Both the position numbers and the translations under genes were made by a program. Below the pieces are notes generated by a model. It did not search any database, was not told where the DNA came from, and saw only the letters and a list, made by a program, of their open reading frames with translations. Source: an uncultured Planctomycetia bacterium (GTDB lineage Bacteria; Planctomycetota; Planctomycetia; Pirellulales; Thermoguttaceae). From it: a stretch of 64,000 nucleotides of DNA. Location: positions 57,153-121,152 of the forward strand of contig CAWAAL010000024.1 in NCBI GenBank assembly GCA_963779975.1, given 5' to 3'. Of this stretch, positions 1 through 64,000 are shown piece by piece. Numbering within the stretch: position 1 is the first letter of the stretch; the number at the start of each line of letters is the position of its first letter.

Positions 1-315
1 TGGAAACACTACGTGAAGGTCTATCCGTGGCTATGCGTGGGGGCGGCGGCCGCGCTGGGATTCCTGATCGTTCCCAAACGATCCAGGGCGACCGCCGCCG
101 ACCTGCCCGCCCCGACCGGACCGGCAAAGACCGACCGTCCGGTCGCCACTGTGGCGCCGTCCGCCGCGCGCGGGGTGGTCGATGCGCTCGTCGGCGCCGT
201 CGCCGGCATCGCGGTCCGCGAGGTAATTGCCTACTTGGGCCAAAACGCCGAGAGATTACTGGGAATAAGCAGGGATCCGGGGACAAACCATCATGATTCG
301 AATCCAACGTCCTGA
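1..315 (+). CDS. hypothetical membrane protein, 5'-partial at window edge; 'VKVYPWLCVGAAAALGFLIV' resembles the DUF883/ElaB-type C-terminal anchor motif
   Basis: ORF open from base 1 in frame 1; hydrophobic segment after an (N)PW-like motif. Confidence 0.3.
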   Translation, partial: WKHYVKVYPWLCVGAAAALGFLIVPKRSRATAADLPAPTGPAKTDRPVATVAPSAARGVVDALVGAVAGIAVREVIAYLGQNAERLLGISRDPGTNHHDSNPTS

Positions 316-501
316 GTCATCGCATGACGGTGCCGGCCGCTCCTCGCTTGGGCTTGACCGCGGCGAGCATGTCGCCATGGCCCGAAAGGAACCATCACGA
401 ATCATCCGGGCCGTCGAGCGGTTCGTGGCCCGATGGCCGCGCATCTGCCTTGGGGCGGCACTATCCGTCGGAATCGTGCTAGGCTGGTGGGTGAAACGAC
501 G

Positions 502-963
502 ATGAATCAAAGCAACGGATCAACGCCGGCGCCGCCCAATGGGGTCGCCCAGGACATGGGCGATTTGACGCACGACATGGTTTCGCTCGCCGAGCTGCAG
601 TTCGAGCTCTTCAGAAACGACTGTCGCAAAGGCCTGAAAGGACTGCTGACCCCCTTCGCGCTGCTGCTGCTGGCGGGGATCGCGGCCGCCGGCACGGTGC
701 CGGTCGCACTGATTTGCGTCGCCGAACTGCTCGCGCAAGCCGCCGGCCTGTCGCGGGCGGCGGCTTTTTCGATCACGGCGCTGGGCGGGTTCAGCGCGGC
801 GGCGGCCCTGGGAGTCGCGGGGTGGTCCCACGTCCGTGGAGTGGGGCGCGTTTTCCGGCGTTCCCGCGAAGAATTGACCCGCAACATGACCTGGATCAAG
901 CAAGTTTTGAAACCGGCGGCGGCGCACGAAGCAGAGTCGCCGCGAGAACCTTCTAACTCATGA
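502..963 (+). CDS. small 2-TM membrane protein, Holin-X-like (phage_holin_3_6-like), commonly paired with DUF883
   Basis: ATG at 502 in-frame with ORF 433..963; two hydrophobic helices; lies directly upstream of a DUF883-like gene. Confidence 0.4.
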   Translation: MNQSNGSTPAPPNGVAQDMGDLTHDMVSLAELQFELFRNDCRKGLKGLLTPFALLLLAGIAAAGTVPVALICVAELLAQAAGLSRAAAFSITALGGFSAAAALGVAGWSHVRGVGRVFRRSREELTRNMTWIKQVLKPAAAHEAESPREPSNS

Positions 964-972
964 GGAAGAACG

Positions 973-1240
973 ATGTCTGCCACAAGTGATCAGTTTGGCC
1001 AAGAGGCGAAAGAAGTGACTGAAAATCTTCAGGAAATGGGACGGACCGTCAGGGACACCGCCCAGGCGAAGCTCGAACAAGCGGGTGAACAGGCCGCGGA
1101 ATACTACGAGCAGGGGCGCAGACAAACTCCATGGCGTCGCGTGCGTCTGCGAGCAGTACATCCGCGAGCGGCCGCTGAGGTCGGTCTTGATGGCGGCCGG
1201 CATCGGCTGGCTGCTCGGTCGCTTTTGGAAACGCGGCTAG
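973..1240 (+). CDS. DUF883 (ElaB/YqjD-like) membrane-anchored stress protein; apparent frameshift near 1100-1150
   Basis: N-terminal coiled-coil 'MSATSDQFGQEAKEVTENLQEMGRTVRDTAQAKLEQAGEQAAEYYEQG' in frame 1; C-terminal anchor 'YIRERPLRSVLMAAGIGWLLGRFWKRG*' in frame 2 ending at TAG 1238-1240. Confidence 0.5.
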
Positions 1241-1254
1241 CGGGAGATGGACCC

Positions 1255-3112
1255 ATGGCGCCCTTGGACCAGTTCGTCAAGTCGGTGTGGATGCTGGGGG
1301 CGACCGCCGTGGTCGTTGCCGCCCTTTACCTCGCCAAGGGCGTGCTCGTGCCCTTGACGCTCGCCGTGCTGCTGAGCTTCCTGCTCAGCCCGGTGTGTGA
1401 TTGGCTCGAGCGGCGCAGGCTGGGCCGGATCCCGGCGGTATTGCTTACGGCCATCCTGGGCTTCGCGGTGCTGGGCTTCGCGGCATGGACGACGGTGGGG
1501 CAAATGACCGCGCTGGCCCCCAAGATGCCCGAGTACCAAGACAACCTGCAAGCGAAACTCCATGCGGTGAACGACTACTTCGTGGCCGCGTTGAACAAGG
1601 CGACAAGAACCGCCGAGGACGTTGGCCAGGATCTTCCGCAAACCCAGCAGGCCAAGACGGCACTGGGAACCGACGAATGGCCCTATTCGGTCCGCGTGCT
1701 TTCCCCGCCCGCGAGTCCCCTGCAACTCCTGGGTCAGACCTTCGGTACGCTGATCGAGGTCTTGGGCCTGACCGGCATCGTCGTCATACTCGTGATTTTC
1801 TTCCTGGTGCGGCGCGAGGACTTGCGCGATCGCTTCATCCGGCTGGTGGGAAAAGGTCACGCGACCGTGACCACGCAGATGCTGGCGGACGCCGCCGCGC
1901 GGGTCAGCCGATACCTCTCGATGCTGTTTCTGATCAATGCCACTTTCGGCATCGTGGTCGGCATCGGGCTTTACCTGATCGGCATACCCAACGCCATCCT
2001 GTGGGGGATCCTGGCTGCAACCTTGAGGTTCGTTCCCTACATCGGCCCCTGGATTGCCGCGGCGCCGCCGATTTGCCTGGCAATGGCCATCTCGACGGGC
2101 TGGTTGGCGCCCATCCTCGCGCTTGCGCTGTTTGCGGGCCTGGAACTCTTCTGCGGGAATGTCCTGGAGCCATGGCTGTATGGCAAGGGCACCGGCGTGT
2201 CGGCGGTGGCGGTTCTGTTGGCGGCCGTCTTTTGGACATGGTTGTGGGGAATCGTCGGACTGCTGCTGGCGACCCCGTTGACCGTGTGCCTGTTGGTGAT
2301 TGGCAAGCACGTTCCCCAACTCTCCTTCTTGCACGTTCTGCTGGGGAACGAGCCGGTGTTCGAGCCCACGCGGCAAGTCTATCAGCGGCTTCTGGCCGGT
2401 GACCAGGAAGAAGCCGCCGAATTGGTCGACGATGATCTCGAGAACAGGCCGCTGGTGGAGGTCTACGACACGCTGCTCGTGCCGGCGCTGGCTTTGGCCG
2501 AAACCGACTGGCATCACGGCGAACTGGACGAGGGCCGGCACGCGTTCATCTTGCGGAGCCTGAAGGAGATGATTCAGGAAAGGGACGAGGGCCAGCCGGA
2601 AGTGAAAGCGAAAGAGGGTATCGAGGACGGGCCGGAAAAGGTGTCGGCCGGGTGGCGGCCGTACATCCTCTGCCTGCCCGCCCGCGACGAGGCGGATGAG
2701 ATCGCCGGAATGATGTTGGCGCAATTATTGGCGACGGGCGAGCGCCTCGTACAGTCGGTCTCGTTTACGGCCGCGGCCGGCGCAGTTGCTTGATCTTGTC
2801 GAGAAGCGCACACCCGACGTGGTGTGCGTTTCCGCCACGCCGCCCGCCGCCGTGATGCATGCCCGCCACCTCTGCAGGCTCGTTCGCAGTCGATTTCCGG
2901 AAGTACGCGTGGTCGTGGGATTGTGGAACGCGCAAGGCGATCTGAGCAAGGCGCAGGCGCGCATCGGCGCGGGCGCCGCAACGCATGTCGTTGCGACCTT
3001 GGCGGAGGCGCAAGAACAGGTCCGCCTGCTGGTCCAGCCGCGCTTGCCGCCGTCCGAAAAAGAGGTACCGCCGGATAGCGGTCCCCTGGTCATGGAGGCG
3101 GCGCACGCGTGA
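1255..3112 (+). CDS. AI-2E family transporter (UPF0118/PerM-like) with ~250-aa C-terminal cobalamin-binding-like (Rossmann-like) extension; frameshift near 2770
   Basis: 'TLAVLLSFLLSPVCDWLERRRLGRIPAVLLTAILGFAVLGFAAW' is typical of AI-2E; 8+ TM helices; C-terminal part continues in ORF 2786..3112 after a 1-nt shift at 'ggccggcgcag'. Confidence 0.7.
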
Positions 3113-3164
3113 AACTACTCATCAAATCACCAGGTTCGATTGTTCTTTTGAAAGGAGAGCTGAA

Positions 3165-3329
3165 ATGCTCGGTACTATTTTGATCGTGTTGTTGGTTCTG
3201 ATGCTGCTGGGGTCGCTGGGTACGTTGCCCACGTGGTCGCACAGCAGAAGCTGGGGCTATGGCCCGAGCGGCGGGATGGGAGTGGTTGTGGTGATTCTGA
3301 TCGTCCTGCTGCTCGTGAGAGGCTTTTGA
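3165..3329 (+). CDS. DUF3309-family small membrane protein
   Basis: 'MLGTILIVLLVLMLLGSLGTLPTWSHSRSWGYGPSGGMGVVVVILIVLLLVRGF'; RBS aaaggagag 6 nt upstream of ATG 3165. Confidence 0.6.
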   Translation: MLGTILIVLLVLMLLGSLGTLPTWSHSRSWGYGPSGGMGVVVVILIVLLLVRGF

Positions 3330-3340
3330 TCATTGCTGGG

Positions 3341-4093
3341 ATGCAGATCCTGCGGCTGCTGAAGCAAACGTCGTTGGAGTGGTATCAGTCCAGGGCTTTT
3401 GAGCTCGGCGCCGCCCTGGCCTTTTACGCCATTTTCTCGATCGCGCCGGTGATTGTGCTGGCCTTCACTGCCGCCAGCCTGGTTCTCGGTACAGAGGCGG
3501 CGCAGGGCCGGTTGACCGAGCAGATCGAAAGCACCGTCGGTCACACCGTGGCCGTTGCCATCCAGGCCACCGCGCAATACACGTACCAGAGCGGCTCGAG
3601 CGTCCCGGCGACGGTTCTCAGCATCGTCTTTTTCGGGCTTGGCGCCATCGGGCTTTTCAGCCAACTGCAAATCGCCCTGAACGCGATCTGGGAGGTCGAG
3701 CCCAAATCGGGGCGGGGACTGCGAGGAAACCTGCACGATCGGTTGGGATCATTCCTGGCCGTCCTGGGAATCAGCGCGCTCTTGCTGGCCGACCTGCTAG
3801 TCACGGCACTCCTCTCCGCGCTCGGCCGGGTGGTGCCCTCCTCGCCCGCGCCCCAAGGCTTCCCGTTCTGGTGGGCCGTCATGTTCACCGTCTCCTGGGC
3901 ATTCCTCACGCTGGATCACCACCCCTATATATTAGGGGGCGGAACCGGTAAACTTACAGTCGGACGATGTATTTCAGACTGTATGCTGCGCGTCCTACCG
4001 ATCGCCAGATCGCCCTTGGGCGATTGCCGGCGAACACGTCAAGTCGCGCCTTGCCCGAGTTGTCTACAAAGGCAATCTGGCCATAAGCGATAA
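3341..4093 (+). pseudogene. YihY/BrkB-family inner membrane protein, truncated after ~TM4 (homology ends ~3905)
   Basis: 'AFYAIFSIAPVIVLAFTAASLVLGTEAAQGRLTEQIESTVG...' is YihY-like; the C-terminal third is replaced by a lower-GC non-homologous stretch beginning at the palindrome cccctatatattaggggg (3915-3932). Confidence 0.5.
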
Positions 4094-4152
4094 GGCGGGG
4101 CCGCGTAGGAACGATGCTTGCGAGCGCTGATTTGTCGCGCAGGAGGAGCAAG

Positions 4153-7100
4153 GTGTCGAATAGAAAGGTGAAAACCACCGTCAAGCGAGCGCCCACATCG
4201 CTAGAAAACGTAGAACCGGACATGCCAGCCGTCCCCCCGGTGGAGGAGAGGCCGGCTGTAGAGGCAGATTTGGGCGTGCATCCGAAGGCGGGCTTTCCCA
4301 TCGTCGGCATCGGTGCGTCGGCCGGCGGTTTGGCGGCGTTTGAGGCTTTCTTTTCCGGGATGCCTGCCGAGACCGATCCGGGCATGGCCTTTGTCCTGGT
4401 GCAGCATCTGGCCCCGGACCATAAAAGCATCCTCTCCGACCTGGTCAAACGATATACGCGCATGCAGGTCTTCGAGGTCGAGGACGGAATGCCGGTCAGG
4501 CCCAACTGTGCCTACATTATTCCACCCAATCGGGACATGGCCTTTCTGGACGGTACGCTCCAGTTGCTGGAGCCGGCTCGCGCCGCGCGGCCATCGCCTG
4601 CCGATTGACTTCTTCTTCCGCTCTCTGGCCCAGGACCAACACGAGCGGGCGATCTGCATCGTGCTCTCGGGCACCGGTAGCGATGGTACGCAGGGAGTGC
4701 GGGCGGTCAAGGGCGAGGGCGGCATGGTGATGGTACAGAACCCCGAATCCACCGAGTACGACGGTATGCCGCGCAGCGCCATCGCCACTGGACTGGTGGA
4801 CTACGTGCTGCCGCCCGCCGAGATGCCGCCCCAGATCATCGCCTACGTCGCCCATGCATTCGGCAAAAAACCCCGGCCGGTCTCTCCCCCGGCTCCCAAG
4901 GCCGGAGACGCGATGAAGAAGGTCTTTATCCTGTTGCGAGTCCAGACCGGCCACGATTTTTCGCAGTACAAACAAACCACGATCAACCGCCGCGTCGAGC
5001 GGCGCATGGCCGTCCACCAGATCGAACGGTTGAATGAGTACGTTCGTCACTTGCAGCAGACCCCGGCCGAAGTGGAGGCCCTCTTTCGCGATCTCTTGAT
5101 CGGCGTCACCAATTTCTTTCGCGACCCGGAGGCGTTCGCGGCGCTGAAAGGAACAGGTCATCCCGCGACTTTGTGCCGACAAGGACGCGGGGGCAGCGAT
5201 CCGCGTCTGGGTGCCTGGTTGCTCCACCGGCGAGGAAGCATTTTCCATCGCCATCCTGATCCAGGAGCAGATGGAACTGCTGAAGCAGAGTTGCAAAGTG
5301 CAGGTGTTCGCCACGGATATTGATCGCCAGGCCATCGAACAGGCCCGCACCGGTATCTATCCCGTCAGCATTGCCGCCGACATTTCACCGGAACGACTAT
5401 CGCGGTTTTTCGCCCAGGAGCCGGACGGCACGGCCTATCGCGTCAACAAAAGCCTCCGCGACCTATTGGTCTTTTCCGAGCAGGACGTGATCAAAGACCC
5501 GCCGTTTTCCAAACTGGACATGATCAGTTGCCGCAACCTGTTGATCTATATGGGCGGGGATCTCCAGAAGAAGCTCATGCCCCTGTTCCATTACGCACTA
5601 AAGCCGGGCGGCACGCTCTTCCTGGGAACCTCCGAGACCGTGGGCGAGTTCGCGGACCTGTTTTCCACGCTGGACCGCAAGTCGAAGCTGTATCAACGCA
5701 AAGAGAACGGTTCTGGCGCACAACGCCCGGCCATGGGAAAGTATCTTCCGCCCCTGACGGAAGGTGAAACCGCTTTACGGCCCTCCGCGAAGGCTCCCGG
5801 CGAAAGCACGTTCCGACTGCGCGAGTTGACCGAACGGGCGTTGCTGCAACAGTACGCCCCGGTCGCTGCGCTGATCAACCAACGCGGCGACATCCTGTAC
5901 CTCCACGGCCGTACCGGCTTGTACCTGGAACCAGCCCCAGGCGAACCCGGCATGAATATCCTGAAGATGGCCCGCGAAGGGTTGCGGCAAGAACTGACGA
6001 CTGCCTTGCACAAGGCTGTGGCCAGCAGAGATTTGGTGCGGCATCCGGGACTGCGGGTCAAAACCAACGGCGACTTCACCTTGGTCGATCTAACGATCCG
6101 GCCGGTAGCGGCAGGCCCCAGACGCCGCCACTGATTCGGCCCTGTTTCTGGTCATCTTTGAGGAATCGCCGCCGACAGTCCAGCAGCGGCCGGAAAAGGC
6201 CATAGCCGTGGATTCGGTGCAAGGCTCGGACTCCGGCGCCATGGATGTCGATGCGCGGATCGCGGCGCTCAAGCAGGAACTGCGGGCCAAGGAAGAATAC
6301 CTCCAGACCACGAACGAGGAATTGGAGACATCCAACGAAGAACTGAAATCCTCCAACGAGGAGATGCAGTCGGTCAACGAAGAGTTGCAATCCACGAACG
6401 AGGAACTGGAAACCTCCAAGGAGGAACTGCAATCGGTCAACGAGGAACTGGCCACGGTCAACGCCGAGTTGCAACAGAAGGTGCTCGATCTCTCGCGGGC
6501 CAACAACGACATGAACAATCTGCTGGCTGGTTCGGGCATTGGTACAATTTTCGTGGACTATCAACTGCACATCCAGCGATTTACTCCCGCTGTCACCCAG
6601 GTCATCAACCTGATCCTGACCGACGTGGGGCGGCCCGTGGGGCACATCGTATCCAACTTGGCTGGTTATGACCGCCTGGTGGAGGACGTGAAGGCCGTCC
6701 TGGACACCCTGGTTCCCAAGGAGGTTGAAGTGCAAACCAAGGCGGGTGCGTGGTATTTGCTGCGAATCCGGCCCTATCGTACCCTGGAGAACGTGATCGA
6801 AGGCGCGGTGATTACCTTCACGGAGATTACCGAAATGAGAAATGCCCAGGCAGCCCTGCGGGAATCCGAGGCCCTGCGCCGCCTGGCCGTCGTGGTGCGC
6901 GATGCGCAAGATGCCATCCTGATGCAAGACTTGGAGGGACGCATCCTGGCATGGAACCCGAGTGCGGAGGCAATGTACGGCTGGAGCGAAGCCGAGGCGC
7001 TGACGATGAATATCCGCGACCTGATCCCGGAAGGGCAGCGGGAGGGCACGTCCGCCATGGTGAAACAGATTGCTCGTGGTGGGATCTTGGAGCCCTATCA

Positions 7101-7272
7101 CACGCAACGGATCGCCAAGGACGGCCGGATCGTGGAGGTGCGGCTGTCTGCCACTGCCTTGATGAACGAAATCGGAAAAGTGTATGCCATCGCGACCACG
7201 GAGCGGGAGATACGCGGGCAAGATGAGGATAGGGCCTCTATGGTCACGAGAAGGAAGCCTGGCCATGACTAA
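4153..7272 (+). CDS. CheB methylesterase - CheR methyltransferase - coiled-coil - PAS hybrid chemosensory protein (~1040 aa); 3 apparent frameshifts (~4590, ~5145, ~6110)
   Basis: ORFs 4114..4608 (CheB: 'FPIVGIGASAGGLAAFEAFF'), 4313..5323, 5211..6134 (CheR: 'IRVWVPGCSTGEEAFSIAILI'), 6208..7272 (SNEEL/TNEEL coiled coil + PAS) join colinearly; shifts occur at aaagg, cccc and GC runs; RBS aggagg before GTG 4153. Confidence 0.7.
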
Positions 7273-8995
7273 GAAACGACCTCGTGCAGACGATTTCGCC
7301 GATCTGCGTCGGCGGGCGGAGGAAAAGGCTCACGCCGACGAGGCCCAGGTTCAGAAACCGCTATCGCCCAAGGAATCCGGACGGCTGCTCCACGAGTTGC
7401 AAGTGCATCAGATCGAGCTGGAGATGCAGAACGAGGAACTGCGCCGGGCACAGGGCGAACTCGAAGCCGCGCGGGCGCGGTATTTCGACCTCTTCGACCT
7501 GGCGCCGGTGGGCTATTTCACCCTCAGCGAACAGGGGCTGATCCTGGAAGCAAACCTCACGGCGGCCAGTTTACTGGGCGTGGAGAGACGCGACTTGGTC
7601 AAGAAGCCGTTGACGCGCTTCATCCTTCCGGAGGACCAGGATATCTACTACCGGCATCGCAAGCAACTCTTTGAAACGGGCACGCCGCAGGTGTACGATC
7701 TGCGAGTGCTGCGTGCAGACACCGACCCCTTCTGGGCGCGTTGGGAGACGACCGAGGCGCAGGATGCTGACGGTGCGCCCGTGTGCCGGGCCGTGATGAG
7801 CGACATTACCGCGCGGAAGCAGGCAGAGGAGAAGTTGGCCGAACTGGACCGCCGCAAAGATCAATTTCTGGCGATGCTCAGCCATGAACTTCGCAACCCT
7901 CTTGCCCCCATCCTCAACTCCGTGCAACTGCTTCAACTCCAGAAAAGCCAGAACTCCGTTCAACAAAAGGCCCTGGCCATCATCGAGCGACAGGTGGGGC
8001 AACTGACGCACTTGGTTGGCGACCTGTTGGAAGTCTCCCGCGCGATCACCGGCAGGATTCAGCTTTGCCAAGAGCAAGTCGCCGTGAACAGCATCGTGGA
8101 ACGTGCCCTGGAGACGGCTCGTCCGCTGATCGACCAGCGCAAACATGAACTCACGGTGTCGCTGCCGCAAGACCCGATTTGGCTGTACGCCGACGCCTCC
8201 CGGCTGGAGCAAGTCGTGACGAACCTCCTCACCAACGCCGCCAAGTACACCAAGGAAGGCGGTCACATCTGGCTCTCCGCCGAGCAGGAGGGCGACAAAG
8301 CGGTGTTGCGCGTGCGGGATACGGGCCTCGGCATTGCTCCCGCGTTCCTGCCTCACGTCTTCGAATTGTTCACGCAAGCCGAGCGGTCATCCGACCGTTC
8401 GCAGGGCGGGTTAGGCATTGGATTGACCCTGGCGAAGCGGCTGGTCGAAATGCACGGAGGAACCATAGGGGTCTCCAGCACTTTGGGGCAAGGTAGCGAG
8501 TTCGTCGTGAGCCTTGTCGTCTGTCCGCCAGGAACGATCTCGGGCCGGGCCGGGTACCAGCGCAGCGGGTGGGCTTGCGGGTGGCAGCCGCCTGCAACGG
8601 AAATAGCCAGGCCGACCGAGTCAGTCTTGCGGGTCCTGGTGGTGGACGATAACCTGGATGCGGCGAATGCCTTGAAAATGCTGGTGGAGGAAGCGGGGCA
8701 TTTGGTGCGGATGGCTTACACCGGCCCGACGGCATTGGCAGCGGCCCTCGATTATCGGCCCGACGTGATGCTGCTGGACATCGGCCTGCCGGAGTTGGAT
8801 GGCCTTGAAGTGGCAAAGCGGATACGTCAGGAGCCCCTACTCCGCGACATCGTGCTAGTAGCCGTGACGGGGTATCGACAGGCGGCAGACCGGCAACGTG
8901 TGCTGGAAGCGGGGTTCGATCACTATTTGGTCAAGCCCGCCGACTTCGAGAAGGTGCGACAAATCTTGGCGGAGGTCGCGGAGAAGGCGACCTGA
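7265..8995 (+). CDS. PAS - HisKA - HATPase_c - REC hybrid sensor histidine kinase
   Basis: 'FLAMLSHELRNPLAPI' H-box, HATPase motifs, C-terminal 'VLVVDDNLDAANAL...LLDIGLPELDG' receiver; ATG overlaps the stop of the upstream gene (atgactaa). Confidence 0.85.
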   Translation: MTKKRPRADDFADLRRRAEEKAHADEAQVQKPLSPKESGRLLHELQVHQIELEMQNEELRRAQGELEAARARYFDLFDLAPVGYFTLSEQGLILEANLTAASLLGVERRDLVKKPLTRFILPEDQDIYYRHRKQLFETGTPQVYDLRVLRADTDPFWARWETTEAQDADGAPVCRAVMSDITARKQAEEKLAELDRRKDQFLAMLSHELRNPLAPILNSVQLLQLQKSQNSVQQKALAIIERQVGQLTHLVGDLLEVSRAITGRIQLCQEQVAVNSIVERALETARPLIDQRKHELTVSLPQDPIWLYADASRLEQVVTNLLTNAAKYTKEGGHIWLSAEQEGDKAVLRVRDTGLGIAPAFLPHVFELFTQAERSSDRSQGGLGIGLTLAKRLVEMHGGTIGVSSTLGQGSEFVVSLVVCPPGTISGRAGYQRSGWACGWQPPATEIARPTESVLRVLVVDDNLDAANALKMLVEEAGHLVRMAYTGPTALAAALDYRPDVMLLDIGLPELDGLEVAKRIRQEPLLRDIVLVAVTGYRQAADRQRVLEAGFDHYLVKPADFEKVRQILAEVAEKAT

Positions 8996-9045
8996 CGCCC
9001 ACGAATCGGGTAGAATGGCCTGCGATTCACAACAGGGTTCAAACC

Positions 9046-9092
9046 GTCCGACGTGGCCGAAGGCCTTGGAGTGTTCCGTCACGTCGGCGGGA
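9046..9092 (+). repeat. degenerate copy of the 3' terminator hairpin of the multi-copy RNA element (no T-tract)
   Basis: ccgacgtggccgaaggccttggagtgttccgtcacgtcggc vs consensus ccgacgtggtcgaatacctccgggtgttccgccacgtcggc (~34/41 identical). Confidence 0.5.
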
Positions 9093-9113
9093 TTGGCGAA
9101 AGAGAGAAAACTT

Positions 9114-9974
9114 ATGCCAGGGACAGGGAAAGTTCTTCGGGTTCTCGTGGTCGATGACGACCGAGACGGTGCGGACACGCTTGGCCTGCTCGTTGAAGAA
9201 CTCGGCAACCAGGTACATGTGACCTATGGCGGGACGTCGGCACTCGACGTTGCGACCGTATTTCGGCCCGACCTGATGTTGATCGACCTGGCAATGCCTG
9301 ACATGGATGGATGTCATCTCGTTGGGCAATTTCGCCAGATTCCGGCCTTCGCGAAGACGCGAATCGTGGCGGTCACCGGCCATGCCAACGAGGGACATAG
9401 AACCTTGGCCATGAAGGCCGGGTTCGATAAGGTCCTCTTCAAGCCTGTTGCTCTGAAAGAAATCAAAGCGGTCTTAGCCAGTGTCGTTCAGGGGGGCGCA
9501 CTTGCGGGCCCATCGCCGCAACCGGCCAAGAAGCATGCGAGTTCCCAAGCAGAACGACGTTTGCCGATTAACGAAGCGCGTAGAATCAGGAAGGATCGCA
9601 AATCAGGAATCCTCACTCAAGCAGAAAGCGAAGCAGCCGTCTGCGAGGGGATCATTCGCTTTCAAGAGGACTATTTGGGAGGGGGGGCGGAGCAGATCCG
9701 CGTACACTTCATCAAAGACCTCCTCGTGATCCGCATTCTGGGTGCTTTGACGGTGGCCGAGCGGCAACTGGTCAAGTCCTTTTCGCCGGAGAAAGGGAGG
9801 GATCTCATCAAGCAGACACGGGAACAACTGCTGGAGTTGGCACGCCCGATGTTGGAATCGATGGTCCATGAGGTCGTGGGCGTGAAGGTGTTGAGCATGC
9901 ACCACGACATCAGTACTGTGACCGGGGAAGAAGTGGTCCTCTTCAGCTTGACCGAGGCACCTCGCTTTTCCTAA
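9114..9974 (+). CDS. response regulator: REC domain fused to a C-terminal DUF2294-like domain
   Basis: 'KVLRVLVVDDDRDGADTL...LIDLAMPDMDG' receiver; C-terminal half is a paralogue of the standalone protein at 10837..11241 ('...HHDISTVTGEEVVLF...'). Confidence 0.75.
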   Translation: MPGTGKVLRVLVVDDDRDGADTLGLLVEELGNQVHVTYGGTSALDVATVFRPDLMLIDLAMPDMDGCHLVGQFRQIPAFAKTRIVAVTGHANEGHRTLAMKAGFDKVLFKPVALKEIKAVLASVVQGGALAGPSPQPAKKHASSQAERRLPINEARRIRKDRKSGILTQAESEAAVCEGIIRFQEDYLGGGAEQIRVHFIKDLLVIRILGALTVAERQLVKSFSPEKGRDLIKQTREQLLELARPMLESMVHEVVGVKVLSMHHDISTVTGEEVVLFSLTEAPRFS

Positions 9975-10248
9975 GGTCGGCAAGCCGCCAGGGCAAAAGC
10001 CGCCAGGGCAAAAGTCGCCACAGACGCCGATCCCCGACACTTGGGAACTACTGTAGAGACCAAGGAGATTCCTCGTGGTCGGGGCAAATTGCATGCAGGA
10101 CATCCTGTTCCACCGCATCGTGACCATTAGGGCGTTTGGGTGGCGAGTCCTCTCTTGGGCTGTTTTCGAGAGCCAGGGCGACACATTCCTCTCCTTGGCT
10201 CCAAGGAGACGCGTTCTTTGAAGCGACGACTTCGCGAGAATAACTCTC

Positions 10249-10397
10249 TTGCCTTTGCCTCATAGCGGCATACAATGATGGCAGAGTCGCGATACACTCG
10301 ATCGCGACTCTGCAACAAGAATGTCGGATGACTAGATAGAGAGCAACCCGGCCGTACGGGGAGGCTCGTTAGTGAGTAAGCCGACGTGGTCGAATAG
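10249..10397 (+). ncRNA. multi-copy promoter-RNA element, copy 1 (3'-truncated, terminator missing); span includes promoter
   Basis: -35 TTGCCT 10249-54, 16-bp spacer, -10 TACAAT 10271-76; 5' hairpin gcagagtcgcgat/atcgcgactctgc; core tgtcggatgactagatagagagcaacccggccg...; homology ends at gtcgaata (10397) where the minus-strand transglutaminase fragment begins. Confidence 0.6.
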
Positions 10398-10819
10398 TCG
10401 TACAGCTCGCGCAGTTGCGTTTCCGGCAGTTCGACGGGCGCCAAATACGGGAAGAGCATCATGTGCTCCCAAGGCATCCAGACCAGTGGAAACGACGGAC
10501 GGATTGGCGCACGAGTGAAGGCGAACGGGTTGACGCCGGACAAGGCAATCGTGGACTCGGCCGTGAGTATGAGTTCCGTGTAGGGTTGGCTGATCTCGAA
10601 TCGACTGGCCGAATTGCCAAAGACATCTTCGAATTCCATGATCGGGACGGCGGGAACAATCTGCAAGCGATAGTTCAAGACGCTCTGATGGACGTCATTG
10701 ATCGGCCGCAGGTGGACGCAATGCTTGCTGTGCTGAACGGGCTGATTGTAACCAAACCGGGTCGTGTGCTTGACAGTCAAGCGACGGCTGCCAATCGTGG
10801 ACGGGACGGGCATGGTCAT
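10395..10819 (-). pseudogene. N-terminal fragment (~143 aa) of a transglutaminase-like protein (Bact_transglu_N domain), truncated at the junction with RNA-element copy 1
   Basis: 'MTMPVPSTIGSRRLTVKHTTRFGYNQPVQHSKHCVHLRPI...' is a typical Bact_transglu_N start; beyond ~aa 143 the ORF merely translates the repeat element. Confidence 0.5.
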
Positions 10820-10836
10820 GATGAGGGTCTGAACGG

Positions 10837-11241
10837 CTACTTCTTCTTAACGTCGCGGAGCATCGGCGACTCGGCCAGGGTGAAGAGAACGACCTCCTCG
10901 CCGGTGACGGTGCTAATGTCGTGGTGCATGCTCCGCACCTTGATGCCGGTGATCTCCTGGACCAGCGTTTCCAAGATCGGACGGGCCGTTTCGATCAGAT
11001 GCGTCCGCACTTGCTTGAGCAGGTCGCGCCCCTTCTCGGCAGAGAGCGACTTGACGAGTTGCTGCTCGGCGGCGGTCAAAACGCCTTGCAGGCGGACCAC
11101 GAGCAGATCGCCGAGCAGGTGCGCGTGAATATCCTTGGGTCCCCGGCCCATATAGTCCTGCTCGAAGCGTGTCACTGCTTCGCAGACGGCGGATTCGATC
11201 TCTCCGTGGGTTCTCATGGCAATTTCTCGCTGGGTTCTCAA
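10837..11241 (-). CDS. standalone DUF2294-like protein (134 aa)
   Basis: 'EIESAVCEAVTRFEQDYMGRGPKDIHAHLLGDLLVVRLQGVLTAAEQQLVKS...SMHHDISTVTGEEVVLFTLAESPMLRDVKKK'; stop TAG (plus-strand cta at 10837-39). Confidence 0.65.
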   Translation of the reverse strand: MRTQREIAMRTHGEIESAVCEAVTRFEQDYMGRGPKDIHAHLLGDLLVVRLQGVLTAAEQQLVKSLSAEKGRDLLKQVRTHLIETARPILETLVQEITGIKVRSMHHDISTVTGEEVVLFTLAESPMLRDVKKK

Positions 11242-11414
11242 GAAAGTGGATTATAGCAGATGAACGAAGTTGAGGAAAGCGGTCGAGTAACGCCCTTGAA
11301 CCAGTGGAAGGTCGATCGCCCCGGCGTTCTTGCCAGTCGGGTTATAGCCAGTCGGCAAGGGATCGCTAAAATATAGATGTAACCGCTCCAAAGAGCTTGA
11401 ATGCTCGGATTACG

Positions 11415-11530
11415 ATGAATGTTTGTCGGATGACTAGATGAAATACAACCCGGCCTTGCCGGGGGGTTCGTTGAAGAGTAAGCCGACGTGGCCGAATACC
11501 TGCGGGTGTTCCGCCACGTCGGCTTTTTTG
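11415..11530 (+). ncRNA. multi-copy RNA element, copy 2 (5'-partial: lacks canonical promoter and 5' hairpin; has core + terminator)
   Basis: tgtcggatgactagatgaaatacaacccggccttgccggggggttcgttgaagagtaagccgacgtggccgaatacctgcgggtgttccgccacgtcggcttttttg. Confidence 0.55.
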
Positions 11531-11604
11531 TTTCCGTGGTGCAAGACGGTCGGAATCCATTCACGGAAGGCTACTTCTCGGCCCAAGCATTGGAGGATAG
11601 GATC

Positions 11605-11883
11605 ATGTTGTTCTTGGCGCAATCACTACTCACGATGGCGGGCTTTGAGTACGACGAAATCGACGAAACCTGGGTAGCGCGAATGCCGTTGCGTCCTCTT
11701 GTGGCGGTCGAATGCGACGAGGATCGAGCTTACGTCCGGGAGGCGCTGAGGGAGGTCCAAGCGAGTCTTGACGCTATCGGCTGCGCCTACGACAACTACT
11801 TCGTGGTCAACGGCCGCTTCGTCTCCGTCCCAGGGCCTAGCGCCCGTGCGGCTACGGGTCTGGACGAACAGGATGACGGTTAA
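11605..11883 (+). CDS. hypothetical acidic small protein (92 aa) downstream of element copy 2
   Basis: RBS ggaggatagg before ATG 11605; protein-like composition; overlaps antisense ORF 11626..12048 whose first ~50 codons also look coding (unresolved). Confidence 0.35.
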   Translation: MLFLAQSLLTMAGFEYDEIDETWVARMPLRPLVAVECDEDRAYVREALREVQASLDAIGCAYDNYFVVNGRFVSVPGPSARAATGLDEQDDG

Positions 11884-12071
11884 AGTCGTCCCCATCCTGT
11901 GCAGGGCAGGATCGGATCGAGCCCGCTCAGCCAATGTCTCGTCAATCTGATGGATCATCCGGCAGGATCGGTCCATCAGGTCCCTCGCCTCCTGTTCATT
12001 GATCTTCAGGTTCCACTTCACGTCGTTGAGCCGCAGGTTACCACACAACTGAAGACCGTAATCGTGCGCGC

Positions 12072-12248
12072 CTACCCGGTCACGTTCTTCACGGCTTTCT
12101 TTACCGCGCAGGCAGCCTTTTGGACGGCCTGCTTCGCCTTCCCGACCACTTGGTCGGTCTTTCCTTCGTCACGAAGCTTGTCGTTGCCGGTCAGCGCCCC
12201 GGCGGCTTCCTTGATTCGACCCTTCACCACGTCTGTCTTGCCACCCAT
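12072..12248 (-). CDS. CsbD-family general stress protein (58 aa; below the ORF-track length cutoff)
   Basis: reverse-complement translation MGGKTDVVKGRIKEAAGALTGNDKLRDEGKTDQVVGKAKQAVQKAACAVKKAVKNVTG*; RBS ggagtcacc upstream. Confidence 0.6.
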   Translation of the reverse strand: MGGKTDVVKGRIKEAAGALTGNDKLRDEGKTDQVVGKAKQAVQKAACAVKKAVKNVTG

Positions 12249-12574
12249 GATGGTGACTCCTTTCCTATAAAGCCCGGAATGGAGAATGCAACAGGTAGGG
12301 CCAATGCAGCGAATTTCGGACGTAAGTGCTTCAAAGTGAAGTGGTTCCGCCGATGGCTGCGGTCATTCTCTGTGCCTCGCTGGGGAACAAACTGTTTCCA
12401 GCCAAGATGAAACAGGCCCAGCAATTCGGTCCATGCCGTCTCGTTGGATGGCAGCGGCACGAAGGGCAGCGTAGCCGACAGGCAAGGCTTCCCTTTCATG
12501 AACAAATGCCCTATTGGTTGTATTTAATTACAGCAGCCAAAGCAGGGGCCCACAAGGGTCCGGCGCCAGGAAAG

Positions 12575-12672
12575 GACCTGAACGGCTACTTCTTCTTTAC
12601 GTCGCGGAGAATGAGCGACTCGGCGCGGGTGAAGAGAACGACCTCCTCGCCGGTGACGGTGCTGATGTCGTT
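12575..12672 (-). pseudogene. 3' fragment (~27 codons + 10 nt downstream) of a DUF2294 gene, co-duplicated with element copy 3
   Basis: ctgaacggctacttcttctttacgtcgcggagaatgagcgactcggcgcgggtgaagagaacgacctcctcgccggtgacggtgctgatgtcg matches the 3' end of gene 10837..11241; rc encodes ...DISTVTGEEVVLFTRAESLILRDVKKK*. Confidence 0.6.
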
Positions 12673-12694
12673 TGAAAGAAAGCCAAAAGCTCTA

Positions 12695-12880
12695 TTGCCT
12701 TCGCCGCGTAGCGGCGTATGATAGTTGTATTGGGAGAATCGCGGCGCACTTGATCGCGACCTTTCAACGCAATTGTCGGATGACTAGATAGAGAGCAACC
12801 TGGATGTGCCAGGGGGCTCGTTGAAGAGTAAGCCGACGTGGTCGAATGCCTTCGGGTGTTCCGCCACGTCGGCTTTTTTC
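12695..12880 (+). ncRNA. multi-copy promoter-RNA element, copy 3
   Basis: -35 TTGCCT 12695-700, -10 TATGAT 12717-22 (16-bp spacer); 5' hairpin; core with compensatory cctggatgtgccagg hairpin; terminator gccgacgtgg...ccacgtcggcTTTTTT (12874-79). Confidence 0.65.
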
Positions 12881-12953
12881 GTTTTCGGTGTTGCGGGAAC
12901 AGTCGCAACGACCGAGCATGGTCCTTGGACAATCTCAAAAAGGGAGAGTTATC

Positions 12954-13028
12954 ATGTACATCGGTGGCGGATTGGTTACGCTTGTGATCATCGTCTTGGT
13001 TGTCATGTTCCTCGTTCGCGGCTCTTGA
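12954..13028 (+). CDS. possible 24-aa hydrophobic peptide (MYIGGGLVTLVIIVLVVMFLVRGS), resembles the C-terminal half of DUF3309
   Basis: RBS aaaagggagag 6 nt before ATG 12954. Confidence 0.25.
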   Translation: MYIGGGLVTLVIIVLVVMFLVRGS

Positions 13029-13075
13029 GCGTTCACGAAAGCAAGAACGAATCACAATTCACAAAGGATACTATC

Positions 13076-14764
13076 ATGACCGTACGTCACATTTGCCCAT
13101 GGTGCAGAGTCGCCGCACTGGCAACCCTGGGCGCAATAGTTGGCTTGCACAAGGCTACCGCCGTACCGCCGGGCCCGACGGATGCCGCGGATGGGATACA
13201 AGTGCTCACGCGCGGGCCGGTGCATGAGGCCTTCGCGGAAACGGTGACCTTCGATCCGCAACCGGGCATCGTGGCGCCGAAAGCGCCGCCGGCCGCCATC
13301 GAAGAACTTCCGCCGGACCAGAAACCGGAGGGGGCCAACATCGCCTGGATCCCCGGCTACTGGGCCTGGGACGACGAACGAAGCGACTTCCTTTGGGTCA
13401 GCGGCATCTGGCGCGACCTTCCGCCGAGCCGCCAATGGGTGCCCGGTTATTGGGACCAGTCCGGGCAAGGCTACCAATGGACTTCCGGGTACTGGGCGGA
13501 TGCCCAGGCGAGTAACGTGCAATATTTGCCCGAACCGCCTGTGACCGCCGAAGCCGGTCCCAACATTCCGTCGCCTTCGCCGGACGACACTTGGCTGCCG
13601 GGAAGTTGGCTGTGGCAGCAAAACCGCTATGCTTGGCGTCCCGGTCTCTGGGCCACCGCACATCCGGATTGGGAGTGGGTTCCCGCCCATTACCTATGGG
13701 CTCATCGCGGCTATGTTTTTGTCGACGGCTACTGGGATTACTCCATCGGCCGCCGCGGCGTACTGTTTGCGCCAGTGTATTTCAGTGCGGGCATGTATAC
13801 GCAGCCCCGTTTCTCCTATTCGCCCGCGACGGTGATCGATCTGGATGTTTTCACCAACTGTCTGTTCTTGAGGCCGCAATATCAACACTACTATTTCGGC
13901 GACTACTACGCCGACAATTATCAAGCAGCGGGGTTCTACCCGTCGTATTCGTACAACTCCGGCCGCCATGGCTACGATCCGATTTTCACCCACGAGCGCT
14001 GGCAGCATCGCCAGGACGGACAGTGGGAGCGTCGCATTGCGGCCGACTTCCAGAACCGCCGCGATCACGCGGATGCCCGACCGCCGCGGACGTTGGCGGC
14101 GCAAACAGCATTCAGGGCCGGCGAGGCGACGTCCGGAAAGAGGAGTCCCGTGCTGGCCGTGCCGTTCTCCCAATTCACGAAGAGTCAGAATAGTCCGCTG
14201 CGATTCCAGCCGGTCGATTCGTTGGAGCGACAAAAGCTGGTTCAGCACGTGCAAGCGGTGCAACGATTCCGCGAGCAGCGGCAGAAACTGGAGAACCAAG
14301 CAGCGGCGCCCTCAGCCGCCTCAGCGGCGAGACAATTCGCGCCGGCCAACGGGAGACTTCCCACCTCTCCGATCGCGACGAGGTCAAACACGGAACTCGG
14401 CAAGGATCACGTTCCACCCCAGATGCATGTAGCTCCCAAGCCGGATCTCACGGTCGAGGCCAAGCCGAGAGCGACTCCATCGCTGGAGAAACCGCAGCAA
14501 CGCACCGTGAACCGGCTGCCGCTCGATACGCCGAAACCTGAACCCCGGGCCGAACGGCCGGCACCGAAAGCGGAACCCCGGGTCGAACGGCCGGCACCGA
14601 AAGCGGAACCCCCGGTCGAACGGCCGGCACCGAAACCTGAACCCCAGGTCGAACGCCCAGCGCCGAAACCTGAACCCCAGGTCGAACGCCCAGCGCCGAA
14701 ACCGCCGGCAGAGCGACCGGCAGCGGGACCGAACCGAAATGGACAAAAGGAAAAGGGTAAATAG
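13076..14764 (+). CDS. secreted Trp-rich repeat protein with Pro/Glu-rich C-terminal tandem 11-aa repeats
   Basis: signal peptide 'MTVRHICPWCRVAALATLGAIVGLHKA'; repeated 'GYWxW/SGxW' modules; 5x33-bp DNA tandem repeat 14540..14704 encoding (EP)RVERPAPKA. Confidence 0.6.
   Translation: MTVRHICPWCRVAALATLGAIVGLHKATAVPPGPTDAADGIQVLTRGPVHEAFAETVTFDPQPGIVAPKAPPAAIEELPPDQKPEGANIAWIPGYWAWDDERSDFLWVSGIWRDLPPSRQWVPGYWDQSGQGYQWTSGYWADAQASNVQYLPEPPVTAEAGPNIPSPSPDDTWLPGSWLWQQNRYAWRPGLWATAHPDWEWVPAHYLWAHRGYVFVDGYWDYSIGRRGVLFAPVYFSAGMYTQPRFSYSPATVIDLDVFTNCLFLRPQYQHYYFGDYYADNYQAAGFYPSYSYNSGRHGYDPIFTHERWQHRQDGQWERRIAADFQNRRDHADARPPRTLAAQTAFRAGEATSGKRSPVLAVPFSQFTKSQNSPLRFQPVDSLERQKLVQHVQAVQRFREQRQKLENQAAAPSAASAARQFAPANGRLPTSPIATRSNTELGKDHVPPQMHVAPKPDLTVEAKPRATPSLEKPQQRTVNRLPLDTPKPEPRAERPAPKAEPRVERPAPKAEPPVERPAPKPEPQVERPAPKPEPQVERPAPKPPAERPAAGPNRNGQKEKGK
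14540..14704 (+). repeat. 5 x 33-bp tandem repeat (coding, Pro-rich linker)
   Basis: gaaccccgggccgaacggccggcaccgaaagcg unit repeated with a few substitutions. Confidence 0.8.
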
Positions 14765-15041
14765 GTCGTCGTGGTTGAGCCTTGACGGCAAGAACACGAC
14801 CGGCTGTGTGCTCGGCGAGCAGTTCGGCAGGTCGAAGGAAGTGAAACGACTTGCCTTTGCCAGAAAGGCACGAGCAAAAACAAGACCGTGACGACGACCA
14901 CTCAGACCAAGGACGGTAAGACAGCAGGCGGGACGACCACGAACGACACGAAGACAAAAACCACTGCTCCTCCCGCTGGCGGCAAGGCGACTGAAAAGAC
15001 GACCGAAACGACCACCGAGACGACCAAGTAGGTTTTGCGAA

Positions 15042-15096
15042 AGCGTTTTCTGAATGCTAGGTATAACCCCTACGCATTCAGAAACGCTATTTTATC
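15042..15096. terminator. strong hairpin (16-bp perfect stem, 16-nt loop) followed by a T-rich tract; likely bidirectional terminator
   Basis: agcgttttctgaatgc taggtataaccccta gcattcagaaacgct attttatcc. Confidence 0.5.
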
Positions 15097-16311
15097 CTTG
15101 CTTCGCCCGAAGAAATACGAGCTGGAGATTCACGGCGCGAAGGTGAAACCAGGCTTCGAGGTCGATCCCGATGTCCCGGCCTGTCATTCGGAGGTGCGGG
15201 AACGTGTCCATAGGGTCCGGTCAGATCGCCTGTCGCCTTGCGGTTTGAGTCCTTATGACACGCCTTGGCGGCGGAACGACACCGGCCTTGCTGTGCCCAG
15301 TCCCACCGGGCAACCGTCGCTGAACGCCGCACTTTCGCCTCAATCTTCAGCGCCGGAGTCCAATTTTCCCGAACTACAGGCCATTCCCGATCTCGGCCCC
15401 CCGTCGTTCCCCGAAACGAATGGGCGGGAAGGCACGAGCCCGGCCGAGCCAGCCCTTGACCTGACTCGCAGCGTCGGACGGCCGGTCGCGCTTCCGCAGC
15501 AAACGTACACCCGCTCGTCGGAGTTATCCGACCGCTTGACGCAGATCGCACGCGGCAAGGGCATGCTCCCCGGTCAGGGCATCAACGTCTGCTCATAAGC
15601 AACGGCATCGCCCTCATGCACGGCACCGTCCGCACGCCCGGCGACTGCGTCCTGCTGGCGAACGTCCTGGCTCTCGAACCGGAGGTGCGGCAGATTGACA
15701 ACCGCTTGGTCGCCTTCGGTCCTCGGTAGGCTTTTTGGGCGATCGCCGGTGGCCGTTCGGGGTTCCGTGGCATTGACGCTTTGCGGGCGCTATCGTCGCT
15801 TGTACGCACTCCAGGGGGTAACTGGACGGGATTTCGCTGGTGTCGGCCGGCAAGGCCGGGTTCAGGCGATTACCGGGTCGATCGAGATTGTTGGCTGCGG
15901 CACGAATTGACCCGCCGACCTGAAACAGGGCGCGTAGCGTCGGTCCTGCACCACGGCATCCGGTCGAACCACCACCAGACGGCGCCCATGGCCACGAATT
16001 TGGCGGACCACGAGCACGGATTCCGCATTAAGAAGTGGACACCGAATGAGAGTGATGCCCAGAGTGCTGGGCCGGATCAGAAGGACAATGGGCCATGGCA
16101 GAAAGTGAAACCTTCCGGGCGCTGCACGACAACAGTACGACACCAAAGACAAACAGTGCGGCGCTCGGAGGTTCCTCCCGCGCCGGAAAAGCCGAGCCGA
16201 CACCTGTGCCAATGGCGCCGCACGCATGCGCGCTACAGTACCTCATTTCCATCATCAAGAACTCGCAACGCAGGAGCCCGTCACAATAGAACGACTGAAG
16301 GATGGTGCCTC

Positions 16312-17763
16312 ATGGTAACAATGGACAAGTCCGAACCGGGGTCGATTCGCACCTATCTGATGCAAATGGGCGACATCCCTCTGCTCAGCCGGAGCGAGGA
16401 GTTGGCGACAGCTCGTCAAATCGACAAGACTCGCGGTCGGCTGCGGCGTGGCATGTTGTCCGCCCACTTTATCCTTCACGCGGCGATCGCCGCGGCGGAA
16501 GAAGTCCTGAGCGGCAAGCTGCGGTGGGACCAGGTGATCGAGTTATCGAACGATGATCCCAGGAAGGGGCAGATAACTCAGCTCTTGGAGACGAATTGCC
16601 GGACGCTCGGTCAGCTCCTGCGCTTGAACCGGAATGATTTCCGCATCGCCGTCGGTCATCGGAAGCATTCGCCGGACGATCGTCGGGCCGCACGGCGGCG
16701 GCTAGTCCATCGCCGTCGAAGGGCGGCGTCGTTGATCGAGGAAGTCGCGGTGCGAATGCCCTGCATGCAGTCGGCGCTGACCACGCTCAGGCAGATGTCC
16801 GAACGGATGACCGCCGTCGCCGTAGCGCGGGCGAAAGTGCAATCGGTTGCTGGCGAAGAACACCAACTTGAAGAGCTGCGCAAGGAAATGCGCTGCCTGA
16901 TGCGGGTCACGCAGGAAACCCCAGCCACGTTGCGCCGACACTTGACGCGGATCGCGGCGATGAGCAAAGAGCATGCAGCGGCCCGCCGCGACCTGGCGGC
17001 GGGCAACCTCCGTCTGGTCGTCTCGATCGCCAAGCGATACCGCAATCGCGGGCTGAGCTTGTTGGACCTGATCCAGGAAGGTAATACCGGCCTGATGCGG
17101 GCCGTCGATAAGTTCGAGTCCGCCCGCGGCTTCCGCTTCTCGACCTACGCTACCTGGTGGATCCGCCAGGCCATGAGCCGGGCGATCGCCGACCAGAGCC
17201 GGACCATCCGCGTGCCGGTCCACATGATCGAAAAGATGGGCAAGGTCCGCGACATCAATCGCGATCTGGTTCACAACGAGGGCCGCGAACCGACCCTGGA
17301 GGAAGTGGCCCAACTCAGCGGGCTGTCGATCGCCGACACGCAGCGGGCCTTGAAGATGAGCCGGCAACCGCTTTCCTTGGACCAACCCGTGGGCCATCAG
17401 GAAGAGAACTTCCTTGGCGACCTGCTCTTCGATCATCGCGAAGAAGATCCGCTGGCCGGCATGAACCAGGCCATGCTTCGTTCGAGCATCACCGACGTTT
17501 TGCAGACGCTCGACTATCGCGAGCGGGAGATCCTGCGGCTGCGCTACGGGCTGGCCGACGGCTACACCTCGACACTGCAGGAGATCGGCCGGATCTTCTC
17601 CGTCACCCGGGAGCGGGTCCGCCAGATCGAGTCCGAGGCGATCCGCAAGCTCCAGCGTCCGGCTCTGTCTCGCAAACTCGCAGGCTTTCTGGATGAGCAG
17701 ATCCCGCTGCTGAGCAACATCAACTTCGGTCTCAGCGGGATCGCCATGGCCGGGAATTTGTGA
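16312..17763 (+). CDS. RpoD-family sigma-70 factor (regions 1.2, 2, 3, 4)
   Basis: '[54 protein letters not shown]', '[30 protein letters not shown]'; RBS aaggatgg before ATG 16312. Confidence 0.85.
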
Positions 17764-17954
17764 CGGCCTGCCGGGACCGACTGGCAGTGGTCCATCTCCG
17801 CTTCCTTGCCGGCGCAACCATCTTGGACGGCAGAGCCTTGGCGATAAATGGCGCGGTAACACTCGATGACAACACGATCACCGCGCCAAGTTCGGTTCCA
17901 GAACCCGTATCCCTAAGCCCCATTGCCTTTGCCCTTTGGCGGCGTAAAATGTGA
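17764..17954 (+). pseudogene. C-terminal remnant of a DUF3494 (ice-binding-like) protein with PEP-CTERM-like tail; 5' part missing (abuts the sigma gene stop)
   Basis: 'ATILDGRALAINGAVTLDDNTITAP' vs 'ATILNGRALAQTGAVTMDTNTISNV' in the 18149..20779 protein; tail 'SSVPEPVSLSPIAFALWRRKM*' where the last codons coincide with the -35/spacer/-10 of element copy 4. Confidence 0.5.
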
Positions 17955-18105
17955 GTGTTGGAAGAGTCGCATGGCAGATCGCGCTGCTCCAACGTAATTG
18001 TCGGATGACTAGAAAGAGGGCAACCCGGCCCTGCCGGGGGGCTCGTTAGCGAGTAAGCCGACGTGGTCGAATACCTCCGGGTGTTCCGCCACGTCGGCTT
18101 TTTTC
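17924..18105 (+). ncRNA. multi-copy promoter-RNA element, copy 4 (complete)
   Basis: -35 TTGCCT 17924-29, -10 TAAAAT 17945-50; 5' hairpin gttggaagagtcgcatggcagatcgcgctgctccaac; core; terminator with TTTTTT 18099-104; gene ATG at 18149. Confidence 0.7.
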
Positions 18106-18148
18106 GTGCTTGGTTGCGCATCACAGTCACTTCACACGGAGACCCACG

Positions 18149-20779
18149 ATGTTCTGCCCGAGTTTCGCTCCCCTGTTCGGAAATTCCTGGTCTCGCAAGC
18201 GCACCCGCCGGACGCCGGTTGCGAAACGCCTCACTCGGCCGCTGTCGCTGCTTCGCCTGGAATACCTGGAAGATCGCCGAATGCTCACGAGTATTCTGGG
18301 CTCGGCGGGGAGTTTCGCGGTTCTGGGCGCCTCGACGGTGACCAATACCGGCCCGACCACCATCACCGGAAATCTGGGTGTGTACGCGGGTAGTTCGATC
18401 ACGGGCCTGGGGAGCATCACGATCACGGGAACGGTACACCAAACGGATGCGGTCGCGCAGTTGGCGCAGGCCGATAACACCACCGCGTACAATGGTCTGG
18501 CGAACATGCCGTTCAACAGCGACTTGACGGGCGAGGATCTGGGTGGACTCACGCTCGTGTCGGGCGTCTATCATTTTGACTCGGCGGCCCAGTTGACGGG
18601 AACACTCACGCTCAACGCCCAGGGCAACAACAATGCGTTCTGGGTTTTCCAGATAGGGAGCGGGCTGACGACCGCCAGCAACTCGGCGGTTCAGGTGATC
18701 AATTTCGGTTCGAATGGCGGTTCCGATGACGGCGTGTTCTGGCAGGTCGGCAGTTCCGCCACGCTCGGCACCGCCACTTCGTTCGAAGGGAATATTCTCG
18801 CGCTGGCGAGCATCACCCTCAACACCACCGCAACCATTCTGAACGGCAGGGCCTTGGCGCAAACCGGCGCGGTGACGATGGATACCAACACCATCAGTAA
18901 CGTCTGCCCGCTGGGCGGCCCCGGTAACGGCGGCCCCGGCTACAGCGGCGGCCTTGAGTTCAATCCCATTGGCAAAGTCGTGCCCGTTACCCCGGGCGTC
19001 ATCCCGCCAACCGGGCCAGGCGTCATCGGCGGCATGAAGTTCGACGACCTGAACGGGAGTGGGGTGCAGAATGCCGCCGATCCGGGCCTGGCGGGGTGGA
19101 CGGTTTACGTAGACTACAACGACAACGGCGTGTTCGACAGCGCCACGGAGCCGTCGGCAGTGACGGGCCCGGGGGGAACGTATACGATCACGGGCGTGAC
19201 GCCGGGCACCTGGAAGGTGCGGGAAGTCGGCCAGACAGGCTGGACGACCTCGCTTCCTGCGACAAGCGACGTCTACGGCGCCTACCAGCTAGTCACCGTG
19301 CCGGCGAACGGGTCGTTGGTAGGGGTCGAATTCGGCAATTATGAGCAGACCTCGATCCACGGCTACAAGTTCAACGACCTGAACGGCAACGGCGTGGACA
19401 ACAGCGAGCCGCGGCTTGCCGGCTGGACGATCGTGCTGGTCGGCACGACCGGCGCGGGCACTGCGGTCTCGACCACCACGACGACGGGAGCCGACGGCCA
19501 GTATTCGTTCACCGGCCTGGCGCCGGGAACCTACACCGTGAGCGAGCAGAACCAGACCGGCTGGACGCAATTGGCCGGCGGGGCGACGTTCACGCTCACC
19601 AGCGGCGAAGAGGCGGTGGCCTATACCGGTGAGGCGGGCACGCTGTTGCCCGGTCAGGCCGAGGTGCTCACTGCCGGGCTGGCCTTCGGCAACCATCATC
19701 GTAATGTGATCGTCATCGCGCAGGCCAAGAGTCCGAACACGCCGCAATTGGTCCGAGTGATCGACGAGGGGAGCGGGGCCGTGTTGTCGCAGTTCGCACC
19801 GTACGGCAAAACCTTCCAGGGCGGCATTCGGATCGCCACCGGCGATCTCATCGGCAATGGCGCCGACGAGATCGTTACGGCGCCCGGATGGAGCACGGTT
19901 GCGGTCGTCAAGGTGTACAGCCAGACGGGCGTTCTGCTGACGTCCTTCGATCCGTACGGCCCGACGTTCACGGGCGGCGTCCAGGTGGCGATCGCCGACG
20001 TCGATGGCGACGGGTTGAACGACATCATCACGGTTCCCAGCTACGGGCCTGCCGAGATGAAGGTGTTCCGGAACCTGGGCGTCGTGGGTGGAGTGCCCAC
20101 GTTCAATGCATCGCTGCCCTACAGGGAATTCCTCGCCTTTCCGTCGTCGTTCATCGGCGGCGCGGTGGTTACCGCGGCCGACATGGGAAGCACCCCGCTG
20201 GCAAACGGACCGTTCGTCCCCGGGCTGCTGGACGGGAAGGCGGAAATCGTCGTCGGGAGCGGCGCCGGCATGAAGACCACGGTGAAGGTGTTCGACGTTA
20301 GCCGCATGACCACACTCATGCCCAACAGTGTGGCCGCGGCCGTTGCGAGTTTCACTCCTTTCAGCACAGCCACTTTCACTTATAAAGGGGGGGTGTCGCT
20401 CAGCGTGGCGAGGATCAGCGCCAGTCTCACCCCGGACATCATCGTGGGGGCCGGCGTCGCCGGCAATTCCCTGGTGGACGTTTGGGCCTGGAACACTCCT
20501 TCCCCCACGTTGTCCAGTTTATCGGCCAATGGCATGGGCTTTGCCGCGTTCACCGGTCCGAGTCAAACCGCGCCGGTTGAGGTAGCGGCAATGGACACTG
20601 CCGGTAACGGCATCGCGGATACGATTATTGCCGTGCAGGGACCTGGTGGGACCACGGGCCAGATCCGCGCGTTCAAGATTACCAGCGTCTCGCCGCTCCA
20701 GGTTTCGCCACCCACGACAGTCCCCGGCAGCTATCTGCAACCCTATTTCATCGATCAGGTTTTCGCGGCATACGTGTGA
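18149..20779 (+). CDS. large secreted protein: DUF3494 (ice-binding-like) domain + 2 SdrD B-like/Cna-B-type domains + FG-GAP/VCBS repeats
   Basis: 'LGSAGSFAVLGASTVTNTGPTTITGNLGVYAGSSITG' (DUF3494 hallmark); 'DDLNGSGVQNAADPGLAGWTVYVDYNDNGVFD', 'NDLNGNGVDNSEPRLAGWTIVLVG' (SdrD-B-like); 'GDLIGNGADEIVTAPG', 'ADVDGDGLNDIITVP' (FG-GAP); N-terminal 'LRLEYLEDRRMLTS' motif. Confidence 0.75.
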   Translation: MFCPSFAPLFGNSWSRKRTRRTPVAKRLTRPLSLLRLEYLEDRRMLTSILGSAGSFAVLGASTVTNTGPTTITGNLGVYAGSSITGLGSITITGTVHQTDAVAQLAQADNTTAYNGLANMPFNSDLTGEDLGGLTLVSGVYHFDSAAQLTGTLTLNAQGNNNAFWVFQIGSGLTTASNSAVQVINFGSNGGSDDGVFWQVGSSATLGTATSFEGNILALASITLNTTATILNGRALAQTGAVTMDTNTISNVCPLGGPGNGGPGYSGGLEFNPIGKVVPVTPGVIPPTGPGVIGGMKFDDLNGSGVQNAADPGLAGWTVYVDYNDNGVFDSATEPSAVTGPGGTYTITGVTPGTWKVREVGQTGWTTSLPATSDVYGAYQLVTVPANGSLVGVEFGNYEQTSIHGYKFNDLNGNGVDNSEPRLAGWTIVLVGTTGAGTAVSTTTTTGADGQYSFTGLAPGTYTVSEQNQTGWTQLAGGATFTLTSGEEAVAYTGEAGTLLPGQAEVLTAGLAFGNHHRNVIVIAQAKSPNTPQLVRVIDEGSGAVLSQFAPYGKTFQGGIRIATGDLIGNGADEIVTAPGWSTVAVVKVYSQTGVLLTSFDPYGPTFTGGVQVAIADVDGDGLNDIITVPSYGPAEMKVFRNLGVVGGVPTFNASLPYREFLAFPSSFIGGAVVTAADMGSTPLANGPFVPGLLDGKAEIVVGSGAGMKTTVKVFDVSRMTTLMPNSVAAAVASFTPFSTATFTYKGGVSLSVARISASLTPDIIVGAGVAGNSLVDVWAWNTPSPTLSSLSANGMGFAAFTGPSQTAPVEVAAMDTAGNGIADTIIAVQGPGGTTGQIRAFKITSVSPLQVSPPTTVPGSYLQPYFIDQVFAAYV

Positions 20780-20790
20780 CGTGCAATGTC

Positions 20791-22065
20791 TTACCACCGC
20801 GCCTCCAGGCCGACGTTCACCCCATGCAGGAACATGGCCCCGCCATTTTGCAATTGGTTGCCGCTGGGCGACGTCGCGAAGTTGAAATCGAGTTGATCCG
20901 GGGCGAGGGCCAGACCATCGATCCACATCAGGTTGTAGCCGGCCTTCAGGTTCCAGACGTCCGTCAGGCGATAGAGGGCCGAGAGGTTGATCTCGCCGAC
21001 AAAGGCCACTTCGTCGCCGCTAGCCGACACCGACGGCCGTAAGGGGAAACTAGGAAAATCAGTCACCGATTGCGTCTCTTTTGCTGCGTTGCCGAAGATG
21101 CCGGCCTTGCCAGTCGCCTCGCAGCCGAAGCGACTCCACGTGCGTCGCCACCTTGCCCCGGCCTGGGCGCCGAAGAGGTTATTGGTGGTGTGAATGTCGT
21201 AGGCCCCGTCCTCGACTGCCCCGGAAACCGTTTTCTGAACTGCAATGTCGAGTTCTTCGCCGAGGTCGATGTAGCGAAAGCCGGCAAACCACTCGAAAGA
21301 TCGGCAGCGCGCCGCGCCGCCGCCACATTCGTCGTTGACCTCGCCGCCGCCGCAGTCGCCGCCGCCGCAGTCGCCGCCGCCGCAGTCGTCGCGACGCTCG
21401 TCGCAGCACCCGCGACAGCAGACCAAATTCATCTCGAAACTATGCACCCAGGAAGTATAATTCACCTGAGCACTGTCCATGCCGACAAATACATTTCCAA
21501 AGAAGTTACCCGGGAAAATAAGGGCCCCGTTGGGATTGGGAACAGGTGCTACGGTACTCGCGGACGCATTTCCTTGAAAGAGGCCGAAATAGGAGAATTC
21601 GAGCGCCCGGCAACCGCAAAGCCGCACGCCAACCGTTACTTGCAAGCCGGGATCGAAGTTGAAATCGAGATCCGACGTCGACAGCAACGTCGTGCTCGTG
21701 TGGTCGACCTCGTTGTAGTTGACGACGATCGGCTGGCGAGCGAATTGGGGCTCCTGCTTCATGACCAGAGCCTCGACCTGGCCGTAGAACCGGGGACATG
21801 CGTCGTTGCAAGAGGGAAGGCAACACCCACCGAGACCATTGTCCTGCGACTTCGTGGACGGCGCCGTAGATCCCTGCTGGGGGGGCATTGGCGATGTTGC
21901 GTCGCTGGCGGGAACCGTCGCGTTCGATTCGGGCGCATCCGTCTGGCAAATACTCGTCGCCGAGGGTTGCTCGACATCCTTTGCAATCACCAGGGTGGTG
22001 GTTGTCGCGGCGAAGACCACGAACAAGATTCCGACCGTCAATCTCATGCGATTCATGCTCTTCAC
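20791..22065 (-). CDS. Cys-rich putative outer-membrane beta-barrel protein (BBP7-like)
   Basis: signal peptide; 'GGCCLPSCNDACP', 'CCRGCCDERRDDCGGGDCGGGDCGGG'; C-terminal alternating beta-strand pattern ending 'GLEARW'. Confidence 0.55.
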   Translation of the reverse strand: MKSMNRMRLTVGILFVVFAATTTTLVIAKDVEQPSATSICQTDAPESNATVPASDATSPMPPQQGSTAPSTKSQDNGLGGCCLPSCNDACPRFYGQVEALVMKQEPQFARQPIVVNYNEVDHTSTTLLSTSDLDFNFDPGLQVTVGVRLCGCRALEFSYFGLFQGNASASTVAPVPNPNGALIFPGNFFGNVFVGMDSAQVNYTSWVHSFEMNLVCCRGCCDERRDDCGGGDCGGGDCGGGEVNDECGGGAARCRSFEWFAGFRYIDLGEELDIAVQKTVSGAVEDGAYDIHTTNNLFGAQAGARWRRTWSRFGCEATGKAGIFGNAAKETQSVTDFPSFPLRPSVSASGDEVAFVGEINLSALYRLTDVWNLKAGYNLMWIDGLALAPDQLDFNFATSPSGNQLQNGGAMFLHGVNVGLEARW

Positions 22066-22242
22066 TCCGGTTTGCTGATAGGAACCGCTCGTATCGGGAA
22101 GGCCCTATAAACAAATACCCCATTGGTTATAATTAATTACAATCGCGGTGGGTGATGGTGGATGACATCCTCGTCTCTCGTTGACAATCGCGGCGACCAG
22201 GCATGGTCCCACTAAAAGACGGAGGAAGGCAATGTTTCTGTT

Positions 22243-22296
22243 GTCGCTATGATCCATTTTCTTACTATAGTCGCTATGATCCATTTTCTTACTATA
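22243..22296. repeat. 2 x 27-bp perfect tandem repeat in an AT-rich intergenic island upstream of the BBP7-like gene
   Basis: gtcgctatgatccattttcttactata x2. Confidence 0.8.
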
Positions 22297-22443
22297 TTCG
22301 ATCGGACCCGCGCAATTGGAAATTGCAACAAACTGCGACACGTCGGCACAAACAGCATAACCGTCAAACTTTGCCAACTCGCGGGTGCAAGGTCGCCAAC
22401 AAGCAGCCAAAGCAGGGCCCGACAAGGGTTCGGCGCCACGAAA

Positions 22444-22548
22444 GGACCTGAACGGCTACTACTTCTTTACGTCGCGGAGAATGGGCGACTCGGCGCGGGT
22501 GAAGAAGAACGACCTCCTCGCCGGTGACGGTGCTGATGTCATTTGAAA
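22444..22548 (-). pseudogene. 3' fragment of a DUF2294 gene, co-duplicated with element copy 5 (same breakpoint as the 12575 fragment)
   Basis: ctgaacggctactacttctttacgtcgcggagaatgggcgactcggcgcgggtgaagaagaacgacctcctcgccggtgacggtgctgatgtcatttgaaagaaggcc. Confidence 0.55.
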
Positions 22549-22565
22549 GAAGGCCAATAGCCCTA

Positions 22566-22748
22566 TTGCCTTTACCCTTTGGCGGCGTACAATGTGACTG
22601 TTGGAAGAGTCGCATCGCAGATCGTGCTGCTCCAACGAAGTTGTCGGATGACTAGAAAGAGGGCAACCCGGCCCTGCCGGGGGGCTCGTTGACGAGTAAG
22701 CCGACGTGGTCGAATACCTCCGGGTGTTCCGCCACGTCGGCTTTTTTC
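22566..22748 (+). ncRNA. multi-copy promoter-RNA element, copy 5 (complete)
   Basis: -35 TTGCCT 22566-71, -10 TACAAT 22588-93; hairpin gttggaagagtcgcatcgcagatcgtgctgctccaac; core; terminator TTTTTT 22742-47; sigma gene ATG at 22778. Confidence 0.7.
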
Positions 22749-22777
22749 ATTTTCTGCCAGGTTCGGAGTACCCTCCC

Positions 22778-23791
22778 ATGTCGATCTTACCACACTTTCA
22801 CCAACCCCTGCAGACCGCGACAAAACAGCAGATTTTCCAGCAACATCGCCATGGCGACTCGGCGGAGTCGCTGGCCCGGCGTTTTTGTCGGTCCTGCACC
22901 CGCATTTACGGCATCATCAAGGAGATCCGGGCCGCACGGATCATGGAACTGCCGCTGGACTCCATGGGCAACGAGCAGTTTGCCCGCCTGTGCTCGGAGA
23001 AGAAGGAACGCGAGATATTACAGCCACCGCCGGAAGGCGATCTGGCGGCGAAGAAGTCGCGCGTGCCCGCCGGCATGCCCGCGTATCTGGCCAACCTGTA
23101 CGACGTGCCCCTGCTGACGCACGAGGAGGAGGTCCATCTCTTTCGGAAGATGAACTATCTCAAGTTCAAGGCGAGCGGGCTCCGCGACGCCCTCGACGTG
23201 AACCGGCCCAAGAGTTGCCTGATGGACCAGATCGAGGATCTGTACGACGAATCGGTCGCAGTCCAGAATCAGATCATCCGCGCCAACCTGAGGTTGGTGG
23301 TCGGGATTGCCAAGCGGTACGTCGGTCCGGCGGAAGACTTCTTCGAACTGGTCAGCGACGGGAACATGTCGTTGATCCGCGCCGTGCAGAAGTTCGATGT
23401 TTCGCGGGGCAACAGGTTCAGTACGTACGCAACTTGGGCGATCATGAAGAATTTCGCCCGCACGATCTCCGACGTGCTCCGTCAGCGGGGCCGTTTTTGC
23501 ACGAACCACGCGGAAACGTTCGGCGGCGCCGAGGATGACCGCACGGACCAGTACGAGCAGGCGTCGGCCCAAATCCAGCGGGAATCGCAAGTCGAGGGGA
23601 TCCTCGAGCGACTCGACGAGCGGGAGCGGCAGATTGTCACGAGCCGTTTCGGCCTGGCGCGCGGCCAGGAACCGCTGACCTTGAAGCAGGTCGGGGCTGC
23701 GATCGGCGTAACCAAAGAGCGGGTCCGTCAGATCCAGTGCCGGGCGATGAGCAAATTGAGAACGGCTGCCGAGGAGGACGGAATCGAGTGA
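22778..23791 (+). CDS. sigma-70 family sigma factor (group 3-like)
   Basis: '[39 protein letters not shown]', 'LTLKQVGAAIGVTKERVRQIQCRAMSKLR'. Confidence 0.8.
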   Translation: MSILPHFHQPLQTATKQQIFQQHRHGDSAESLARRFCRSCTRIYGIIKEIRAARIMELPLDSMGNEQFARLCSEKKEREILQPPPEGDLAAKKSRVPAGMPAYLANLYDVPLLTHEEEVHLFRKMNYLKFKASGLRDALDVNRPKSCLMDQIEDLYDESVAVQNQIIRANLRLVVGIAKRYVGPAEDFFELVSDGNMSLIRAVQKFDVSRGNRFSTYATWAIMKNFARTISDVLRQRGRFCTNHAETFGGAEDDRTDQYEQASAQIQRESQVEGILERLDERERQIVTSRFGLARGQEPLTLKQVGAAIGVTKERVRQIQCRAMSKLRTAAEEDGIE

Positions 23792-23811
23792 TTCCAAGGG
23801 AAAGGGACAAC

Positions 23812-24195
23812 ATGACACTGAGTGAATATTTCGAGAATGCCAGAGGTTTCGGCGTCTTGGCGACAACCGACGCCGCCGCCCAAGTGAATCAGGCGATCTA
23901 CGCCAAGCCTCTCTTTTTGGACAAGGACGACGACGGGACTTGCTCCTTCATCATGAGCAACCGCCTCACCCACGACAACGTCGAACATAACCCAAGCGCA
24001 TCGTATCTCTTTATCGAAGATGGCGGAGGCTTCGTCGGCAAGCGGCTATCGCTGGTGATCATCGACGAGGAGACCGATCCCGAGAAGATCGAGGCGATCC
24101 GCCGCCGCGTCGAACTGCCGATGAGCGAAGAGGAATGCAAGTACCTCGTCCATTTCCACATCGAGGGCGTGCGCCCGCTGCGCGGCAACGCATGA
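23812..24195 (+). CDS. pyridoxamine 5'-phosphate oxidase-like FMN-binding split-barrel protein (general-stress-protein-26-like)
   Basis: 'MTLSEYFENARGFGVLATTDAAAQVNQAIYAKPLFLDKDDDGTCSFIMSNRL'. Confidence 0.5.
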   Translation: MTLSEYFENARGFGVLATTDAAAQVNQAIYAKPLFLDKDDDGTCSFIMSNRLTHDNVEHNPSASYLFIEDGGGFVGKRLSLVIIDEETDPEKIEAIRRRVELPMSEEECKYLVHFHIEGVRPLRGNA

Positions 24196-24349
24196 TGCAG
24201 CAGATTCGTCTGCCGGACGAGCAAGGCCCGCAGACGAATTCGCAAACAAGACGCAACCGTAAGGGAATCAACGGCTTGCGAAATCGGCCCTTGAATTCCC
24301 CGGTGAGGGCAATAGAATTGGCTCGAACCCTAGGGTACCGATAACGATC

Positions 24350-24979
24350 ATGGAAAACGCGATCCCGATTACGACTTTGTTCCTGGACGTCGGCGGCGTG
24401 TTGCTCACCAACGGGTGGGGCCGTCAATCCCGGGCACTGGCCGCCAAGACGTTCGAACTGAACCTGGACGAGTTGGAAGACCGGCATCACCTGACCTTCG
24501 ATACCTACGAAGTGGGCAAACTGACGCTGGAGGAATACCTGGACCGGACCGTTTTCTATGAGGACCGGCCGTTCACGCAGGACCAGTTCCGGGAATTCAT
24601 GTTCGCGCAGTCGCAACCTTATCCTGAGATGATCGAGCTGGTCCGCAATCTCAAGGCGCAGCACGAACTGAAGATCGCCGTAGTCAACAACGAAGCCCGC
24701 GAACTGAATTCGCATCGGATTCGAACCTTCAAGCTGGAGCAGTTCGTAGACTTCTTCATTTCCTCCTGCTTTGTCCACTTTCGCAAGCCCGACGCGGACA
24801 TCTTTCGGCTCGCGCTGGACATTGCCCAGGTGCCAGCCGAGCAAGTCGTCTATATCGACGACCAGCCGCTGTTCGTTCAGGTCGCGGACGGTCTGGGGAT
24901 TCGCGGCATCCGTCACGCGGGTTACCAGTCGACGAGCGCACAACTGGCCTCGTTCGGCCTGAAGCATGACGGGAATTAG
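24350..24979 (+). CDS. HAD-superfamily hydrolase (subfamily IA)
   Basis: 'ITTLFLDVGGVLLTNGW' motif I; 'VVYIDDQPLFVQVADGLGIRGI' motif IV. Confidence 0.7.
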   Translation: MENAIPITTLFLDVGGVLLTNGWGRQSRALAAKTFELNLDELEDRHHLTFDTYEVGKLTLEEYLDRTVFYEDRPFTQDQFREFMFAQSQPYPEMIELVRNLKAQHELKIAVVNNEARELNSHRIRTFKLEQFVDFFISSCFVHFRKPDADIFRLALDIAQVPAEQVVYIDDQPLFVQVADGLGIRGIRHAGYQSTSAQLASFGLKHDGN

Positions 24980-24981
24980 CT

Positions 24982-26214
24982 ATGGAACCCGCGAAAGCCG
25001 CTAGCCCGCGCATCCTGACGATCAACGGCGGCTCGTCGAGCATCAAGTTCGCGCTTTTCGAGGCCGGTGCCCCGCCGAAGCGGGTTCTTTCGGGCGGGAT
25101 TGAGCGGATCGGAACGCCGGATGCCACCTTCCAGGTGAAAGGCTTCGGCCAGATGGAGAATTTCTCGCGGCGAATTGCCGCGCCGGATCACACCGCGGCC
25201 GTGGGCGCTCTGATGGATTGGATCGAGGAACAAATCGGTAGTGGCGCCTTGACCGCGGTGGGGCATCGCGTCGTGCATGGCGGGCCGAAGTACAGCGACC
25301 CGGCGTTGATCACCAAGGAAATGGTCGAGGAGTTGCGTCAACTCAAACCATTCGATCCGGAGCACCTGCCGGAAGAGATCCAGTTGACCGAGGCATTTCA
25401 TCGCCGATTCCCTGACCTGCCGCAAGTGGCCTGTTTCGATACGGCCTTTTACCATGACCTGCCGCGCGTGGCCCAGTTGCTGCCGATCCCGCGCCGCTAC
25501 GAGGCGCAGGGCGTGCGCCGGTACGGCTTTCACGGGCTGTCGTATGCGTTTCTGATGGAAGAGCTGGCCCGCCTGGCGGGAGCGGAAGCGGCACAAGGCC
25601 GGATCATCCTCGCCCACCTTGGCAATGGCGCAAGCCTGGCGGCAGTGCATCACGGCAAAGCCGTGGACACGAGCATGAGTTTCACCCCGACCGCCGGCGT
25701 GCCGATGAGCACCCGCTCAGGCGATCTCGATCCCGGACTCGTTTGGTATCTGGCACGCACGGAGAAAATGAGCGCAAAGCAATTCAACGAGATGGTCAAT
25801 TTCCAGTCCGGGCTGCTCGGCGTGTCGGAGACCAGTTCCGACATGCGCGACCTGCTCGACCAGGAGACGCAGGACGTGCGGGCGGCGGAAGCGGTCTCGC
25901 TGTTTTGCTACCAGGTCAAGAAATGGATCGGCGCATTCGCGGCGGCGCTCGGTGGATTGGACACGCTGGTGTTCGCGGGAGGCATCGGCGAAAACGCTCC
26001 CGCGGTCCGCGCCCGGATTTGCCAAGGGCTGGAATTCCTGGGGATCGAACTCGAAGAAAAACACAACGCGGCCAACGCAGGCGTGATTTCCGCGTCCGCC
26101 AGGCGGGTAAGCGTCCGCGTCATTCGCACCGACGAAGAACTGATGATCGCCAAGACGGCTTGCCGCGTTCTTGGTCTGAGCGGACCCCAACCCGCTTGCG
26201 GTTTGTCGATTTAA
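24982..26214 (+). CDS. ackA: acetate kinase
   Basis: 'ILTINGGSSSIKFALFEAG', 'VVHGGPKYSD', 'RRYGFHGLSYAF', 'ILAHLGNGASL'. Confidence 0.9.
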   Translation: MEPAKAASPRILTINGGSSSIKFALFEAGAPPKRVLSGGIERIGTPDATFQVKGFGQMENFSRRIAAPDHTAAVGALMDWIEEQIGSGALTAVGHRVVHGGPKYSDPALITKEMVEELRQLKPFDPEHLPEEIQLTEAFHRRFPDLPQVACFDTAFYHDLPRVAQLLPIPRRYEAQGVRRYGFHGLSYAFLMEELARLAGAEAAQGRIILAHLGNGASLAAVHHGKAVDTSMSFTPTAGVPMSTRSGDLDPGLVWYLARTEKMSAKQFNEMVNFQSGLLGVSETSSDMRDLLDQETQDVRAAEAVSLFCYQVKKWIGAFAAALGGLDTLVFAGGIGENAPAVRARICQGLEFLGIELEEKHNAANAGVISASARRVSVRVIRTDEELMIAKTACRVLGLSGPQPACGLSI

Positions 26215-26305
26215 TCGAAAACTGACCAAAGAATAAGGACTTACGCCGACAGCATTGACGTACTCCGTATTTATCGGTGCATCCCGGCCTTAAATCGACA
26301 GACCG

Positions 26306-26527
26306 CTTGCCGGGCTGGTGAAGAAGTCTTTCTAGCGAGTAAGATCCGCAACAACCGATCAACGACCCCTGCCAGCTTGTCTGGCAGGTGAAGGAGTTTT
26401 GTTAGCGACTCGACAGGATCCCAACGATCCTCTTGTCGCGTCCGGTCCGGCACCCGGAGGGTGCCGGACCGGACGCGAAATGCGTTGGGGAGACGGCACC
26501 GTTCTCGCTAATAAAACTCGTTCACCA
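26306..26527. repeat. ~222-bp intergenic element bounded by 34-bp imperfect terminal inverted repeats (17-bp perfect core) with an internal perfect palindrome (26441-26473)
   Basis: cttgccgggctggtgaagaagtctttctagcgag ... ctcgctaataaaactcgttcaccagcccggcaag; internal tccggtccggcaccc gga gggtgccggaccgga; internal ~28-bp direct repeat ggtgaagaagtctttctagcgag / ggtgaaggagttttgttagcgac. Confidence 0.6.
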
Positions 26528-26587
26528 GCCCGGCAAGCGGGCTGGGGTCCCGAATAGATGCTGGAGACGCGTATCCGCCAATTCAGT

Positions 26588-26616
26588 TTGTGAGTTGCCC
26601 GTGCGATTTATATAAT
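26588..26616 (+). promoter_or_regulatory. candidate sigma-70-like promoter for xfp
   Basis: TTGTGA - 17 bp - TATAAT, ~130 nt upstream of the xfp ATG. Confidence 0.35.
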
Positions 26617-26743
26617 TGATGCGATCGCAGAGAAACCGGATGTATTGAGAGAGCAAACCCTGGATCATCCGCCTGATCGTCCTTGGCAGTTGAGTTTCCT
26701 TTGAGTTGCAAAACATGAAACGAAGAAGAGGGAGCCTTGATCC

Positions 26744-29150
26744 ATGACGACAAAAGCCCTTTCCCCCGAACTGCTCCAGAAGATGGACGCTTATTGGCGC
26801 GCCGCGAACTATCTCTCGGTCGGCCAGATTTACCTTTATGACAATCCCCTCCTGAAGCGGCCGCTTGCGCTTGCCGACGTGAAGCACATGCTGCTGGGAC
26901 ACTGGGGCACGACCCCCGGACAGAACTTCATCTACGCACACCTGAACCGGGTCATCAAGAAATACGACCTCGACATGATTTATGTCTCCGGTCCGGGGCA
27001 CGGCGGCCCGGCCGTCGTGGCCAACACGTACCTCGAAGGCACGTACAGCGAGGTCTATCCCGACATCAGCCAGGACGAGGCCGGGCTGCGGAAGCTCTTT
27101 CTGCAGTTCTCGTTTCCCGGAGGAATTCCCAGCCACGCATCGCCCGAGTGCCCGGGCTCGATCCACGAGGGCGGCGAGTTGGGCTATTCGCTCAGCCATT
27201 CGTTCGGAGCGGTGTTCGACAATCCCGGTCTCATCGTCGCCTGCGTCGTCGGCGACGGCGAGGCGGAGACGGGACCGCTGGCCACGGCGTGGCATTCGAA
27301 CAAGTTCCTCGATCCGGCCACCGATGGCGCGGTGCTGCCGATCTTGCATCTCAACGGCTACAAGATTTCCAACCCGACCATCCTGGCCCGCATCGAGCAC
27401 GAGGAATTGGAGCAGTTGCTCCGCGGCTACGGGTGGACGCCCTACTTCGTCGAGGGGCACGAGCCCGAACTGATGCACGAGGCGATGGCCGCGACGCTCG
27501 ACGCGGCGGTGGAGCAGATCCGACAAGTCCAGGACAACGCCCGCCGACCATCGGTAGATGGCGCCCCCTACAGCCTGACGCGTCCGCGCTGGCCGATGAT
27601 CGTGCTGAACTCGCCCAAGGGCTGGACGGGGCCGAAGATGATCGATGGATTGCAAGTGGAAGGCACCTTCCGGGCGCACCAGGTGCCGCTCTCCGATCCG
27701 GCGACGCATCCGGAACACCTCAAGCTGCTGGAAGACTGGCTGAGGAGCTACCGGCCGGAGGAACTCTTCGACGATTCAGGCCGCCTGAAAGCGGAGTTGG
27801 CCGAACTGGCGCCCCAAGGCCAGCGGCGCATGGGCGCCAATCCCCACGCCAACGGCGGCCTGCTGCTCCGCGACCTGCGGATGCCGGACTTCCGCGACTA
27901 CGCGGAAGCCGTACCCTCGCCGGGCGCGCGCGGCATCGGCGAACGTCCACGTGCTCGGGCCTTTCCTCCGCGACGTGGCGAAGCTCAACGCCGAGCCGAC
28001 CATGGGTACACGGTGCCCGAACTTTCGCGTCTTCGGCCCTGACGAGACGCTCTCCAACGGCCTGGAGGCCCTTTTCGAAGTGACGCAGCGCCAATGGGAC
28101 GCCGCAACCGTGCCCAACGACGAATTCCTCGCGCCCGCGGGGCGGGTGATGGAAATGCTCAGCGAACATCAATGCGAGGGCTGGCTCGAAGGCTACCTGC
28201 TCACCGGGCGGCATGGACTCTTCAACTGCTACGAGGCCTTCATCCACATCGTCGATTCGATGTTCAACCAGCACGCCAAGTGGCTGAAGGTCACGTCGCG
28301 CTTGCCGTGGCGGCGGAAGATCGCCTCGCTGAACTACCTGCTGGCCTCGCACGTCTGGCGCCAGGACCACAACGGTTTCACGCACCAGGACCCCGGTTTC
28401 ATCGATCACGTCCTGAACAAGAAGGCCGAAATCGTCCGCGTTTACCTCCCCCCGGACGCCAACTGCCTGCTCTCCGTGATCGACCACTGCCTCCGCAGCC
28501 GGCATTACGTGAACGTCGTGGTCGCGGGCAAACACCCCGCGCCGCAGTGGCTGACGATGGACGCCGCCGTCAAGCACTGCACCGAGGGCATCGGCATCTG
28601 GCCGTGGGCGAGCAACGACCAGGGCGTCGCCCCCGACGTGGTCATGGCCTGCTGCGGCGACGTGCCCACGCTGGAGACGCTCGCCGCCGTCTCGATCCTC
28701 CGCGAGCATCTGCCGGAGTTGAAGATCCGGGTGCTCAACGTCGTCGACCTCATGCGGCTGCAACCGCAAAGCGAACACCCGCACGGGCTGAGCGACATGG
28801 ATTTCGACGAGCTTTTCACCAAGGACAAGCCGGTCATCTTCGCGTTCCATGCCTACCCATGGCTGGTCCACCGGCTGACCTACCGCCGCACCAACCACCG
28901 CAACATCCACGTCCGCGGCTACAAGGAAGAGGGCACCATCACCACGCCCTTCGACATGACGGTGCTGAACGATCTGGACCGCTTCCATCTTGTGATGGAC
29001 GTCATCGACCGCCTGCCGCAGACCGGCGACAAGGGCATCTATCTCAAGCAGCAACTCAAGGACAAGCTCATCGAGCACAAGCAATACATCGAGAAGTACG
29101 GCCAGGACCTGCCGGAAATCCGCAACTGGAAGTGGGACAACCTCAAATGA
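26744..29150 (+). CDS. xfp: xylulose-5-phosphate/fructose-6-phosphate phosphoketolase (802 aa); apparent frameshift ~27935-27950
   Basis: '[20 protein letters not shown]', 'GPGHGGPA', '[20 protein letters not shown]'; C-terminal half continues in ORF 27951..29150 ('FLRDVAKLN...[13 protein letters not shown]'). Confidence 0.85.
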
Positions 29151-29367
29151 ATGCACAAGCGCTTATGGACTGCCCGCGCTGTCCAGCAACCGGCATTGGA
29201 GACTTGGCAAGGCAAGGAGGCCCACGTAACGGCGGCACGGCAAGCCCTGGTTCATCGGGCCCGGTGCAACCGGGCAGCGCGTCGCGGCGAATATGATGCC
29301 GCGATGGAACGAATACGAGCGTCACAACAAGTGTCCGGCAACTCATGTAACTTGTGAAACTGAAGGG

Positions 29368-30237
29368 ATGACGATGAAAGTCAATTTGAACGATTTCCGC
29401 GTGCGGCCCGGAAAGAAGACCGCACTCGAAGAGTGGCCGACGATCGTCAAGCCCTTCTGCACGTCGAAAAAGCGGTATCGAAAACTGCTGGAAAAGCACG
29501 TCGAGGAGCTGAGCGCGCTGCAGAATCTTCACTACGCGTCCAGTCGCTATGCATTGCTGCTGATTTTCCAGGGAATGGACGCTGCCGGCAAGGACGGCGC
29601 CGTCCGGCACGTCATGTCCGGGGTCAATCCGGAGGGCTGCGAGGTTTTCAGTTTCAAACAGCCCAGCGCCGAGGAATTAAAACACGATTTTCTATGGCGC
29701 TCGACCTGCCGCCTGCCGGAGCGCGGGCGGATCGGCATCTTCAATCGTTCCTACTACGAGGAGGTGCTCGTCGTTCGCGTGCATCCGGAGATCCTCCGCA
29801 ACCAAGGGCTTCCGCATGAGCTTGTCGACGAAAAGAACCTTTGGAAGGAGCGGTATCGTTCCATCGTTGACTTTGAGGAGCATCTCCACCGTAACGGTAC
29901 CCGGATCATCAAGGTTTTCCTCCACCTGTCGAAGGACGAACAGCGAAAGCGGTTCCTGGAGCGCATCGACGAATCGGACAAAAATTGGAAATTCAGCCTC
30001 GCCGACATCCAGGAGAGGAAATACTGGAAACAATACACGAAGGCCTTTGAGGCCTGCCTGACCGCGACGAGCACGCGCCACGCGCCGTGGTACGTCGTTC
30101 CCGCCGACGATAAGGAGAATGCCCGGTTGGTTGTTTCCCAAATCGTTCTCGATGCGCTCAATGACCTTAAGATGGCCTATCCCAAGACCACCGCCAAACG
30201 CCGGCGGGAACTGAAATCGATCCGCAAACGGCTCTGA
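29368..30237 (+). CDS. ppk2: polyphosphate kinase 2 family (PPK2) nucleotide phosphotransferase
   Basis: '[42 protein letters not shown]', '[17 protein letters not shown]'. Confidence 0.8.
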
Positions 30238-30239
30238 GT

Positions 30240-30360
30240 CAGCCCCGCTATTTCTTCTTCGCGTCGCGGAGCATCGGCGACTCGGCCAGGGTGAAAAGAA
30301 CGACCTCCTCGCCAGTGAGGGTGCTTATGTCATGGCGCATGCTCAACGCAATCCAGGCAA
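30240..30360 (-). pseudogene. 3' fragment of a DUF2294 gene with its own ATG (mini-ORF MMIAWIALSMRHDISTLTGEEVVLFTLAESPMLRDAKKK*), co-duplicated with element copy 6
   Basis: ctatttcttcttcgcgtcgcggagcatcggcgactcggccagggtgaaaagaacgacctcctcgccagtgagggtgcttatgtcatggcgcatgctcaacgc. Confidence 0.5.
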
Positions 30361-30396
30361 TCATCATATCAAGGTTAGAAAAAGGGCAATAGTCGC

Positions 30397-30581
30397 TTGC
30401 CTTTTTTGCGTGGCTGGTTACAATGACCGGTGGGAAGAGTCGCGGCGGACTAGACTGTGGCTTTTCACTGGAATTGTCGGATGACTAGATAGAGGGCAAC
30501 CCGGCCGTGCCGGGGGGCTCGGTAGCGAGTAAGCCGACGTGGTCGAATACCTGCGGGTATTCCGTCACGTCGGCTTTTTTC
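30397..30581 (+). ncRNA. multi-copy promoter-RNA element, copy 6 (complete)
   Basis: -35 TTGCCT 30397-402, -10 TACAAT 30419-24; core tgtcggatgactagatagagggcaacccggccgtgccgggggg; terminator TTTTTT 30575-80. Confidence 0.7.
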
Positions 30582-30636
30582 GTTTTCTGCCAGTTTTGGT
30601 CCAAGCCCCACTTGTTACCCAATGAGGAACTGAATC

Positions 30637-31170
30637 ATGTCCGAGAAGAAGTCCGTTGTCGCTATTTTTGAAACCCACGATCAAGCCGAGGACGCTGTTC
30701 GCGAACTCCAGAAGGACGGCTTCGACATGAAGAAGCTGTCGATCGTCGGCAAGGCTTACCTCACGGACGAGCACGTCGTCGGCTACTACAACACGGGCGA
30801 CCGCATGATGTATTGGGGCAAGCTGGGGGCCTTCTGGGGCGGCTTCTGGGGACTGCTCTTCGGCTCCGCGTTCTTCTGGGTGCCGGGCATCGGTCCGCTC
30901 GTCGTGGCGGGACCGTTGGTGACCTGGATCGTCGCCGGGCTCGAAGGCGCCGTCATGACAGGATCGCTCACCGCTCTCGGCGCAGGACTCTACAGCATCG
31001 GGATTCCCAAGAACAGCATCGTAGAATACGAGACCGAGGTGAAGAGCGGCAAGCTTCTCCTGGTTGCCCACGGAACGGCCGACGAAGTGGAACACGCCCG
31101 GGACCTCCTGCATCAGACGGGAGTGGAGACAGCAACGGTTCATGCGGAGCGGGTCGCAGTCGGCGTCTAA
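30637..31170 (+). CDS. stress-associated membrane protein, DUF1269/YflT-like (N-terminal soluble domain + Gly-rich TM region)
   Basis: 'SVVAIFETHDQAEDAVRELQKDGFDMKKLSIVGK' then 'GAFWGGFWGLLFGSAFFWVPGIGPLVVAGPLVTWIVAGLEGAVMTGSLTALGAGL'. Confidence 0.45.
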   Translation: MSEKKSVVAIFETHDQAEDAVRELQKDGFDMKKLSIVGKAYLTDEHVVGYYNTGDRMMYWGKLGAFWGGFWGLLFGSAFFWVPGIGPLVVAGPLVTWIVAGLEGAVMTGSLTALGAGLYSIGIPKNSIVEYETEVKSGKLLLVAHGTADEVEHARDLLHQTGVETATVHAERVAVGV

Positions 31171-31181
31171 GGTCAGGAACC

Positions 31182-31391
31182 ATGGAAGACCACCACGAGC
31201 ATGGCCACCAACACGAGCATGACCACCACCACGGGCCGCCGCGCAGGAAACTGCATCGCGATTGGCGCCTGTGGCTGGTGGTCGGCCTGATGCTGGCCGC
31301 GATGCTCATGTACGTTTTGTCAGACAACGAGCGATTCGGTCTGGGACGAGGTACGGGAAAGATCTCCCCGCCCGTCCCGGCGATGCCGTGA
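31182..31391 (+). CDS. His-rich small membrane protein (possible metal-binding)
   Basis: 'MEDHHEHGHQHEHDHHHGPPRRKLHRDWRLWLVVGLMLAAMLMYVL'. Confidence 0.45.
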   Translation: MEDHHEHGHQHEHDHHHGPPRRKLHRDWRLWLVVGLMLAAMLMYVLSDNERFGLGRGTGKISPPVPAMP

Positions 31392-31421
31392 TCCTCGGGG
31401 AGCCAGGGGGGAGGATATCGG

Positions 31422-32579
31422 ATGGACAAGATTAGGCCGGAAACACATGGTCCCGAACATCATTCGTACAGGGCGAAGCCGTTGACGGTGATCCTCGTCG
31501 CGCTGGCCGGCGGCGCAGTGCTGTATTTTGGCGTCATGGCATGGTATTTCACGGGGGTCGATCCGGGCGGCGGGCCGCCGGGCCTCGATGAGGCCGCGAC
31601 GGAGTCGTCTTCCGCCGGCGAGGGCCAGGGCAACTTGGCCCTTCCTTCTTTTTCAGCAAGACTATTTTCGGAGGTTCAAGTCATGTGGATGCACTATACT
31701 GCAATTGGCCTGGGGGTCGCCCTGGTATTGGTCGCCTTGTACCTGGCGAGTTGTATCCGTGTTCTCAACGAATACCAGCGCGGCGTCATCTTCCGCCTGG
31801 GCCGGGCCATGCCCGCGCCCAAGGGACCGGGGCTGATCATGGTCTTCTCGCCGGTCGACAGCATGGTGCGAGTCGACTTGCGGACCATAACAAGAGTCAT
31901 CGAGCCCCAGGACATCATCACCCGGGACAACGTCTCGGTCCGCGTCAATGCCGTGCTCTATTTCCGGGTCGTGGACCCCATGCGGTCCGTGTTGGAAGTG
32001 GCCGACTTCTTGTTCGCCACTTCCCAGGTGGCGTTGACGACGTTGCGCAGCACGCTGGGGCAGGCGGAACTCGACGACCTCCTGACGGAGCGGGACAAAG
32101 TGAACCGCCGCTTGCAAGAGATCATCGATAAGCACACCGAGCCGTGGGGAGTGAAAGTCTCCGTCGTGGAGGTCAAGGACGTGGACCTGCCCGAGCCGAT
32201 GAAGCGGTCCATGGCCCATCAGGCGGAGGCCGAACGCGACCGGCGTGCGAAGGTCATCAACGCGGAAGGGGAGTTCCAGGCCGCGGACAAACTCCGCCAG
32301 GCTGCCCAGATCATGACGCCCTATCCCATGGCGATGCAGATGCGCTACCTCCAGGCCCTGGCCGAGGTAGCCTCCGAAAAGAACTCCACCATCATCTTTC
32401 CGCTGCCGTTGGAACTGTTGGCGCCGTTCCTGAAAAGCGGCCGGGACGGCGCGAGCAGCGCCGTGCCAACCAGCACGCGACTCGAGAATGCAACCCTTGG
32501 TGTAAATGATTCTTTAGAACCGGCGCAAGTTATCGGATCGGGAGCAATGCCAGCGACGATCGGCGGGAACGGCCGGTAG
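31422..32579 (+). CDS. SPFH/band-7 (stomatin-like) protein with ~90-aa N-terminal membrane extension (alternative start ~31683)
   Basis: 'VLNEYQRGVIFRLGRAMPAPKGPGLIMVFSPVDSMVRVDLRTITRVIEPQDIITRDNVSVRVNAVLYFRVVDP', 'AHQAEAERDRRAKVINAEGEFQAADKL'. Confidence 0.8.
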   Translation: MDKIRPETHGPEHHSYRAKPLTVILVALAGGAVLYFGVMAWYFTGVDPGGGPPGLDEAATESSSAGEGQGNLALPSFSARLFSEVQVMWMHYTAIGLGVALVLVALYLASCIRVLNEYQRGVIFRLGRAMPAPKGPGLIMVFSPVDSMVRVDLRTITRVIEPQDIITRDNVSVRVNAVLYFRVVDPMRSVLEVADFLFATSQVALTTLRSTLGQAELDDLLTERDKVNRRLQEIIDKHTEPWGVKVSVVEVKDVDLPEPMKRSMAHQAEAERDRRAKVINAEGEFQAADKLRQAAQIMTPYPMAMQMRYLQALAEVASEKNSTIIFPLPLELLAPFLKSGRDGASSAVPTSTRLENATLGVNDSLEPAQVIGSGAMPATIGGNGR

Positions 32580-32728
32580 CATGTTCAGTTGGAGCACGAT
32601 GGCGCCACTTATGCTGTCGGCAAAGGCGACGTGTTGCTCTTGCCGGCCGTGGTCGGAGCGTGTTTCTGCCGACCGCGTGGCGCCATTGGCTTGTTGGAGA
32701 TTTCGCTGCCGGCAAAGAACCCGACCCC

Positions 32729-33512
32729 ATGAAAAAGCTCATTGTCTTCGATCTTGATGGCACGCTTGCCGAAAGCAAGGCATCTCTCGACGCCGAGATG
32801 GCCACACTGCTCACCACTCTCCTAGGCATCGTGAAGGTGGCTGTCATTTCCGGTGGCAACTGGCCGCAATTCGAAAAACAAGTTCTCTCTCAATCTTCCC
32901 CACGACGAACGTCTGAAGAACTTGTCTCTCCTTCCTACCTGTGGAACAAAGTTCTACCAATACGCAGGCGATTGGAAAAAGCTCTATTCCGAAGATTTCA
33001 CCGCAGCGGAGAAAGACAAAATCATCAGCTCTCTCAACAAGGCGATCGGGGCAGCGGGCTGCAAGGTCGAAAAAGTCTGGGGAGAGGTCATTGAAGACCG
33101 GGGAAGCCAGATTACGTTCTCCGCACTAGGCCAGCAGGCTCCGCTCGATGAAAAGAAGAAATGGGACCCTGACTTCGCCAAGCGGAAGAAGATGAAAGCA
33201 CTCCTCGATAAGCTTATCCCCGAGTTTTCCGTGCGATTGGGCGGCGCGACATCCGTTGACGTCACCAAGCCCGGCATCGACAAAGCCTACGGGATTCGAA
33301 AACTCCGCGACACCCTGGGCATTGCAATTCATGACATGATTTATGTCGGGGATGCCTTGTTTCCTGGCGGGAACGACTATCCGGCTGAAGAAGCGGGTGC
33401 GGTTTCGATCCAGGTCCGAGATCCCCACGAGACGAAACGCGTGATTGAAGCGATCATCGCTTGTTTGGATGGCGATGAACCGGCACAACCTCGCAAGGAG
33501 GAGAGTCGATGA
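32729..33512 (+). CDS. HAD-IIB phosphatase, eukaryotic phosphomannomutase (PMM)-like; apparent frameshift ~32880
   Basis: 'LIVFDLDGTLAESKASL', 'KVAVISGGNWPQFEKQV', then in the other frame 'YVGDALFPGGNDYPAEE' (cf. PMM 'FGDKTMPGGNDHEIF'). Confidence 0.6.
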
Positions 33513-34619
33513 ACGGCTTTCAATTGCAGCGGCTCGGGCTGATGATGGAGCCGGAACCGGGCAATCCGCATGGAGGCTGAAGGCGTCCTGAATCCGGCGG
33601 CCGTTCGCGGCCCTGACGGCAAGCTTTACCTGTTTCCACGGCTCGTCGCGCGAGGCAATTATTCGCGCATCGGCATTGCCCGCGTAAAATTCAACGAAGC
33701 CGGCGATCCGTGTGGAGTCCAACGGCTCGGCATCGCACTGGAGCCGGAAACCGATTATGAGCGTCGGCCCGACGGCAGCGGTGGCTGCGAGGATCCGCGT
33801 GTCACGTTCGTCGAACCGCTTCAGTGCTACATGATGACTTACGCGGCGCTCTCGCCCATCGGCCCACGGATTGCCGTGGCCGTATCGGAGGATCTGTTTC
33901 ACTGGAAGCGACTGGGGCTCGCGACCTTTGCTCCGTATGACGGCATCGATTTCGTTCACGTGGACAACAAGGATGCCAGCCTCTTCCCCGTCGCCATCCC
34001 CAATCACGCCGGGAAAATGCAGATGGCCATGCTCCATCGTCCCCTTTTCCCCGGCACTCGTCCCGAGGAAACCGCCTGCCAGGCCGCGTCGCGCGAGGTG
34101 GATCTCGATCATGAGAGCATCTGGATTTCCTACTGTCCGATGGCCTTGGAGGGTCCCGAACCGTCACACCTCGGCCTGTTTAATTCGCATCACCGGCTGG
34201 CGACTCCGGTGTCGCCCTGGGAGCGGCTCAAGATCGGTGCGGGCACTCCGCCCGTCATGACCCGGCACGGCTGGCTGATCCTTTACCACGGCGTGAGCGA
34301 AATGGCGGAGGCAAGTAACGACGGACATCATTTGTGCTACTCGGCCGGGGTGATGGTGCTCTCGAAGGAACATCCGCGCGTGATCCGCTATCGTTCGGCG
34401 GAGCCTGTGTTGACGCCGGAATTGCCTCAAGAGCGCTGCGGGACCATTGCCAACGTCGTGTTCCCCACCGGCATCGACCGCCGCGACGACATCGGCTTGC
34501 CGGACCGCTTCGACGTTTACTACGGGATGGCCGACAACCGGATTGGCGCGGCACGCCTGGATGTGCCGGATTTCCTGCCGCCGGGACGAGTCGTCGATCC
34601 GCCGGAAGCAAAGGTGTAG
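33509..34619 (+). CDS. GH130-family glycosylase (beta-mannoside phosphorylase/hydrolase-like); apparent frameshift ~33565; start overlaps upstream stop (ATGA)
   Basis: 'LQRLGLMMEPEPGNP' then 'EAEGVLNPAAVRGPDGKLYLFPRLV', 'GTPPVMTRHGWLILYHGV', 'YSAGVMVLS', 'VVFPTG'. Confidence 0.65.
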
Positions 34620-34654
34620 CGTGCCCGATTTCGGGAAAGAACAGGAGGATAGTC

Positions 34655-37153
34655 ATGTTGAAACCAAATGCAGATAAGCCGGGATCGAAGGACGATCTAA
34701 AATCCCTGCCGCTGGCGGAGGTGGAGAAACGATTGGGCTCGTCGCCGGACGGCCTCAGTCAAGCCGAGGCGCAGAAACGGCTGACCCAATATGGGCCTAA
34801 CGAGATTGAAGAAAAGAAGACCAATCCGCTCCTGAAATTCCTCGCCTATTTTTGGGGTCCCATCCCGTGGATGATCGAAGTGGCGGTGATTCTGTCGGGT
34901 GCGGTCCAGCACTGGCCGGATTTCTTCATCATCCTCCTCTTGCTGGTGACCAACGCCGTGGTCGGATTCTGGGAAGAACACCAGGCGGGCAACGCCATCG
35001 CCGCCCTGAAGGCCAAGCTGGCGATCAAGGCGAGGGTGAAACGTGATGGGAAGTGGGTCAACCCGGCGGCGCGTGAGTTGGTGCCGGGCGACGTCATCCG
35101 CATGCGCCTGGGCGACATCGTGCCGGCCGATGCACGGCTGTTGGACGGCGACCCGGTGGAGGTGGATCAATCCGCGCTGACGGGAGAGTCGTTGCCCGCC
35201 GAGCGCAAACCGGGCGAGGCGGTGTTTTCCGGTTCGATCATTCGTCAGGGTGAAATCGGCGCACTGGTCTACGCCACGGGGGCAAACACCTACTTCGGCA
35301 AGACGGCGCAACTGGTGCAGGAGGCACACACCGTCAGCCATTTTCAAAAGGCGGTCTTGAAGATCGGCGATTACCTGATCATCCTCGCGGCGGCTCTGGT
35401 GGCAGTGATCGTCGTGGTTGCGCTGTTCCGCGGCGATCCGATGCTTTACGCAGAGCCCGGCCGGGAGCCCGTACTGTTGTTTGCGCTGGTCCTCACGGTG
35501 GCCGCGATTCCCGTGGCAATGCCCACGGTGTTGTCGGTGACGATGGCGGTCGGCGCCCGCCTGCTCGCCAGGAAAAAGGCGATCGTGAGCAAGCTGGTGG
35601 CCATCGAGGAACTGGCGGGCGTGGACGTGCTGTGCGCGGACAAGACCGGCACCCTGACCCAGAACAAGCTGACGCTGGGCGATCCGTTCAGCGTACACAA
35701 CGTCGCCGCCGATCAAGTGATCCTGGATGGCGCGCTGGCGTCGCGTGCGGATAATAACGACACCATCGATCTGGCCGTCCTGGGCGGACTGAAAGACAAG
35801 GATTCGTTAAAGGCTTATGAGGTGCTTCATTTCCAGCCGTTCGACCCGGTGCATAAACGCACCGAGGCCACCGTCAAAGCCAAAGACGGAAAGACGTTCA
35901 AGGTGACGAAGGGTGCGCCGCAGGTGATTTTGGCGTTGTCGGCCAATGCCGGGCAGGTGAAGCCCGCCGTCGAGAAAGCCGTCAATGAATTTGCGGCGCG
36001 CGGCTTCCGTTCGTTGGGCGTGGCGCGGGCCGAGGGCGACGGGCCATGGCAGTTTGTCGGCGTGTTGCCCTTGTTCGATCCCCCGCGGGAAGATGCCAAG
36101 GCAACCATCGCGACCGCGCTGGCCATGGGCGTAAAGGTCAAGATGGTTACGGGGGACGCGCTGGCCATCGCCAAGGAAACCGCCAAGAAGCTGGACATGG
36201 GCACGAATATCCTCGATGCCGGCGGCCTGGGCGACACGAAGCATCACGAGACGGCGCAGTCGGCGGAGGCAATTGAAAAAGCGGACGGCTTCGCCCAGGT
36301 GTTCCCCGAACACAAGTTCCACATCGTGGACGTCCTGCAGCAACGCGGCCACATCGTCGGCATGACGGGCGACGGGGTGAACGATGCCCCCGCGCTGAAG
36401 AAGGCCGACTGCGGCATCGCCGTTTCCGACGCGACGGACGCGGCCCGCGCGGCGGCGGCCATCGTGCTGCTGACGCCGGGCCTATCGGTGATTATCGACG
36501 CCATCAAGGAGAGCCGGAAGATCTTCCAGCGGATGAACAGCTACGCGATCTACCGCATCGCCGAGACGCTGCGCGTGCTGTTCTTCATGACGCTGGCGAT
36601 CCTGGTGTTCAACTTCTATCCGTTGACGGCGGTGATGATCGTGATGCTGGCGTTGCTCAACGACGGGGCGATCCTCTCCATTGCCTATGACAACGTTCAT
36701 TACAAGGACAAGCCCGAGGCCTGGAACATGCACATGGTGCTGGGGGTCGCCACGGTGCTGGGCCTGATCGGGGTCGTCTCCGCGTTCCTTCTGTTTTATC
36801 TTGGCGAGCGTGTCTTCGGCCTCGACCGCGCGCACATCCAGACGCTGATGTACTTGAAGCTCTCCGTGGCGGGACATCTGACGATCTTCCTGACGCGGAC
36901 GCGCGGCCCGTTCTGGTCGATCCGCCCCGCGCGAATTCTATGGGTGGCCGTGCTCGGCACGCAAATCGTGGCGACGTTGATCGCCGTTTATGGACTGTTC
37001 ATGACGCCCCTTGGCTGGGGTTGGGCGATGTTTGTTTGGGGTTATGCCCTGGCTTGGTTCCTCGTGAATGACCGCCTGAAATTGCTCGCGTATCGGATTT
37101 TCGATCCAACTACCTTGCCCCTATTGGCCAAGAAACACTGCCATGCCGGATGA
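34655..37153 (+). CDS. P3A-type plasma-membrane H+-ATPase (P-type ATPase)
   Basis: 'CADKTGTLTQNKL', 'TGDGVNDAPALKKADCGIAV', 'KMVTGDALAIAKETA'; RBS aggagg. Confidence 0.9.
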   Translation: MLKPNADKPGSKDDLKSLPLAEVEKRLGSSPDGLSQAEAQKRLTQYGPNEIEEKKTNPLLKFLAYFWGPIPWMIEVAVILSGAVQHWPDFFIILLLLVTNAVVGFWEEHQAGNAIAALKAKLAIKARVKRDGKWVNPAARELVPGDVIRMRLGDIVPADARLLDGDPVEVDQSALTGESLPAERKPGEAVFSGSIIRQGEIGALVYATGANTYFGKTAQLVQEAHTVSHFQKAVLKIGDYLIILAAALVAVIVVVALFRGDPMLYAEPGREPVLLFALVLTVAAIPVAMPTVLSVTMAVGARLLARKKAIVSKLVAIEELAGVDVLCADKTGTLTQNKLTLGDPFSVHNVAADQVILDGALASRADNNDTIDLAVLGGLKDKDSLKAYEVLHFQPFDPVHKRTEATVKAKDGKTFKVTKGAPQVILALSANAGQVKPAVEKAVNEFAARGFRSLGVARAEGDGPWQFVGVLPLFDPPREDAKATIATALAMGVKVKMVTGDALAIAKETAKKLDMGTNILDAGGLGDTKHHETAQSAEAIEKADGFAQVFPEHKFHIVDVLQQRGHIVGMTGDGVNDAPALKKADCGIAVSDATDAARAAAAIVLLTPGLSVIIDAIKESRKIFQRMNSYAIYRIAETLRVLFFMTLAILVFNFYPLTAVMIVMLALLNDGAILSIAYDNVHYKDKPEAWNMHMVLGVATVLGLIGVVSAFLLFYLGERVFGLDRAHIQTLMYLKLSVAGHLTIFLTRTRGPFWSIRPARILWVAVLGTQIVATLIAVYGLFMTPLGWGWAMFVWGYALAWFLVNDRLKLLAYRIFDPTTLPLLAKKHCHAG

Positions 37154-37930
37154 AGTCACGTTTGATCATGAAGCAGGCGTCTTGCGGGTCTTGCAGACCA
37201 AGAGCGAGACGAAGGCATTCTACGACAAGATCGCCATGGTCTATGATCTCTTGGCGGAGCATTCCGAGCGGCCCGTGCGTGAAACCGGGCTGCGGCTGCT
37301 CGCTGCTGCCCCAGGTGAGCGCGTTCTGGAAATCGGCTTCGGGACCGGCCATATCTTGGCCGAACTTGCCCGTGCCGTCGGGCCGACGGGAAAGGTCTTC
37401 GGCATCGACATCTCGGAGAACATGTTGGACCACGCAAGAGGCGTTCTGAGCAACAAGGGCCTCATTGACCGCGTTTCCCTTGATTGCGGCGATGCCCAAA
37501 GCCTCCCCTACGGTGACGACTCGCTGGACGGGATATTCATGTGCTTCACCCTGGAACTGTTCGACACGCCGGACATTCCCAAGGTGCTGGCAGAGTGCAA
37601 GCGGGTCCTGCGGCCGCGCGGGCGCATCGTCGTCGTGGCCATTTCCAAGGAGTGTAAAGACGGCAAAGAAGGCAAGGACGGGTTCATCATTCACGCCTTC
37701 GAGTGGACACATCGCCACTTTCCCAATTTGATGGACTGCCGGCCGATCTATGTCCGCCGAGCGCTGGAGGCGGCGGGCTTTGCCATCGAGGACTCGCGGA
37801 CGGAATCTATGTGGATTCCCGTGGAGATTGTGCTGGGCAGGAGGGCCGTCTTCTTGCCTTTGCCCCGAAGCTGGACTCCATGGGCGACGAGCAAATTGCG
37901 AACGGCTGCCGAGGAGGACGGAATCGAGTG
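37143..37930 (+). CDS. class I SAM-dependent methyltransferase (UbiE/COQ5-like); native C-terminus replaced by a read-through into a duplicated sigma-factor 3' fragment
   Basis: 'RVLEIGFGTGHILAELARAVGPTGKVFGIDISENML', 'LRPRGRIVVV'; ORF continues '...TSKLRTAAEEDGIEC' = copy of the end of gene 22778..23791. Confidence 0.65.
37880..37927 (+). repeat. ~48-bp duplicate of the 3' end of the sigma gene at 23744-23791
   Basis: ggcgacgagcaaattgcgaacggctgccgaggaggacggaatcgagtg vs gcgatgagcaaattgagaacggctgccgaggaggacggaatcgagtg. Confidence 0.75.
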
Positions 37931-37979
37931 CTTTCCAGCGGTGGAGGCGAAGGACCACGAGTCGAGCAGCGAGGCCAGA

Positions 37980-38307
37980 ACATGCCCCCACAGCCCCATG
38001 CCCATAAACATTTCACCGGCACGGCAACCGTCCGCGACATCGTGATCGGCATGTCCGATGGTTTGACCGTTCCCTTCGCCCTCGCAGCTGGGCTTTCGGG
38101 GGCCGTGGACGCGACGAGCATCGTGATTACGGCCGGGCCGGCCGAGGTTGCGGCTGGTTCGATTGCGATGGGCCTGGGCGGCTACTTGGCCGCAAGGACC
38201 GATTCCGAACATTACGTCACGGAGCGGGCTACCGAAAAAGAGGCAACGATCGAGATGCCGGAACCGGAGGCCGAAGAAGTGGCCTCAGTATTCCGGCACT
38301 TATCTTA
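37980..38307 (+). pseudogene. N-terminal fragment of a VIT1/CCC1-family Fe/Mn transporter, truncated immediately before element copy 7
   Basis: 'VRDIVIGMSDGLTVPFALAAGLSGAVDATSIVITAGPAEVAAGSIAMGLGGYLAA...'; ends after ~109 aa, lacking the C-terminal TM bundle. Confidence 0.5.
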
Positions 38308-38336
38308 GCGAAGATGCTTGGCTAAAACCACGAGTA

Positions 38337-38522
38337 TTGCCTTTTCCCTTCGGCGGCGTACAATTTCAGTGTTGGAAGAGTTGCGGGGCACTTGTTCGCG
38401 GCTCTCCAGTGAAATTGTCGGATGACTAGATAGAGGGCAACCTGGCTGTGCCGGGGGGCTAGTTGAAGAGTAAGCCGACGTGGTCGAACACCTTAGGGTA
38501 TTCCGCCACGTCGGCTTTTTTG
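38337..38522 (+). ncRNA. multi-copy promoter-RNA element, copy 7 (complete; 3' extension box aacggtcggaatccagcacggaag shared with copy 2)
   Basis: -35 TTGCCT 38337-42, -10 TACAAT 38359-64; hairpin gttggaagagttgcggggcacttgttcgcggctctccag; core with cctggctgtgccgggg; TTTTTT 38515-21. Confidence 0.7.
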
Positions 38523-38605
38523 TTTTCTGTGACGCCAAACGGTCGGAATCCAGCACGGAAGACTTCCAGGTTCAAAATCCTGGAGTTGAGCGGAGGTGAC
38601 GAACC

Positions 38606-39052
38606 ATGAGTCGAGATGCAATTGACAGAATGGAAATCCTCATGGTCGAGGATAACTTGCAGAATGCCAACGGCACGATACAGGCCCTCAAATGGGGCAA
38701 CGTGCAATGCCGAGTGAGCCTGGTCTGCGATGACGAGGAAGCGATCCGCTTTCTCTACCGTAAGGGTGAATTCGCCAAGGCGCCGACGCCCAACCTGATC
38801 CTGCTGGACATGCAGTTGCCCAAGGAGGAAGGTCAGCGCTTGCTTGCGGAAATCCGCGCCAACGAAGAACTCAAGGACATTCCCGTTGTGGTCCTCACCG
38901 GTTCACTGGATCACCGAGCGGGTCTTCACGTCCAAGAGATTCAGGTGGACGGCTTGATCACGCACCCCGTGGAGTTGGACAAGTTCATCGGTGTGGTCAA
39001 GTCGCGTCGCCGGTCTTGGTTGACCGACCTTGCGCTGTCCTCCATTGCCTGA
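38606..39052 (+). CDS. single-domain response regulator (REC only)
   Basis: 'ILMVEDNLQNANGTIQALKW...LILLDMQLPKEEGQRLLAEIRANEELKDIPVVVLTGS'; RBS ggaggtga. Confidence 0.75.
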   Translation: MSRDAIDRMEILMVEDNLQNANGTIQALKWGNVQCRVSLVCDDEEAIRFLYRKGEFAKAPTPNLILLDMQLPKEEGQRLLAEIRANEELKDIPVVVLTGSLDHRAGLHVQEIQVDGLITHPVELDKFIGVVKSRRRSWLTDLALSSIA

Positions 39053-39432
39053 CGGACACGACCTGGAACACAACCGTTACGAAGACAATCATCCTTTTTT
39101 GCAGCACCGTTCTGGCCGTCGGCGAATTCGGCATGGGTTTCACAATCGGGGTGTTGAGAACCCTGGCTTTTGTCGTCATCGTGTTCGGCAATCAGGCGAC
39201 GACCTATGCCAACCGCGAATGCCGGCGACTCCGGTCCTCTCACCCCAGCTTCTGGCTGGCAATGTCATCGGTTGCCGATATCCTGATCGCCTCGATGTTG
39301 GCCATCGGGGGAATCTCCATGACTCTTTTGCCGGCTCTTGTCGTGGCCGGCACGCTTGCCGCGGCGGTGGTCTTCGCCTTGGTCGTGGATGCGGCCAAAG
39401 TGCCGGTATTCGGGCGACTCGGGATCGCGTGA
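39016..39432 (+). pseudogene. C-terminal fragment of a second P-type ATPase (last TM helices)
   Basis: 'VFGNQATTYANRECRRLRSSHPSFWLAMSSVADILIASMLAIGG' parallels 'IFLTRTRGPFWSIRPARILWVAVLGTQIVATLIAVYG' of the 34655 gene. Confidence 0.35.
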
Positions 39433-39456
39433 TCACTAATCCGCATCCTGGACGGC

Positions 39457-39717
39457 GTGGGGGCGGGAGTATTCGGCGTTGTCTCGGTCCTCGTGATCGC
39501 CGACCTCACGCGGGGCTCGGGCCGCTTTAATCTCACGCTCGGGGCCATCAGCACGGCGGTCGGCATTGGTGCTTCGCTCAGCCAGGTCATTGCCGGCTCC
39601 ATCGTGCATCACTTTGGCTCCAACGTCGGCTTTCTCTTCCTTGCCGCGGTCGCGTCGGCCGCATTGGGCATCCTTTACTTCTTCATGCCGGAGACACACA
39701 ATAAAGGGTTTGCCTGA
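39457..39717 (+). pseudogene. C-terminal fragment of an MFS transporter
   Basis: 'RFNLTLGAISTAVGIGASLSQVIAGSIVHHFGSNVGFLFLAAVASAALGILYFFMPETHNK'. Confidence 0.4.
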
Positions 39718-39740
39718 CCAACCCCACGAGCATCAACCCT

Positions 39741-40091
39741 ATGAACACCGTCCTTCTGCTGGTTCTGTCGAATGTCTTCATGACTTTCGCCTGGTACGGG
39801 CACTTGAAATACGGTCACGAGTGGCCGCTATGGAAAGCGATCCTGGTCTCCTGGGCGATCGCGCTCTTGGAATACTGCCTGGCGGTGCCGGCAAACCGCC
39901 TCGGTTACGGCCAGTTCTCCGGATTCCAGCTCAAGATCATTCAAGAGGTCGTCACGCTCCTCGTCTTCATCGTATTCGCGATCGCGTTTCTGAAGGAGAA
40001 AGTTGCGTGGAATTATCTCGTGGCCTTTGTGTTTCTCGGCGTTGCCGCGTTCTTCGCCTTTGCGTTCAAGGCGCCCGGACCGGCCGCCTGA
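39741..40091 (+). CDS. DMT-superfamily small membrane protein (DUF486-like)
   Basis: 'VLLLVLSNVFMTFAWYGHLKY', 4 TM segments. Confidence 0.5.
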   Translation: MNTVLLLVLSNVFMTFAWYGHLKYGHEWPLWKAILVSWAIALLEYCLAVPANRLGYGQFSGFQLKIIQEVVTLLVFIVFAIAFLKEKVAWNYLVAFVFLGVAAFFAFAFKAPGPAA

Positions 40092-40257
40092 ACGACTGGA
40101 TGGGAAGGCATGAACCTGGCGCGGAGCAATCCCCATTTTCTCTTTACGTCGCGGAGAATTGGCGACTCGACCGGGAGACCTCCTCGCGGCTGACGGCGCC
40201 GAACACCACGGCCCATGCCTCAACAGCTTGATACTGTGGGAAAAAGCAATGGGCCTA

Positions 40258-40444
40258 TTGCCTTTGTACCCTCATGACGTACAATGATGGTGTTGGAAGA
40301 GTCGTGGCGCGATTGATCTCGACTCTCCAGCGAACGTGTCGGATGACTAGATGAAGAGCAGCCCGGCTGTGCCGCGGGGGCTCGTTAGTGAGTAAGCCGA
40401 CGTGGTCGAATACCTTGGGGCATTCCGCCACGTCGGCTTTTTTC
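40258..40444 (+). ncRNA. multi-copy promoter-RNA element, copy 8 (complete; preceded by a degraded DUF2294 tail at ~40130-40200)
   Basis: -35 TTGCCT 40258-63, -10 TACAAT 40280-85; hairpin ggaagagtcgtggcgcgattgatctcgactctcc; TTTTTT 40438-43. Confidence 0.7.
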
Positions 40445-40453
40445 GTTTTCCTA

Positions 40454-40525
40454 AGAACGTTCGGAAGAAATTGGTGCCAGTCACACGTTTGTCCCGGGCT
40501 TCCGCTCATTTCTTCCGAACGTTCT
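40454..40525 (+). promoter_or_regulatory. 5'-UTR hairpin: 18-bp perfect inverted repeat with 36-nt loop, 20 nt upstream of RBS/ATG 40545; paralogous copy at 48350-48421
   Basis: agaacgttcggaagaaat ...36 nt... atttcttccgaacgttct. Confidence 0.6.
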
Positions 40526-40544
40526 AACATGAAAGGCTGAACCC

Positions 40545-41531
40545 ATGCGTAGTGTTTTGATCATGACAGGCGTGGCTCTCGCGCTGGTCGCGATGGCGGT
40601 TGCCCAAGGACCACTGAAGAGCGTATCGGGCGACTTGCCCGACAAGCCCGCCGCGTCCGATACGGCAACGACGGCAACCGCCGCGTTTGTGGCCAGCCTG
40701 GCGCAGCCGCAAGACGAGAAGTCGATCCGGCTCGCCGCCGAGGCGTTTGCCAAGGCGTATAATGCGGGCAATGCCCAGACGATCGCGCAACTGTTCATAC
40801 CCAGCGGGGAGATAGTCAGCGAAGAAGGCCAATCTACTCAGGGCCGCGAAGCGATCGAGCAAGAGTTCGCAGGAATCTTCAAGGAACATCCCAAGACCCA
40901 CATGGTTCTGGCCATCGGCTCCATTCGGTTCATCGGTCCGGACATGGCCGTCGAGGACGGGACGGCGACCGTGACCCATGGGCCCGACGAGCCCGCCCAG
41001 CGCAGTCCCTACTCGGTGACCTACGCCAGGCAGGACGGCAGGTGGCTGACGGCCAGCTCGCGAGACCTTCCCGATGACACGCCCACGCCCGAGGAGCAGC
41101 TCAAGCAACTCCAGTGGATGATCGGCGAATGGGTGGACGAAAGCCCGGAAGCCCTGATCATGACCTCCTACCGCTGGACCGACAATCAATGCTACATCTT
41201 GAGCGAATTCAAGGTCCAGGTCGGCGGCCGGCCGGTGATGACCGGTACCCAGCGCATCGGCTGGGACCCCTTGGCAAAGAAGATCCGTTCCTGGGTCTTC
41301 GACTCGGAAGGCGGGTTTGGCGAAGGTCTCTGGACGCGGGAAGGCAACCAATGGATCGTGAAAAGGACCGGCGTGACGCGTGACGGAAAGACCGCCTCGG
41401 CGACCAACATCATCGCCCGAGTATCCAAGGACCGAATGACGTGGCAACAACGGGACCGCATCGTCGGCGGGGAGAAGACGCCCGACATCGCGGAAACCCC
41501 GATCACGCGTAATCCGCCCGCCCCCAAATAA
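40545..41531 (+). CDS. secreted protein with two SnoaL-like/DUF4440 (NTF2-fold) domains
   Basis: signal peptide 'MRSVLIMTGVALALVAMAVAQG'; 'AFAKAYNAGNAQTIAQLFIPSGEIV...GREAIEQEF' and a second NTF2-like half. Confidence 0.5.
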   Translation: MRSVLIMTGVALALVAMAVAQGPLKSVSGDLPDKPAASDTATTATAAFVASLAQPQDEKSIRLAAEAFAKAYNAGNAQTIAQLFIPSGEIVSEEGQSTQGREAIEQEFAGIFKEHPKTHMVLAIGSIRFIGPDMAVEDGTATVTHGPDEPAQRSPYSVTYARQDGRWLTASSRDLPDDTPTPEEQLKQLQWMIGEWVDESPEALIMTSYRWTDNQCYILSEFKVQVGGRPVMTGTQRIGWDPLAKKIRSWVFDSEGGFGEGLWTREGNQWIVKRTGVTRDGKTASATNIIARVSKDRMTWQQRDRIVGGEKTPDIAETPITRNPPAPK

Positions 41532-41576
41532 CACGCCAACTTCGCAGCTTGATCTGCATAGACCGGAGAAATACCA

Positions 41577-43228
41577 ATGAATACGAGATCGAAAACAGTC
41601 GTGACCTTCGTGCTGGTTGTCGTGTTGTCAGCGGGCCTGGCCATGGCGGGCCGGGGCGGAGGCGGCGGTGGAGGCGGGGGCGGCCGTGGCGGCGGCGGGG
41701 GCGGCGGTGGATTCCACAGTGGAGGCGGCGGTGGCGGATACCAAGGTGGAGGCGGCGGATACCACGCGCCTTCTTTCAGCACCCCGCGCAGAGTTTTAGC
41801 GAGCCGCGCCAGAGTTTTAGCGAGCCGCGCCAGAGTTTCAGTGCGCCGCATCAGAATTTCAATGCCCCGCGTCAGACTTTCAACACGGCGCGTCCCGGCG
41901 AGACGTCGGCGTCGCGGCCATCGTTGCCGCAGAATGCCGGGGCCAACCGCGCGGCCTTTACGCCAAGCAACCGGTCTGGAACCGGCGAGCGGCCAGGAAT
42001 TGCCAACATGCCCAATTGGGACAACCGCCTGAACACCGGGAATCGCGCGAACGCCGGGAATCGCGCGAACATCGACAATCGTGCGAATATTGGGAACCGG
42101 GCCTACGTCGCAAACCGTCCGAACCTCGGTAACAACTTCAACATCAACCGGACGAACAACTTCGTCCGACCGACACATGGCGATTGGAACCGCGGCGGTT
42201 GGTATCACGGGGATTGGCACGGCAACTGGAATAACTCTTGGAATTATGGGCCGGTGGGCTGGTGGGGCACCGGCTACTGGGCCGGTGACGCTCTTTCCGC
42301 GACCCCCTGGTCCTGGGGATATTGGCCGTACTACAACCCCTACTACGGCGGGTCGTTCGTCGCCGGCAGTGCCTTCGATTACTCGCAGCCGATCGTGGTG
42401 GCCCAGGCGGCCGTCGCGCCGGCCGGCGCTCCAGCGGGTCTGACCGCCGAGCAACAGGCAACTCCCTTGCTCGATGCGGGGCGCAATGCCTTCATGCAAG
42501 GCGACTATGCAACCGCGCTGGCCCAGGTGGACCAGGCCATTGCGCAAGTGCCCAACGACACCGTGCTCCACGAGTTCCGCGGCCTGGCGCTGTTCGCACT
42601 GGGGCGTTACAAGGAAGCGGCTGCCACCGACTATGCCGTGCTGTCTGCCGGTCCTGGCTGGGATTGGACGACGCTCAGCGGCCTCTATCCGGACGTGGAC
42701 GTCTACACGACACAACTCCGCGCCCTGGAGCAGTACGCAAACTCGCACCCGGCCGACTCGGAGGCGAGATTCCTGCTGGCCGAAAATTACCTGACTTGCG
42801 GCCACACCGCTGCTGCCGCCGCACAGTTCCAGGAAGTCGTACAACTGGATCCCAAGGACCAGTTGTCCGCCCAACTACTCAAGAGCATTTCCGGAGCGGA
42901 TACTGCCACGCCCGATACTGCCCAACCGGCGCCAACGAAGCCGGCCGATGCGGCGGGCCTCGTGGGCAACTGGACCGCGACGCGCGCCGACAGTGCCACG
43001 ATCAAACTGGCCCTGGCCGGCGATGGAAAGTTCACCTGGGCCCTGGATCAGAACGGCAAGCCGCAACAGTTCAGCGGCACGTATACCGTTGCCGACAACC
43101 TCCTGGTCCTTAAGCAGGGCAACAATCCCATGATGGTGGGCCAGGTCGCCCCGCTTGCCAGCAACCGTTTCAATTTCAAGCTGGCGGGAGACAACCCCAG
43201 CGACCCCGGCCTGACCTTCGTGCGATAA
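41577..43228 (+). CDS. secreted Gly-rich / Asn-rich / TPR-repeat protein; apparent frameshift ~41780 (c-run) joining ORF 41577.. to ORF 41549..43228
   Basis: signal peptide 'MNTRSKTVVTFVLVVVLSAGLAMA', poly-Gly, 5x7-aa 'PRQSFSE' repeats, 'NRANAGNRANIDNRANIGNRA', TPR-like 'ALAQVDQAIAQVPND...EFRGLALFALGRYKEA'. Confidence 0.6.
41784..41888 (+). repeat. 5 x 21-bp tandem repeat (coding, PxQ[ST]F[SN]x heptads)
   Basis: ccgcgcagagttttagcgagc / cgcgccagagttttagcgagc / ... Confidence 0.75.
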
Positions 43229-43339
43229 GGATCGGCGGGCTCGAGATTCGGACCACCCGACCCCATCTTGACCTGCGCGGCCGCGGGTGCGACAATGCTG
43301 TCGTACTTGGTCCTAAGGCCATTGGTGAGTCGGACGGCC

Positions 43340-43918
43340 ATGAAATCGAGCCGATCTTCTCGTGTCACGCAACTCCTGGAGAAACCCGGACCGGGGGACC
43401 GCCCTGCCGCAGAGCAGTTGTTTGCGGACGTCTACGGCGAACTGCGATCGCTTGCCGCGCGATACCTGCACCGGGAACGAAAGAGCCATACGCTTCAGCC
43501 GACCGCGCTGGTTCACGAAGCCTACTTGAAGCTCGTCGGTCAAACGCGCGTGGATTGGCAGGGCCGGGCCCATTTCCTGGCCATTGCCGCTCACGCCATG
43601 CGAGAGATCCTCGTCGATCATGCTCGGCGGCATAAGGCAAAAAAGCGGGGTGGCAATCGGCATCGCATCGCGCTGGACGACAACCTGGCCGTCGAGTCCA
43701 ATCGCGACGTGGACCTGTTGGCGCTGGAAGACGCCTTGGCCAAGCTCGCAAAGCTCGACCCGCGCCAGGCCCAAATGATCGAACTCCGATTCTTTGGCGG
43801 CCTGGACATCGCGGAAGTCGCGAAGGTGATGGGGATGTCCAAACGATCGGTGGAGCGGGAATGGACCATGGTTCGCGCCTGGTTGCGGCGGGAACTCGGC
43901 AGGAGCGGCACGCCATGA
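43340..43918 (+). CDS. ECF sigma factor (Ser/Thr-kinase-associated type)
   Basis: 'LFADVYGELRSLAARYLHRERKSHTLQPTALVHEAYLKLV', 'AQMIELRFFGGLDIAEVAKVMGMSKRSVEREW'; stop overlaps the kinase ATG. Confidence 0.8.
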   Translation: MKSSRSSRVTQLLEKPGPGDRPAAEQLFADVYGELRSLAARYLHRERKSHTLQPTALVHEAYLKLVGQTRVDWQGRAHFLAIAAHAMREILVDHARRHKAKKRGGNRHRIALDDNLAVESNRDVDLLALEDALAKLAKLDPRQAQMIELRFFGGLDIAEVAKVMGMSKRSVEREWTMVRAWLRRELGRSGTP

Positions 43919-45002
43919 ATGCGGAGCGCTATGCGCAGGTCCGAAGACTGTTCCTGGCCGCGTGCGAGCTTGCCGAAAGTGAGATGGGCGCGTTTCTCGA
44001 TCACGCCTGCGCGGGCGATCCCGAGCTTCGCGAGGAACTGGAATCCCTGCTGAAGCAACCTCGCGCGACGACCATCATCGGCACGTCAAGCGAAGACGCC
44101 GCCCGCGGCAAGGTCCTTTCCCCCCTCGCCCATCTTCCGCAGTGAACTTGTTCCCGCCGATATCCCCCTTGAGGCGGCACGGGCTGGGAATCCGTGGCGT
44201 TTTTCGCCGGGTGAAATCATTGCCGCCCAGCGCTACAAGATTCTGGGGCCGCTGGGCGGAGGCGGCGCCGGCGAGGTCTACAAGGCGCACGATCAGATCA
44301 TGGATCAAGACGTGGCGTTGAAGTTTCTCGCCCCCGGGCAGAGCGGCGGCGACCCGACGTGCAGCCGTTTCGTGAGCGAAGTCGCGATGGCCCGTGAAGT
44401 TGCCCATCCGAACGTGGTCAGGGTCTACGACGTCGGCCAACTTGCCGACGGCGAGGTGTTTCTGTCGATGGAGTTCATCGACGGCGAAGACCTTGCGTCG
44501 TTGCTCCGCCGCGCCGGCAGGCTCTCGCCTGAAAAGACCGTGCAAATCGCCCGGGAACTGTGCGCCGGGCTGGGCGGCCGCGCACGATCATGGCGTGTTG
44601 CACCGGGACCTGAAGCCGTCCAATATCTTGATCGACGGAGACGGTCACGTGCATATCGCCGATTTCGGCATTGCGGCTTTCGTTCCCACTGCCGCAGGCG
44701 AGATTCCTTTGGCCGGGACACCCGCTTTCATGGCCCCCGGGTTGTTTCACCACAAGCAACCCTCGAAACAAAGCGACCTCTATGCGCTGGGGATCGTGCT
44801 GTATGAAGTGGCCACGGGAAGGGAGCCCTTCGGCGGCGTGCCGGCCGACGGCCTCCAAGCCGCTGCCGAACTGGTTCCGCCTTCGGTGCTGTGTCCCGAA
44901 ATCGGGCCTGCCCTGGAACGGGCCATCCTGCGGTGCTTGGAAGAAGATCCGGGCCGGCGGCCCGAATCCGCGGAAGCTGTTGCGGCCCTTCTGCCGCGAT
45001 AG
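43915..45002 (+). CDS. Ser/Thr protein kinase with the N-terminal ECF-partner domain; 2 apparent frameshifts (~44120 c6-run; ~44580 +g)
   Basis: 'MNAERYAQVRRLFLAACEL...PELREELESLLKQ'; 'YKILGPLGGGGAGEVYKA', 'VALKFL', then 'HDHGVLHRDLKPSNILIDGDGHVHIADFGIA', 'SDLYALGIVLYEVATGREPF'. Confidence 0.7.
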
Positions 45003-45007
45003 GTTCC

Positions 45008-46570
45008 CTAGTTGTCCACGTCCTTCCGGAGGGGCAATTGGACCACGATCCGGGTTCCCTTGCCCAAGCTGCTCGTGATGGTCGCGGATCCCCCAAACAA
45101 CTTTGCGCGTTTCTGAATTCCTTCCAAGCCAAAGTGGCCGTCGCCGACTTCACGGGGATTGAAGCCGATGCCCCAGTCTTGGACCTCAATCAGAACGTGC
45201 CGGTTCCGCCGGGTCAACCTGACGAGCACGCGCTCGCTCTGGCTGTAGCGGCGGGCGTTGGCAAGGCCCTCTTGCAGGATCCGATAAATGGTATTTTCCG
45301 ACGCGGGCTCCCACCGCTCGCCGTCGAGGTTATGGACGAACTCGATCTCTGGTTTGCCCGGAGCGCTGCCTTGGGAGATAAGGTCCTCGATGGCAGCCAC
45401 CACGCCGCATTCGTCCATGAGCGGTGAACGCAGTCCACGGATCAACCGGCGTGCTTCCCGCATACAGTCGTCAAGCGCTCTTAGTCCAGTCTCGAAACTC
45501 GTCCAGACCTCGCCGTCTCCCTCTCCTTTGAACCGGCTGAACGCCGCAAAGTGCGTGATCGCGGCGGCGAGTTGCTGGACGAATCCGTCGTGGATTTCGC
45601 AGGAAACCACTTGTCGATCCCGGTCCTGCAATTCCAGCAAGTGGCGGAGATACTGCTGCTCCTTGAGCGACTGTTCCTCTGTCTGCCGACGCTCCTTGAT
45701 CTCCGGCCTCGACGGTTCGGCGGCTTGATCGCGGCCAAGCCCGGCGGCGTGCCCAGGGACGGGATCGGTATCCAGGCCCAGGAACTGCGGACCTTGCGAC
45801 GCCCACTCGGTCGGGTCCAAGGGCCCCGTGACCCTAGTAAGACCGAGATCCAGCGTGCGGAGTTGTCTCAACCCCTTGAGGTGCTCCATGCCGGCGTCGC
45901 TGACCTCGGTGCCGCGGAGGCCCAGCGACTGGAGTTGCCTCAATCCCTTGACGTGTTCCAGGCCGGCGTCCGTGACCTTGGTGCCGCCGAGGTCGAGTTC
46001 TCGAAGTCGGGGCAGACCCCTGAGGTGCTTCAGATCGGCGCCGGTAGCCCAGAAGCACAATTCTTCGAGTTCGGGCAGACCGCGGAGGTGCTGCAAACCG
46101 GCATCGGTGACTTCGGTGCCGCCGAGCCCCAGTTCTTGGAGTTGCCGCAACGCCTGGAGGCGCTTCAGACCGGCGTCGGTGACCTTGGCGCCGCTGAGGT
46201 CCAGCGTCTGGAGTTGGGGCAGATCCTCAAGGTGCTCCAGGCCGGCGTCGCTGACCTCGGCGCCGCCGAGGTCCAGCGTCTGGAGTTGGAACAGACCCTT
46301 GAGGTGTTCCAGACCGGCGTCGCTGACCTTGGTGCCGCCGAGGTCCAGCGTTTGGAGTTGCGTCAGCCCCTTCAGGTGTTCCAAACCGGCGTCGCCGACT
46401 TCCGTGTGGGAGAGATACAACTCTCGGAGCAGGGGCAAGTCCTTGAGGCACTCCAAGGCGTCGTCGTCGAGCAGGCACCAGGAGAGGTCAACGGATATCG
46501 CAACGTCGCCTCGCAACAACTGGATCTTGGCAATCGCCTCTGCGCAATCCGGGTAATCTGGCTTCATCAT
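45008..46570 (-). CDS. cytoplasmic leucine-rich-repeat (9 x 24-aa LRR) - HisKA_3 - HATPase_c sensor histidine kinase
   Basis: repeats 'LxxLxxLDLGGTKVSDAGLEHLKG'; 'VVSCEIHDGFVQQLAAAITHFAAF' (HisKA_3 H-box); 'LQEGLANARRYSQSERVLVRL...DWGIGFNP...GLEGIQKRAKLFGG'. Confidence 0.75.
   Translation of the reverse strand: MMKPDYPDCAEAIAKIQLLRGDVAISVDLSWCLLDDDALECLKDLPLLRELYLSHTEVGDAGLEHLKGLTQLQTLDLGGTKVSDAGLEHLKGLFQLQTLDLGGAEVSDAGLEHLEDLPQLQTLDLSGAKVTDAGLKRLQALRQLQELGLGGTEVTDAGLQHLRGLPELEELCFWATGADLKHLRGLPRLRELDLGGTKVTDAGLEHVKGLRQLQSLGLRGTEVSDAGMEHLKGLRQLRTLDLGLTRVTGPLDPTEWASQGPQFLGLDTDPVPGHAAGLGRDQAAEPSRPEIKERRQTEEQSLKEQQYLRHLLELQDRDRQVVSCEIHDGFVQQLAAAITHFAAFSRFKGEGDGEVWTSFETGLRALDDCMREARRLIRGLRSPLMDECGVVAAIEDLISQGSAPGKPEIEFVHNLDGERWEPASENTIYRILQEGLANARRYSQSERVLVRLTRRNRHVLIEVQDWGIGFNPREVGDGHFGLEGIQKRAKLFGGSATITSSLGKGTRIVVQLPLRKDVDN
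45850..46420. repeat. ~72-bp near-perfect tandem DNA repeats encoding the LRR units
   Basis: recurring ...ccggcgtcgctgacctcggtgccgcggaggcccagcgactggagttgc... blocks. Confidence 0.7.
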
Positions 46571-46670
46571 TCACTATTCCTTAATTCGCTCCCTACTGTT
46601 AATGCGAAATCCGCGCTGTGCGTCCGCCAGATTCCGAAAATCGCAGACGCGGAAAAAGACGACAATCCAC

Positions 46671-46862
46671 TTGCTTTCCTCATGCCGCGCCATACAATGG
46701 TTAATGGAGGGGTGGCGAAGTCGAAAGCCGCTCGCCCCAGAAGTGAATTGGAAGTCGTCGGACGACTAGATAAAGAGCAAGCCGGCCGTGCCGGGGGGCT
46801 CGTTAGTGAGTAAGCCGACGTGGCGGAATACCTCCGGGTGTTCCGCCACGTCGGCTTTTTTC
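46671..46862 (+). ncRNA. multi-copy promoter-RNA element, copy 9 (variant: TTGCTT -35, tcgtcggacgactag core)
   Basis: -35 46671-76, -10 TACAAT 46693-98; core gtcgtcggacgactagataaagagcaagccggccgtgccgggggg; TTTTTT 46855-61. Confidence 0.65.
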
Positions 46863-46899
46863 GTTCTTGATCGTTTCTTAACCAATACAGAGGATCGTC

Positions 46900-47115
46900 A
46901 TGAGAAGGCTGATGTTCGTGGTCGTTTTGCTCGTGATCGGCATCGCCGGCTTCGGGTATTACCGCGGTTGGTTCGCTTTCACGGTGGACAAAGACAAGTT
47001 CCACCAAGATGAACAAACAACCAGGGAAAGGGTGCAAGGCGCCGGGCAAGAGGCCAAGGAAAAGGTCGACAATCTGACTGGCGGCAAGGTCAAAGAACCC
47101 CAGCGCCAACCCTGA
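46900..47115 (+). CDS. small N-terminally anchored membrane protein (71 aa)
   Basis: 'MRRLMFVVVLLVIGIAGFGYYRGWFAF...'; RBS cagaggatcg. Confidence 0.45.
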   Translation: MRRLMFVVVLLVIGIAGFGYYRGWFAFTVDKDKFHQDEQTTRERVQGAGQEAKEKVDNLTGGKVKEPQRQP

Positions 47116-47200
47116 GACTTTACACTTTGTGGATGCTAATCACGGACCATGTTGGCATTTCGCCAACTTGGGCACACTATACGTGAAGGAGAATTTGATC

Positions 47201-47377
47201 ATGTTACGGCTTGCTATCGTGTTCCTCGTCATCGCCCTGATCGCCGGGTTCCTCGGCTTTGCAGGAGTGGCACAATTATCCTGGGACGGAGCGAAGATCC
47301 TCTTCGTTGTCTTCCTGATCCTCGCCGTGCTCTCTTTCGTGGGGCACGGTTTCCGGAGGCGACCCTACTGGGGGTAA
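47201..47377 (+). CDS. DUF1328 (UPF0391) small membrane protein
   Basis: 'MLRLAIVFLVIALIAGFLGFAGVAQLSWDGAKILFVVFLILAVLSFV'; RBS gaaggagaat. Confidence 0.6.
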   Translation: MLRLAIVFLVIALIAGFLGFAGVAQLSWDGAKILFVVFLILAVLSFVGHGFRRRPYWG

Positions 47378-47384
47378 CGCATAG

Positions 47385-47571
47385 TTGCCTTTTTCCCCTT
47401 GCGGCGTATAATGATGGTGCTGGCAGAACCGCGACGCACTTCATCGCGACTCTGGCAGTGAAATTGTCGGATGACTAGATAGAGAGCAACCCGGCCGTGC
47501 CGGGGGGCTCGTTAGCGAGTAAGCCGACGTGGTCGAATACCTGCGGGTGTTCCGTCACGTCGGCTTTTTTG
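47385..47571 (+). ncRNA. multi-copy promoter-RNA element, copy 10 (complete), directly upstream of hsp20
   Basis: -35 TTGCCT 47385-90, -10 TATAAT 47407-12; hairpin; core tgtcggatgactagatagagagcaacccggccgtgccgggggg; TTTTTT 47565-70, 29 nt before the ATG. Confidence 0.7.
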
Positions 47572-47599
47572 TTTTCTTACCCGAAAGGAAGGTGCCACA

Positions 47600-48010
47600 A
47601 TGTCGGAAAACCGCATCAAGATCGCTCCCGAGACAGTAGCGTATGCTGACTCGGAGACGCGCAAGCTCGTGGTGGAATTCGCCATCCCGGGAGCGCCCAC
47701 GGATTCCATCGACGTGAAGATCCTGGGAGACAGCATCCACCTGACGGCGCCCGCAAGGGACATCGAGTATGTTTCGGCCCTGGCTTTAGCCTGGCCGGTG
47801 AAACCGGACAAAGCCGAAGCGATCTACGAGCACGGACTGCTCCGCATCGAGGTGCCCTTCAAAGATCCGATGGAGGATGCCGTGAAGGTTGCCATCAAGA
47901 CAGCCGGTACCGAAACCAAGCCCGCAGTAATCGCGACTCCAGCGGTTCCGCCGGCGGTTGGACGCGGCAGTAGCAAGCCGCTGGCCGTCGAACCGGCCTT
48001 AACGGTCTGA
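47600..48010 (+). CDS. Hsp20/alpha-crystallin family small heat-shock protein
   Basis: 'ETRKLVVEFAIPGAPTDSIDVKILGDSIHLTA...AIYEHGLLRIEVPF'; RBS gaaaggaaggtg. Confidence 0.7.
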   Translation: MSENRIKIAPETVAYADSETRKLVVEFAIPGAPTDSIDVKILGDSIHLTAPARDIEYVSALALAWPVKPDKAEAIYEHGLLRIEVPFKDPMEDAVKVAIKTAGTETKPAVIATPAVPPAVGRGSSKPLAVEPALTV

Positions 48011-48138
48011 GCCGCGGGCCTTAACGGCCTGAGCCACGCCAGGGCACGCGTTGCCCCAGGCCTCGGTTTCTCAGCGGCGACAGGCTGTTGATCACGCTAA
48101 CTGCCGTGCCAACTTGCACGGCCATTTGGAAAGGCCGC

Positions 48139-48339
48139 TTGTGCTTCTCTTTCCGTACGGTATAATTGGAGTGTGCTGCGAGGCGGCGGAGAGCTCCGCG
48201 CGACTTGCTGACGCAGTGGATTTGAATTCGTCGGATGACTAGATAAAGAGCAACTCGGCCGGAATGGCCGGGGGGCGCGTTGAAGAGTAAGCCGACGTGG
48301 GCGAATGCCTTTGGGTGTTCGGCTACGTCGGTTTTTTTG
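48139..48339 (+). ncRNA. multi-copy promoter-RNA element, copy 11 (most divergent)
   Basis: -35 TTGTGC 48139-44, -10 TATAAT 48161-66 (16-bp spacer); core tcgtcggatgactagataaagagcaactcggccggaatggccggggggcg; terminator gccgacgtgggcgaatgcctttgggtgttcggctacgtcggTTTTTTT. Confidence 0.6.
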
Positions 48340-48349
48340 TTTTCTGCTT

Positions 48350-48421
48350 AGAACGTTCGGAAGAAATTGGTGCGAGTCCCGCGTTTTTCCAGGGCTTCCG
48401 CCCATTTCTTCCGAATGTTCT
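48350..48421 (+). promoter_or_regulatory. 5'-UTR hairpin paralogous to 40454-40525 (18-bp inverted repeat, 1 mismatch), 27 nt upstream of ATG 48448
   Basis: agaacgttcggaagaaat ... atttcttccgaatgttct. Confidence 0.55.
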
Positions 48422-48447
48422 TGGGAAACCACCACAGGAGGTGATCA

Positions 48448-49683
48448 ATGAATAATGTTCGGCCGCTTTTCGTATCGACCTATCCGCCGGAAGCCTGCGG
48501 ACTGGCGACCTTCACCCGCGACTCGGCCGACGCCGTGGACATGGCGGCGGGCGCGCGCGTCTCGTCGATTGCGGCGATCCGGAAGACCGCCGCGCTTTGC
48601 TACGACGATCCGCGCGTAGTCCACGTCATCGACAATGGCCGCCCGGACGCATACCGCCTCGCCGCGGAGGCGGCCAACGACGGCCCCTGGGACGTGGTGA
48701 GCTTGCAGCACGAATTCGGCCTTTATCCCGACGATTGGGGCCGACGCGTGCTGGACTTCGTGCGCGACTGCCATAAACCGATCGTCACCACGTTCCACAC
48801 GCTCCTGACCGAGCCCACCGCGCTGCCGCGATACATCATTCAGAAATTGGCGGCCCGCAGCCAAGGCGTCATCGTGATGACGAGAGTCGCGGCGCGGCTG
48901 TTGGAGCAGATCTACCAGGTGTCCGGGGCAAAGGTACAGGTGATTCCCCATGGCGTGCCGGAGGTTCCCTATCAACGCGACGGCTCGCACAAGACACGGT
49001 TGGGGTTCGCCGGCCGGCAGGTGATATGCACCTTCGGACTGATCAATCGAGGCAAGGGACTCGAATACATGATTGGGGCCATGCCGCGGATCGTCGCCGC
49101 TTGCCCGGACGCCTTGTACTTGATCGTGGGCGTTACCCACCCGCAGGTCAAACGGCAGGAGGGCGAGGTCTACCGAGAAAGCCTGGTCGCGATGACCGAG
49201 AAACTGGGCGTTGCCGCCAACGTCCGTTTCGTCAACAAGTATCTCAGCCTGGCCGACCTGCTGGTGCATTTGCAGGCGTGCGACGTGTACGTTACACCCT
49301 ATCCGGGCAAAGACCAGATTGCCAGCGGCACCTTGGCCTATGCCTTGGCAGCCGGCGGCGCGGTGGTCAGCACCCCCTACCTCTATGCCGAAGAAGTCCT
49401 GGCCAACGGGCGCGGTCTGCTCGTGCCGTTTGGTGAAAGCCGTGCCATGGCCGACGCCACGTTGCGGTTCCTGACAGACCCCGTGTTCCAAATGGAGACT
49501 CGACGCAAAGCGTACCGCTACGCAAAACCCATGTTCTGGCCGAACGTGGGCCTCAGGTACTTGGACTATTTCACGCGTGTTTCCGCCCGCAGAACGGCGG
49601 TCGTCCCCCCATACCACCGAGAGTTTGTGACGTCAGGCAGCGAGCGCGAGCCCGTGCAGGTCGTACAAGCAGGAGGCATCTGA
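48448..49683 (+). CDS. GT4-family glycosyltransferase
   Basis: '[16 protein letters not shown]', C-terminal 'EGFGLPAL'-region analogue '[31 protein letters not shown]'; RBS aggaggtga. Confidence 0.7.
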
Positions 49684-50780
49684 TGTTCGTCCGTGACGCC
49701 GTCGTCTTGAACCACCTCGACCACATGACCGACTCGACCGGGTTGGTTCAACACGCCATTTTCAGCCTCCCCAGGCGCGAGAGCGGCTACACGACCGACG
49801 ACAACGCCCGGGCCTTGCGGCTCTGCGTTCGTCTCTGGAACCAGCATCCCCACGAGAAGATGTTGAAGCGGGTGACCAACTACCTGAGCTTTCTCGAATT
49901 TGCGCGTGGCATCGGCCGCGGATTTCACAATTTCCTCAGCTACGATCGGCGTTGGCTCGATGCCGAAGGCTGCGGTGATTGCCAGGGCCAAGCAGTCCGT
50001 GCCCTGGCGGAAGTGCTCGGCAGCAACTTGCCCGATGGCTACCGGGCGTTGGGTCGCGAGTTGATCGAAGCGGTTTTGCCCACCCTCGCCGATCTGCGGA
50101 GCCTGCGTGCCCAATCCTACGTGATCCTGGCTTACGGGCATTTGTGGAGCAAGGGGGCAGAAGACATCGAACCTCTGGAAAGCGTAGCCTGGTCGGCGGC
50201 GCGGCGGCTGGCCGAATGCTACGACCACGCCCGGCGGCCGGATTGGCAGTGGTTCGAGTCGCGCATGACCTATGCCAATGCGGTCTTGCCGCACGCCTTG
50301 TTCGTCGCTGCCAAGCGTTGGCCGCAGGAAAACTTCCTCGACATCGCGCGGGCCTCGTTTTCCTTCCTCGACCGGAAGACGACGGTCGTGAGCCAGAGTA
50401 CTGGGTGCTCCGTCTTCTGGCCGATCGGGAACGAGGGCTGGCATCCCCGCGGGGAGGAAAAGGCGCCCTACGATCAACAGCCCGTGGAAGCCGTCACGAT
50501 GGCCGAAACCGCGCTGGCCGCGCTGGACCTGCTTGGCGACGAGGAGTACTTGGCGAGTTTCCGCCGTGCCCACGGTTGGTTCCATGGCCGCAATAGCCTG
50601 GGCCAGTCGCTCATCGATGTCCGGGCCGGTGCCTGCTACGACGGCCTGCAGGCCACCGGCGTGAATTACAACCAGGGGGCCGAATCGACGCTCGCGTATT
50701 TGTGGGCGGAAATGAGCAAACACGAAATCCTGCACTTGCTTGGCGAAAACTGCCCCACGCTTGCCGGCGCGGAGGCCTGA
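49683..50780 (+). CDS. glycoside-hydrolase-like protein with (alpha/alpha)6 six-hairpin toroid fold; family uncertain
   Basis: TGATG overlap with GT4; 'GYTTDDNARALRL', 'YVILAYGHLW', 'AVTMAETALAALDLLGDEEY' are typical of six-hairpin glycosidases. Confidence 0.4.
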   Translation: MFVRDAVVLNHLDHMTDSTGLVQHAIFSLPRRESGYTTDDNARALRLCVRLWNQHPHEKMLKRVTNYLSFLEFARGIGRGFHNFLSYDRRWLDAEGCGDCQGQAVRALAEVLGSNLPDGYRALGRELIEAVLPTLADLRSLRAQSYVILAYGHLWSKGAEDIEPLESVAWSAARRLAECYDHARRPDWQWFESRMTYANAVLPHALFVAAKRWPQENFLDIARASFSFLDRKTTVVSQSTGCSVFWPIGNEGWHPRGEEKAPYDQQPVEAVTMAETALAALDLLGDEEYLASFRRAHGWFHGRNSLGQSLIDVRAGACYDGLQATGVNYNQGAESTLAYLWAEMSKHEILHLLGENCPTLAGAEA

Positions 50781-50812
50781 AGGTATTCCAGTGACGACAA
50801 ATCCCTACGATC

Positions 50813-51943
50813 ATGGCAGCAAACCAGAAAATTAGCGCAACCAGTTCGGTTCTCCCGAGGACCTCCGCCGTGTTGAAGTTCGGCCCGGGTGACGAGTTTC
50901 ATCAGGAGCTTCGACGCCGCATCGATCGGTATTTCACGCGCACCGGGCTGGGGCGCCGCGACTGCCCGCAGATGTACCTGAAGACGGCGGTTGTTCTCGG
51001 CTGGCTGGCGGCATCCTACGTGCTGTTGGTGTTTGTCGCAGGATCGTGGTGGTTGGCCTTGTTGCTGGCGATTTCGCTGGGCCTGGCGATGGCCGCGGTC
51101 GGGTTCGATATCCAGCACGATGGCGGACATCATGCCTACTCGGACCGTCCTTGGATCAACCGCCTCATGGCGAGATCCCTCGATCTGCTGGGCGGCAGTT
51201 CGTACTTCTGGGCCAGGAAGCACAACGCGATGCACCACAGCAACACCAACATCACCGGCCACGACGACGACATCGACCTCGGCTATTTCGGTCGGCTCTC
51301 GCCACACCAGAAGCGACTCACCATTCACCGTTTCCAGCAGTATTATCTCTGGGTGTTGTATGGCTTTCTGCCTCTGAAGTGGCAACTCTACGACGACTTT
51401 CATGACTGGGCGGCCGGCCAGATCGGCGGGCGCCAGTTCGCGCGACCCAAGGGGTGGGATTTGGCGGTGTTTCTCGGCGGCAAGGCGTTTTTTTTTTCGC
51501 TGGCCCTGCTGCTCCCGCTGCTCGTGCATCCGTTGTGGGCCGTAGTGTTGTTCTACCTCACCGCGTCGCTGGTCCAGGGAGTTACGCTGAGTGTCGTGTT
51601 TCAGTTGGCGCATTGCGTGGAGGAGGCCGCTTTTCCCCTGCCGCGGCCGGATACCGGCCGGATGGAGACGGGCTGGGCCGAACACCAGGTCGAAACGACC
51701 GTCGATTTCGCCCGCCGGAACCGGCTGCTCTCCTGGTTCATCGGGGGGCTGAACTTCCAGATCGAGCACCACCTCTTCCCCCGCCTTTGCCACGTCCATT
51801 ACCCGGCGATCGCGCCGCTGGTGGAAGAGACCTGCCGGGAGTTCGGGCTGTTCTACATGGCGCACGAGACCTTTCGGGCGGGTGTCGGTTCCCATTTCCG
51901 CTGGCTGCGGCGGATGGGCGCGTCAAACACCGTCTTGGAATGA
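50813..51943 (+). CDS. membrane-bound fatty-acid desaturase (three His-box di-iron enzyme)
   Basis: 'HDGGHH', 'HNAMHH', 'QIEHHLFP' His boxes; 4+ TM helices. Confidence 0.8.
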   Translation: MAANQKISATSSVLPRTSAVLKFGPGDEFHQELRRRIDRYFTRTGLGRRDCPQMYLKTAVVLGWLAASYVLLVFVAGSWWLALLLAISLGLAMAAVGFDIQHDGGHHAYSDRPWINRLMARSLDLLGGSSYFWARKHNAMHHSNTNITGHDDDIDLGYFGRLSPHQKRLTIHRFQQYYLWVLYGFLPLKWQLYDDFHDWAAGQIGGRQFARPKGWDLAVFLGGKAFFFSLALLLPLLVHPLWAVVLFYLTASLVQGVTLSVVFQLAHCVEEAAFPLPRPDTGRMETGWAEHQVETTVDFARRNRLLSWFIGGLNFQIEHHLFPRLCHVHYPAIAPLVEETCREFGLFYMAHETFRAGVGSHFRWLRRMGASNTVLE

Positions 51944-53467
51944 ATGGAGAAGATCTTGCACGACGCCTCCGGCCACGATCTTGCGCCTCGATCCAACCAC
52001 CGAAAAGGAAACGACGGTTCCCTGAAAGTCCGACGTTTGCCGGTCACCTTCCGCAGCGATTTTCGCCGCGTCATTACTCGCTTCTTTAACCCCGGCGGGG
52101 GGGCGCGGATCTGCCGCGTCATCGACCGCGTGCGCACCCTGAACGACGAACAGGTCGACCGCTTGCTCGACGAGGTGTTCGTCAAGTTCCGTACCCGCCA
52201 CGGCAACATTGCCTCAGTGATTGACGAGAACTACCGGACGGCCCTGGGCATAGCCGGCCAACCGGACGAGTGCTCGCGCAATCGCCGCATGCTGATCGGA
52301 GCTTACTTGACCGCGGAGTATTCGCTCGAATCCGCGGCGCTGTTCAATCCCTCGATCGTCCCGCATCACGACCAGCGTAACCTTCCCACCGGCGCGGTGC
52401 GGATCATCATGAGCCTGCGGGCGACCGGCAAGGGGCACGTCTCCTCCATCGTCTTTCGCACCGGCGTCATCTATTCCGATCACCAGATCCAAATCGACGC
52501 TTGCAGCCGCTTCAGTAATCCTGTTCGGGTTGTGCGCGACAAGCAATATGAGAAGTCTCTGTTCCGCCGCAAGCTCAAAGACATCGGCGTGAACGATGCG
52601 GTGACGGACGTCGTCCTGGATCGCCTCGGCGACTTTTTCACTTTGGCCCAGCTCGAGCAGGCCATTGCGGAATCGCAGGCTGCGGCGCCCGAGAAGCTTC
52701 AACTCGATGAATCGCTCCAGGACATCCATTGGTTGGCCGACTCGAACTACCAGTTGGAGCTGCCGCGGGATGCGGAAGCCTCGGAGTTGGTGATTTTTCC
52801 GCTGACCAGCAACGAAAGCCACGGCATCGAGGACCTCCGCCTGGTCCGCTTCGTGGACGACGACGACACGGTCACCTACTACGGCACCTGTACGGCCTTC
52901 GACGGTTATCGCCTGCTTCCGCAATTGATCGAGACCCGCGACTTCCTGCGGATCGGCGTCCACACGATCAACGGCGCCTGCGCATTGAACAAGGGCATGG
53001 CGATTTTCCCCCGGCGGATCAGCGGGCACTACGCGATGTGTTCGCGAATCGACGGCGAGAACCTGTACATCATGTACTCCGACATCGTCCACTTCTGGGA
53101 GACTGCCGAGTTGCTCCAGACGCCGCGCCCGCCCTGGGGTTTGGTGCAGATCGGCAACTGCGGTTCACCCCTGGAAACGCCGGAAGGCTGGCTGTTGCTG
53201 ACGCACGGCGTGGGCCCCATGCGCACCTATTGCATCGGCGCCATGCTGCTGGACCTGAACGACCCGCTGAAGGTGATCGGCTGCCTCGACGAACCGCTCA
53301 TCACGCCCACCGAACGGGAACGCGACGGCTACGTCCCCAACGTGGCCTATTCCTGCGGGGCAATGATCCACGCCGGGAACCTCTACCTCCCCTTCGCCAC
53401 GTCCGACATGATAACCCGCTTCGCCATCGTGTCGCTCGAAGCCCTGCTGAACCGACTGGTCGGCTAG
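51944..53467 (+). CDS. GH130-family glycosylase with ~250-aa N-terminal extension
   Basis: 'GLVQIGNCGSPLETPEGWLLLTHGVGPMRTYCIGAMLLDLNDPLKVIG', 'GYVPNVAYSCGAMIHAGNLYLPFATSD'. Confidence 0.65.
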   Translation: MEKILHDASGHDLAPRSNHRKGNDGSLKVRRLPVTFRSDFRRVITRFFNPGGGARICRVIDRVRTLNDEQVDRLLDEVFVKFRTRHGNIASVIDENYRTALGIAGQPDECSRNRRMLIGAYLTAEYSLESAALFNPSIVPHHDQRNLPTGAVRIIMSLRATGKGHVSSIVFRTGVIYSDHQIQIDACSRFSNPVRVVRDKQYEKSLFRRKLKDIGVNDAVTDVVLDRLGDFFTLAQLEQAIAESQAAAPEKLQLDESLQDIHWLADSNYQLELPRDAEASELVIFPLTSNESHGIEDLRLVRFVDDDDTVTYYGTCTAFDGYRLLPQLIETRDFLRIGVHTINGACALNKGMAIFPRRISGHYAMCSRIDGENLYIMYSDIVHFWETAELLQTPRPPWGLVQIGNCGSPLETPEGWLLLTHGVGPMRTYCIGAMLLDLNDPLKVIGCLDEPLITPTERERDGYVPNVAYSCGAMIHAGNLYLPFATSDMITRFAIVSLEALLNRLVG

Positions 53468-53497
53468 ACAAGATGCCGTAGAATTGGCGGCGTCGAG

Positions 53498-54492
53498 TTA
53501 CGACAGTTGCAGGCCCAACTCGAGCCGGCCGGCATTTTCCAGGGCTTTCGCCGCCGCGCATAAATCCTGAATTGCCACGCCGACGGACTTGAACAAGGTG
53601 ATCTCGTCCGCATGTCCTCGGCCCGGCGACCGACCCAGCACAACGTCGCCCAACTCCGTGGCGAAGTGCGACTCCTCGATCAAGCCTTGCCGCAATGGTT
53701 GGAGCAAATCACCTGCTTCTTCCAGCGCTGCTGCGAGGTGATCCACCACGACGTGCGCTCGGCAGACCGTGGCGGGAGGGATCTCGCTCACGTGCGGCTG
53801 GTAGGAACCGATCGCGTTGACGTGGACGCCATGCTTGAGATCGGAGTCTTCGAAGATGGGCTCCGACGAAGTGGTAGCCGTGCAAACGACGTCGGCGTCT
53901 TTCAGAGCTTCAACCGGGCTGGCCGCGCGTTCGACGGGCCGGCCGAGGCGCCGGGTCATTTCGGCCGCAAACCGATCCGCGGCAGACGGGGCCGCGTCAT
54001 AGATGTATGCCCGGTGGATCGTGCGCACGCAACAAACTGCTTCCAGTTGAGTGCGTGCCTGCGCGCGGCGCCAAACACAGCTACCACCGCGGCATCGGGT
54101 CGGGCCAGGAGATCCGTGGCCAGACCGGACGCGGCACCGGTGCGGATGGCGGTGAGGCTCGTACCGTCCATCACCGCCAGATGCGCACCGGTCGTGCCGT
54201 CGGTCAGGATCACCAGTGACTGAATCGTCGGCAGCCCGCACCGCGGGTTATCAGGAAATATCGTGATGGTCTTCAATGAGAACATCCGCAACGCGATGGA
54301 ATGGCAGGGCATGACAAGCGCCACGCCACGCTCGTCCGGCGTTTGCAGACTTGCGCGGGCAGGCAACGTCACCTGCCCGTCGGCTAACTGGGCGAACGCC
54401 TCGCGCATCGCCGCAATCGCGTCGGTCATCGGCAGCGCGCGGCATACGTCGGCAGCGGAAAGATAGAGCCATGGAGCGGTTCTCATCGTCAT
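53498..54492 (-). CDS. ornithine cyclodeaminase / mu-crystallin family protein; apparent frameshift ~54000-54060
   Basis: N-terminal part in ORF 53956..54723 ('MTMRTAPWLYLSAADV...'), C-terminal part in ORF 53498..54241 ('HVNAIGSYQPHVSEIP...EITLFKSVGVAIQDLCAA'). Confidence 0.65.
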
Positions 54493-54880
54493 TTGCAACC
54501 GGTGCCTCCGGGGCGGCAGCAACCAGGTTTCAATGCCTGGGCCGACGGCGTGACGGCAATGCCTCCCTTGGACGTACAACGTAATGCCGAGGGCATCGCG
54601 AGCCCTACGGCGTAAACGGCGTCGATCGTCTCGTCCAACGGAATGAAGTTCGTGTAACCGCCGAGTACGAGATCCGCATTGACAAAGGCAGCGGCGGCGG
54701 CGGCCGCGTTGCGCGTATGGCACGGTATCTCGACCATGCCGTGCAGAAGGTCGCAGACGGTCCCCGAGGTGTCTTGGAACGGGCCATGCAGCCGACGTGG
54801 AACGCGCCCGCCGTGTGGGAGCTGGAGGGGCCGCGCATCACGGGTCCGAGGACATGATTGAGGATACTGACGGCTTTCAT
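54489..54880 (-). pseudogene. short L-serine-dehydratase-like fragment (frameshifted/truncated)
   Basis: 'MKAVSILNHVLGPVMRGPSSSHTAGA' (GPSSSHT motif) then out of frame '...AAFVNADLVLGGYTNFIPLDETIDAVYAVGLAM'. Confidence 0.3.
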
Positions 54881-54931
54881 GGCTTGGGAACCTCGGGTTC
54901 TCATGGTTGTTTCTCGTTTGCGATTGCCTGC

Positions 54932-56221
54932 TCAGACGATTTCTTCCCGAGCGGCATCCCAGCGCACCTGGCGCCGCTGTCGGTACGAAACCAGCGACAT
55001 GAGGAATGTCGCCGTTTCGACGAACGCTTCGTCGGTCGAGCATTTTGGCGTGCCGCGGTTTTGGATGCAATTCACCCAGTCGGCCACGTGGTTCGGCTGC
55101 TTAGGCGTCTTGTTCCACTCGTAGCCCTTGGGCAGGTTCGTTCGCGTGTCGTGCTCTTCGGGGAGTATTTGGAAACGCGTCACGTCGTGCGCGGTGTCGT
55201 CGAAACGAAGGGTGGCGTCTCGACCGCAGATTTCCACGGGCTGCTTCGCCTGGCTGGTGTTCATGCTCCCGGAAAAAGTCACGGTCCGGCCGAGCTTCTC
55301 AAACTCGTAGGTCGCCGACCACGTATCCGGCACCTCGCGATCGTCGCGAAGTTGCGAGGTCAGGCCTGTACAACAGCAGGTGTCTGGAATGCCATGGCCG
55401 AGAAGATACTGCACGAAGTCCATCTCGTGCGACAGCAGATCTCCGGCATAACCGGTGCCGTAGGCCCAGTAACAGCGCCAGTGCCAGAAGTGGCGTTCGT
55501 TCCAAGGGATCTTCCGCGCCGGCCCCAACCACAGGTCCCAATTCACTTCCTTCGCGACCTTTGCCGGGTCCGGCCGGTCCCACTGATCGTAATAGCCGTA
55601 CCAGCGCCAATTGGGATGCCCGGGCTCGGATGCCTTGAAGCGCCCCATGGGCACCAGCGTGACGGGGCCCAGGATGTCCTTGGCGAGCAGTCCCTTCGCC
55701 TGCAAAGCGCAAGCGGCTTGGCGCGCATGGTGGCCGAGTTGGAACACGACCCGGCTCCGTTTCAGCGCGTCGCGCATCAGCTTCGCCTCGGCCAGGGTCC
55801 GCGAGAATCCCTTCTCGCAATAAATGTCCTTCCCCGCTTTTACGGCATCGAGCACCATCTGGCAGTGCCAGTGGTCCGGCGTGCCGATGACTACCGCATC
55901 GACATTCGGGTCGGCCAGCAGTTCACGGTAGTCGATGTAGGCTTTCACCACCGGGTTCAGGCTCCGCTCGATGCCTTTCTGCCGATGCGGCCCATAGACG
56001 TCGCAGACCGCCGTTACCTTGACGTTGGGGACATTGACAACCGCATTGATGAGGTCGCCGCCGCGGGTGCCCAACCCGATGCAACCCACGCCAATGGTCT
56101 TGGCAGGAGATGGAGCGGAGAGAACTGCCGGAGCGAACGTGGAGACGGCTGCCAGGGCTGTCGCCGCGCGGCCGGTAGTGCGGAGAAATCGCCGACGGTT
56201 CCAGGTGGAGTTGTCCTTCAT
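54932..56221 (-). CDS. Gfo/Idh/MocA-family oxidoreductase with Tat signal peptide
   Basis: 'NRRRFLRTTGRAATALAA' (twin-Arg); 'IGVGCIGLGTRGGDLI' Rossmann; 'DAVVIGTPDHWH'. Confidence 0.85.
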   Translation of the reverse strand: MKDNSTWNRRRFLRTTGRAATALAAVSTFAPAVLSAPSPAKTIGVGCIGLGTRGGDLINAVVNVPNVKVTAVCDVYGPHRQKGIERSLNPVVKAYIDYRELLADPNVDAVVIGTPDHWHCQMVLDAVKAGKDIYCEKGFSRTLAEAKLMRDALKRSRVVFQLGHHARQAACALQAKGLLAKDILGPVTLVPMGRFKASEPGHPNWRWYGYYDQWDRPDPAKVAKEVNWDLWLGPARKIPWNERHFWHWRCYWAYGTGYAGDLLSHEMDFVQYLLGHGIPDTCCCTGLTSQLRDDREVPDTWSATYEFEKLGRTVTFSGSMNTSQAKQPVEICGRDATLRFDDTAHDVTRFQILPEEHDTRTNLPKGYEWNKTPKQPNHVADWVNCIQNRGTPKCSTDEAFVETATFLMSLVSYRQRRQVRWDAAREEIV

Positions 56222-56707
56222 GGATTTGCGCCTTTCTTTCGTCTAGAGTGTCTTTTTTACCCGGGCAACGTACCAATCCCTCATTGTAGCGAAGTTGCGT
56301 GTGCATGGTCGAACGGCCGGAGAGGCGAAGGTGGTAGCCGTGGAGCTGGCCTGCCGGCCGACCGGGCGTGCCATCAGCGCCCATTACGGCAAGATCAGCT
56401 CGGCAGCGGTCAGCACGACGCACTGCAAGGTGCGGCAAGGGAATTGCACGATCACTCCCGTCGTTGATTCCCTGCTCAGTCAATTGACGGCCCAGCGGCA
56501 AAGATAATGAAAGTTGAAAGTTAATATTCAAAGTCTGATCGCCATGCTAAGTCTGACCGCCATGCTGAAAAACGGGCAGTTGGGGCTGAATCTGGCGTCG
56601 TAGCGGCGGTTCCAGCGGCTCGGAAGTGGGCCGTTACGTCGCTTCTTGGGATCTGCGGTGCAAAACTTCGGCAGCGACGGAAACCATTACCTAGGAAGGC
56701 CCGACGA

Positions 56708-57157
56708 ATGAACAACGACAACAAGACCGCTGGCAGGCCGAAACTCGCAGGGATGGCGAGAACCAGCAACGCCAGGGCGATCAAGGCCGTCACCGCCAGG
56801 AAAGCTGCGGCCAGAAAAGCCTATCGGGCCAAGATCGAGTCTCTGCTCGGAAAGTCGGAAGACGGGCCGTTGGCCGGCGTTTGGCAACAAGTTTGCCCAT
56901 TCTCCTTTGACGGAGCCTGCGAATTACCGAATCGCCGAGCGATCATTAAGGACCTGGCCGACTTCGCCGAGGTACTTCAGCCGAGTCTGGACGGCATGCA
57001 GGTCCAGCGCTTGTGTCGGCTGATTGAGAAGTATGCCGCCTCCAAGCCTCGTCCATCGGACCTGTCGGTCTCCCGGCCGGCCCGACAGACCGGGACGCCG
57101 AACTACCGCGGCCAGGAAGAAAGTCGCGGCAAAGAGCTCGCCTCGCTACGCGGATGA
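56708..57157 (+). CDS. hypothetical basic protein
   Basis: ORF with coding-like composition; no recognisable domain. Confidence 0.35.
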   Translation: MNNDNKTAGRPKLAGMARTSNARAIKAVTARKAAARKAYRAKIESLLGKSEDGPLAGVWQQVCPFSFDGACELPNRRAIIKDLADFAEVLQPSLDGMQVQRLCRLIEKYAASKPRPSDLSVSRPARQTGTPNYRGQEESRGKELASLRG

Positions 57158-57423
57158 GATATTGTCCGCCCGCTGACAACCAACTCGGGCTGGCTGACAG
57201 GAATCGGAATCGTCATCTGGCCGGTGGCTACCCGTTCCGTTCCGCGAAGCATGAACCGGGCGAGCGAAGTTCTCTTCAAACCGCTGGTAACTGGGCGATT
57301 CTCGCCGCAATCTGGCATATTCCCAAGTCCTGGTCGTCGCCACCTTGACATTCCGGCGGGTGGTTGAAAAATATCTCGTGACGTTTTCCGGCCGGCGGCA
57401 ACTGATCGATTGTGGGAATCTCG

Positions 57424-58008
57424 ATGGCAGCGTTCAAAGAGACCGAAGAGGCCGTGCTGCTCCGCCAGGCGGCCGGCGGATCGCCGGAGGCGTTTGCGCT
57501 GCTGGTGCGCCTCCACCAGGCCGCGGTTCGCTGGCGCCTGGTCCGTTACGTTCGCGATCCGGCAACCGCCGACGATCTCGCCCAGGAGGTGTTCTTGGCG
57601 GCCTACCAGAATCTCGCGACGTGCCGGTCGGCTGGCAGTCTGCGGGGATGGCTGCTGGGCATTGCCCGCAACGTGGCGATCCAGCACGTTCGCGGCGATG
57701 CCCGCCGCCGGCTCAGGGAAACAGGGCCGCTAGCAACGCAATTGGCCCAATGGCGGATCGAGCAACTGGAGCAAGACCCGGCGGACAGCCTGGACCATGA
57801 GCGAAAATTGGCGAGCCTGCGAGAGTGTGTCGAGCATTTGGCGCCGGAAAGCCGGCGGGTGGTCGAGGAACACTATTTTCAGCGCCAGACGGTGGAATCG
57901 ATCGCCCAACGCCAGGGCCGGGGCGCGGGGACCGTGCGGATGATGCTCCTCCGCATTCGAAAGGTTCTGGGCGAGTGCATTCGCAAGAATTTGCGGCAGG
58001 ACAGGTGA
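57424..58008 (+). CDS. ECF sigma factor
   Basis: 'DLAQEVFLAAYQNLATCRSAGSLRGWLLGIARNVA', 'ESRRVVEEHYFQRQTVESIAQRQGRGAGTVRMML'. Confidence 0.8.
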   Translation: MAAFKETEEAVLLRQAAGGSPEAFALLVRLHQAAVRWRLVRYVRDPATADDLAQEVFLAAYQNLATCRSAGSLRGWLLGIARNVAIQHVRGDARRRLRETGPLATQLAQWRIEQLEQDPADSLDHERKLASLRECVEHLAPESRRVVEEHYFQRQTVESIAQRQGRGAGTVRMMLLRIRKVLGECIRKNLRQDR

Positions 58009-58013
58009 GCGAA

Positions 58014-59099
58014 ATGGACACCCAATTGTTCAGTGAATTGGTCTCGCGCTGGGTCTCCGGCGATCGGCTTGCGCCGGCCGAACAGCAGAGCTTGCTCGAC
58101 TGGCTGGAAAACCACCCCGAAGCCCGCCGTGAGCTGCTGGAGGACGAGACGCTGGACAGCCTGCTGCATTGTTGGCCCCGACTGGAAGGCACGGCCGAGG
58201 ATTTCGTGCAGGACTGCCTGCGTCGCGCGGCCGGCCAACGGGCGGATCACCACGAACCGGTTTCCGCGGTGACGGCTCCGCCGATCGTCGCGCTGCCCGT
58301 GACGGTGGTTCGGCCGCCGAAGACTGCAGACGACGCCCGGCGCGGCCGAAGGCTGTTTGCAGGCAGCGCTGGCCGGTGGGTGGCGGCCGTGGCCGGCTGC
58401 GGCGCGGTCCTCGTGCTCGGCGCAATCGGTTGGCGGTGGCTGACGCACGGGCCACGGGCAGTCGAGATGAACCAGCCCGCGTTGCCTTTGGCCGAAAACC
58501 AGGATTCGCGGCCGGAACCGGACCGGACCTTCGCCACACTGGCGCAAAGCGCCGGCGCCGCGTGGGAAACGCCGCGGTCCGCGGGTGACCGGCTCGCGGC
58601 GGGCGTCTTGAAGCTGACCGCTGGAACGGCGGAGTTGCACTTCGACAAAGGGAGCATCGCTCGCCTGACCGGGCCCGCGGTGCTGGAGCTTCGCAACGGG
58701 GACGAAGTATTTCTGAAACGTGGCAGTCTGGCAGCCAGGGTCCCGCCGCCGGCGGTCGGCTTTCTCGTCGCCACCCCGCTATCGCAGATCGTCGACCTGG
58801 GCACCGAATTCGACGTGGTCGTGGAAGATTCGGGAGTCACGCGGACCGTGGTACGTCAGGGGCGCGTGTCGCTCAGGCCGCAAAGGGGCCAGGAAGAGTT
58901 CGGATCACCCATCGAATTGGCGGCGGGGGCCTTGGACCACGCCACGGTCTCGGTCCCGGACATCGCCGCCGCCGTGCTGCCGGTCACAACCGTTGCCCAC
59001 GGGAGTCAAGGCCGGTTCCTGGGCCGTTTGAGCGCCAACGGCAAGACTGCGGAGTTCCACTCGCGACCGGCTTTCCGCGAGTTCCGCGCCTGGCGCTGA
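58014..59099 (+). CDS. FecR-like anti-sigma factor (N-terminal sigma-binding, one TM, periplasmic FecR domain)
   Basis: immediately follows the ECF gene; TM 'WVAAVAGCGAVLVLGAIGW'; 'GSIARLTGPAVLELRNGDEVFLKRGSLAARV'. Confidence 0.6.
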   Translation: MDTQLFSELVSRWVSGDRLAPAEQQSLLDWLENHPEARRELLEDETLDSLLHCWPRLEGTAEDFVQDCLRRAAGQRADHHEPVSAVTAPPIVALPVTVVRPPKTADDARRGRRLFAGSAGRWVAAVAGCGAVLVLGAIGWRWLTHGPRAVEMNQPALPLAENQDSRPEPDRTFATLAQSAGAAWETPRSAGDRLAAGVLKLTAGTAELHFDKGSIARLTGPAVLELRNGDEVFLKRGSLAARVPPPAVGFLVATPLSQIVDLGTEFDVVVEDSGVTRTVVRQGRVSLRPQRGQEEFGSPIELAAGALDHATVSVPDIAAAVLPVTTVAHGSQGRFLGRLSANGKTAEFHSRPAFREFRAWR

Positions 59100-59162
59100 A
59101 GCAATTGCGCGAGGCCCCTGGCCAGTTCGGTCAGAAGTGGCCCGCTCTCGCTGACGGGGCTC

Positions 59163-59513
59163 ATGGGGCCAACGGGGGCCTCACGGGCCAGAACAATGGC
59201 AACCATGGTGCCGCCGAGCGCCGCTCCGGTTCGGAGGCAGACGCTGCCGCCGGAACCCATGGGAATGGTCGCGCCCGCCGCGGTCGCGGATGGCCAAACC
59301 GTCGATGTCCAGGAGAACGGAAAGGTAATTTCGATCACCGATTCCAAAGAATCGGGCATCACCGTCACGATCACCGAATCGGTGGGCGGGAAGAAGAAAA
59401 TGACCAAGGTGCAGGCCGCCGATTTGCCGGAACTGGCCAGGAAGAACCCCGAGGCACACCACCTCTACGGGAAATACTTCCACCTCCGACCGAAAAGCGG
59501 CAAGCCCAAATAG
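59163..59513 (+). CDS. hypothetical small protein (possibly exported)
   Basis: ORF; Lys-rich C-terminus. Confidence 0.3.
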   Translation: MGPTGASRARTMATMVPPSAAPVRRQTLPPEPMGMVAPAAVADGQTVDVQENGKVISITDSKESGITVTITESVGGKKKMTKVQAADLPELARKNPEAHHLYGKYFHLRPKSGKPK

Positions 59514-59753
59514 CTGCCGAGTGGGCTTTAGCCCGGCTTTGTATTACTATTGTAGAGGAGGCGGGCTAAAGCCTGCCCTACGGAACCGGAAGATTCGCAA
59601 AAAACCTTGTGACGATTCTCGCTTGGCGGCAACTAGCTATCGAGAGGTCTTTTGGCGGCCGTTCAGCGGGCCTTTTTTTGGCCAGCGGTTCTGCTTGCGT
59701 CCGTGCCGGAAAACTGTTTTTAATTTTTTTAGAAGCAAGATAGGAGAATGAAC

Positions 59754-60240
59754 ATGCGTCGGAATTTGTTTGGTGGCCTTGGCTTGTCGATCTCGGTCTT
59801 CCTAGGTGCGCTCAGCCTGGCTTCGTTGGCCTCGGCCCAGGCAACCACCACCCCCGCGACGCCATCGGCCCATGCACAACTGCTCAAGACACTCAGGCAG
59901 GCCCACCATCTCCTGGTCAATGCCGACCACGACTACGATGGTCATCGGGCCAAGGCCGCCGAAGAGGTCCACAAGGCGATCAAGGAACTGGAAGGTAAGC
60001 ATCACGGCAAGAAGGCCCAGTCGGCCACAACCCCCTCCACCGGCGGCATCGGCCCGCGCAGGCCGGCCAGGGGGGCAAAGGCAAAATGCATGAAGCCCAG
60101 GCAAGCTCGGATGCGCAGTTGCAGCAGGCCCTGCAACTTCTGCAAGGGACCTCGACGCATTTAAGCGGCAAGCACCCCAAGGCGAGCACCAACGTAAGTA
60201 ATGCGATTGCCGAAATCAACACGGCACTTAAGATCAAGTA
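59754..60240 (+). CDS. periplasmic protein with two His-rich helical repeats; apparent frameshift at the g6 run ~60055-60066
   Basis: signal peptide 'MRRNLFGGLGLSISVFLGALSLASLASAQA'; 'HAQLLKTLRQAHHLLVNADHDYDGHRAKAAEEVHKAIKEL' and, in the other frame, 'DAQLQQALQLLQGTSTHLSGKHPKASTNVSNAIAEINTALK*'. Confidence 0.5.
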
Positions 60241-60248
60241 AACGTCGA

Positions 60249-61295
60249 TCATTCGAAAACCGTGTTGTGGGTGGCCGTGCAGCGGATAAAGGTGCAGCAC
60301 TTGCAAAGGTCCTTGAGGCGATCGGCGCCGACGTAGGCACAAGCCGATCGCAGACCCCCGGCGACGTCCTGCAGCACCCCTTTCACCGGGCCCTTGCAGG
60401 CCACCTCCACGCACTTTCCCTCAGCCGCACAGTAGTCCTTCACCCCCTCGTGGTGTTTCTCTTGGGCTTCCCGACTGGACATGCCGTAGAACTTCAGCGA
60501 CTTTTTCTCGCCGTTGTCGGTTGTCCACTCCCCGTCGCATTCCTCGGTTCCCGCCAGCATCCCGCCCAGCATCACGAAGTCGGCGCCCGCTCCGAATGCC
60601 TTGGCAATGTCGCCCGGCATCCGGCAGCCGCCGTCGGCACAGATGTGTCCCTTGTTGCCATGAGCGGCGTCGGCACATTCGATGATCGCGGACAGTTGCG
60701 GGTATCCCACGCCGGTCATCATCCGGGTCGTGCAGACGCTTCCGGGGCCGATCCCCACTTTCACGATATCGGCCCGGCCCTCGATCAAGAGTTCCTGGAC
60801 CATTTCCGGGGTCGCCACGTTTCCGGCCATGATGCTCGCCGTGGGGCACAACTCGCGGACGTGTTTCACCCGATCCACGAAGAACTTGGTGTAGCCGTTG
60901 GCGGCATCGATACAGATCAGGCCGGCCCCCTCCGGCGCCCGCTCCACGAATGCCTTGAGCTTGTCGAAGTCTTCGTCCCGTATTCCCAGCGTGTAGAACG
61001 TGGACGTGCGGGCCGGGTTTGCGGTGAAGAAACGGACCAGGTCCTCCAAGGGGTAGTACTTGTGCAGGCAGGTGAGCATGTTCAAGTCGTGCAAGGCCGC
61101 TGCCATGCGCATCGTTCCGGTGGTGTCGAGATTGGCGGCGATGATGGGGATGCCCGTCCAGCCCGCCCGTGGCGCGGCGGCCCGAAAGCGATGGCTCCGT
61201 TTCAGATCGACGCTCGCCCGGCTGGGAGCGACCGAGCGCTTGGGTCGGATCAACACGTCGTCGAAATCGAGCCTCAGTTCGGATTCAACTCTCAT
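60249..61295 (-). CDS. guaC: GMP reductase
   Basis: 'VLIRPKRS', '[11 protein letters not shown]', '[33 protein letters not shown]', '[15 protein letters not shown]'. Confidence 0.9.
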
Positions 61296-61320
61296 CGCTT
61301 TCGCCCTCTACGGCATTTCC

Positions 61321-61404
61321 CCGTCAGGAAGCAATACTTCCCCGTCAGGAAGCAATGTTTCCCTATCAGGAAGCAATGTTTCCCTATCAGGAAGCAATCG
61401 ACCT
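61321..61404. repeat. 4 x 21-bp tandem direct repeats in the guaC upstream region
   Basis: ccgtcaggaagcaatacttcc / ccgtcaggaagcaatgtttcc / ctatcaggaagcaatgtttcc / ctatcaggaagcaatcgacct. Confidence 0.8.
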
Positions 61405-61956
61405 CGGCCACAGGAAGAGGTAAACGCCGATGCCGACTAGCAGCAGGATCAGCGCCCATCGCCAGACCTGCGGCATGCGGTCCAGGCGCAGCGGTTGGCC
61501 AGGACTGGCCTGCCATCCCCAACGCACTCCTATTCCCAGGGCGACGGCGGCGAGCAGCACCAGACCGTTGCACATCTGGTAGCCGAACTTGAGGTTGTAG
61601 AGCCAGGTGGCGGCGCCCGCTGTATGGCCCAGCACGACGGCGACACTCACGATCAGGGCCAAAGTATCAGGCAGCAAGAGCAGCACCATGACGAAGATGG
61701 CGGCCCACGCCGCCATGCCGGCGGCGAACGCCGCGGGGTGAGCCGTTAGCAGGTGGTGCCAGGTGGGCGAGATTTCGTTGGCATAGGCCCGTTGGCCTTG
61801 CCAATACTCGGCGGATTGGCCGATCAAGGTGAGAGTGGTATCCAACGCACAGAACACAAGCGGCGGCAGGCATAAGCCGAGGAACCGCTGACGAAGGCCG
61901 CTAATCACGATCGCATCTCCCATCGCTTCTACGCCGAACCCTTGAACTTCTTCCAA
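61387..61956 (-). CDS. hypothetical integral membrane protein (5-6 TM)
   Basis: ORF with multiple hydrophobic helices. Confidence 0.45.
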   Translation of the reverse strand: MEEVQGFGVEAMGDAIVISGLRQRFLGLCLPPLVFCALDTTLTLIGQSAEYWQGQRAYANEISPTWHHLLTAHPAAFAAGMAAWAAIFVMVLLLLPDTLALIVSVAVVLGHTAGAATWLYNLKFGYQMCNGLVLLAAVALGIGVRWGWQASPGQPLRLDRMPQVWRWALILLLVGIGVYLFLWPRSIAS

Positions 61957-62168
61957 CTTCCGCCATTATCCCCCGGAATGGAAACCGGAGCAAGTGGCTG
62001 TCGGAGCAAGTGGCGCAAGGCGGAGCGGCGGGAGAGAGGGGGGCGCGGACCCCCCATGCGACTCGGCAGTATTTCCCTTTGCCGTCGTATGGGGGTGGCC
62101 GGCCTCCCTCTCTCCGCGGACCAAGAATCAAGGAAGGAAGCGTTTGGGACTAGCCGAAATGGATCGGG

Positions 62169-64000
62169 TCAGACCGGGATTGGCGACTTCCCCACCCACG
62201 TTCCGATCACTTCGACCAGTTTTTTCGGGTCGATCGGCTTGCTGATGTAATCGTCGCAGCCGGCATTGATGCACTTCTGGCGATCTCCCGACATGGCGTG
62301 GGCGGTCAAGGCGATGATCGGCTCCCGGCAGCCGGCGTCTCGCAGTTTCCGCGTTGCTTCGTAGCCGTCCATCACGGGCATCTGGATATCCATGAGAATC
62401 GCGTCGAAGGGATTTCCCGCCTGCCGTGCGGCCAAAGCGAGGCCCAAGGCGATCCGTCCATCTTCCGCCAGTTCCACGTCGGCCCCCGCCTTGCGGAGAA
62501 AGAAAGCAATCAATCGCCGGTTGTCGGCGCCATCCTCGGCCAAGAGAATGCGGCAGTCGAGTTTCCGCCAGCCATTCCCCGCGAATTCCCTGGCGGTCAC
62601 CGCTTCACCCGACTCCGGCGGCGACGCCGGTCCATCACACGGGACGATGCTGATACTGAGGCTGAACGTACTGCCCATGCCGGGGCTGCTCCTAACGACA
62701 AGATCGCCGCCGAGTGTCCCCGCCAACCGCTTGCTGATTGCCAAGCCCAGGCCGGTGCCGCCGAATCGACGACGAGCGGAACCGTCCACCTGGGAAAACG
62801 GGCGGAACAACTGGCCCATGTCTTCCGCCGATATGCCGATGCCCGTGTCGATCACGTCGCATAGCAACTTGTTGTCGCCCTCGCCCGTGGAGTCCAGCCG
62901 CATGACGATCCGGACGCCGCCAACCTCGGTGAACTTGACGGCATTGCCGATGAGGTTGACAAGGATTTGCCGCAAATGGACCGGATCGGTCTTGACTGCC
63001 ATCGGCACGTCGGGCTCGCACTCGGCGGTCAGTCGCAGCCCCTTGGCTTCCGCTCGCACGCGCATCGTGCCGAGGACATCCGCCGCAACCTGCCGTGGAG
63101 AGCAGGTCTGGACATGCAATGTGTGCTTGCCGGCCTCGATCTTCGACAAGTCAAGGATGTCGTTGATGAGATTGAGCAGGTGGTGTCCATTGCGTTTGAT
63201 GATCTGGACGGCTTCCAGCGTGTCTTGGTCCTGGGCGCTGTCCAGGAGGACATCGGCATAGCCGATGATGGCAGTCATCGGCGTGCGGATTTCGTGGCTC
63301 ATGTTCGCCAGGAACTCGCTCTTGGCGCAGTTGGCGGCCTCGGCCCGGGCGCAGGCTTCTTCCAGTTTCTGGTTGGCTTGCCGCAAGGCTTCCGAGTATT
63401 GTCGCAACGTCTGCTCGGCGTTCCTTCTTGCGGTGACGTCCACGCAGAACGCAACCGTCTTGTCTTTCTGCACCTTGACGGCATGGACCGACATGAAGAA
63501 TCTCGAACCGTCCTTGCGCACGAAGCAGAATTCGCCGCTGACCGCGGAGCCGGTCTGCATCACTTCGTGGAACGCCGTGATTGCCGCCGTCGCGTGCTCG
63601 GGCGCGACAATGTCGGGAATTGCCATTTGCGTCAATTCTGCTTCCGAGTATCCGAGGAGGCGGCACGCCGACGCATTGACCTCCAAGTACCGCCCGGTTG
63701 AATCCGTCACGAACACGCCGGTGGGAGAGTTGTTGACGTAGGTCCGATATTTTTCCTCGCTGGCCCGCACCATCTCCTCGGCCCGCTTGCGGTCGGTAAT
63801 GTCGCGGGCGAAGGCACAGTTGTACTCTTTCCCGTCGCGCGTCATGTAATTGACCGCGATCTCCACCGGGAAGGTCCGGCCGGTCTTCGTGCGATGGCGA
63901 CTTTCAACGACAAACGACTTCTTTTCCCGAATCGCCTCCCAGTGAGGCCCCCAAAACTCTCGGCTGACGATCGTGTCGATATCGAACACCGTCATGGCCT
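62169..64000 (-). CDS. PAS-PAS-HisKA-HATPase_c-REC hybrid histidine kinase (5' end at or just beyond the window edge)
   Basis: 'MSHEIRTPMTAIIGY' H-box; C-terminal receiver 'ILLAEDGADNRRLI...ILMDIQMPVMDG'; ATG at 63995 has only 5 nt of upstream context. Confidence 0.8.
   Translation of the reverse strand, partial: AMTVFDIDTIVSREFWGPHWEAIREKKSFVVESRHRTKTGRTFPVEIAVNYMTRDGKEYNCAFARDITDRKRAEEMVRASEEKYRTYVNNSPTGVFVTDSTGRYLEVNASACRLLGYSEAELTQMAIPDIVAPEHATAAITAFHEVMQTGSAVSGEFCFVRKDGSRFFMSVHAVKVQKDKTVAFCVDVTARRNAEQTLRQYSEALRQANQKLEEACARAEAANCAKSEFLANMSHEIRTPMTAIIGYADVLLDSAQDQDTLEAVQIIKRNGHHLLNLINDILDLSKIEAGKHTLHVQTCSPRQVAADVLGTMRVRAEAKGLRLTAECEPDVPMAVKTDPVHLRQILVNLIGNAVKFTEVGGVRIVMRLDSTGEGDNKLLCDVIDTGIGISAEDMGQLFRPFSQVDGSARRRFGGTGLGLAISKRLAGTLGGDLVVRSSPGMGSTFSLSISIVPCDGPASPPESGEAVTAREFAGNGWRKLDCRILLAEDGADNRRLIAFFLRKAGADVELAEDGRIALGLALAARQAGNPFDAILMDIQMPVMDGYEATRKLRDAGCREPIIALTAHAMSGDRQKCINAGCDDYISKPIDPKKLVEVIGTWVGKSPIPV

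Follow-up and report, generated by a model that had tools for sequence, protein, structure and literature searches.

A phylum-wide family of promoter- and terminator-bearing RNAs in Planctomycetota, probably a conditional-termination leader of general-stress genes

What is the function of a unit composed of a promoter, a structured RNA and an intrinsic terminator, when it is found again and again in front of genes on one strand? This question is raised by the 64-kb stretch of DNA analysed here (the window), in which the initial annotation had noticed eleven near-identical copies of such a unit and had left open whether they are riboswitches or attenuators, or sibling small RNAs (sRNAs). A repeat search of the window returned a 111-nt core and a 41-nt terminator hairpin, each as an 11-copy repeat family exclusively on the + strand. 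A covariance model detected ten full copies at 104-123 bits, a truncated copy (10315-10422; 64 bits) and a relic (8960-9095; 22.5 bits), and no further full copies in the window. Thus, the eleven + strand copies were recovered by both methods, and the degenerate hairpin that had been placed near 9046 is a terminator-type relic at 9047. The number of complete cassettes is, however, ten: the copy at 10249 ends 16 nt into the terminator arm and lacks a U-tract. As shown in Table 1, the window contains these ten, the truncated copy and the relic. In the alignment, the parts follow in the common order that had been described: in complete cassettes, the promoter TTGCCT-N16-TAcAAT comes first, then a 5' hairpin that varies, then the invariant core, and a strong terminator of the intrinsic type closes the unit. 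The 5' hairpin is retained despite differing sequences, as had been proposed. The copies at 17924 and 22566 are 95% identical, and DUF2294 gene remnants lie at shared junctions upstream of the copies at 12695 and 22566, a sign of segmental duplication. The 88-nt hairpins that follow the copies at 40258 and 48139 belong to one repeat family (repeat search).

Table 1. Cassette copies in the window and their neighbouring genes.
Copy	Position	Strand	Parts and evidence	Neighbouring or downstream features
Relic	9047..9088	+	Core and U-tract absent; what is left is the terminator-type hairpin	25 nt upstream of REC-DUF2294 gene 9114-9974 (domain search)
c10249, truncated	10249..10394	+	Promoter, 5' hairpin, core, first 16 nt of terminator arm; 64 bits	Abuts broken - strand transglutaminase-N gene
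c11415	11345..11530	+	Degenerate promoter TAGCCA-N16-TAAAAT, diverged 5' hairpin, core, terminator; 119 bits	92-aa ORF 11605-11883
c12695	12695..12880	+	Covariance model, alignment, promoter scan	24-aa hydrophobic ORF 12954-13028, then WXXGXW protein gene 13076-14764
c17924	17924..18105	+		Gene 18149-20779, ice-binding-like protein, 876 aa
c22566	22566..22748	+		Sigma-70-family factor gene 22778-23791, then acetate kinase, phosphoketolase, PPK2
c30397	30397..30581	+		YflT-domain stress protein gene 30637-31170, then Band 7, P-type ATPase, methyltransferase
c38337	38337..38522	+		Receiver-only response regulator gene 38606-39052
c40258	40258..40444	+		88-nt hairpin 40438-40525, then DUF4440/SnoaL protein gene 40545-41531, then TPR, ECF sigma, Ser/Thr kinase
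c46671	46671..46862	+		71-aa ORF 46900-47115
c47385	47385..47571	+		35-nt gap, then 136-aa alpha-crystallin/Hsp20-like ORF 47600-48010 (likeness read from sequence; no Pfam match at E<=0.001)
c48139	48139..48339	+		88-nt hairpin 48334-48421, then GT1/GT4 glycosyltransferase gene 48448-49683

Two further descriptions of the window had to be narrowed. The promoter had been given for all copies as TTGCCT, exactly 16 bp and TACAAT or TATAAT. A promoter scan found the 16-bp spacer in eight of the ten complete copies, and an independent consensus scan also detected TTGCCT-16-TA(C/T)AAT promoters at 30397, 38337, 40258 and 47385. Two copies deviate by eye: that at 48139 has TTGTGC-N16-TATAAT farther upstream, and that at 11415 has only its degenerate promoter in the same register. 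Moreover, a gene had been placed 25-90 nt behind every copy. The measured gaps to the first ORF are 35-115 nt; the truncated copy has no downstream + strand gene, and the copy at 12695 is followed by only the 24-aa ORF at 80 nt, the first long ORF being 202 nt off.

The description as a local family of near-identical copies is correct for the window but too narrow as a frame. When the covariance-model search was extended beyond the window, as had been suggested, about 155 full matches were obtained in Planctomycetia and Phycisphaerae. The core is present at at least 118 loci in MAGs of these two classes, and 113 among the at least 118 listed loci carry a Planctomycetota label. In 34 covariance-model copies that lie outside the search pattern, UCGGA-GACU and GAGUAAGCCGACGUGG are still kept. 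Loci beyond the window have the same promoter type: family-wide, the spacer is 16 bp in 82 of 100 detected promoters, with TTGC at -35 and TA(C/T)(A/G)AT at -10. The sequence of the spacer is kept inside lineages (by eye), and Pirellulales copies carry a CCGC-N4-GCGG palindrome within it. Some species have 7-15 nt between promoter and core; these have lost the 5' hairpin and retain the core and terminator. The cassette is a phylum-wide RNA family, not a local repeat.

Covariation, which the initial annotation had named as a check, gives strong support to the core hairpin and the terminator. Double changes occur in 23 of their 29 pairs, and 96.4% of the cells are paired, as compared with 33-44% when partners are slid; these covariation values were reached by none of 500 shuffles. 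Because G·U pairs are plentiful across the copies, the RNA strand is the cassette strand. A full copy folds at z = -4.97 relative to shuffles. These results support a real RNA on the cassette strand. Covariation supports a structure made up of the terminator and a single long rod, and about 40 nt are invariant across the two classes. In the full-length fold, the invariant stretch is predicted to be unpaired or to form a GGA-tetraloop mini-hairpin. GGA is conserved once per RNA, in UCGGA; a second GGA in the 5' hairpin arm is lineage-specific (alignments, by eye). Conservation of the terminator 5' arm exceeds the need for pairing: position 97, for example, is only A or G, each of which pairs with U10. 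The sequence of the terminator hairpin is kept phylum-wide, bulges included. Such conservation is unusual for a mere expression platform and fits a functional free RNA.

The position of the RNA relative to genes is not random. An ORF on the same strand, preceded by a Shine-Dalgarno (SD) sequence, starts within 120 nt 3' of the RNA in 71% of cases; the divergent side gives 31% and random positions give 27%. Gaps have a median of about 60 nt, the SD is located outside the RNA element, and independent gene calls place same-strand genes 33, 90 and 156 nt downstream. Some gaps, for example those from the copy at 47385 to the Hsp20-like gene and from that at 22566 to the sigma gene, are 35-50 nt; therefore, there is no room for a second promoter. 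The most frequent partner is MpsC/DUF2294, which is the downstream gene in 25 of 125 cases, and the other downstream domains in these cases include Transgly_assoc, CsbD, YflT, HSP20, DUF3309, DUF1328, HSP70, sigma-70, Response_reg and CsrA. The downstream genes (DUF2294/MpsC, CsbD, YflT, GlsB-type, Hsp20, DUF3309, DnaK, sigma, receiver and CsrA) are a coherent general-stress set, which suggests general stress rather than one metabolite or a specific ligand. Even in distant lineages, orthologous DUF2294 genes have the element in front of them at an unchanged position. The fold of DUF2294 is V4R/Bet3-like and looks like a ligand-binding one; the protein is not an obvious RNA binder. As expected of a riboswitch, a covarying structured domain lies 5' of same-strand genes.

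The anatomy of promoter, structured RNA, terminator and gene, which had suggested a riboswitch or attenuator, stands. Between this and sibling sRNAs, a cis-acting leader is favoured because the 5' position is conserved throughout the phylum, some gaps are too short for a promoter and the stress genes are coherent. The best explanation, which we regard as probable, is that the RNA is a promoter-bearing conditional-termination 5' leader of general-stress genes or operons. Control by read-through, a switch at the P1 helix and the existence of an effector are what we infer. Transcription would start a few nucleotides past TAcAAT, and the 5' hairpin, variable and in some species dispensable, would be made first. 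The invariant core UCGGA-N-GACUA...GAGUAAG would follow, and then the intrinsic terminator GCCGACGUGG...CCACGUCGGC with U6-8. By default, the terminator would form, an RNA of about 150 nt would be released and the downstream gene would be off. Alternatively, CCGAC, the first five nucleotides of the terminator 5' arm, could pair with GUCGG, the invariant string that opens the core and is identical in sequence to the terminator 3' arm. This pairing would close a long rod (P1, a 3x3 loop, ACU/AGU, an internal loop, P2 and P3) and place the remaining hairpin 6 nt from the U-tract, so that RNA polymerase would read into the gene. A trans-acting signal (protein, small molecule or ion) may read the invariant internal loops and set the balance, and one signal would then govern dozens of stress operons.

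Folding is consistent with two alternative states. When window copies are cut before the terminator 3' arm, GUCGG/CCGAC closes the rod in all ten of ten, whereas full-length RNAs fold as terminators. In the four copies computed, the energies are -25 to -31 kcal/mol for the rod and -31 to -35 kcal/mol for the terminator. Thermodynamically, a terminator/antiterminator alternative is therefore predicted to exist. In contrast, the P1 helix is 97.7% pairable but hardly varies, and most of its rare changes lack compensation. Covariation therefore lends it no support. In GUCGG, replacement of the first G by A, U or C is uncompensated in eight copies and compensated in one. Two GCCGG variants face CCGAC as C·A, and never a matching CCGGC variant. 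The few informative P1 variants mostly argue against the antiterminator pairing.

An alternative is that the terminated RNAs of about 150 nt are themselves the functional product, made as trans-acting sibling sRNAs from many stress-induced promoters. They might base-pair through the invariant single-stranded UCGGAUGACUAGAU, or titrate, for example, CsrA at the GGA of the GUC-GGAU-GAC hairpin; the linkage to stress genes would then be co-regulation, and such a role could coexist with that of a leader in a dual-function RNA. Nearly all copies of the family have their own promoter and strong terminator, the phylum-wide conservation of the terminator hairpin is as expected of a stable RNA or RNP, and the exposed invariant stretch of the full-length fold, the csrA gene downstream in 3 of 125 cases and a weak match to the CsrC model point the same way. 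However, the orientation of the RNA and its short distance to same-strand genes are far above the controls, and some gaps leave no space for a separate promoter. Complements of the invariant stretch in the window are not above chance (11 self and 5 others; 6.7 expected). The single conserved GGA also differs from CsrB/RsmZ-type sponges, which need multiple GGA, mostly in hairpin loops, and a sponge of this type was rejected. We consider sRNA action as the main function unlikely.

Less probable still is regulation at the promoter, where a stress sigma factor or a repressor at the 16-bp spacer would control initiation, the hairpins of a passive leader would only make the transcript more stable or insulate it, and the terminator would leak at a fixed rate. 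The promoter does belong to the conserved unit, with its constant spacer length, lineage-specific spacer sequence and Pirellulales palindrome, and besides the sigma-70-family gene behind one cassette there are two more sigma genes in the island. A passive leader would not, however, preserve about 40 invariant nucleotides over two classes or covarying helices with conserved internal loops, and a strong terminator that separates promoter from gene would be costly if it had no use. Furthermore, the core and terminator stay where the 5' hairpin is lost. Mobile or repeated DNA (a MITE-like, recombination or att-type repeat), spread in the island and devoid of RNA function, would explain the high copy density and the signs of segmental duplication described above. 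Nevertheless, G·U pairs specific to one strand, together with compensatory changes, are signals at the RNA level, there is no transposase association, and the repeat search of the window found no terminal inverted repeats or target duplications around the units. Together with the conserved position before DUF2294 genes, this makes a MITE or insertion element, which the initial annotation had named as a possible refutation, very improbable.

Is the cassette a known RNA? The initial annotation had not recognised it, and Rfam 15 at gathering thresholds likewise gave no match in the 64-kb window. An E-value scan of 46600-48450, which contains three copies, gave only sub-threshold chance matches (CsrC, 17.5 bits against a gathering score of 61; ctRNA_pGA1, 19.5 against 45; miRNA models on the terminator), and a literature search found no description of the family. 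The Rhodopirellula-1 motif is planctomycete-dominated and has 36 copies in R. baltica, in clusters with spacings of at least about 500 nt (Weinberg et al. 2010, PMC2864571). It lies 5' of short hypothetical genes (PMC2864571) and is not in Rfam. The cassette resembles it in planctomycete host, many copies per genome, clustering and place before genes. However, the Rhodopirellula-1 consensus is a single hairpin, AAC..GAU-GCAC-CGG-AG...CC-CGGUGAUC..CGUU (published alignment, PMC2864571), and cassette core strings are absent from 200 of the 438 PMC2864571 supplementary files, the Rhodopirellula-1 alignment and flanks included. The signature tested was the hairpin base AAC(A/C)A...CGUU with the GAU/GCAC/CGG-AG bulged stem. 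Identity at the sequence level was rejected: an nhmmer profile of 25 members, which models sequence only, gave no significant match in the window and 118 loci (best E-value, 6.1).

Other systems share single traits with the cassette. The c-di-GMP-I/GEMM RNAs are many-copy, transcription-terminating ON riboswitches before functionally diverse genes, and here too a structured 5' leader domain, whose closing helix is proposed to capture the terminator 5' arm, precedes diverse genes. In contrast to them, the cassette folds into one rod whose internal loops are symmetric and not into a multi-helix junction, its closing helix lacks covariation, its terminator sequence is conserved phylum-wide, the promoter belongs to the conserved unit and the gene set implies no ligand. 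ANTAR targets and the RAT/LicT, TRAP and PyrR leaders are read by proteins through alternative folds, one regulator serving several operons. The cassette is predicted to have comparable terminator/antiterminator folds, but not the dual hexaloop hairpins, RAT sequence, (G/U)AG arrays or PyrR loop. An ANTAR target is recognised by two short hairpins in tandem, each with a hexaloop that has A at position 1 and G at position 4, and the second of them overlaps the terminator arm; an ANTAR-regulated leader was rejected, since the covariation-supported rod and terminator lack such hexaloops. Qrr1-5, LhrC1-5, CcsR1-4/'cuckoo' RNAs and RsmX/Y/Z are stress-linked sibling sRNAs with their own promoter and Rho-independent terminator. 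The cassettes, too, are near-identical paralogues with promoter, terminator and a stress link; they differ in sitting directly 5' of same-strand genes, in having one GGA and no repeated seed loops, and in far greater copy number and phylogenetic depth. ROSE elements are RNA thermometers of rhizobial small heat-shock genes, which mask the SD and act on translation without a terminator. Like them, the cassette is a 5' leader common to many stress (hsp) genes of one genome, with rod-like hairpins and non-canonical pairs, but its output is a terminator, its SD is outside the element and the sequences are unrelated. Thus, the RNA has no counterpart among described families; most likely it is a novel control leader that works through a terminator.

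Only a small number of transcription factors can be recognised in planctomycetes. In the stress transcriptome of R. baltica, 'novel global regulation mechanisms' were suspected (PMC2754498). If the leader role is true, a general stress regulon would be definable by sequence alone, and the covariance model would serve annotation of hundreds of genomes. The leader would be a defined target for finding its effector, a new riboswitch ligand or antiterminator protein, and the uncharacterised DUF2294/MpsC (YbcI), the top partner gene, would be tied to stress control. More tentatively, and on balance doubtfully, the general stress response of Planctomycetota may have this one phylum-specific RNA switch as its master cis-element, with released 150-nt RNAs perhaps also acting in trans. 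One signal would then flip dozens of operons per genome, all with one invariant aptamer-like rod and one terminator in common, from termination to read-through; candidates for it are an ion, a stress metabolite and a dedicated antiterminator that binds RNA and takes its input from the PAS-kinase and receiver proteins of the islands. If so, the switch would be the RNA-based counterpart of the sigma-B, RpoS and EcfG regulons.

A repeat search of the window grouped a 111-nt core into an 11-member family (63-100% identity to the reference copy), and a 41-nt hairpin (CCGACGTGG...CCACGTCGGC) likewise formed an 11-member family, one member of which stands alone at 9048. In the alignment, the eleven units have their parts in one order: TTGCCT, 16 bp, TA(C/T)AAT, a hairpin of variable sequence, AATTGTCGGATGACTAGA...GAGTAAG, and a hairpin followed by T6-7. 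Thus, the cassette family with promoter, structured RNA and terminator in fixed order, as described in the initial annotation, was borne out. A generic sigma-70 scan independently found TTGCCT-16-TACAAT/TATAAT at 30397, 38337, 40258 and 47385. One full copy folds with -75 kcal/mol (z = -4.97 against dinucleotide shuffles). The degenerate hairpin noticed earlier near 9046 is indeed a relic (Table). The cassette starting at 10249 (c10249; cassettes are named by their starts) had been taken for a full unit ahead of a gene. It breaks off 16 nt into the terminator arm, where it meets a broken - strand transglutaminase-N gene, and so lacks both terminator and downstream gene. Within the 230-aa frame that crosses c10249, the transglutaminase-N Pfam match is limited to residues 14-91. 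In c11415, the promoter that can be read in the canonical register is merely a degenerate TAGCCA-N16-TAAAAT. At c12695, the + strand ORF noted shortly behind every copy encodes merely 24 aa, and the first long ORF is 202 nt away. This small ORF (Table) is strongly hydrophobic, has a good RBS and lies before a gene for a WXXGXW-repeat protein. At other loci, genes for small membrane proteins (DUF3309, DUF1328) often accompany the RNA.

Table. Coordinates of cassette-related and neighbouring features in the window.
Feature	Position	Strand	Description
111-nt cores	starts 10321 to 48232	+	eleven copies
Relic hairpin	9047		no core or U-tract; 22.5 bits with covariance model
Rearrangement scar	10249-10819		truncated c10249 abuts truncated - strand transglutaminase-N-domain gene
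Intact DUF2294/MpsC gene	10864-11238	-	
DUF2294 3'-end remnant	12616-12678	-	adjoins promoter of c12695
DUF2294 3'-end remnant	about 22402-22505	-	adjoins promoter of c22566
DUF2294 3'-end remnant	30275-30346	-	adjoins promoter of c30397
Spacers with palindrome	12701-12716, 17930-17945		16 bp each, between -35 and -10
24-aa ORF MYIGGGLVTLVIIVLVVMFLVRGS	12954-13028		between c12695 and WXXGXW-repeat protein gene
Regulator-rich parts of island	7184-9974, 15781-17763, 22778-23791, 43268-43918		
Coding tandem repeat	14498-14737		33-bp units, C-terminal part of WXXGXW protein
Coding tandem repeat	45828-46466	-	72-bp units, leucine-rich repeats of LRR histidine kinase
88-nt units	40438-40525, 48334-48421		between terminator and start codon of two genes
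GuaC/IMPDH-like gene	60249-61295	-	
21-bp unit array	61316-61398		four tandem units (TTTCCCCGTCAGGAAGCAAT), intergenic, just upstream of GuaC/IMPDH-like gene

The initial annotation had described a family of near-identical cassettes in the window. We scanned one genome per GTDB species with the pattern GTCGGAYGACTAGA-N30-60-AGTAAGCC and obtained at least 118 loci. Among the matches listed, 113 of 118 carry a Planctomycetota label (Pirellulales, Thermoguttaceae, Lacipirellulaceae, Planctomycetaceae, Gemmataceae, Isosphaeraceae, Phycisphaerales and Tepidisphaeraceae), several genomes have five or six separate 8-kb blocks each, and a single block has up to four copies. The other five listed are contigs of MAGs labelled delta proteobacterium/Deltaproteobacteria (two), Victivallales, Chloroflexota and Methanomassiliicoccaceae. 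These loci (L032, L056, L073, L082 and L107) carry typical copies and are possibly mis-binned planctomycete contigs, or reflect a wider distribution. A covariance model built from 133 sequences gave about 155 full-length matches in the window and 99 loci. The RNA family is phylum-wide and not a local repeat. In the covariance-model-based alignment of 122 matches (A5), 34 fall outside the search pattern, and the best-conserved elements of this pattern-independent subset are UCGGA-N-GACU, parts of the inner stem and GAGUAAGCCGACGUGG.

Covariation in A5 supports the core hairpin and the terminator: 96.4% of their cells are paired, as compared with 33-44% when partners are slid. Double changes occur at 23 of 29 pairs (209 cells versus about 26 in shuffles), and none of 500 shuffles reached the observed covariation values. 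Pairs are swapped at alignment positions 28-77 (AU/GC/GU), 33-71 to 36-67 (CG/GC/UA) and 97-158 (AU/GC). Because G·U pairs are frequent (UG 67 at 23-82, GU 55 at 24-81), the pairing reflects folding of the + strand transcript rather than a palindrome in the DNA. The core forms a 63-nt rod whose internal loops, GG-AUG-ACU/AGU-AAG-CC and AGA(U/C)RRR/GUUNNNG, are symmetric and conserved; invariant loop positions include A14, G16 and A91-G93. A leader peptide AUG-ACU-AGA-stop within it was ruled out, since many copies have ACG, or A or G, at that codon. The helix between GUCGG at the core start and CCGAC in the terminator 5' arm (P1) is pairable in 97.7% of cells but nearly invariant, and covariation lends it no support. 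Its first G varies, uncompensated in eight copies and compensated in one, and two GCCGG variants go with CCGAC, not with CCGGC. Because the helix variants are mostly uncompensated, UCGGA is conserved beyond the needs of pairing; UCGGA and the invariant loops are most likely read by a factor.

Among homologues, 100 of 137 cases show promoter boxes of the form TTG(C/T)nT and TA(C/T/G)(A/G)AT, and 82 of these 100 have 16 bp between the boxes. Since the -10 box is merely 7-15 nt from the core in some species, the 5' hairpin is dispensable. Where present, its sequence is not conserved, yet it folds better than shuffles (mean z -2.1, 80 cases). Pirellulales-type 16-bp spacers contain a GC-rich palindrome, CCGC-N3-4-GCGG, which ends in GCGGCG just before TACAAT (for example, in the window and in L003, L107 and L113). 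The spacers of other lineages differ but are likewise lineage-conserved. Such a spacer might serve as an operator or as a sigma-specific discriminator.

The longest stop-free frame is uninformative for neighbour-gene strand at this GC content. We used SD-preceded ORFs with controls, and independent gene calls from public assemblies. In 125 of 137 instances, such an ORF, on the same strand and at least 50 aa long, begins no more than 400 nt downstream (median gap 64 nt), and most of the other 12 still have a same-strand DUF2294-type start. A start lies within 120 nt downstream of the RNA in 71%, versus 31% on the divergent side of the promoter and 27% at random positions. The independent gene calls put same-strand genes 33, 156 and 90 nt downstream of the RNA; two of these three are DUF2294 genes. 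Pfam families counted over the 125 downstream proteins were MpsC/DUF2294 (25); Transgly_assoc (5); GT1/GT4 glycosyltransferases and DUF4440/SnoaL (4 each); Ice_binding, DUF3309, HSP20, CsrA, Response_reg, CsbD and YflT (3 each); Sigma-70 and DUF1328 (2 each); and HSP70 and KaiC (1 each). Such families are the typical content of general stress regulons (sigma-B, EcfG, RpoS). A conserved post-terminator motif, GGAAGACGTTCGCAAT, was rejected as a part of the family core because it is specific to leaders of DUF2294 genes.

In the window, cassettes precede genes for an ice-binding-like protein, a receiver protein, a 71-aa protein, an Hsp20-like protein and a glycosyltransferase. Others precede a sigma factor gene followed by acetate kinase, phosphoketolase and PPK2; a YflT gene followed by Band 7, P-type ATPase and methyltransferase; and a DUF4440 gene followed by TPR, ECF sigma and kinase. 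A PAS-kinase-receiver protein and a REC-DUF2294 protein mark the 5' edge of this island. The island is rich in regulators: besides the REC-DUF2294 protein, it encodes a PAS-HisKA-HATPase-REC hybrid kinase, sigma factors of 660 aa (sigma-70-like) and 337 aa (with a Mor-like region at the N-terminus; its gene follows a cassette), an ECF sigma, a fragment of a Ser/Thr kinase and, on the - strand, an LRR histidine kinase. The three DUF2294 3'-end remnants contain ...HHDISTVTGEEVVLF...; c12695 and c22566 have the same junction with their remnants, a mark of segmental duplication. Divergently arranged pairs of DUF2294 genes, only one of each pair preceded by the RNA, recur in two homologous loci, L119 and L123. 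The two 88-nt sites are 85% identical and form a long hairpin with an 18-bp stem (AGAACGTTCGGAAGAAAT...ATTTCTTCCGAACGTTCT); they gave no match to the profile of Rhodopirellula-1, a planctomycete motif, and only a spurious mir-671 match in Rfam. Each 21-bp unit has a TTCC-N8-GGAA inverted repeat, and the array looks like an operator or iteron array.

Several downstream genes in the window start merely 35-50 nt past the U-tract, too close for a promoter of their own; therefore, they must be transcribed through the terminator. GUCGG at the core start has the sequence of the terminator 3' arm and complements the opening five nt of the 5' arm. Truncated ahead of the 3' arm, all ten complete window RNAs have as their minimum-energy fold the whole core closed into the rod by P1, whereas the full-length RNAs fold as terminators. 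In four copies computed, the rod has -25 to -31 kcal/mol and the terminator -31 to -35; the hairpin left once P1 forms has -17 to -21 kcal/mol and is displaced 6 nt from the U-tract. These folds are probably best explained by a classical ON-switch attenuator design. In the full-length RNA, the terminator would form and the downstream gene would be off. A factor reading UCGGA and the invariant loops would act on the state in which P1 closes the rod and competes with the terminator 3' arm, so that read-through into the gene could occur. The RNA would then work like a terminator-based riboswitch or a protein-dependent antitermination leader.

The initial annotation had offered a riboswitch or attenuator, or a sibling sRNA family. 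The leader placement, the read-through that the close genes would require and the alternative folds agree with the former, while the mostly uncompensated P1 variants do not. The cassettes also look like sibling sRNAs, and the conserved terminator hairpin and a mini-hairpin with a GGA tetraloop would fit a trans-acting sRNA or a protein sponge. We consider this unlikely: the RNA is placed as a leader, it has a single GGA, and no trans targets complementary to the invariant stretch were found above chance in the window. Control at the promoter level, with the RNA as a passive leader, is a still more doubtful reading, since it would not readily account for some 40 nt that stay invariant in two classes. 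That the cassette is a mobile repeat, such as an IS or MITE, is contradicted by both the RNA-level covariation and the conserved position, and we give it hardly any credence.

The attenuator-like RNA was compared with known families. Rfam 15 gave no match at gathering thresholds, in agreement with the initial annotation, and only chance matches at E<=10. A full-text literature search, including literal core sequences, found no description of it. Rhodopirellula-1 (Weinberg et al. 2010, PMC2864571) is multi-copy, clustered and 5' of short genes, as are the cassettes, but its hairpin is different and its sequence profile finds nothing in the window or the 118 loci; this identity was rejected. No other published multi-copy motif of planctomycetes was found in the literature search, and three other Breaker/Weinberg ncRNA surveys do not mention planctomycetes. 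The cassette RNA is not a member of any family tested. The family is real and much larger than initially seen: a multi-copy leader RNA, hitherto undescribed, that spans the phylum and is tied to general stress genes.

Follow-up and report, generated by a model that had tools for sequence, protein, structure and literature searches.

A structured leader RNA of general-stress-type genes across Planctomycetota, without a match in Rfam or the searched literature, that most likely gates these genes by controlled termination

The described systems closest to the repeated element reported here are terminator/antiterminator riboswitches together with orphan candidates (c-di-GMP-I/GEMM, and ykkC before its ligand was found), protein-dependent attenuation leaders (ANTAR EutV/AmiR, PyrR, BglG/SacY RAT and TRAP), sibling small RNAs (Qrr1-5, LhrC1-5, PrrF and AbcR), and the Rhodopirellula-1 motif. 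With the riboswitches and orphan candidates, our element shares a 5' leader position, a highly conserved folded domain with covariation, a predicted closing helix that shares nucleotides with an intrinsic terminator, and a multiplicity of copies per genome before functionally linked genes. It differs from them in that its terminator sequence is conserved, as is its promoter along with the RNA, in that its regulon comprises genes of general stress and not those of one pathway, and in that it has no Rfam match. As in protein-dependent attenuation, the RNA element overlaps the terminator, and beside the controlled genes lies the gene of a response regulator whose output domain is unusual. Unlike in ANTAR/PRD systems, however, this output domain is MpsC/DUF2294 (V4R-like), for which binding is putative. 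An ANTAR-controlled leader was considered and rejected: the consensus is one long irregular hairpin with no dual hexaloop motif, and the neighbouring regulator has MpsC instead of ANTAR. Sibling small RNAs likewise occur as several near-identical copies per genome, each with its own promoter, a Rho-independent terminator and a short conserved stretch that is possibly single-stranded, but our element is fixed as a 5' leader about 50 nt ahead of co-oriented genes and is conserved phylum-wide, not genus- or family-wide.

The Rhodopirellula-1 motif is found mainly in Planctomycetes, in clustered copies at least 500 nt apart and 5' of short hypothetical genes (Weinberg et al. 2010, PMC2864571). Its consensus in the published alignment runs from AAC(A/C)A through a bulged hairpin, whose loop varies in size, to (G)ACGUU (PMC2864571). 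Host range, genomic clustering and the site 5' of short hypothetical genes are shared with our element, but the motif was rejected as its identity because sequence and shape differ; moreover, the core strings of the element are absent from the 200 supplementary files searched, out of 438 that accompany that paper. The Rhodopirellula-1 motif itself has no Rfam entry and, as we read it, resembles integron attC sites.

To our knowledge, gene regulation in Planctomycetota is largely uncharted. Nowhere in its text does a 2025 review of the phylum use the words riboswitch, sRNA, small RNA, stress response, sigma factor or CsrA. In the window, by which we mean the whole stretch of 64,000 nucleotides analysed, a covariance model finds 11 copies of the element, all on the forward strand and about 80% identical to one another (Table 1). 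The initial annotation had counted ten; the strand is the same, and the eleventh lies beyond the range that it covered. The linear core that it had described as invariant, TGTCGGATGACTAG, is present exactly in nine copies, with one mismatch in one and with two mismatches in another, always on the forward strand; 0.26 occurrences would be expected. Every copy is preceded at a fixed distance by a promoter of the form TTGCNT-N16-TAYAAT (11/11, spacer 16 nt), and 10 of the 11 end in a hairpin followed by a U-tract. The exception is copy 1, which has no terminator because homology stops at about 10396. A simple terminator scanner missed nine of the ten terminators because one stem mismatch is conserved, and RNAfold reveals them. 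Each copy is a predicted small transcription unit consisting of a sigma-70-type promoter, usually a 5' stem-loop (SL1), a core domain and a strong intrinsic terminator, a compact natural module that might serve as a genetic tool for Planctomycetota bacteria.

Table 1. Copies of the element and linked regulatory genes in the window; core starts are those given by the covariance model
Feature	Position	Strand	Promoter	5' hairpin	Core hairpin	Terminator	Remarks and 3' neighbour
PAS-HisKA-HATPase-REC hybrid histidine kinase	7184..8995	+					synteny conserved in L119-L121
Response regulator, receiver + MpsC/DUF2294 domain (V4R-like fold)	9114..9971	+					directly 5' of copy 1
Copy 1	10249..10396	+	10249-10276 (TTGCCT-16-TACAAT)	SL1 10281-10313	10323-10385		truncated; 61.5 bits against covariance model
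Copy 2	11345..11529	+	11345-11372	11379-11413, weak, non-homologous	11425-11487	11482-11529	115.7 bits; ORF start ~11605
Copy 3	12695..12879	+	12695-12722	SL1 12726-12771	12775-12837	12832-12879	hydrophobic 24-aa ORF, 12954-13028
Copy 4	17923..18104	+	17923-17950	SL1 17957-17993	18000-18062	18057-18104	ice-binding-like/SdrD surface protein gene, end 20779
Copy 5	22566..22747	+	22566-22593	SL1 22599-22637	22643-22705	22700-22747	sigma-70-family gene 22778-23791, then same-strand HAD, acetate kinase, phosphoketolase and PPK2 genes
Copy 6	30397..30580	+	30397-30424	SL1 30428-30470	30476-30538	30533-30580	YflT-like stress protein gene 30637-31170
Copy 7	38337..38521	+	38337-38364	SL1 38372-38409	38417-38479	38474-38521	receiver-domain protein gene 38606-39052
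Copy 8	40258..40443	+	40258-40285	SL1 40291-40332	40338-40401	40396-40443	SnoaL/DUF4440 protein gene 40545-41531
Copy 9	46671..46861	+	46671-46698	46709-46738, non-homologous	46757-46819 (CGUCGGACGACUAG)	46814-46861 (stem 20 bp, perfect)	71-aa ORF, 46900-47115
Copy 10	47385..47570	+	47385-47412	SL1 47419-47459	47466-47528	47523-47570	Hsp20-like gene 47600-48010; Pfam HSP20 matched by homologues at other loci
Copy 11	48139..48338	+	48139-48166 (TATAAT, weak)	48170-48217, non-homologous	48230-48296	48291-48338	glycosyltransferase gene 48448-49683

That the repeat is a functional RNA is strongly supported by its homologues. Copies of the core (GUCGGAYGACUAG...GAGUAAGCCGAC...terminator) number at least 180, at about 120 loci, nearly all in MAGs, from many Planctomycetota families; the core is a folded and conserved RNA of about 105 nt with the terminator at its end. 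Its core domain is an irregular hairpin of about 65 nt, composed of GUCGG, an AYG loop and ACU, purine-rich internal loops, GRGC, a CCCGG hairpin and the return strand. In an alignment of 132 copies, 97% of the cells are paired, compared with 26-49% when partners are slid, and core hairpin and terminator together show two-sided changes in 20 of 30 pairs (146 cells), which none of 500 shuffles matches on any of five measures. Since the homologue set was seeded by an exact 24-nt pattern, the apparent sequence conservation is inflated, and this is partly corrected by 42 copies without the pattern; CGGA is invariant in all copies, including the divergent ones. Covariation in the small core hairpin, proposed earlier from two window copies, is borne out in copy 3 by a true C-G to U-A compensation, while the change in copy 7 is merely a G.U wobble. 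In the internal loop, columns 16/17 and 60/61 seemed to covary as tandem G.A, but this proved inconsistent on testing. The ACGKTCG box past the U-tract is not part of the core because it is present in just 13 of 177 copies.

These data also bear on whether the constraint acts on DNA, in which case the unit would be a promoter plus an operator for a transcription factor such as the adjacent REC-MpsC protein or a stress sigma factor, with the hairpins as 5' UTR and terminator and no sensing, or else mobile or repetitive DNA (REP, MITE or attC). The invariant core does lie just 3' of the start site, a frequent operator position, its invariance is not attributable to RNA or DNA from sequence alone, and the arrays are in close linkage with the regulator and the kinase. 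However, P1a, P2, P3 and the terminator show RNA-level constraints in their compensatory changes and their G.U pairs, and many of the conserved G.U pairs are compatible with the forward strand only. Furthermore, the conserved 13-mer is non-palindromic, the MpsC model shows no DNA-binding fold, terminal inverted repeats, target duplications and attC R''/R' sites are absent, all copies have one orientation relative to genes, and an exact 24-nt match across classes of the phylum is unlike REP or attC. A DNA-level cassette is thus highly improbable. Repetitive or mobile DNA as such (REP/MITE/integron attC) was rejected on the confinement to the forward strand in the window, the strand-specific G.U-rich helices and the presence of promoter and terminator.

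The whole window gave no match to Rfam 15 (4227 models) at gathering thresholds, and raising E to 10 added only two chance-level matches around copy 4 (E = 1.6 and 4.3). BLAST of one copy against phage and plasmid collections returned no match, and no published description was found in the literature searched by taxon, motif and core sequence.

The status of SL1 is different from that of the core. The stem sequences quoted in the initial annotation are present in the DNA, and they fold; in the eight window copies with a homologous stem-loop, folding gives -13.7 to -24.3 kcal/mol. Compensatory changes between these copies had been put forward as the evidence for a functional RNA. In a covariation check of the window SL1s (structural alignment plus shuffles), the result was not significant: among the eight homologous stem-loops, a single pair (one cell) changes on both sides, which 444 of 500 shuffles equal. 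Pairing is indeed kept despite sequence change, in that 84% of the cells pair, compared with 34-50% when partners are slid, but most differences are G-C/G-U exchanges or break a pair (copies 4 and 5 have internal loops, copy 8 a U.U). One further genuine compensation, A to C with C to G in copies 1 and 10, lies outside the fixed register. Pairing within the window is explained by common descent. Across 44 homologues SL1 does covary: 10 of 15 pairs change on both sides, and the observed values are reached by 1-9 of 500 shuffles. The functional-RNA conclusion therefore holds, through homologues in other genomes and not through the evidence originally cited for it. SL1 is optional, since the -10 box lies only 5-20 nt ahead of the core in 23 homologues and some lineages carry unrelated hairpins at its position, and the GGA within it is not conserved, being absent from copies 1 and 10. 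SL1 is thus a real but optional accessory, possibly a 5'-end hairpin outside the sensor that acts, e.g., as a stabiliser.

The architecture of the core points to how the element may work. The 5' arm of the terminator, GCCGAC, doubles as the 3' strand of the closing helix of the core domain (P1), and the 5' GUCGG and the terminator 3' GUCGGC are identical in sequence and rivals for this single GCCGAC. Both forms are obtained by folding: on its own, the aptamer domain adopts P1 (-33.8 kcal/mol), and the full RNA reaches -58.7 kcal/mol in the terminator form versus -48.7 kcal/mol in the P1 form. Natural substitutions in CCGAC are transitions in 17 of 18 cases, preserving pairing with both GUCGG (via G.U) and the terminator arm. 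One P1 variant is fully compensated (AUCGG/CCGAU), and P1a varies as ACG/CGU and ACC/GGU. Nevertheless, P1 is not proven by covariation, because 11 copies (GCCGG, CUCGG, AUCGG and UUCGG) have uncompensated changes at its outer two positions. Because GUCGG and GUCGGC compete for GCCGAC, we read the unit as a conditional attenuator with terminator/antiterminator logic. It would be a riboswitch or else a leader under the control of a protein, and it probably places many general-stress operons across Planctomycetota under one signal. Termination would be regulated, with P1 as the switch helix. While P1 holds, the terminator could not complete beside the U-tract, and RNA polymerase would continue into the stress gene, whose start lies about 50 nt farther on; once P1 opens, transcription would stop with the release of a short RNA, about 105-150 nt long.

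The position of the elements relative to genes supports this reading. A coding-scored co-directional ORF follows 168 of 180 elements, with a median of 47 nt from U-tract to start codon. A control with ORFs at random positions was uninformative because in-frame internal starts score well, and a strand bias test was used in its place. It shows that coding sequence 3' of the elements is on the same strand at 121 loci versus the opposite strand at 32 (p = 2e-13), and that coding sequence 5' of them is balanced (74 versus 69). The elements occupy the 5' leader of co-oriented genes, as a cis-regulatory leader would. Pfam matches among 150 downstream ORFs include MpsC (36), Transgly_assoc (7), DUF3309 (6), CsbD (4), HSP20 (4), and KaiC, CsrA, BON, Sigma70 and YflT (3 each). 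The downstream set is of a general-stress type, comprising DUF2294/MpsC, CsbD, Hsp20, BON, YflT, GlsB, DUF3309, sigma factors and CsrA, and the element provides a sequence signature that marks such a regulon phylum-wide.

Two features of the terminator also fit a stand-alone small RNA: its stability exceeds that of the P1 form by about 10 kcal/mol, and its sequence is conserved to a degree unusual in the expression platform of a riboswitch. The copies would then be sibling sRNA genes acting in trans, each with its own promoter, a conserved seed (GUCGGAUGACUAG) close to the 5' end, a structured body and a Rho-independent terminator whose U-tract is long; the targets of the short RNA would be distant mRNAs, or it would titrate a protein, with read-through into neighbours incidental or secondary. 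Hfq-type sRNAs have this layout as their canonical one, thermodynamically the ground state is the terminator form, transcripts would start no more than a few nt from the conserved 13-mer in the 23 homologues with a close -10 box, and copies are many (11 in 38 kb here, 5 in 8 kb in L114). On the other hand, the orientation bias described above is strong downstream and absent upstream, the median gap to the start codon is too small for a separate promoter, the genes that follow make up a coherent set of stress genes, and an antisense 13-mer, with one mismatch allowed, is absent from 906 kb of planctomycete DNA, though shorter seeds could still exist. We consider this explanation unlikely. An Hfq-type trans-acting sRNA family, which should be independent of its neighbours, was set aside, as orientation and distance to the downstream ORF are constrained. 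sRNA and leader functions can coexist.

The effector of the attenuator might be a small molecule, an ion or a protein that binds GGA, such as CsrA; another candidate is the output of the linked kinase/REC-MpsC phosphorelay. It is possible, but doubtful, that the domain of about 65 nt serves as the aptamer in a riboswitch class not recognised before, with a stress-related small molecule or ion as ligand, that directly controls the whole general-stress regulon of the phylum. If so, dozens of operons per genome, including those for sigma factors, csrA and DUF2294 genes, would be governed via one terminator switch. The structure of the RNA is well supported, and its natural variants, which number in the hundreds, can be used for ligand or protein screens.

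A CsrA-like protein would act on an alternative GUC-GGAU-GAC mini-hairpin, and a further explanation is that the element is primarily a CsrA-type target or sponge. The terminator form exposes the loop GGA of this mini-hairpin, so that CsrA binding would block P1 and enforce termination, with relief turning the regulon on, or the short RNAs would titrate CsrA. The mini-hairpin is present in the minimum-free-energy fold of the terminated form, its CGGA is unchanged in every copy, and csrA lies directly 3' of the element in 3 of 150 cases (e.g., L029). CGGAUGA equals the core of the RsmE/CsrA site of hcnA, a putative match to the CsrA consensus. CsrA dimers normally require two sites, but there is a single GGA per core and the one in SL1 is unconserved. 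Conservation of the whole 65-nt hairpin with its internal loops would also be left unexplained. We consider this explanation distinctly unlikely. Membership in the CsrA/Rsm-binding RNAs, which carry at least two loop GGA motifs, was rejected on the count of one invariant GGA per core.

Finally, genomic linkage points to the regulators that may act on the element. From this linkage, the hybrid histidine kinase 5' of copy 1 is a candidate upstream regulator, and the REC-MpsC protein is a candidate regulator of the regulon. Because the elements are linked to a highly conserved phosphorelay ending in a receiver-DUF2294 regulator, the function of DUF2294/MpsC becomes testable. Kinase and REC-MpsC regulator are linked to the elements at 5 of 5 loci, the RNA elements adjoin REC-MpsC homologues in L119-L122, and loci retrieved by the REC-MpsC protein alone all have elements within about 0.2-6 kb.

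The window carries a family of RNA elements with one shared anatomy. The 14-mer TGTCGGATGACTAG has nine exact occurrences, all on the + strand (0.26 expected by chance), and two further + strand copies with one and two mismatches; a covariance model finds exactly 11 copies in the window, without further divergent ones. Ten copies score 97-117 bits; copy 1, whose truncation within the terminator lowers its score, reaches 61. Every copy has a promoter with a -35/-10 pair and a spacer fixed at 16 nt (mostly TTGCCT-N16-TACAAT), a 43-60-nt leader folding as a hairpin (SL1), an invariant 13-mer 3' of this leader, and a long irregular hairpin with a small CCCGG...CCGGG stem on top. In all copies but copy 1, a 20-bp hairpin (GCCGACGUGG...CCACGUCGGC) and at least six U follow. 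SL1 is homologous in eight copies (consensus UGGAAGAGUCGCGGCGCACUUGAUCGCGACUCUCCA), and unrelated hairpins take its place in copies 2, 9 and 11. The 5' stem is at its most perfect in copy 1 (13 bp, z = -7), in which homology is lost inside the terminator; this copy has either decayed or is a variant with constitutive read-through. A second, near-perfect hairpin of ~72 nt is common to copies 8 and 11 and lies between terminator and start codon (AGAACGTTCGGAAGAAAT...ATTTCTTCCGAACGTTCT, with the palindrome GAACGTTC within the stem).

The initial annotation had read compensatory changes between copies in the 5' stem-loop as evidence for a functional RNA rather than a DNA repeat. The stem sequences it quoted are present, and its range takes in ten copies and misses the eleventh (core at 48230), but the claimed covariation is not significant in a shuffle test on the eight homologous SL1s. 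On a 15-pair structure, 84% of cells are paired (34-50% with slid partners), but a both-sided change occurs in just one pair (one cell), which 444 of 500 column shuffles equal, and the covariation score falls short of the mean over the shuffles; pairing within the window is therefore explained by shared descent. Most differences either are G-C/G-U changes or disrupt pairing: copies 4 and 5 have lost the centre of the helix, and copy 8 has a U.U. One compensation (A to C plus C to G, copies 1 and 10) does not fall in the fixed register. Covariation also proposed for the small core hairpin is genuine in copy 3 (C-G to U-A) and a wobble only in copy 7. The observation is thus partly confirmed, and its interpretation as a functional RNA is right on grounds other than those cited, namely the evidence from homologues.

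A single scan of species-representative genomes with GTCGGAYGACTAG-N20-50-AGTAAGCCGAC returned at least 118 stretches. Those listed are almost all from MAGs, labelled Pirellulales, Pirellulaceae, Thermoguttaceae, Gemmataceae, Isosphaeraceae, Planctomycetaceae, Phycisphaerae and Tepidisphaeraceae. Four listed loci bear other-phylum labels (L032, delta proteobacterium; L057, Victivallales; L073, Chloroflexota; L102, Methanomassiliicoccaceae archaeon) and are probably binning errors, i.e., mis-binned planctomycete contigs. Together with the window, the listed loci hold at least 180 elements (nhmmer and covariance model), and 42 of the 180 listed do not match the seed pattern. In a core alignment of 132 sequences, 97% of cells are paired (slid partners, 26-49%), both-sided changes affect 20 of 30 pairs (146 cells), and on none of five measures did any of 500 shuffles come up to the observed value. 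G.U pairs conserved at many core positions identify the + strand as the RNA strand. Non-pattern copies contain compensated variants of the otherwise invariant ACU/AGU helix (ACG/CGU, ACC/GGU) and of the terminator base (GCCGGC...GCCGGY, GCCGAU...AUCGGC).

SL1 is a real but optional 5'-terminal hairpin. It is real because, in 44 aligned sequences of the homologous type, 82% of cells are paired versus 38-51% for slid partners, 10 of 15 pairs are double-changed with observed values reached by 1-9 of 500 shuffles, and leaders fold better than dinucleotide shuffles (median z -2.4 for the homologous type, -1.7 for others). It is optional because 23 elements have no SL1, their -10 box ending merely 5-20 nt before the core, and other lineages have unrelated leader hairpins (e.g., GGAGC...GCUCC). 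Since 5' hairpins are generally known as stabilisers, its role may be accessory, such as 5'-end protection.

In the window, a + strand ORF starts 30-110 nt past each terminator. A co-directional, coding-scored ORF follows 168 of the 180 listed elements, a median 47 nt past the U-tract, a gap in which another promoter would not fit. Coding in the +120 to +420 region lies on the element's strand in 121 cases and on the other strand in 32 (p = 2e-13), with no strand bias upstream (74 vs 69). Pfam domains of 150 downstream ORFs include MpsC/DUF2294 (36), Transgly_assoc (7), DUF3309 (6), CsbD, HSP20 and glycosyltransferase (4 each), KaiC, CsrA, receiver, BON, Sigma70 and YflT (3 each) and DUF1328 (2); in other phyla, general stress regulons typically contain such small proteins. 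Strand bias, short gap, stress-type genes and the lack of any antisense 13-mer copy in 906 kb favour a cis-acting leader, and the element is a leader RNA of stress genes across the phylum. The main rival, that the copies are sibling sRNAs, appears unlikely to us, although the terminated RNA may also have a role in trans.

Features of the window and ORFs downstream of each copy
Feature	Coordinates	Strand	Description
CheB/CheR-PAS	4313-7272		three overlapping ORFs
Hybrid kinase	7184-8995		PAS-HisKA-HATPase-REC
REC-MpsC	9114-9971		response regulator, MpsC/DUF2294 output domain
Copy 1	10323-10396
Sigma-70	15781-17763		660 aa, regions 1.2-4
Sigma factor	22778-23791		leader-controlled, 337 aa, Mor-like N-terminus
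Phosphoketolase	26744-29296		appears split
Second hairpin, copy 8	40454-40525
ECF sigma	43268-43918
Second hairpin, copy 11	48350-48421
Copy 2 ORF		+	unknown protein
Copy 3 ORFs		+	24-aa hydrophobic peptide, then 579-aa protein
Copy 4 ORF		+	ice-binding-like/SdrD surface protein
Copy 5 ORFs		+	sigma-70-family factor, then HAD, acetate kinase, phosphoketolase, PPK2
Copy 6 ORF		+	YflT-like
Copy 7 ORF		+	receiver protein
Copy 8 ORF		+	SnoaL/DUF4440
Copy 9 ORF		+	71-aa membrane protein
Copy 10 ORF		+	Hsp20-like
Copy 11 ORF		+	glycosyltransferase operon

We consider the element most likely, if by no means certainly, a conditional terminator. The 5' GUCGG is the same sequence as in the terminator 3' arm GUCGGC, and both are complementary to a single GCCGAC, for which the closing helix P1 and the terminator would compete, making termination conditional. 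Nucleotides 1-63 alone are predicted to fold into a structure closed by GUCGG/CCGAC (-33.8 kcal/mol); for the full RNA the terminator form (-58.7) is preferred over the P1 form (-48.7), its 5' end predicted as GUC-GGAU-GAC. These competing predicted folds have the arrangement of an ON switch under kinetic control. Natural sequence variation is compatible with this arrangement, not decisive for it: 17 of 18 CCGAC substitutions are transitions keeping both pairings, one is fully compensated (AUCGG/CCGAU), positions 1-2 vary without compensation in 11 copies, and the upper terminator, outside P1, has transversion-type double changes. The CGGAUGA stretch in the leader also resembles a CsrA/RsmE site, a reading to which csrA itself being a target in three loci lends weight and against which the single GGA per core counts. 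The csrA gene lies directly 3' of the element in 3 of 150 cases (e.g., homologous locus L029, 1731-1913, - strand), and CsrA either belongs to the regulon or feeds back on it.

We treat the element as an undescribed RNA family with a known working principle, since no Rfam 15 family and nothing in phage and plasmid collections matched, and no paper with the core sequence or such a motif was found in the literature open without subscription. Rhodopirellula-1, the one published motif from planctomycetes that was found (PMC2864571), differs in its consensus (AAC at the 5' base, characteristic bulges, a variable-size loop, GUU at the 3' base), and the element core is absent from the 200 supplementary files searched of that paper's 438. 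As described there, it has 36 instances in R. baltica, which tend to form clusters with spacings of 500 nt or more and precede short hypothetical genes; to us, Rhodopirellula-1 has the look of integron attC sites, not of a regulatory RNA.

Directly 5' of copy 1 stand three genes (4313-9971) for a CheB/CheR-PAS protein, a hybrid kinase and the REC-MpsC regulator. The last has >1100 homologues; identity is 75-100% for the best 120, each of which has this same pair of domains. Four loci fetched via this protein, not the RNA (L119-L122), keep the window's gene order and contain 4, 2, 2 and 1 elements within about 0.2-6 kb, preceding BON, DUF3309, MpsC and sigma-70 genes. MpsC-domain ORFs occur in 54 of the 119 loci listed. 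The gene row adjoins the element arrays on their 5' side in the window and these four loci, with Hpt added in L121. The window has three sigma factor genes in a 28-kb stretch. Sigma-70-family genes recur under leader control in L028, L121 and L122, which suggests that the regulon's sigma factor is autoregulated. The CheB/CheR-PAS protein is one ~1000-aa ORF in L120 and L121 and three overlapping ORFs in the window, where the phosphoketolase also appears split, with XFP_N alone in a 432-aa ORF; these may be frameshifts, i.e., assembly errors or pseudogenes.

Follow-up and report, generated by a model that had tools for sequence, protein, structure and literature searches.

A conserved structured leader RNA ending in an intrinsic terminator precedes general-stress-type genes in Planctomycetota and probably places them under a shared switch

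The window analyzed here, a 64,000-nucleotide stretch of contig CAWAAL010000024.1 from an uncultured Planctomycetia bacterium, contains eleven copies of a repeated cassette, ten full and one truncated, which were recovered by a repeat search between 10.2 and 48.3 kb. All lie on the plus strand and each is followed 3′ by a plus-strand gene (Table 1). The initial annotation of this locus had proposed that the cassettes head a general-stress and regulatory gene set. Pfam analysis agrees with that annotation on the DUF3494, sigma-70, YflT, receiver, SnoaL-like and GT4 products encoded behind copies 4, 5, 6, 7, 8, and 11, respectively, and on the presence of CsbD and DUF2294 genes among the copies. 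Other assignments held in part. The Hsp20 protein listed behind copy 10 is a weak match only, with a small heat-shock protein as the best solved structure (E 0.0035). Small membrane proteins were recovered as hydrophobic ORFs behind copies 3 and 9, while the copy 2 product, placed in the same group, is acidic, has no membrane span as judged by eye, and gave no match in Pfam. The GT4 gene behind copy 11 does head a glycan and desaturase cluster with a fatty-acid desaturase, a GH130 gene, and one member with no assigned function. For nine of the ten window genes located behind full copies, a relative elsewhere is also leader-borne, the only exception being the copy 9 gene.

Table 1. Cassette copies and associated genes in the window. 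L numbers denote loci elsewhere in which a relative lies behind a leader.
Feature	Position	Strand	Evidence and remarks
Cassette remnant, terminator-type hairpin only, no U-run	9040-9094	+	Covariance model 22 bits; between hybrid histidine kinase gene and receiver-DUF2294 gene
Receiver domain fused to DUF2294 (type A-like)	9126-9974	+	Just after hybrid histidine kinase 7184-8995
Copy 1, truncated	10249-10422	+	Model match 10317-10422, 69 bits; promoter 10249-10276
DUF2294-A (=MpsC) gene running divergently from copy 2	10837-11217 (10837-11241 in the Pfam listing)	-	Pfam E 9e-36
Copy 2, core and terminator	11419-11529	+	Covariance model 117.9 bits
Gene after copy 2: 92-aa conserved hypothetical protein	11605-11883	+	L107
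CsbD gene, not leader-borne	12072-12248	-	Pfam E 3e-13
DUF2294-A 3′-terminal fragment abutting copy 3 promoter	12576-12675	-	Repeat families
Copy 3: promoter, 5′ hairpin, core, terminator	12695-12879	+	Model match 12769-12879
Genes after copy 3	12955-14764	+	Tiny hydrophobic ORF 12955-13028, then 562-aa WXXGXW-repeat protein 13076-14764
Copy 4	17923-18104	+	Model match 17994-18104
Gene after copy 4: Ice_binding (DUF3494)/SdrD_B/FG-GAP protein	18110-20779	+	Pfam Ice_binding/DUF3494 E 5e-56; L073
Similar DUF2294-A 3′ fragments	22402-22542, 30238-30344, 40140-40177		Repeat families
Copy 5	22566-22747	+	Model match 22637-22747
Gene after copy 5: sigma-70 paralogue	22706-23791	+	Pfam Sigma70 regions 2 and 4; L026, L029, L083
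Copy 6	30397-30580	+	Model match 30470-30580
Gene after copy 6: YflT/DUF1269 stress protein	30637-31170	+	Pfam YflT E 4e-8, DUF1269 weak; L007, L019, L042, L063
Copy 7	38337-38521	+	Model match 38411-38521
Gene after copy 7: single-domain response regulator	38606-39052	+	Pfam Response_reg only; L075
Copy 8	40258-40443	+	Model match 40332-40443
Gene after copy 8: DUF4440/SnoaL-like protein	40545-41531	+	Pfam DUF4440/SnoaL; L077, L086, L097
Copy 9	46671-46861	+	Model match 46751-46861
Genes after copy 9	46900-47377	+	71-aa hydrophobic ORF, then Pfam DUF1328 (47129-47377)
Copy 10	47385-47570	+	Model match 47460-47570
Gene after copy 10: weakly Hsp20-like, 136 aa	47600-48010	+	Pfam Hsp20 E 0.004, below cut-off; L030
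Copy 11	48139-48338	+	Model match 48224-48338
Genes after copy 11	48448-53467	+	GT4 glycosyltransferase, function-unassigned gene, fatty-acid desaturase, GH130; GT4 relatives L032, L101, L104

Each cassette comprises a sigma-70-like promoter, a structured RNA of approximately 110-150 nt, and a long intrinsic terminator. From 5′ to 3′, its elements are a near-consensus sigma-70-type promoter (TTGCnT-N16-TAnAAT), an optional and variable 5′ hairpin, an almost invariant box (GUCGGAYGACUAGA), an irregular, covarying stem designated P2/P3, the invariant sequence GAGUAAGCC, and a 20-bp terminator hairpin followed by U6-8. Allowing at most one mismatch, TTGCNT-N16-TANAAT occurs ten times in the window versus 0.98 expected, and nine of these matches are at cassettes. 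A covariance model trained on 131 homologues and run over the window scored the ten full copies at 105-124 bits and found no copy beyond 9-48.4 kb and none on the minus strand. Truncated copy 1 keeps everything from the promoter through the 5′ hairpin and core to the terminator's 5′ arm and lacks the 3′ arm and U-run; the sequence of copy 2 contains no canonical -35/-10 pair; and copy 11 has a weaker promoter (TTGTGC-N16-TATAAT) and a longer P3 loop. At least in the finding followed up here, the initial annotation did not weigh the very strong intrinsic terminator that ends every leader.

No family in Rfam 15 matches the leader RNA. By pattern scan, at least 118 genome stretches carry it, spread over Planctomycetia and Phycisphaerae, with Pirellulales, Planctomycetaceae, Isosphaeraceae, Gemmataceae, Thermoguttaceae, Phycisphaerae, and Tepidisphaeraceae among the matches listed. 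The boxes are nearly invariant, the exact 5′ box being present in 145 of the 162 copies that were not picked by the search pattern. Across the alignment, 96.6% of cells are paired and 24 of 35 base pairs show changes on both sides, with 140 such cells; shuffling gave 29 ± 4.6 and slid controls no more than 56. The fold of the leader has a z-score of -4.5. On comparative sequence analysis, the cassettes are copies of a single structured 5′ leader RNA that is ancient in Planctomycetota. The Rhodopirellula-1 motif (Weinberg et al. 2010, PMC2864571), which has no Rfam accession, is likewise mainly planctomycetal; it is clustered in many copies per genome (36 in R. baltica) and precedes short hypothetical genes on their 5′ side. 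However, its consensus (AACMA...U-GCAC-CGG-A ... C-CGG-UGA...CGUU) differs from that of the leader, and it includes no terminator; the cassette boxes are absent from the flanked Rhodopirellula-1 alignments in the first 200 of its 438 supplementary files (PMC2864571). The conserved part of the cassette is the RNA and not the promoter, whose hexamers are ordinary and sigma-70-like. The four sigma factors counted in the initial annotation are indeed encoded in the window (at 15781, 22706, 43268, and 57412), yet given these ordinary hexamers, asking which alternative sigma factor reads the cassettes may be the wrong question.

Elsewhere in the phylum, a same-strand gene was found downstream of 115 of 136 leaders by crude ORF calling and of at least 121 (at least 89%) after homology rescue, leaving up to 15 of the 136 copies with no confirmed same-strand gene behind them. 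The U-run is separated from the gene start by 2-110 nt, and the gene has its own GGAGG-type ribosome-binding site. Pfam analysis of 99 leader-borne proteins identified MpsC (DUF2294; 32), Transgly_assoc (GlsB/YmgE; 5), DUF3309 and DUF1328 (4 each), and HSP20, CsbD, YflT, and DUF4440/SnoaL (3 each), together with HSP70 (DnaK), a mechanosensitive channel, sigma-70, and a receiver domain. Further downstream products are presumably BON-domain and ferritin-like proteins, recognised by reading their sequences without a domain search. Judged by sequence, the families behind the leader phylum-wide are hallmark general-stress families. Several also belong to the general stress regulons placed under alternative sigma factors, namely SigB in Bacillus, EcfG/PhyR in Alphaproteobacteria, and RpoS in E. 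coli: CsbD, YflT, GlsB/YmgE, DUF1328, and Hsp20 are shared, as are the BON-domain and ferritin-like proteins recognised by reading. Unlike in those regulons, the common element here is an RNA leader and terminator behind a sigma-70-like promoter, not an alternative-sigma promoter.

A core module also recurs, composed of a divergent DUF2294-A gene, the leader, DUF2294-B, and csrA. Of 162 leaders elsewhere, 40 have a divergent DUF2294-A gene upstream, an arrangement also seen at copy 2, and 36 have DUF2294-B downstream; csrA follows DUF2294-B in 23 of 33 cases. At one locus (L119), leaders precede three operons: csrA-DUF3309-x-sigma70, KaiC-KaiB-PAS-MpsC, and MpsC-B. A fold model of DUF2294 did not indicate RNA binding.

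RNAalifold analysis of the 131 sequences selected a helix, P1 (GUCGG:CCGAC), a predicted antiterminator that overlaps the foot of the terminator, and left invariant stretches with no predicted pairing. When transcripts are ended before the terminator 3′ arm, 123 of 131 contain P1 in their minimum-energy fold, and in folding calculations on the full-length RNA the terminator outcompetes it by a median of 8.4 kcal/mol. The one direct covariation test did not support P1: among 36 metagenomic copies with a U8-to-C change, 29 retain A87, producing a C-A mismatch, and 7 have G87, a frequency of 19% versus a background of 13-15%. Rare variants of the 5′ strand of P1 in the genome set showed no compensating change either. 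The terminator is unusually long and sequence-conserved in every copy, and no copy has a different expression platform. In this the leader resembles a typical riboswitch less than it does a small-RNA gene or an element recognised by a protein.

With a very strong intrinsic terminator at the end of every leader, the unit is better viewed as an attenuator or a small-RNA gene than as a simple promoter with an untranslated leader. Based on the observed anatomy, conservation, covariation, placement, and gene families, we favour, with moderate confidence, a transcription attenuator common to a general-stress regulon and defining it. Most transcripts would end at the terminator, giving an RNA of 110-150 nt, and polymerase would continue into the stress gene in response to a common signal; that termination is conditional in this way is a step we infer. 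As a promoter cannot fit in the 2-110 nt gap, the downstream gene would be transcribed only through read-through. Counting against this reading are the uncompensated variants of P1, the long terminator conserved in every copy, the lack of CGGA(A/G) enrichment in the untranslated regions downstream of the terminators, and the up to 15 of 136 copies with no confirmed same-strand gene. The preferred candidate for the signal is a core-module protein, either a DUF2294 protein or CsrA, the latter through putative binding to the hairpin GUC-GGAY-GAC with its GGA in the loop; in second place we would put a small stress metabolite or ion acting at the invariant internal loops.

The terminated transcript could itself be the product, with the cassettes serving as multi-copy, stand-alone, trans-acting small RNAs and downstream genes receiving incidental leak-through. 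Such RNAs might titrate CsrA in a distributed manner through the GGA hairpin or base pair through their invariant single-stranded boxes, and a cis role would be compatible with either. This is consistent with the strong promoter and very strong, sequence-conserved terminator of each copy, the invariant stretches predicted to be unpaired, the conservation of csrA, which exceeds that of any other gene in the linked operon, the copies with no confirmed same-strand gene, and the lack of covariation support for the antiterminator helix. We nevertheless consider it doubtful, as in at least 89% of cases a same-strand gene with no space for a promoter begins 2-110 nt after the copy, a trans-acting RNA needs no copy per target gene, and the same gene families recur behind the leader across classes. 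The leader's single conserved GGA hairpin also differs from the many of CsrB and RsmX/Y/Z, the antagonists of CsrA, as do the leader position and the large conserved non-GGA structure; the leader resembles them in its short terminated RNA, expected to be abundant, its GGA in a hairpin loop, and its linkage to csrA.

A strict small-molecule riboswitch, in which a rod formed by P1, an internal loop, and P2/P3 binds a stress metabolite, second messenger, or ion, appears unlikely. It would operate as an ON switch, the ligand locking P1 so that the terminator foot cannot form, and P1 is the first helix to form when truncated transcripts are folded. Regulon-type riboswitch leaders with terminator platforms, such as c-di-GMP-I/GEMM-I in Geobacter and the ydaO c-di-AMP riboswitch, similarly occur in many copies per genome, with a covarying domain abutting an intrinsic terminator 5′ of a coherent, same-strand physiological gene set. 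However, no Rfam model matches the planctomycete leader, its expression platform is invariant, compensatory changes do not support the switching helix, the gene set suggests no ligand, and the tight linkage to a conserved protein-gene pair and csrA points to a protein partner. Protein-dependent antitermination leaders, which respond to the ANTAR regulators EutV/AmiR/NasR, to LicT/SacY, or to PyrR, and the action of CsrA on transcript elongation, offer a parallel, as they too combine a short conserved RNA by a terminator with a trans-acting protein that is often encoded nearby; the candidates linked to the leader here are the conserved divergent DUF2294 gene, the DUF2294-csrA operon, and the receiver-DUF2294 fusion. 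They differ in that no ANTAR, CAT, or PyrR domain was seen among the ORFs scanned and that CsrA binding here is putative. The initial annotation had also offered a mobile promoter cassette repeatedly captured upstream of such genes. Units have indeed been duplicated locally: over 190 nt, copies 4 and 5 share 95% identity, one DUF2294 3′ fragment recurs upstream of copies 3, 5, 6, and 8, and a ghost of the copy 5-plus-sigma unit is present at 37852-37938. As an explanation of the pattern, however, a mobile or recombinogenic repeat with no RNA function, captured by chance, is highly improbable and largely refuted by the comparative data, since the RNA is conserved in two classes of the phylum and shows compensatory stem changes, the same families remain linked to it in distant genomes, the copies are most alike in their RNA core rather than at their ends, and no transposase was seen among the ORFs scanned.

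The shared attenuator remains our preferred reading, and the initial proposal of one promoter type and one leader RNA before a stress gene set stands, the RNA being conserved with covariation and the families recurring phylum-wide; from these comparative data we infer that the downstream genes are co-regulated. With the leader lying ahead of typical general-stress genes, it probably subjects an entire stress regulon to a single RNA-based switch. General-stress-type genes and regulators, here a sigma-70 paralogue and a response regulator and elsewhere CsrA and KaiBC, would be subject to it together, and one leader RNA would thereby tie general-stress genes and several regulators to one control.

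A repeat search of the window revealed 11 direct copies of a unit of ~110-190 nt, all on the + strand, and a covariance model derived from 131 homologues recovered the 10 full copies at 105-124 bits on the same strand, in addition to two shorter remnants (see table), with no further copies detected in the window beyond 9-48.4 kb. The window has a G+C content of 61% and encodes the planctomycete marker families BBP7, PF07638 ECF sigma factor, and DUF1579. Alignment of the copies showed a -35/-10 pair, TTGCCT-N16-TACAAT, followed in the 3' direction by a variable hairpin, the invariant stretch UUGUCGGAUGACUAGA, a stem-loop of the form GC.ACCCGGCC...GCCGGGGGGC.C, the invariant GAGUAAGCC, and a terminator hairpin of 13+7 bp (CCGACGUGG.CGAAUACC-loop-GGUGUUC.GCCACGUCGG) that runs into U6-7. 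The structured leader domain extends from a near-invariant GUCGG-containing stretch, termed the 5' box, to GAGUAAGCCGAC, and copy 5 folds with an energy of -73.9 kcal/mol (z = -4.5 versus shuffles). The pattern TTGCNT-N16-TANAAT, allowing at most one mismatch, occurs at 10 sites in the window against an expectation of 0.98, and nine of these sites are at cassettes. As a promoter, a structured short RNA, and a strong intrinsic terminator were found together, the cassette is more than a promoter alone. In the SnoaL-like and GT4 genes, the interval from the terminator to the start codon holds a hairpin with a stem of ~18 bp (AGAACGUUCGGAAGAAAU...AUUUCUUCCGAACGUUCU; 40455-40525 and 48351-48421, respectively), and the two hairpins are 85% identical.

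The pattern GTCGGAYGACTAGA-N35-65-GAGTAAGCC was scanned over 185,579 species genomes, which yielded at least 133 matches in at least 118 stretches, here designated by L numbers. Among the matches listed, the taxa carrying the leader were Pirellulales, Planctomycetaceae, Isosphaeraceae, Gemmataceae, Thermoguttaceae, Phycisphaerae, and Tepidisphaeraceae, and the few bins with other labels are probably mis-binned. The homologue set was drawn with the exact pattern from loci outside the window's own species, and the nearest to the window among those listed were soil planctomycete MAGs with 78-90% nucleotide identity. Four contigs (L095, L029, L074, and L051) are labelled as a Methanomassiliicoccaceae archaeon, a delta-proteobacterium, or Victivallales yet carry the planctomycete leader; a DUF2294 gene is present in L029, L074, and L095 and csrA in L074 and L095. 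All four probably reflect errors in the binning or labelling of MAG contigs.

The same type of terminator lies 3' of almost every match listed, with sigma-70-like hexamers on the 5' side, and only 5 of 144 pattern matches lacked a run of at least four T residues within 90 nt. Phylum-wide promoter scoring is weak evidence, with 62 of 141 shuffled upstream regions also clearing its threshold. In a minority of the matches listed, the -10 box lies only ~8-15 nt 5' of GUCGG, and the 5' hairpin is thus optional. Across the 131 sequences the irregular stem (P2/P3) and terminator are 96.6% paired, with changes on both sides in 24 of 35 pairs and 140 covarying cells; shuffles gave 29 ± 4.6 such cells and slid partners no more than 56, and none of 500 shuffles reached the observed values. 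The terminator pair 87-134, for example, is AU in 107 sequences and GC in 15. While both boxes were fixed by the search pattern, they are also nearly invariant in ~30 further copies recovered from the flanks of the same loci by the model and a fuzzy search, and the exact 5' box is present in 145 of 162 copies. A possible conserved element just 3' of the U-run, GUUCUUGG, was discarded as it occurs in only 25-35 of 134 copies, mostly from one clade with orthologous genes.

No Rfam 15 family matched the whole window or 14 related loci at the gathering threshold, and a permissive scan of copy 5 returned chance-level matches only (E ≥ 1.3). The Rhodopirellula-1 motif has in common with the leader only its clustered, multi-copy occurrence in planctomycetes; its consensus differs in having an AAC...CGUU hairpin base and the internal boxes U-GCAC-CGG-A and C-CGG-UGA. 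By comparison with the published alignment, these boxes are absent both from the cassette core and from the hairpins that follow copies 8 and 11, and neither could be assigned to this motif. Conversely, the cassette boxes are absent from the portion of the Rhodopirellula-1 supplementary alignments that was compared. No description of the leader RNA was found in the open-access literature, a corpus that excludes most subscription journals, nor was anything relevant found there on DUF2294/YbcI, planctomycete small RNAs, or planctomycete stress regulation. We class the leader as a putative new class of terminator-containing cis-regulatory leader RNA missing from Rfam 15.

The initial annotation had described the genes downstream of the cassettes as a general-stress and regulatory set, and Pfam searches bore out most of its gene calls (see table), as well as its count of four sigma factors within the window. 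The match to Hsp20 behind copy 10 is weak, and the product behind copy 2, which had been called a membrane protein, has no evident membrane span and is instead a conserved hypothetical protein. Downstream of copy 3 comes a tiny hydrophobic ORF, with the gene for a 562-aa WXXGXW-repeat protein after it; the part of this gene that encodes the C-terminus contains a tandem repeat of a 33-nt unit (PKPEPRVERPA-type, 14498-14737). All 10 full copies in the window precede a same-strand gene with spacers of ~30-110 nt, and for nine of these genes, the exception being that behind copy 9, a relative elsewhere also lies behind the leader; for DUF3494 this relative is in a Tepidisphaeraceae bin, and thus in a different class.

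Features of the window associated with the cassettes
Feature	Position	Strand	Detail
Truncated copy	10317-10422	+	covariance model, 69 bits
Terminator-only remnant	9040-9094	+	covariance model
Gene behind copy 4			DUF3494/Ice_binding (Pfam)
Gene behind copy 5			sigma-70 paralogue (Pfam)
Gene behind copy 6			YflT/DUF1269 (Pfam)
Gene behind copy 7			receiver-only protein (Pfam)
Gene behind copy 8			DUF4440/SnoaL (Pfam)
Genes behind copy 9			small hydrophobic ORF, then DUF1328 (Pfam)
Genes behind copy 11			GT4, then desaturase and GH130 (Pfam)
CsbD, among the copies	12072-12248	-	Pfam
DUF2294/MpsC type A, among the copies	10837-11241	-	Pfam
DUF2294-A 3' fragments (last ~30 codons and downstream sequence)	12576-12675, 22402-22542, 30238-30344, 40140-40177	-	upstream of copies 3, 5, 6, 8
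csrA C-terminal remnant, sole csrA trace in window	15122-15208	+	upstream of RpoD-like sigma factor gene
Receiver domain fused to type-A-like DUF2294	9126-9974	+	directly before the cassette cluster
Signalling block	4114-9974	+	immediately upstream of cassette cluster

In other genomes, crude ORF calling placed a same-strand first gene after the terminator at 115 of 136 copies, a number that rose to at least 121 with homology rescue of at least six, leaving at most 15 of 136 without a confirmed same-strand gene. Pfam analysis of 99 downstream proteins identified DUF2294/MpsC in 32, a transglycosylase-associated protein of the GlsB/YmgE type in five, DUF3309 and DUF1328 in four each, and HSP20, CsbD, YflT, and DUF4440/SnoaL in three each, while the remainder included GT4, sigma-70, receiver domains, HSP70, and a mechanosensitive channel. 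From reading the downstream sequences, we take others to be BON, ferritin-like, and KaiC-like proteins. General stress regulons under SigB, RpoS, or EcfG typically feature these families as hallmark members, and their presence behind the leader in other genomes indicates that the stress gene set proposed for the window was correctly described and holds far beyond it.

Two types of DUF2294 protein were distinguished. Type A, represented by the gene in the window (10837-11217, - strand), has more than 8000 homologues, the best 120 of which are all at least 82% identical, and is encoded upstream of the leader in divergent orientation at 40 of 162 copies; type B is encoded immediately 3' of the terminator at 36 of 162, and both types are present at 20. 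In 23 of 33 DUF2294-B loci, including L001, L008, L056, and L095, csrA is the second gene of an operon with the order leader, DUF2294-B, csrA. Locus L119, a long contig, contains three leader-headed operons: one encoding csrA directly behind the leader (2848-3045), DUF3309, an unassigned gene (x), and sigma-70, divergent from type A; a second (8369-10820) encoding KaiC, KaiB, a PAS protein, and type A DUF2294; and a third encoding type B DUF2294. Given the KaiC-KaiB operon of L119 and a protein behind the L022 leader that, by our reading of its sequence, is also KaiC-like, clock-type KaiBC proteins seem to belong to the stress circuit of the leader. In the window, the signalling block encodes, in order, a CheB methylesterase, a CheR methyltransferase, a PAS protein, a PAS-HisKA-HATPase-REC hybrid kinase, and the receiver-DUF2294 fusion. 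A protein with a CheB methylesterase domain is encoded directly behind the leader in L118. DUF2294 has thousands of homologues and, to our knowledge, no known function; a role as an RNA-binding domain was considered and set aside, as no solved relative was found by sequence and RNA binding is without support.

From the U-run to the start codon the distance is 2-110 nt, enough for the ribosome-binding site that these spacers contain but too short for a promoter. As this means that the genes must be transcribed through the terminator, the leader would act as an attenuator that is either conditional or constitutively leaky. Three features of a cis-acting attenuator or riboswitch-like leader are present, namely a covarying structured domain, a position 5' of a close same-strand gene, and an intrinsic terminator at the 3' end, and our preferred reading is that attenuation is conditional. 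The mode of action of the leader would then resemble that of a regulon-type riboswitch or of a leader with protein-dependent antitermination. A candidate switch was found using RNAalifold on the 131 sequences, in which GUCGG of the 5' box pairs with CCGAC at the foot of the 5' arm of the terminator to form a predicted antiterminator helix, P1. This helix is part of the minimum-energy fold in 123 of 131 transcripts that end before the 3' arm of the terminator, and in the full transcript the terminator is favoured over P1 by a median of 8.4 kcal/mol, an arrangement that we take to be the classic layout of a kinetically controlled ON-switch. Among 36 copies with a U-to-C change at position 8 in a metagenome scan, A87 was kept in 29 and G87 was present in seven, which is no more common than the 13-15% background, and the few 5'-strand P1 variants in the genome set were uncompensated. 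Because these covariation tests showed no compensation, the P1 antiterminator helix is a folding prediction only. The 5' box can also form the hairpin GUC-GGAY-GAC, whose tetraloop displays GGA and which, by our assessment, resembles CsrA sites, which fits the linkage of the leader to csrA. The motif CGGA[AG] was not enriched in the downstream untranslated regions (15 of 74 versus 11 ± 3). A leader peptide within the box, AUG-ACU-AGA-UGA, was rejected on the sequence alone, as AUG is replaced by ACG in about one third of copies.

A short transcript bounded by the promoter and terminator of the cassette is common to attenuation and to a second reading, in which the copies may constitute a family of trans-acting small RNAs, possibly a distributed CsrA sponge, a role that could coexist with one in cis. 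Small RNAs would fit the strong promoter of each copy, a terminator that is both very strong and conserved in sequence, and the negative outcome of the P1 test, but such RNAs leave unexplained why at least 89% of copies lie just 5' of promoter-less genes of one physiological class. Moreover, sponges of the CsrB/RsmZ type carry several loop GGAs per RNA, whereas each core has one conserved GGA hairpin, with a second GGA often found within the 5' hairpin stem. The leader could instead be a small-molecule riboswitch in the strict sense, a reading with nothing specific in its favour.

The initial annotation had alternatively proposed that a mobile promoter cassette was repeatedly captured upstream of stress genes. 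Local duplication of units is real: over 190 nt, copy 4 shares 95% identity with copy 5; a DUF2294-A 3' fragment that directly adjoins the promoter of copy 3 also adjoins that of copy 5, and copies 6 and 8 are preceded by similar ones. A ghost of the copy-5-plus-sigma unit at 37852-37938, in which a promoter-like -35 region is followed by matches to the sigma gene at 22954-22983 (90%) and 23742-23798 (91%), is consistent with the loss of most of a duplicated copy-5 unit through an internal deletion. In the related locus L026, the leader of the sigma gene still has a full-length DUF2294-A upstream. Nevertheless, the leader is deeply conserved and covaries, and its linkage to the genes is conserved as well, both of which contradict mobility; that conservation is phylum-wide and strongest within the RNA core argues, indirectly, against a MITE-like element. 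As for an alternative-sigma regulon of the SigB or EcfG type, the shared hexamers (TTGCnT-N16-TAnAAT) are sigma-70-like, and no second promoter-sized spacer was found before the leader-linked genes. Returning to conditional attenuation, a far-reaching extension that we consider unlikely is that the general stress response of Planctomycetota is run by RNA and not by an alternative sigma factor: the leader would gate dozens of genes by conditional termination, a CsrA/DUF2294 module that is itself leader-controlled would throw the switch, and the terminated leaders would form a distributed CsrA sponge that closes the feedback loop.

Several further features of the window were observed. The phosphoketolase gene, which shares an operon with genes for a HAD hydrolase, acetate kinase, and PPK2, is split into overlapping ORFs on the + strand (XFP_N, 26744-28042; XFP and XFP_C, 27951-29150), a frameshift that implies a pseudogene or a sequencing error. 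A 72-nt leucine-rich-repeat unit is repeated in tandem at 45828-46466 within the coding sequence of an LRR histidine kinase (45008-46570, - strand). Four tandem copies of the 21-nt unit TTTCCCCGTCAGGAAGCAAT at 61316-61398 lie at the junction of an IMPDH/GMP-reductase-like gene (60249-61295, - strand) and a minus-strand ORF (61387-61956), partly overlapping the 3' end of this ORF, and could represent a putative repeated binding site.

No description of the organisation of the planctomycete general stress response was found in the open-access literature searched. The leader represents a large, deeply conserved, and well-covarying class of structured RNA without an Rfam entry, and may prove to be a riboswitch or protein-RNA antitermination system of a new kind. 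It would join DUF2294, CsrA, and KaiBC with a sigma-70 paralogue in a single circuit, and provides a sequence-defined handle on the stress response of Planctomycetota, an unusual phylum of large size, as its copies would mark members of the regulon in any genome.
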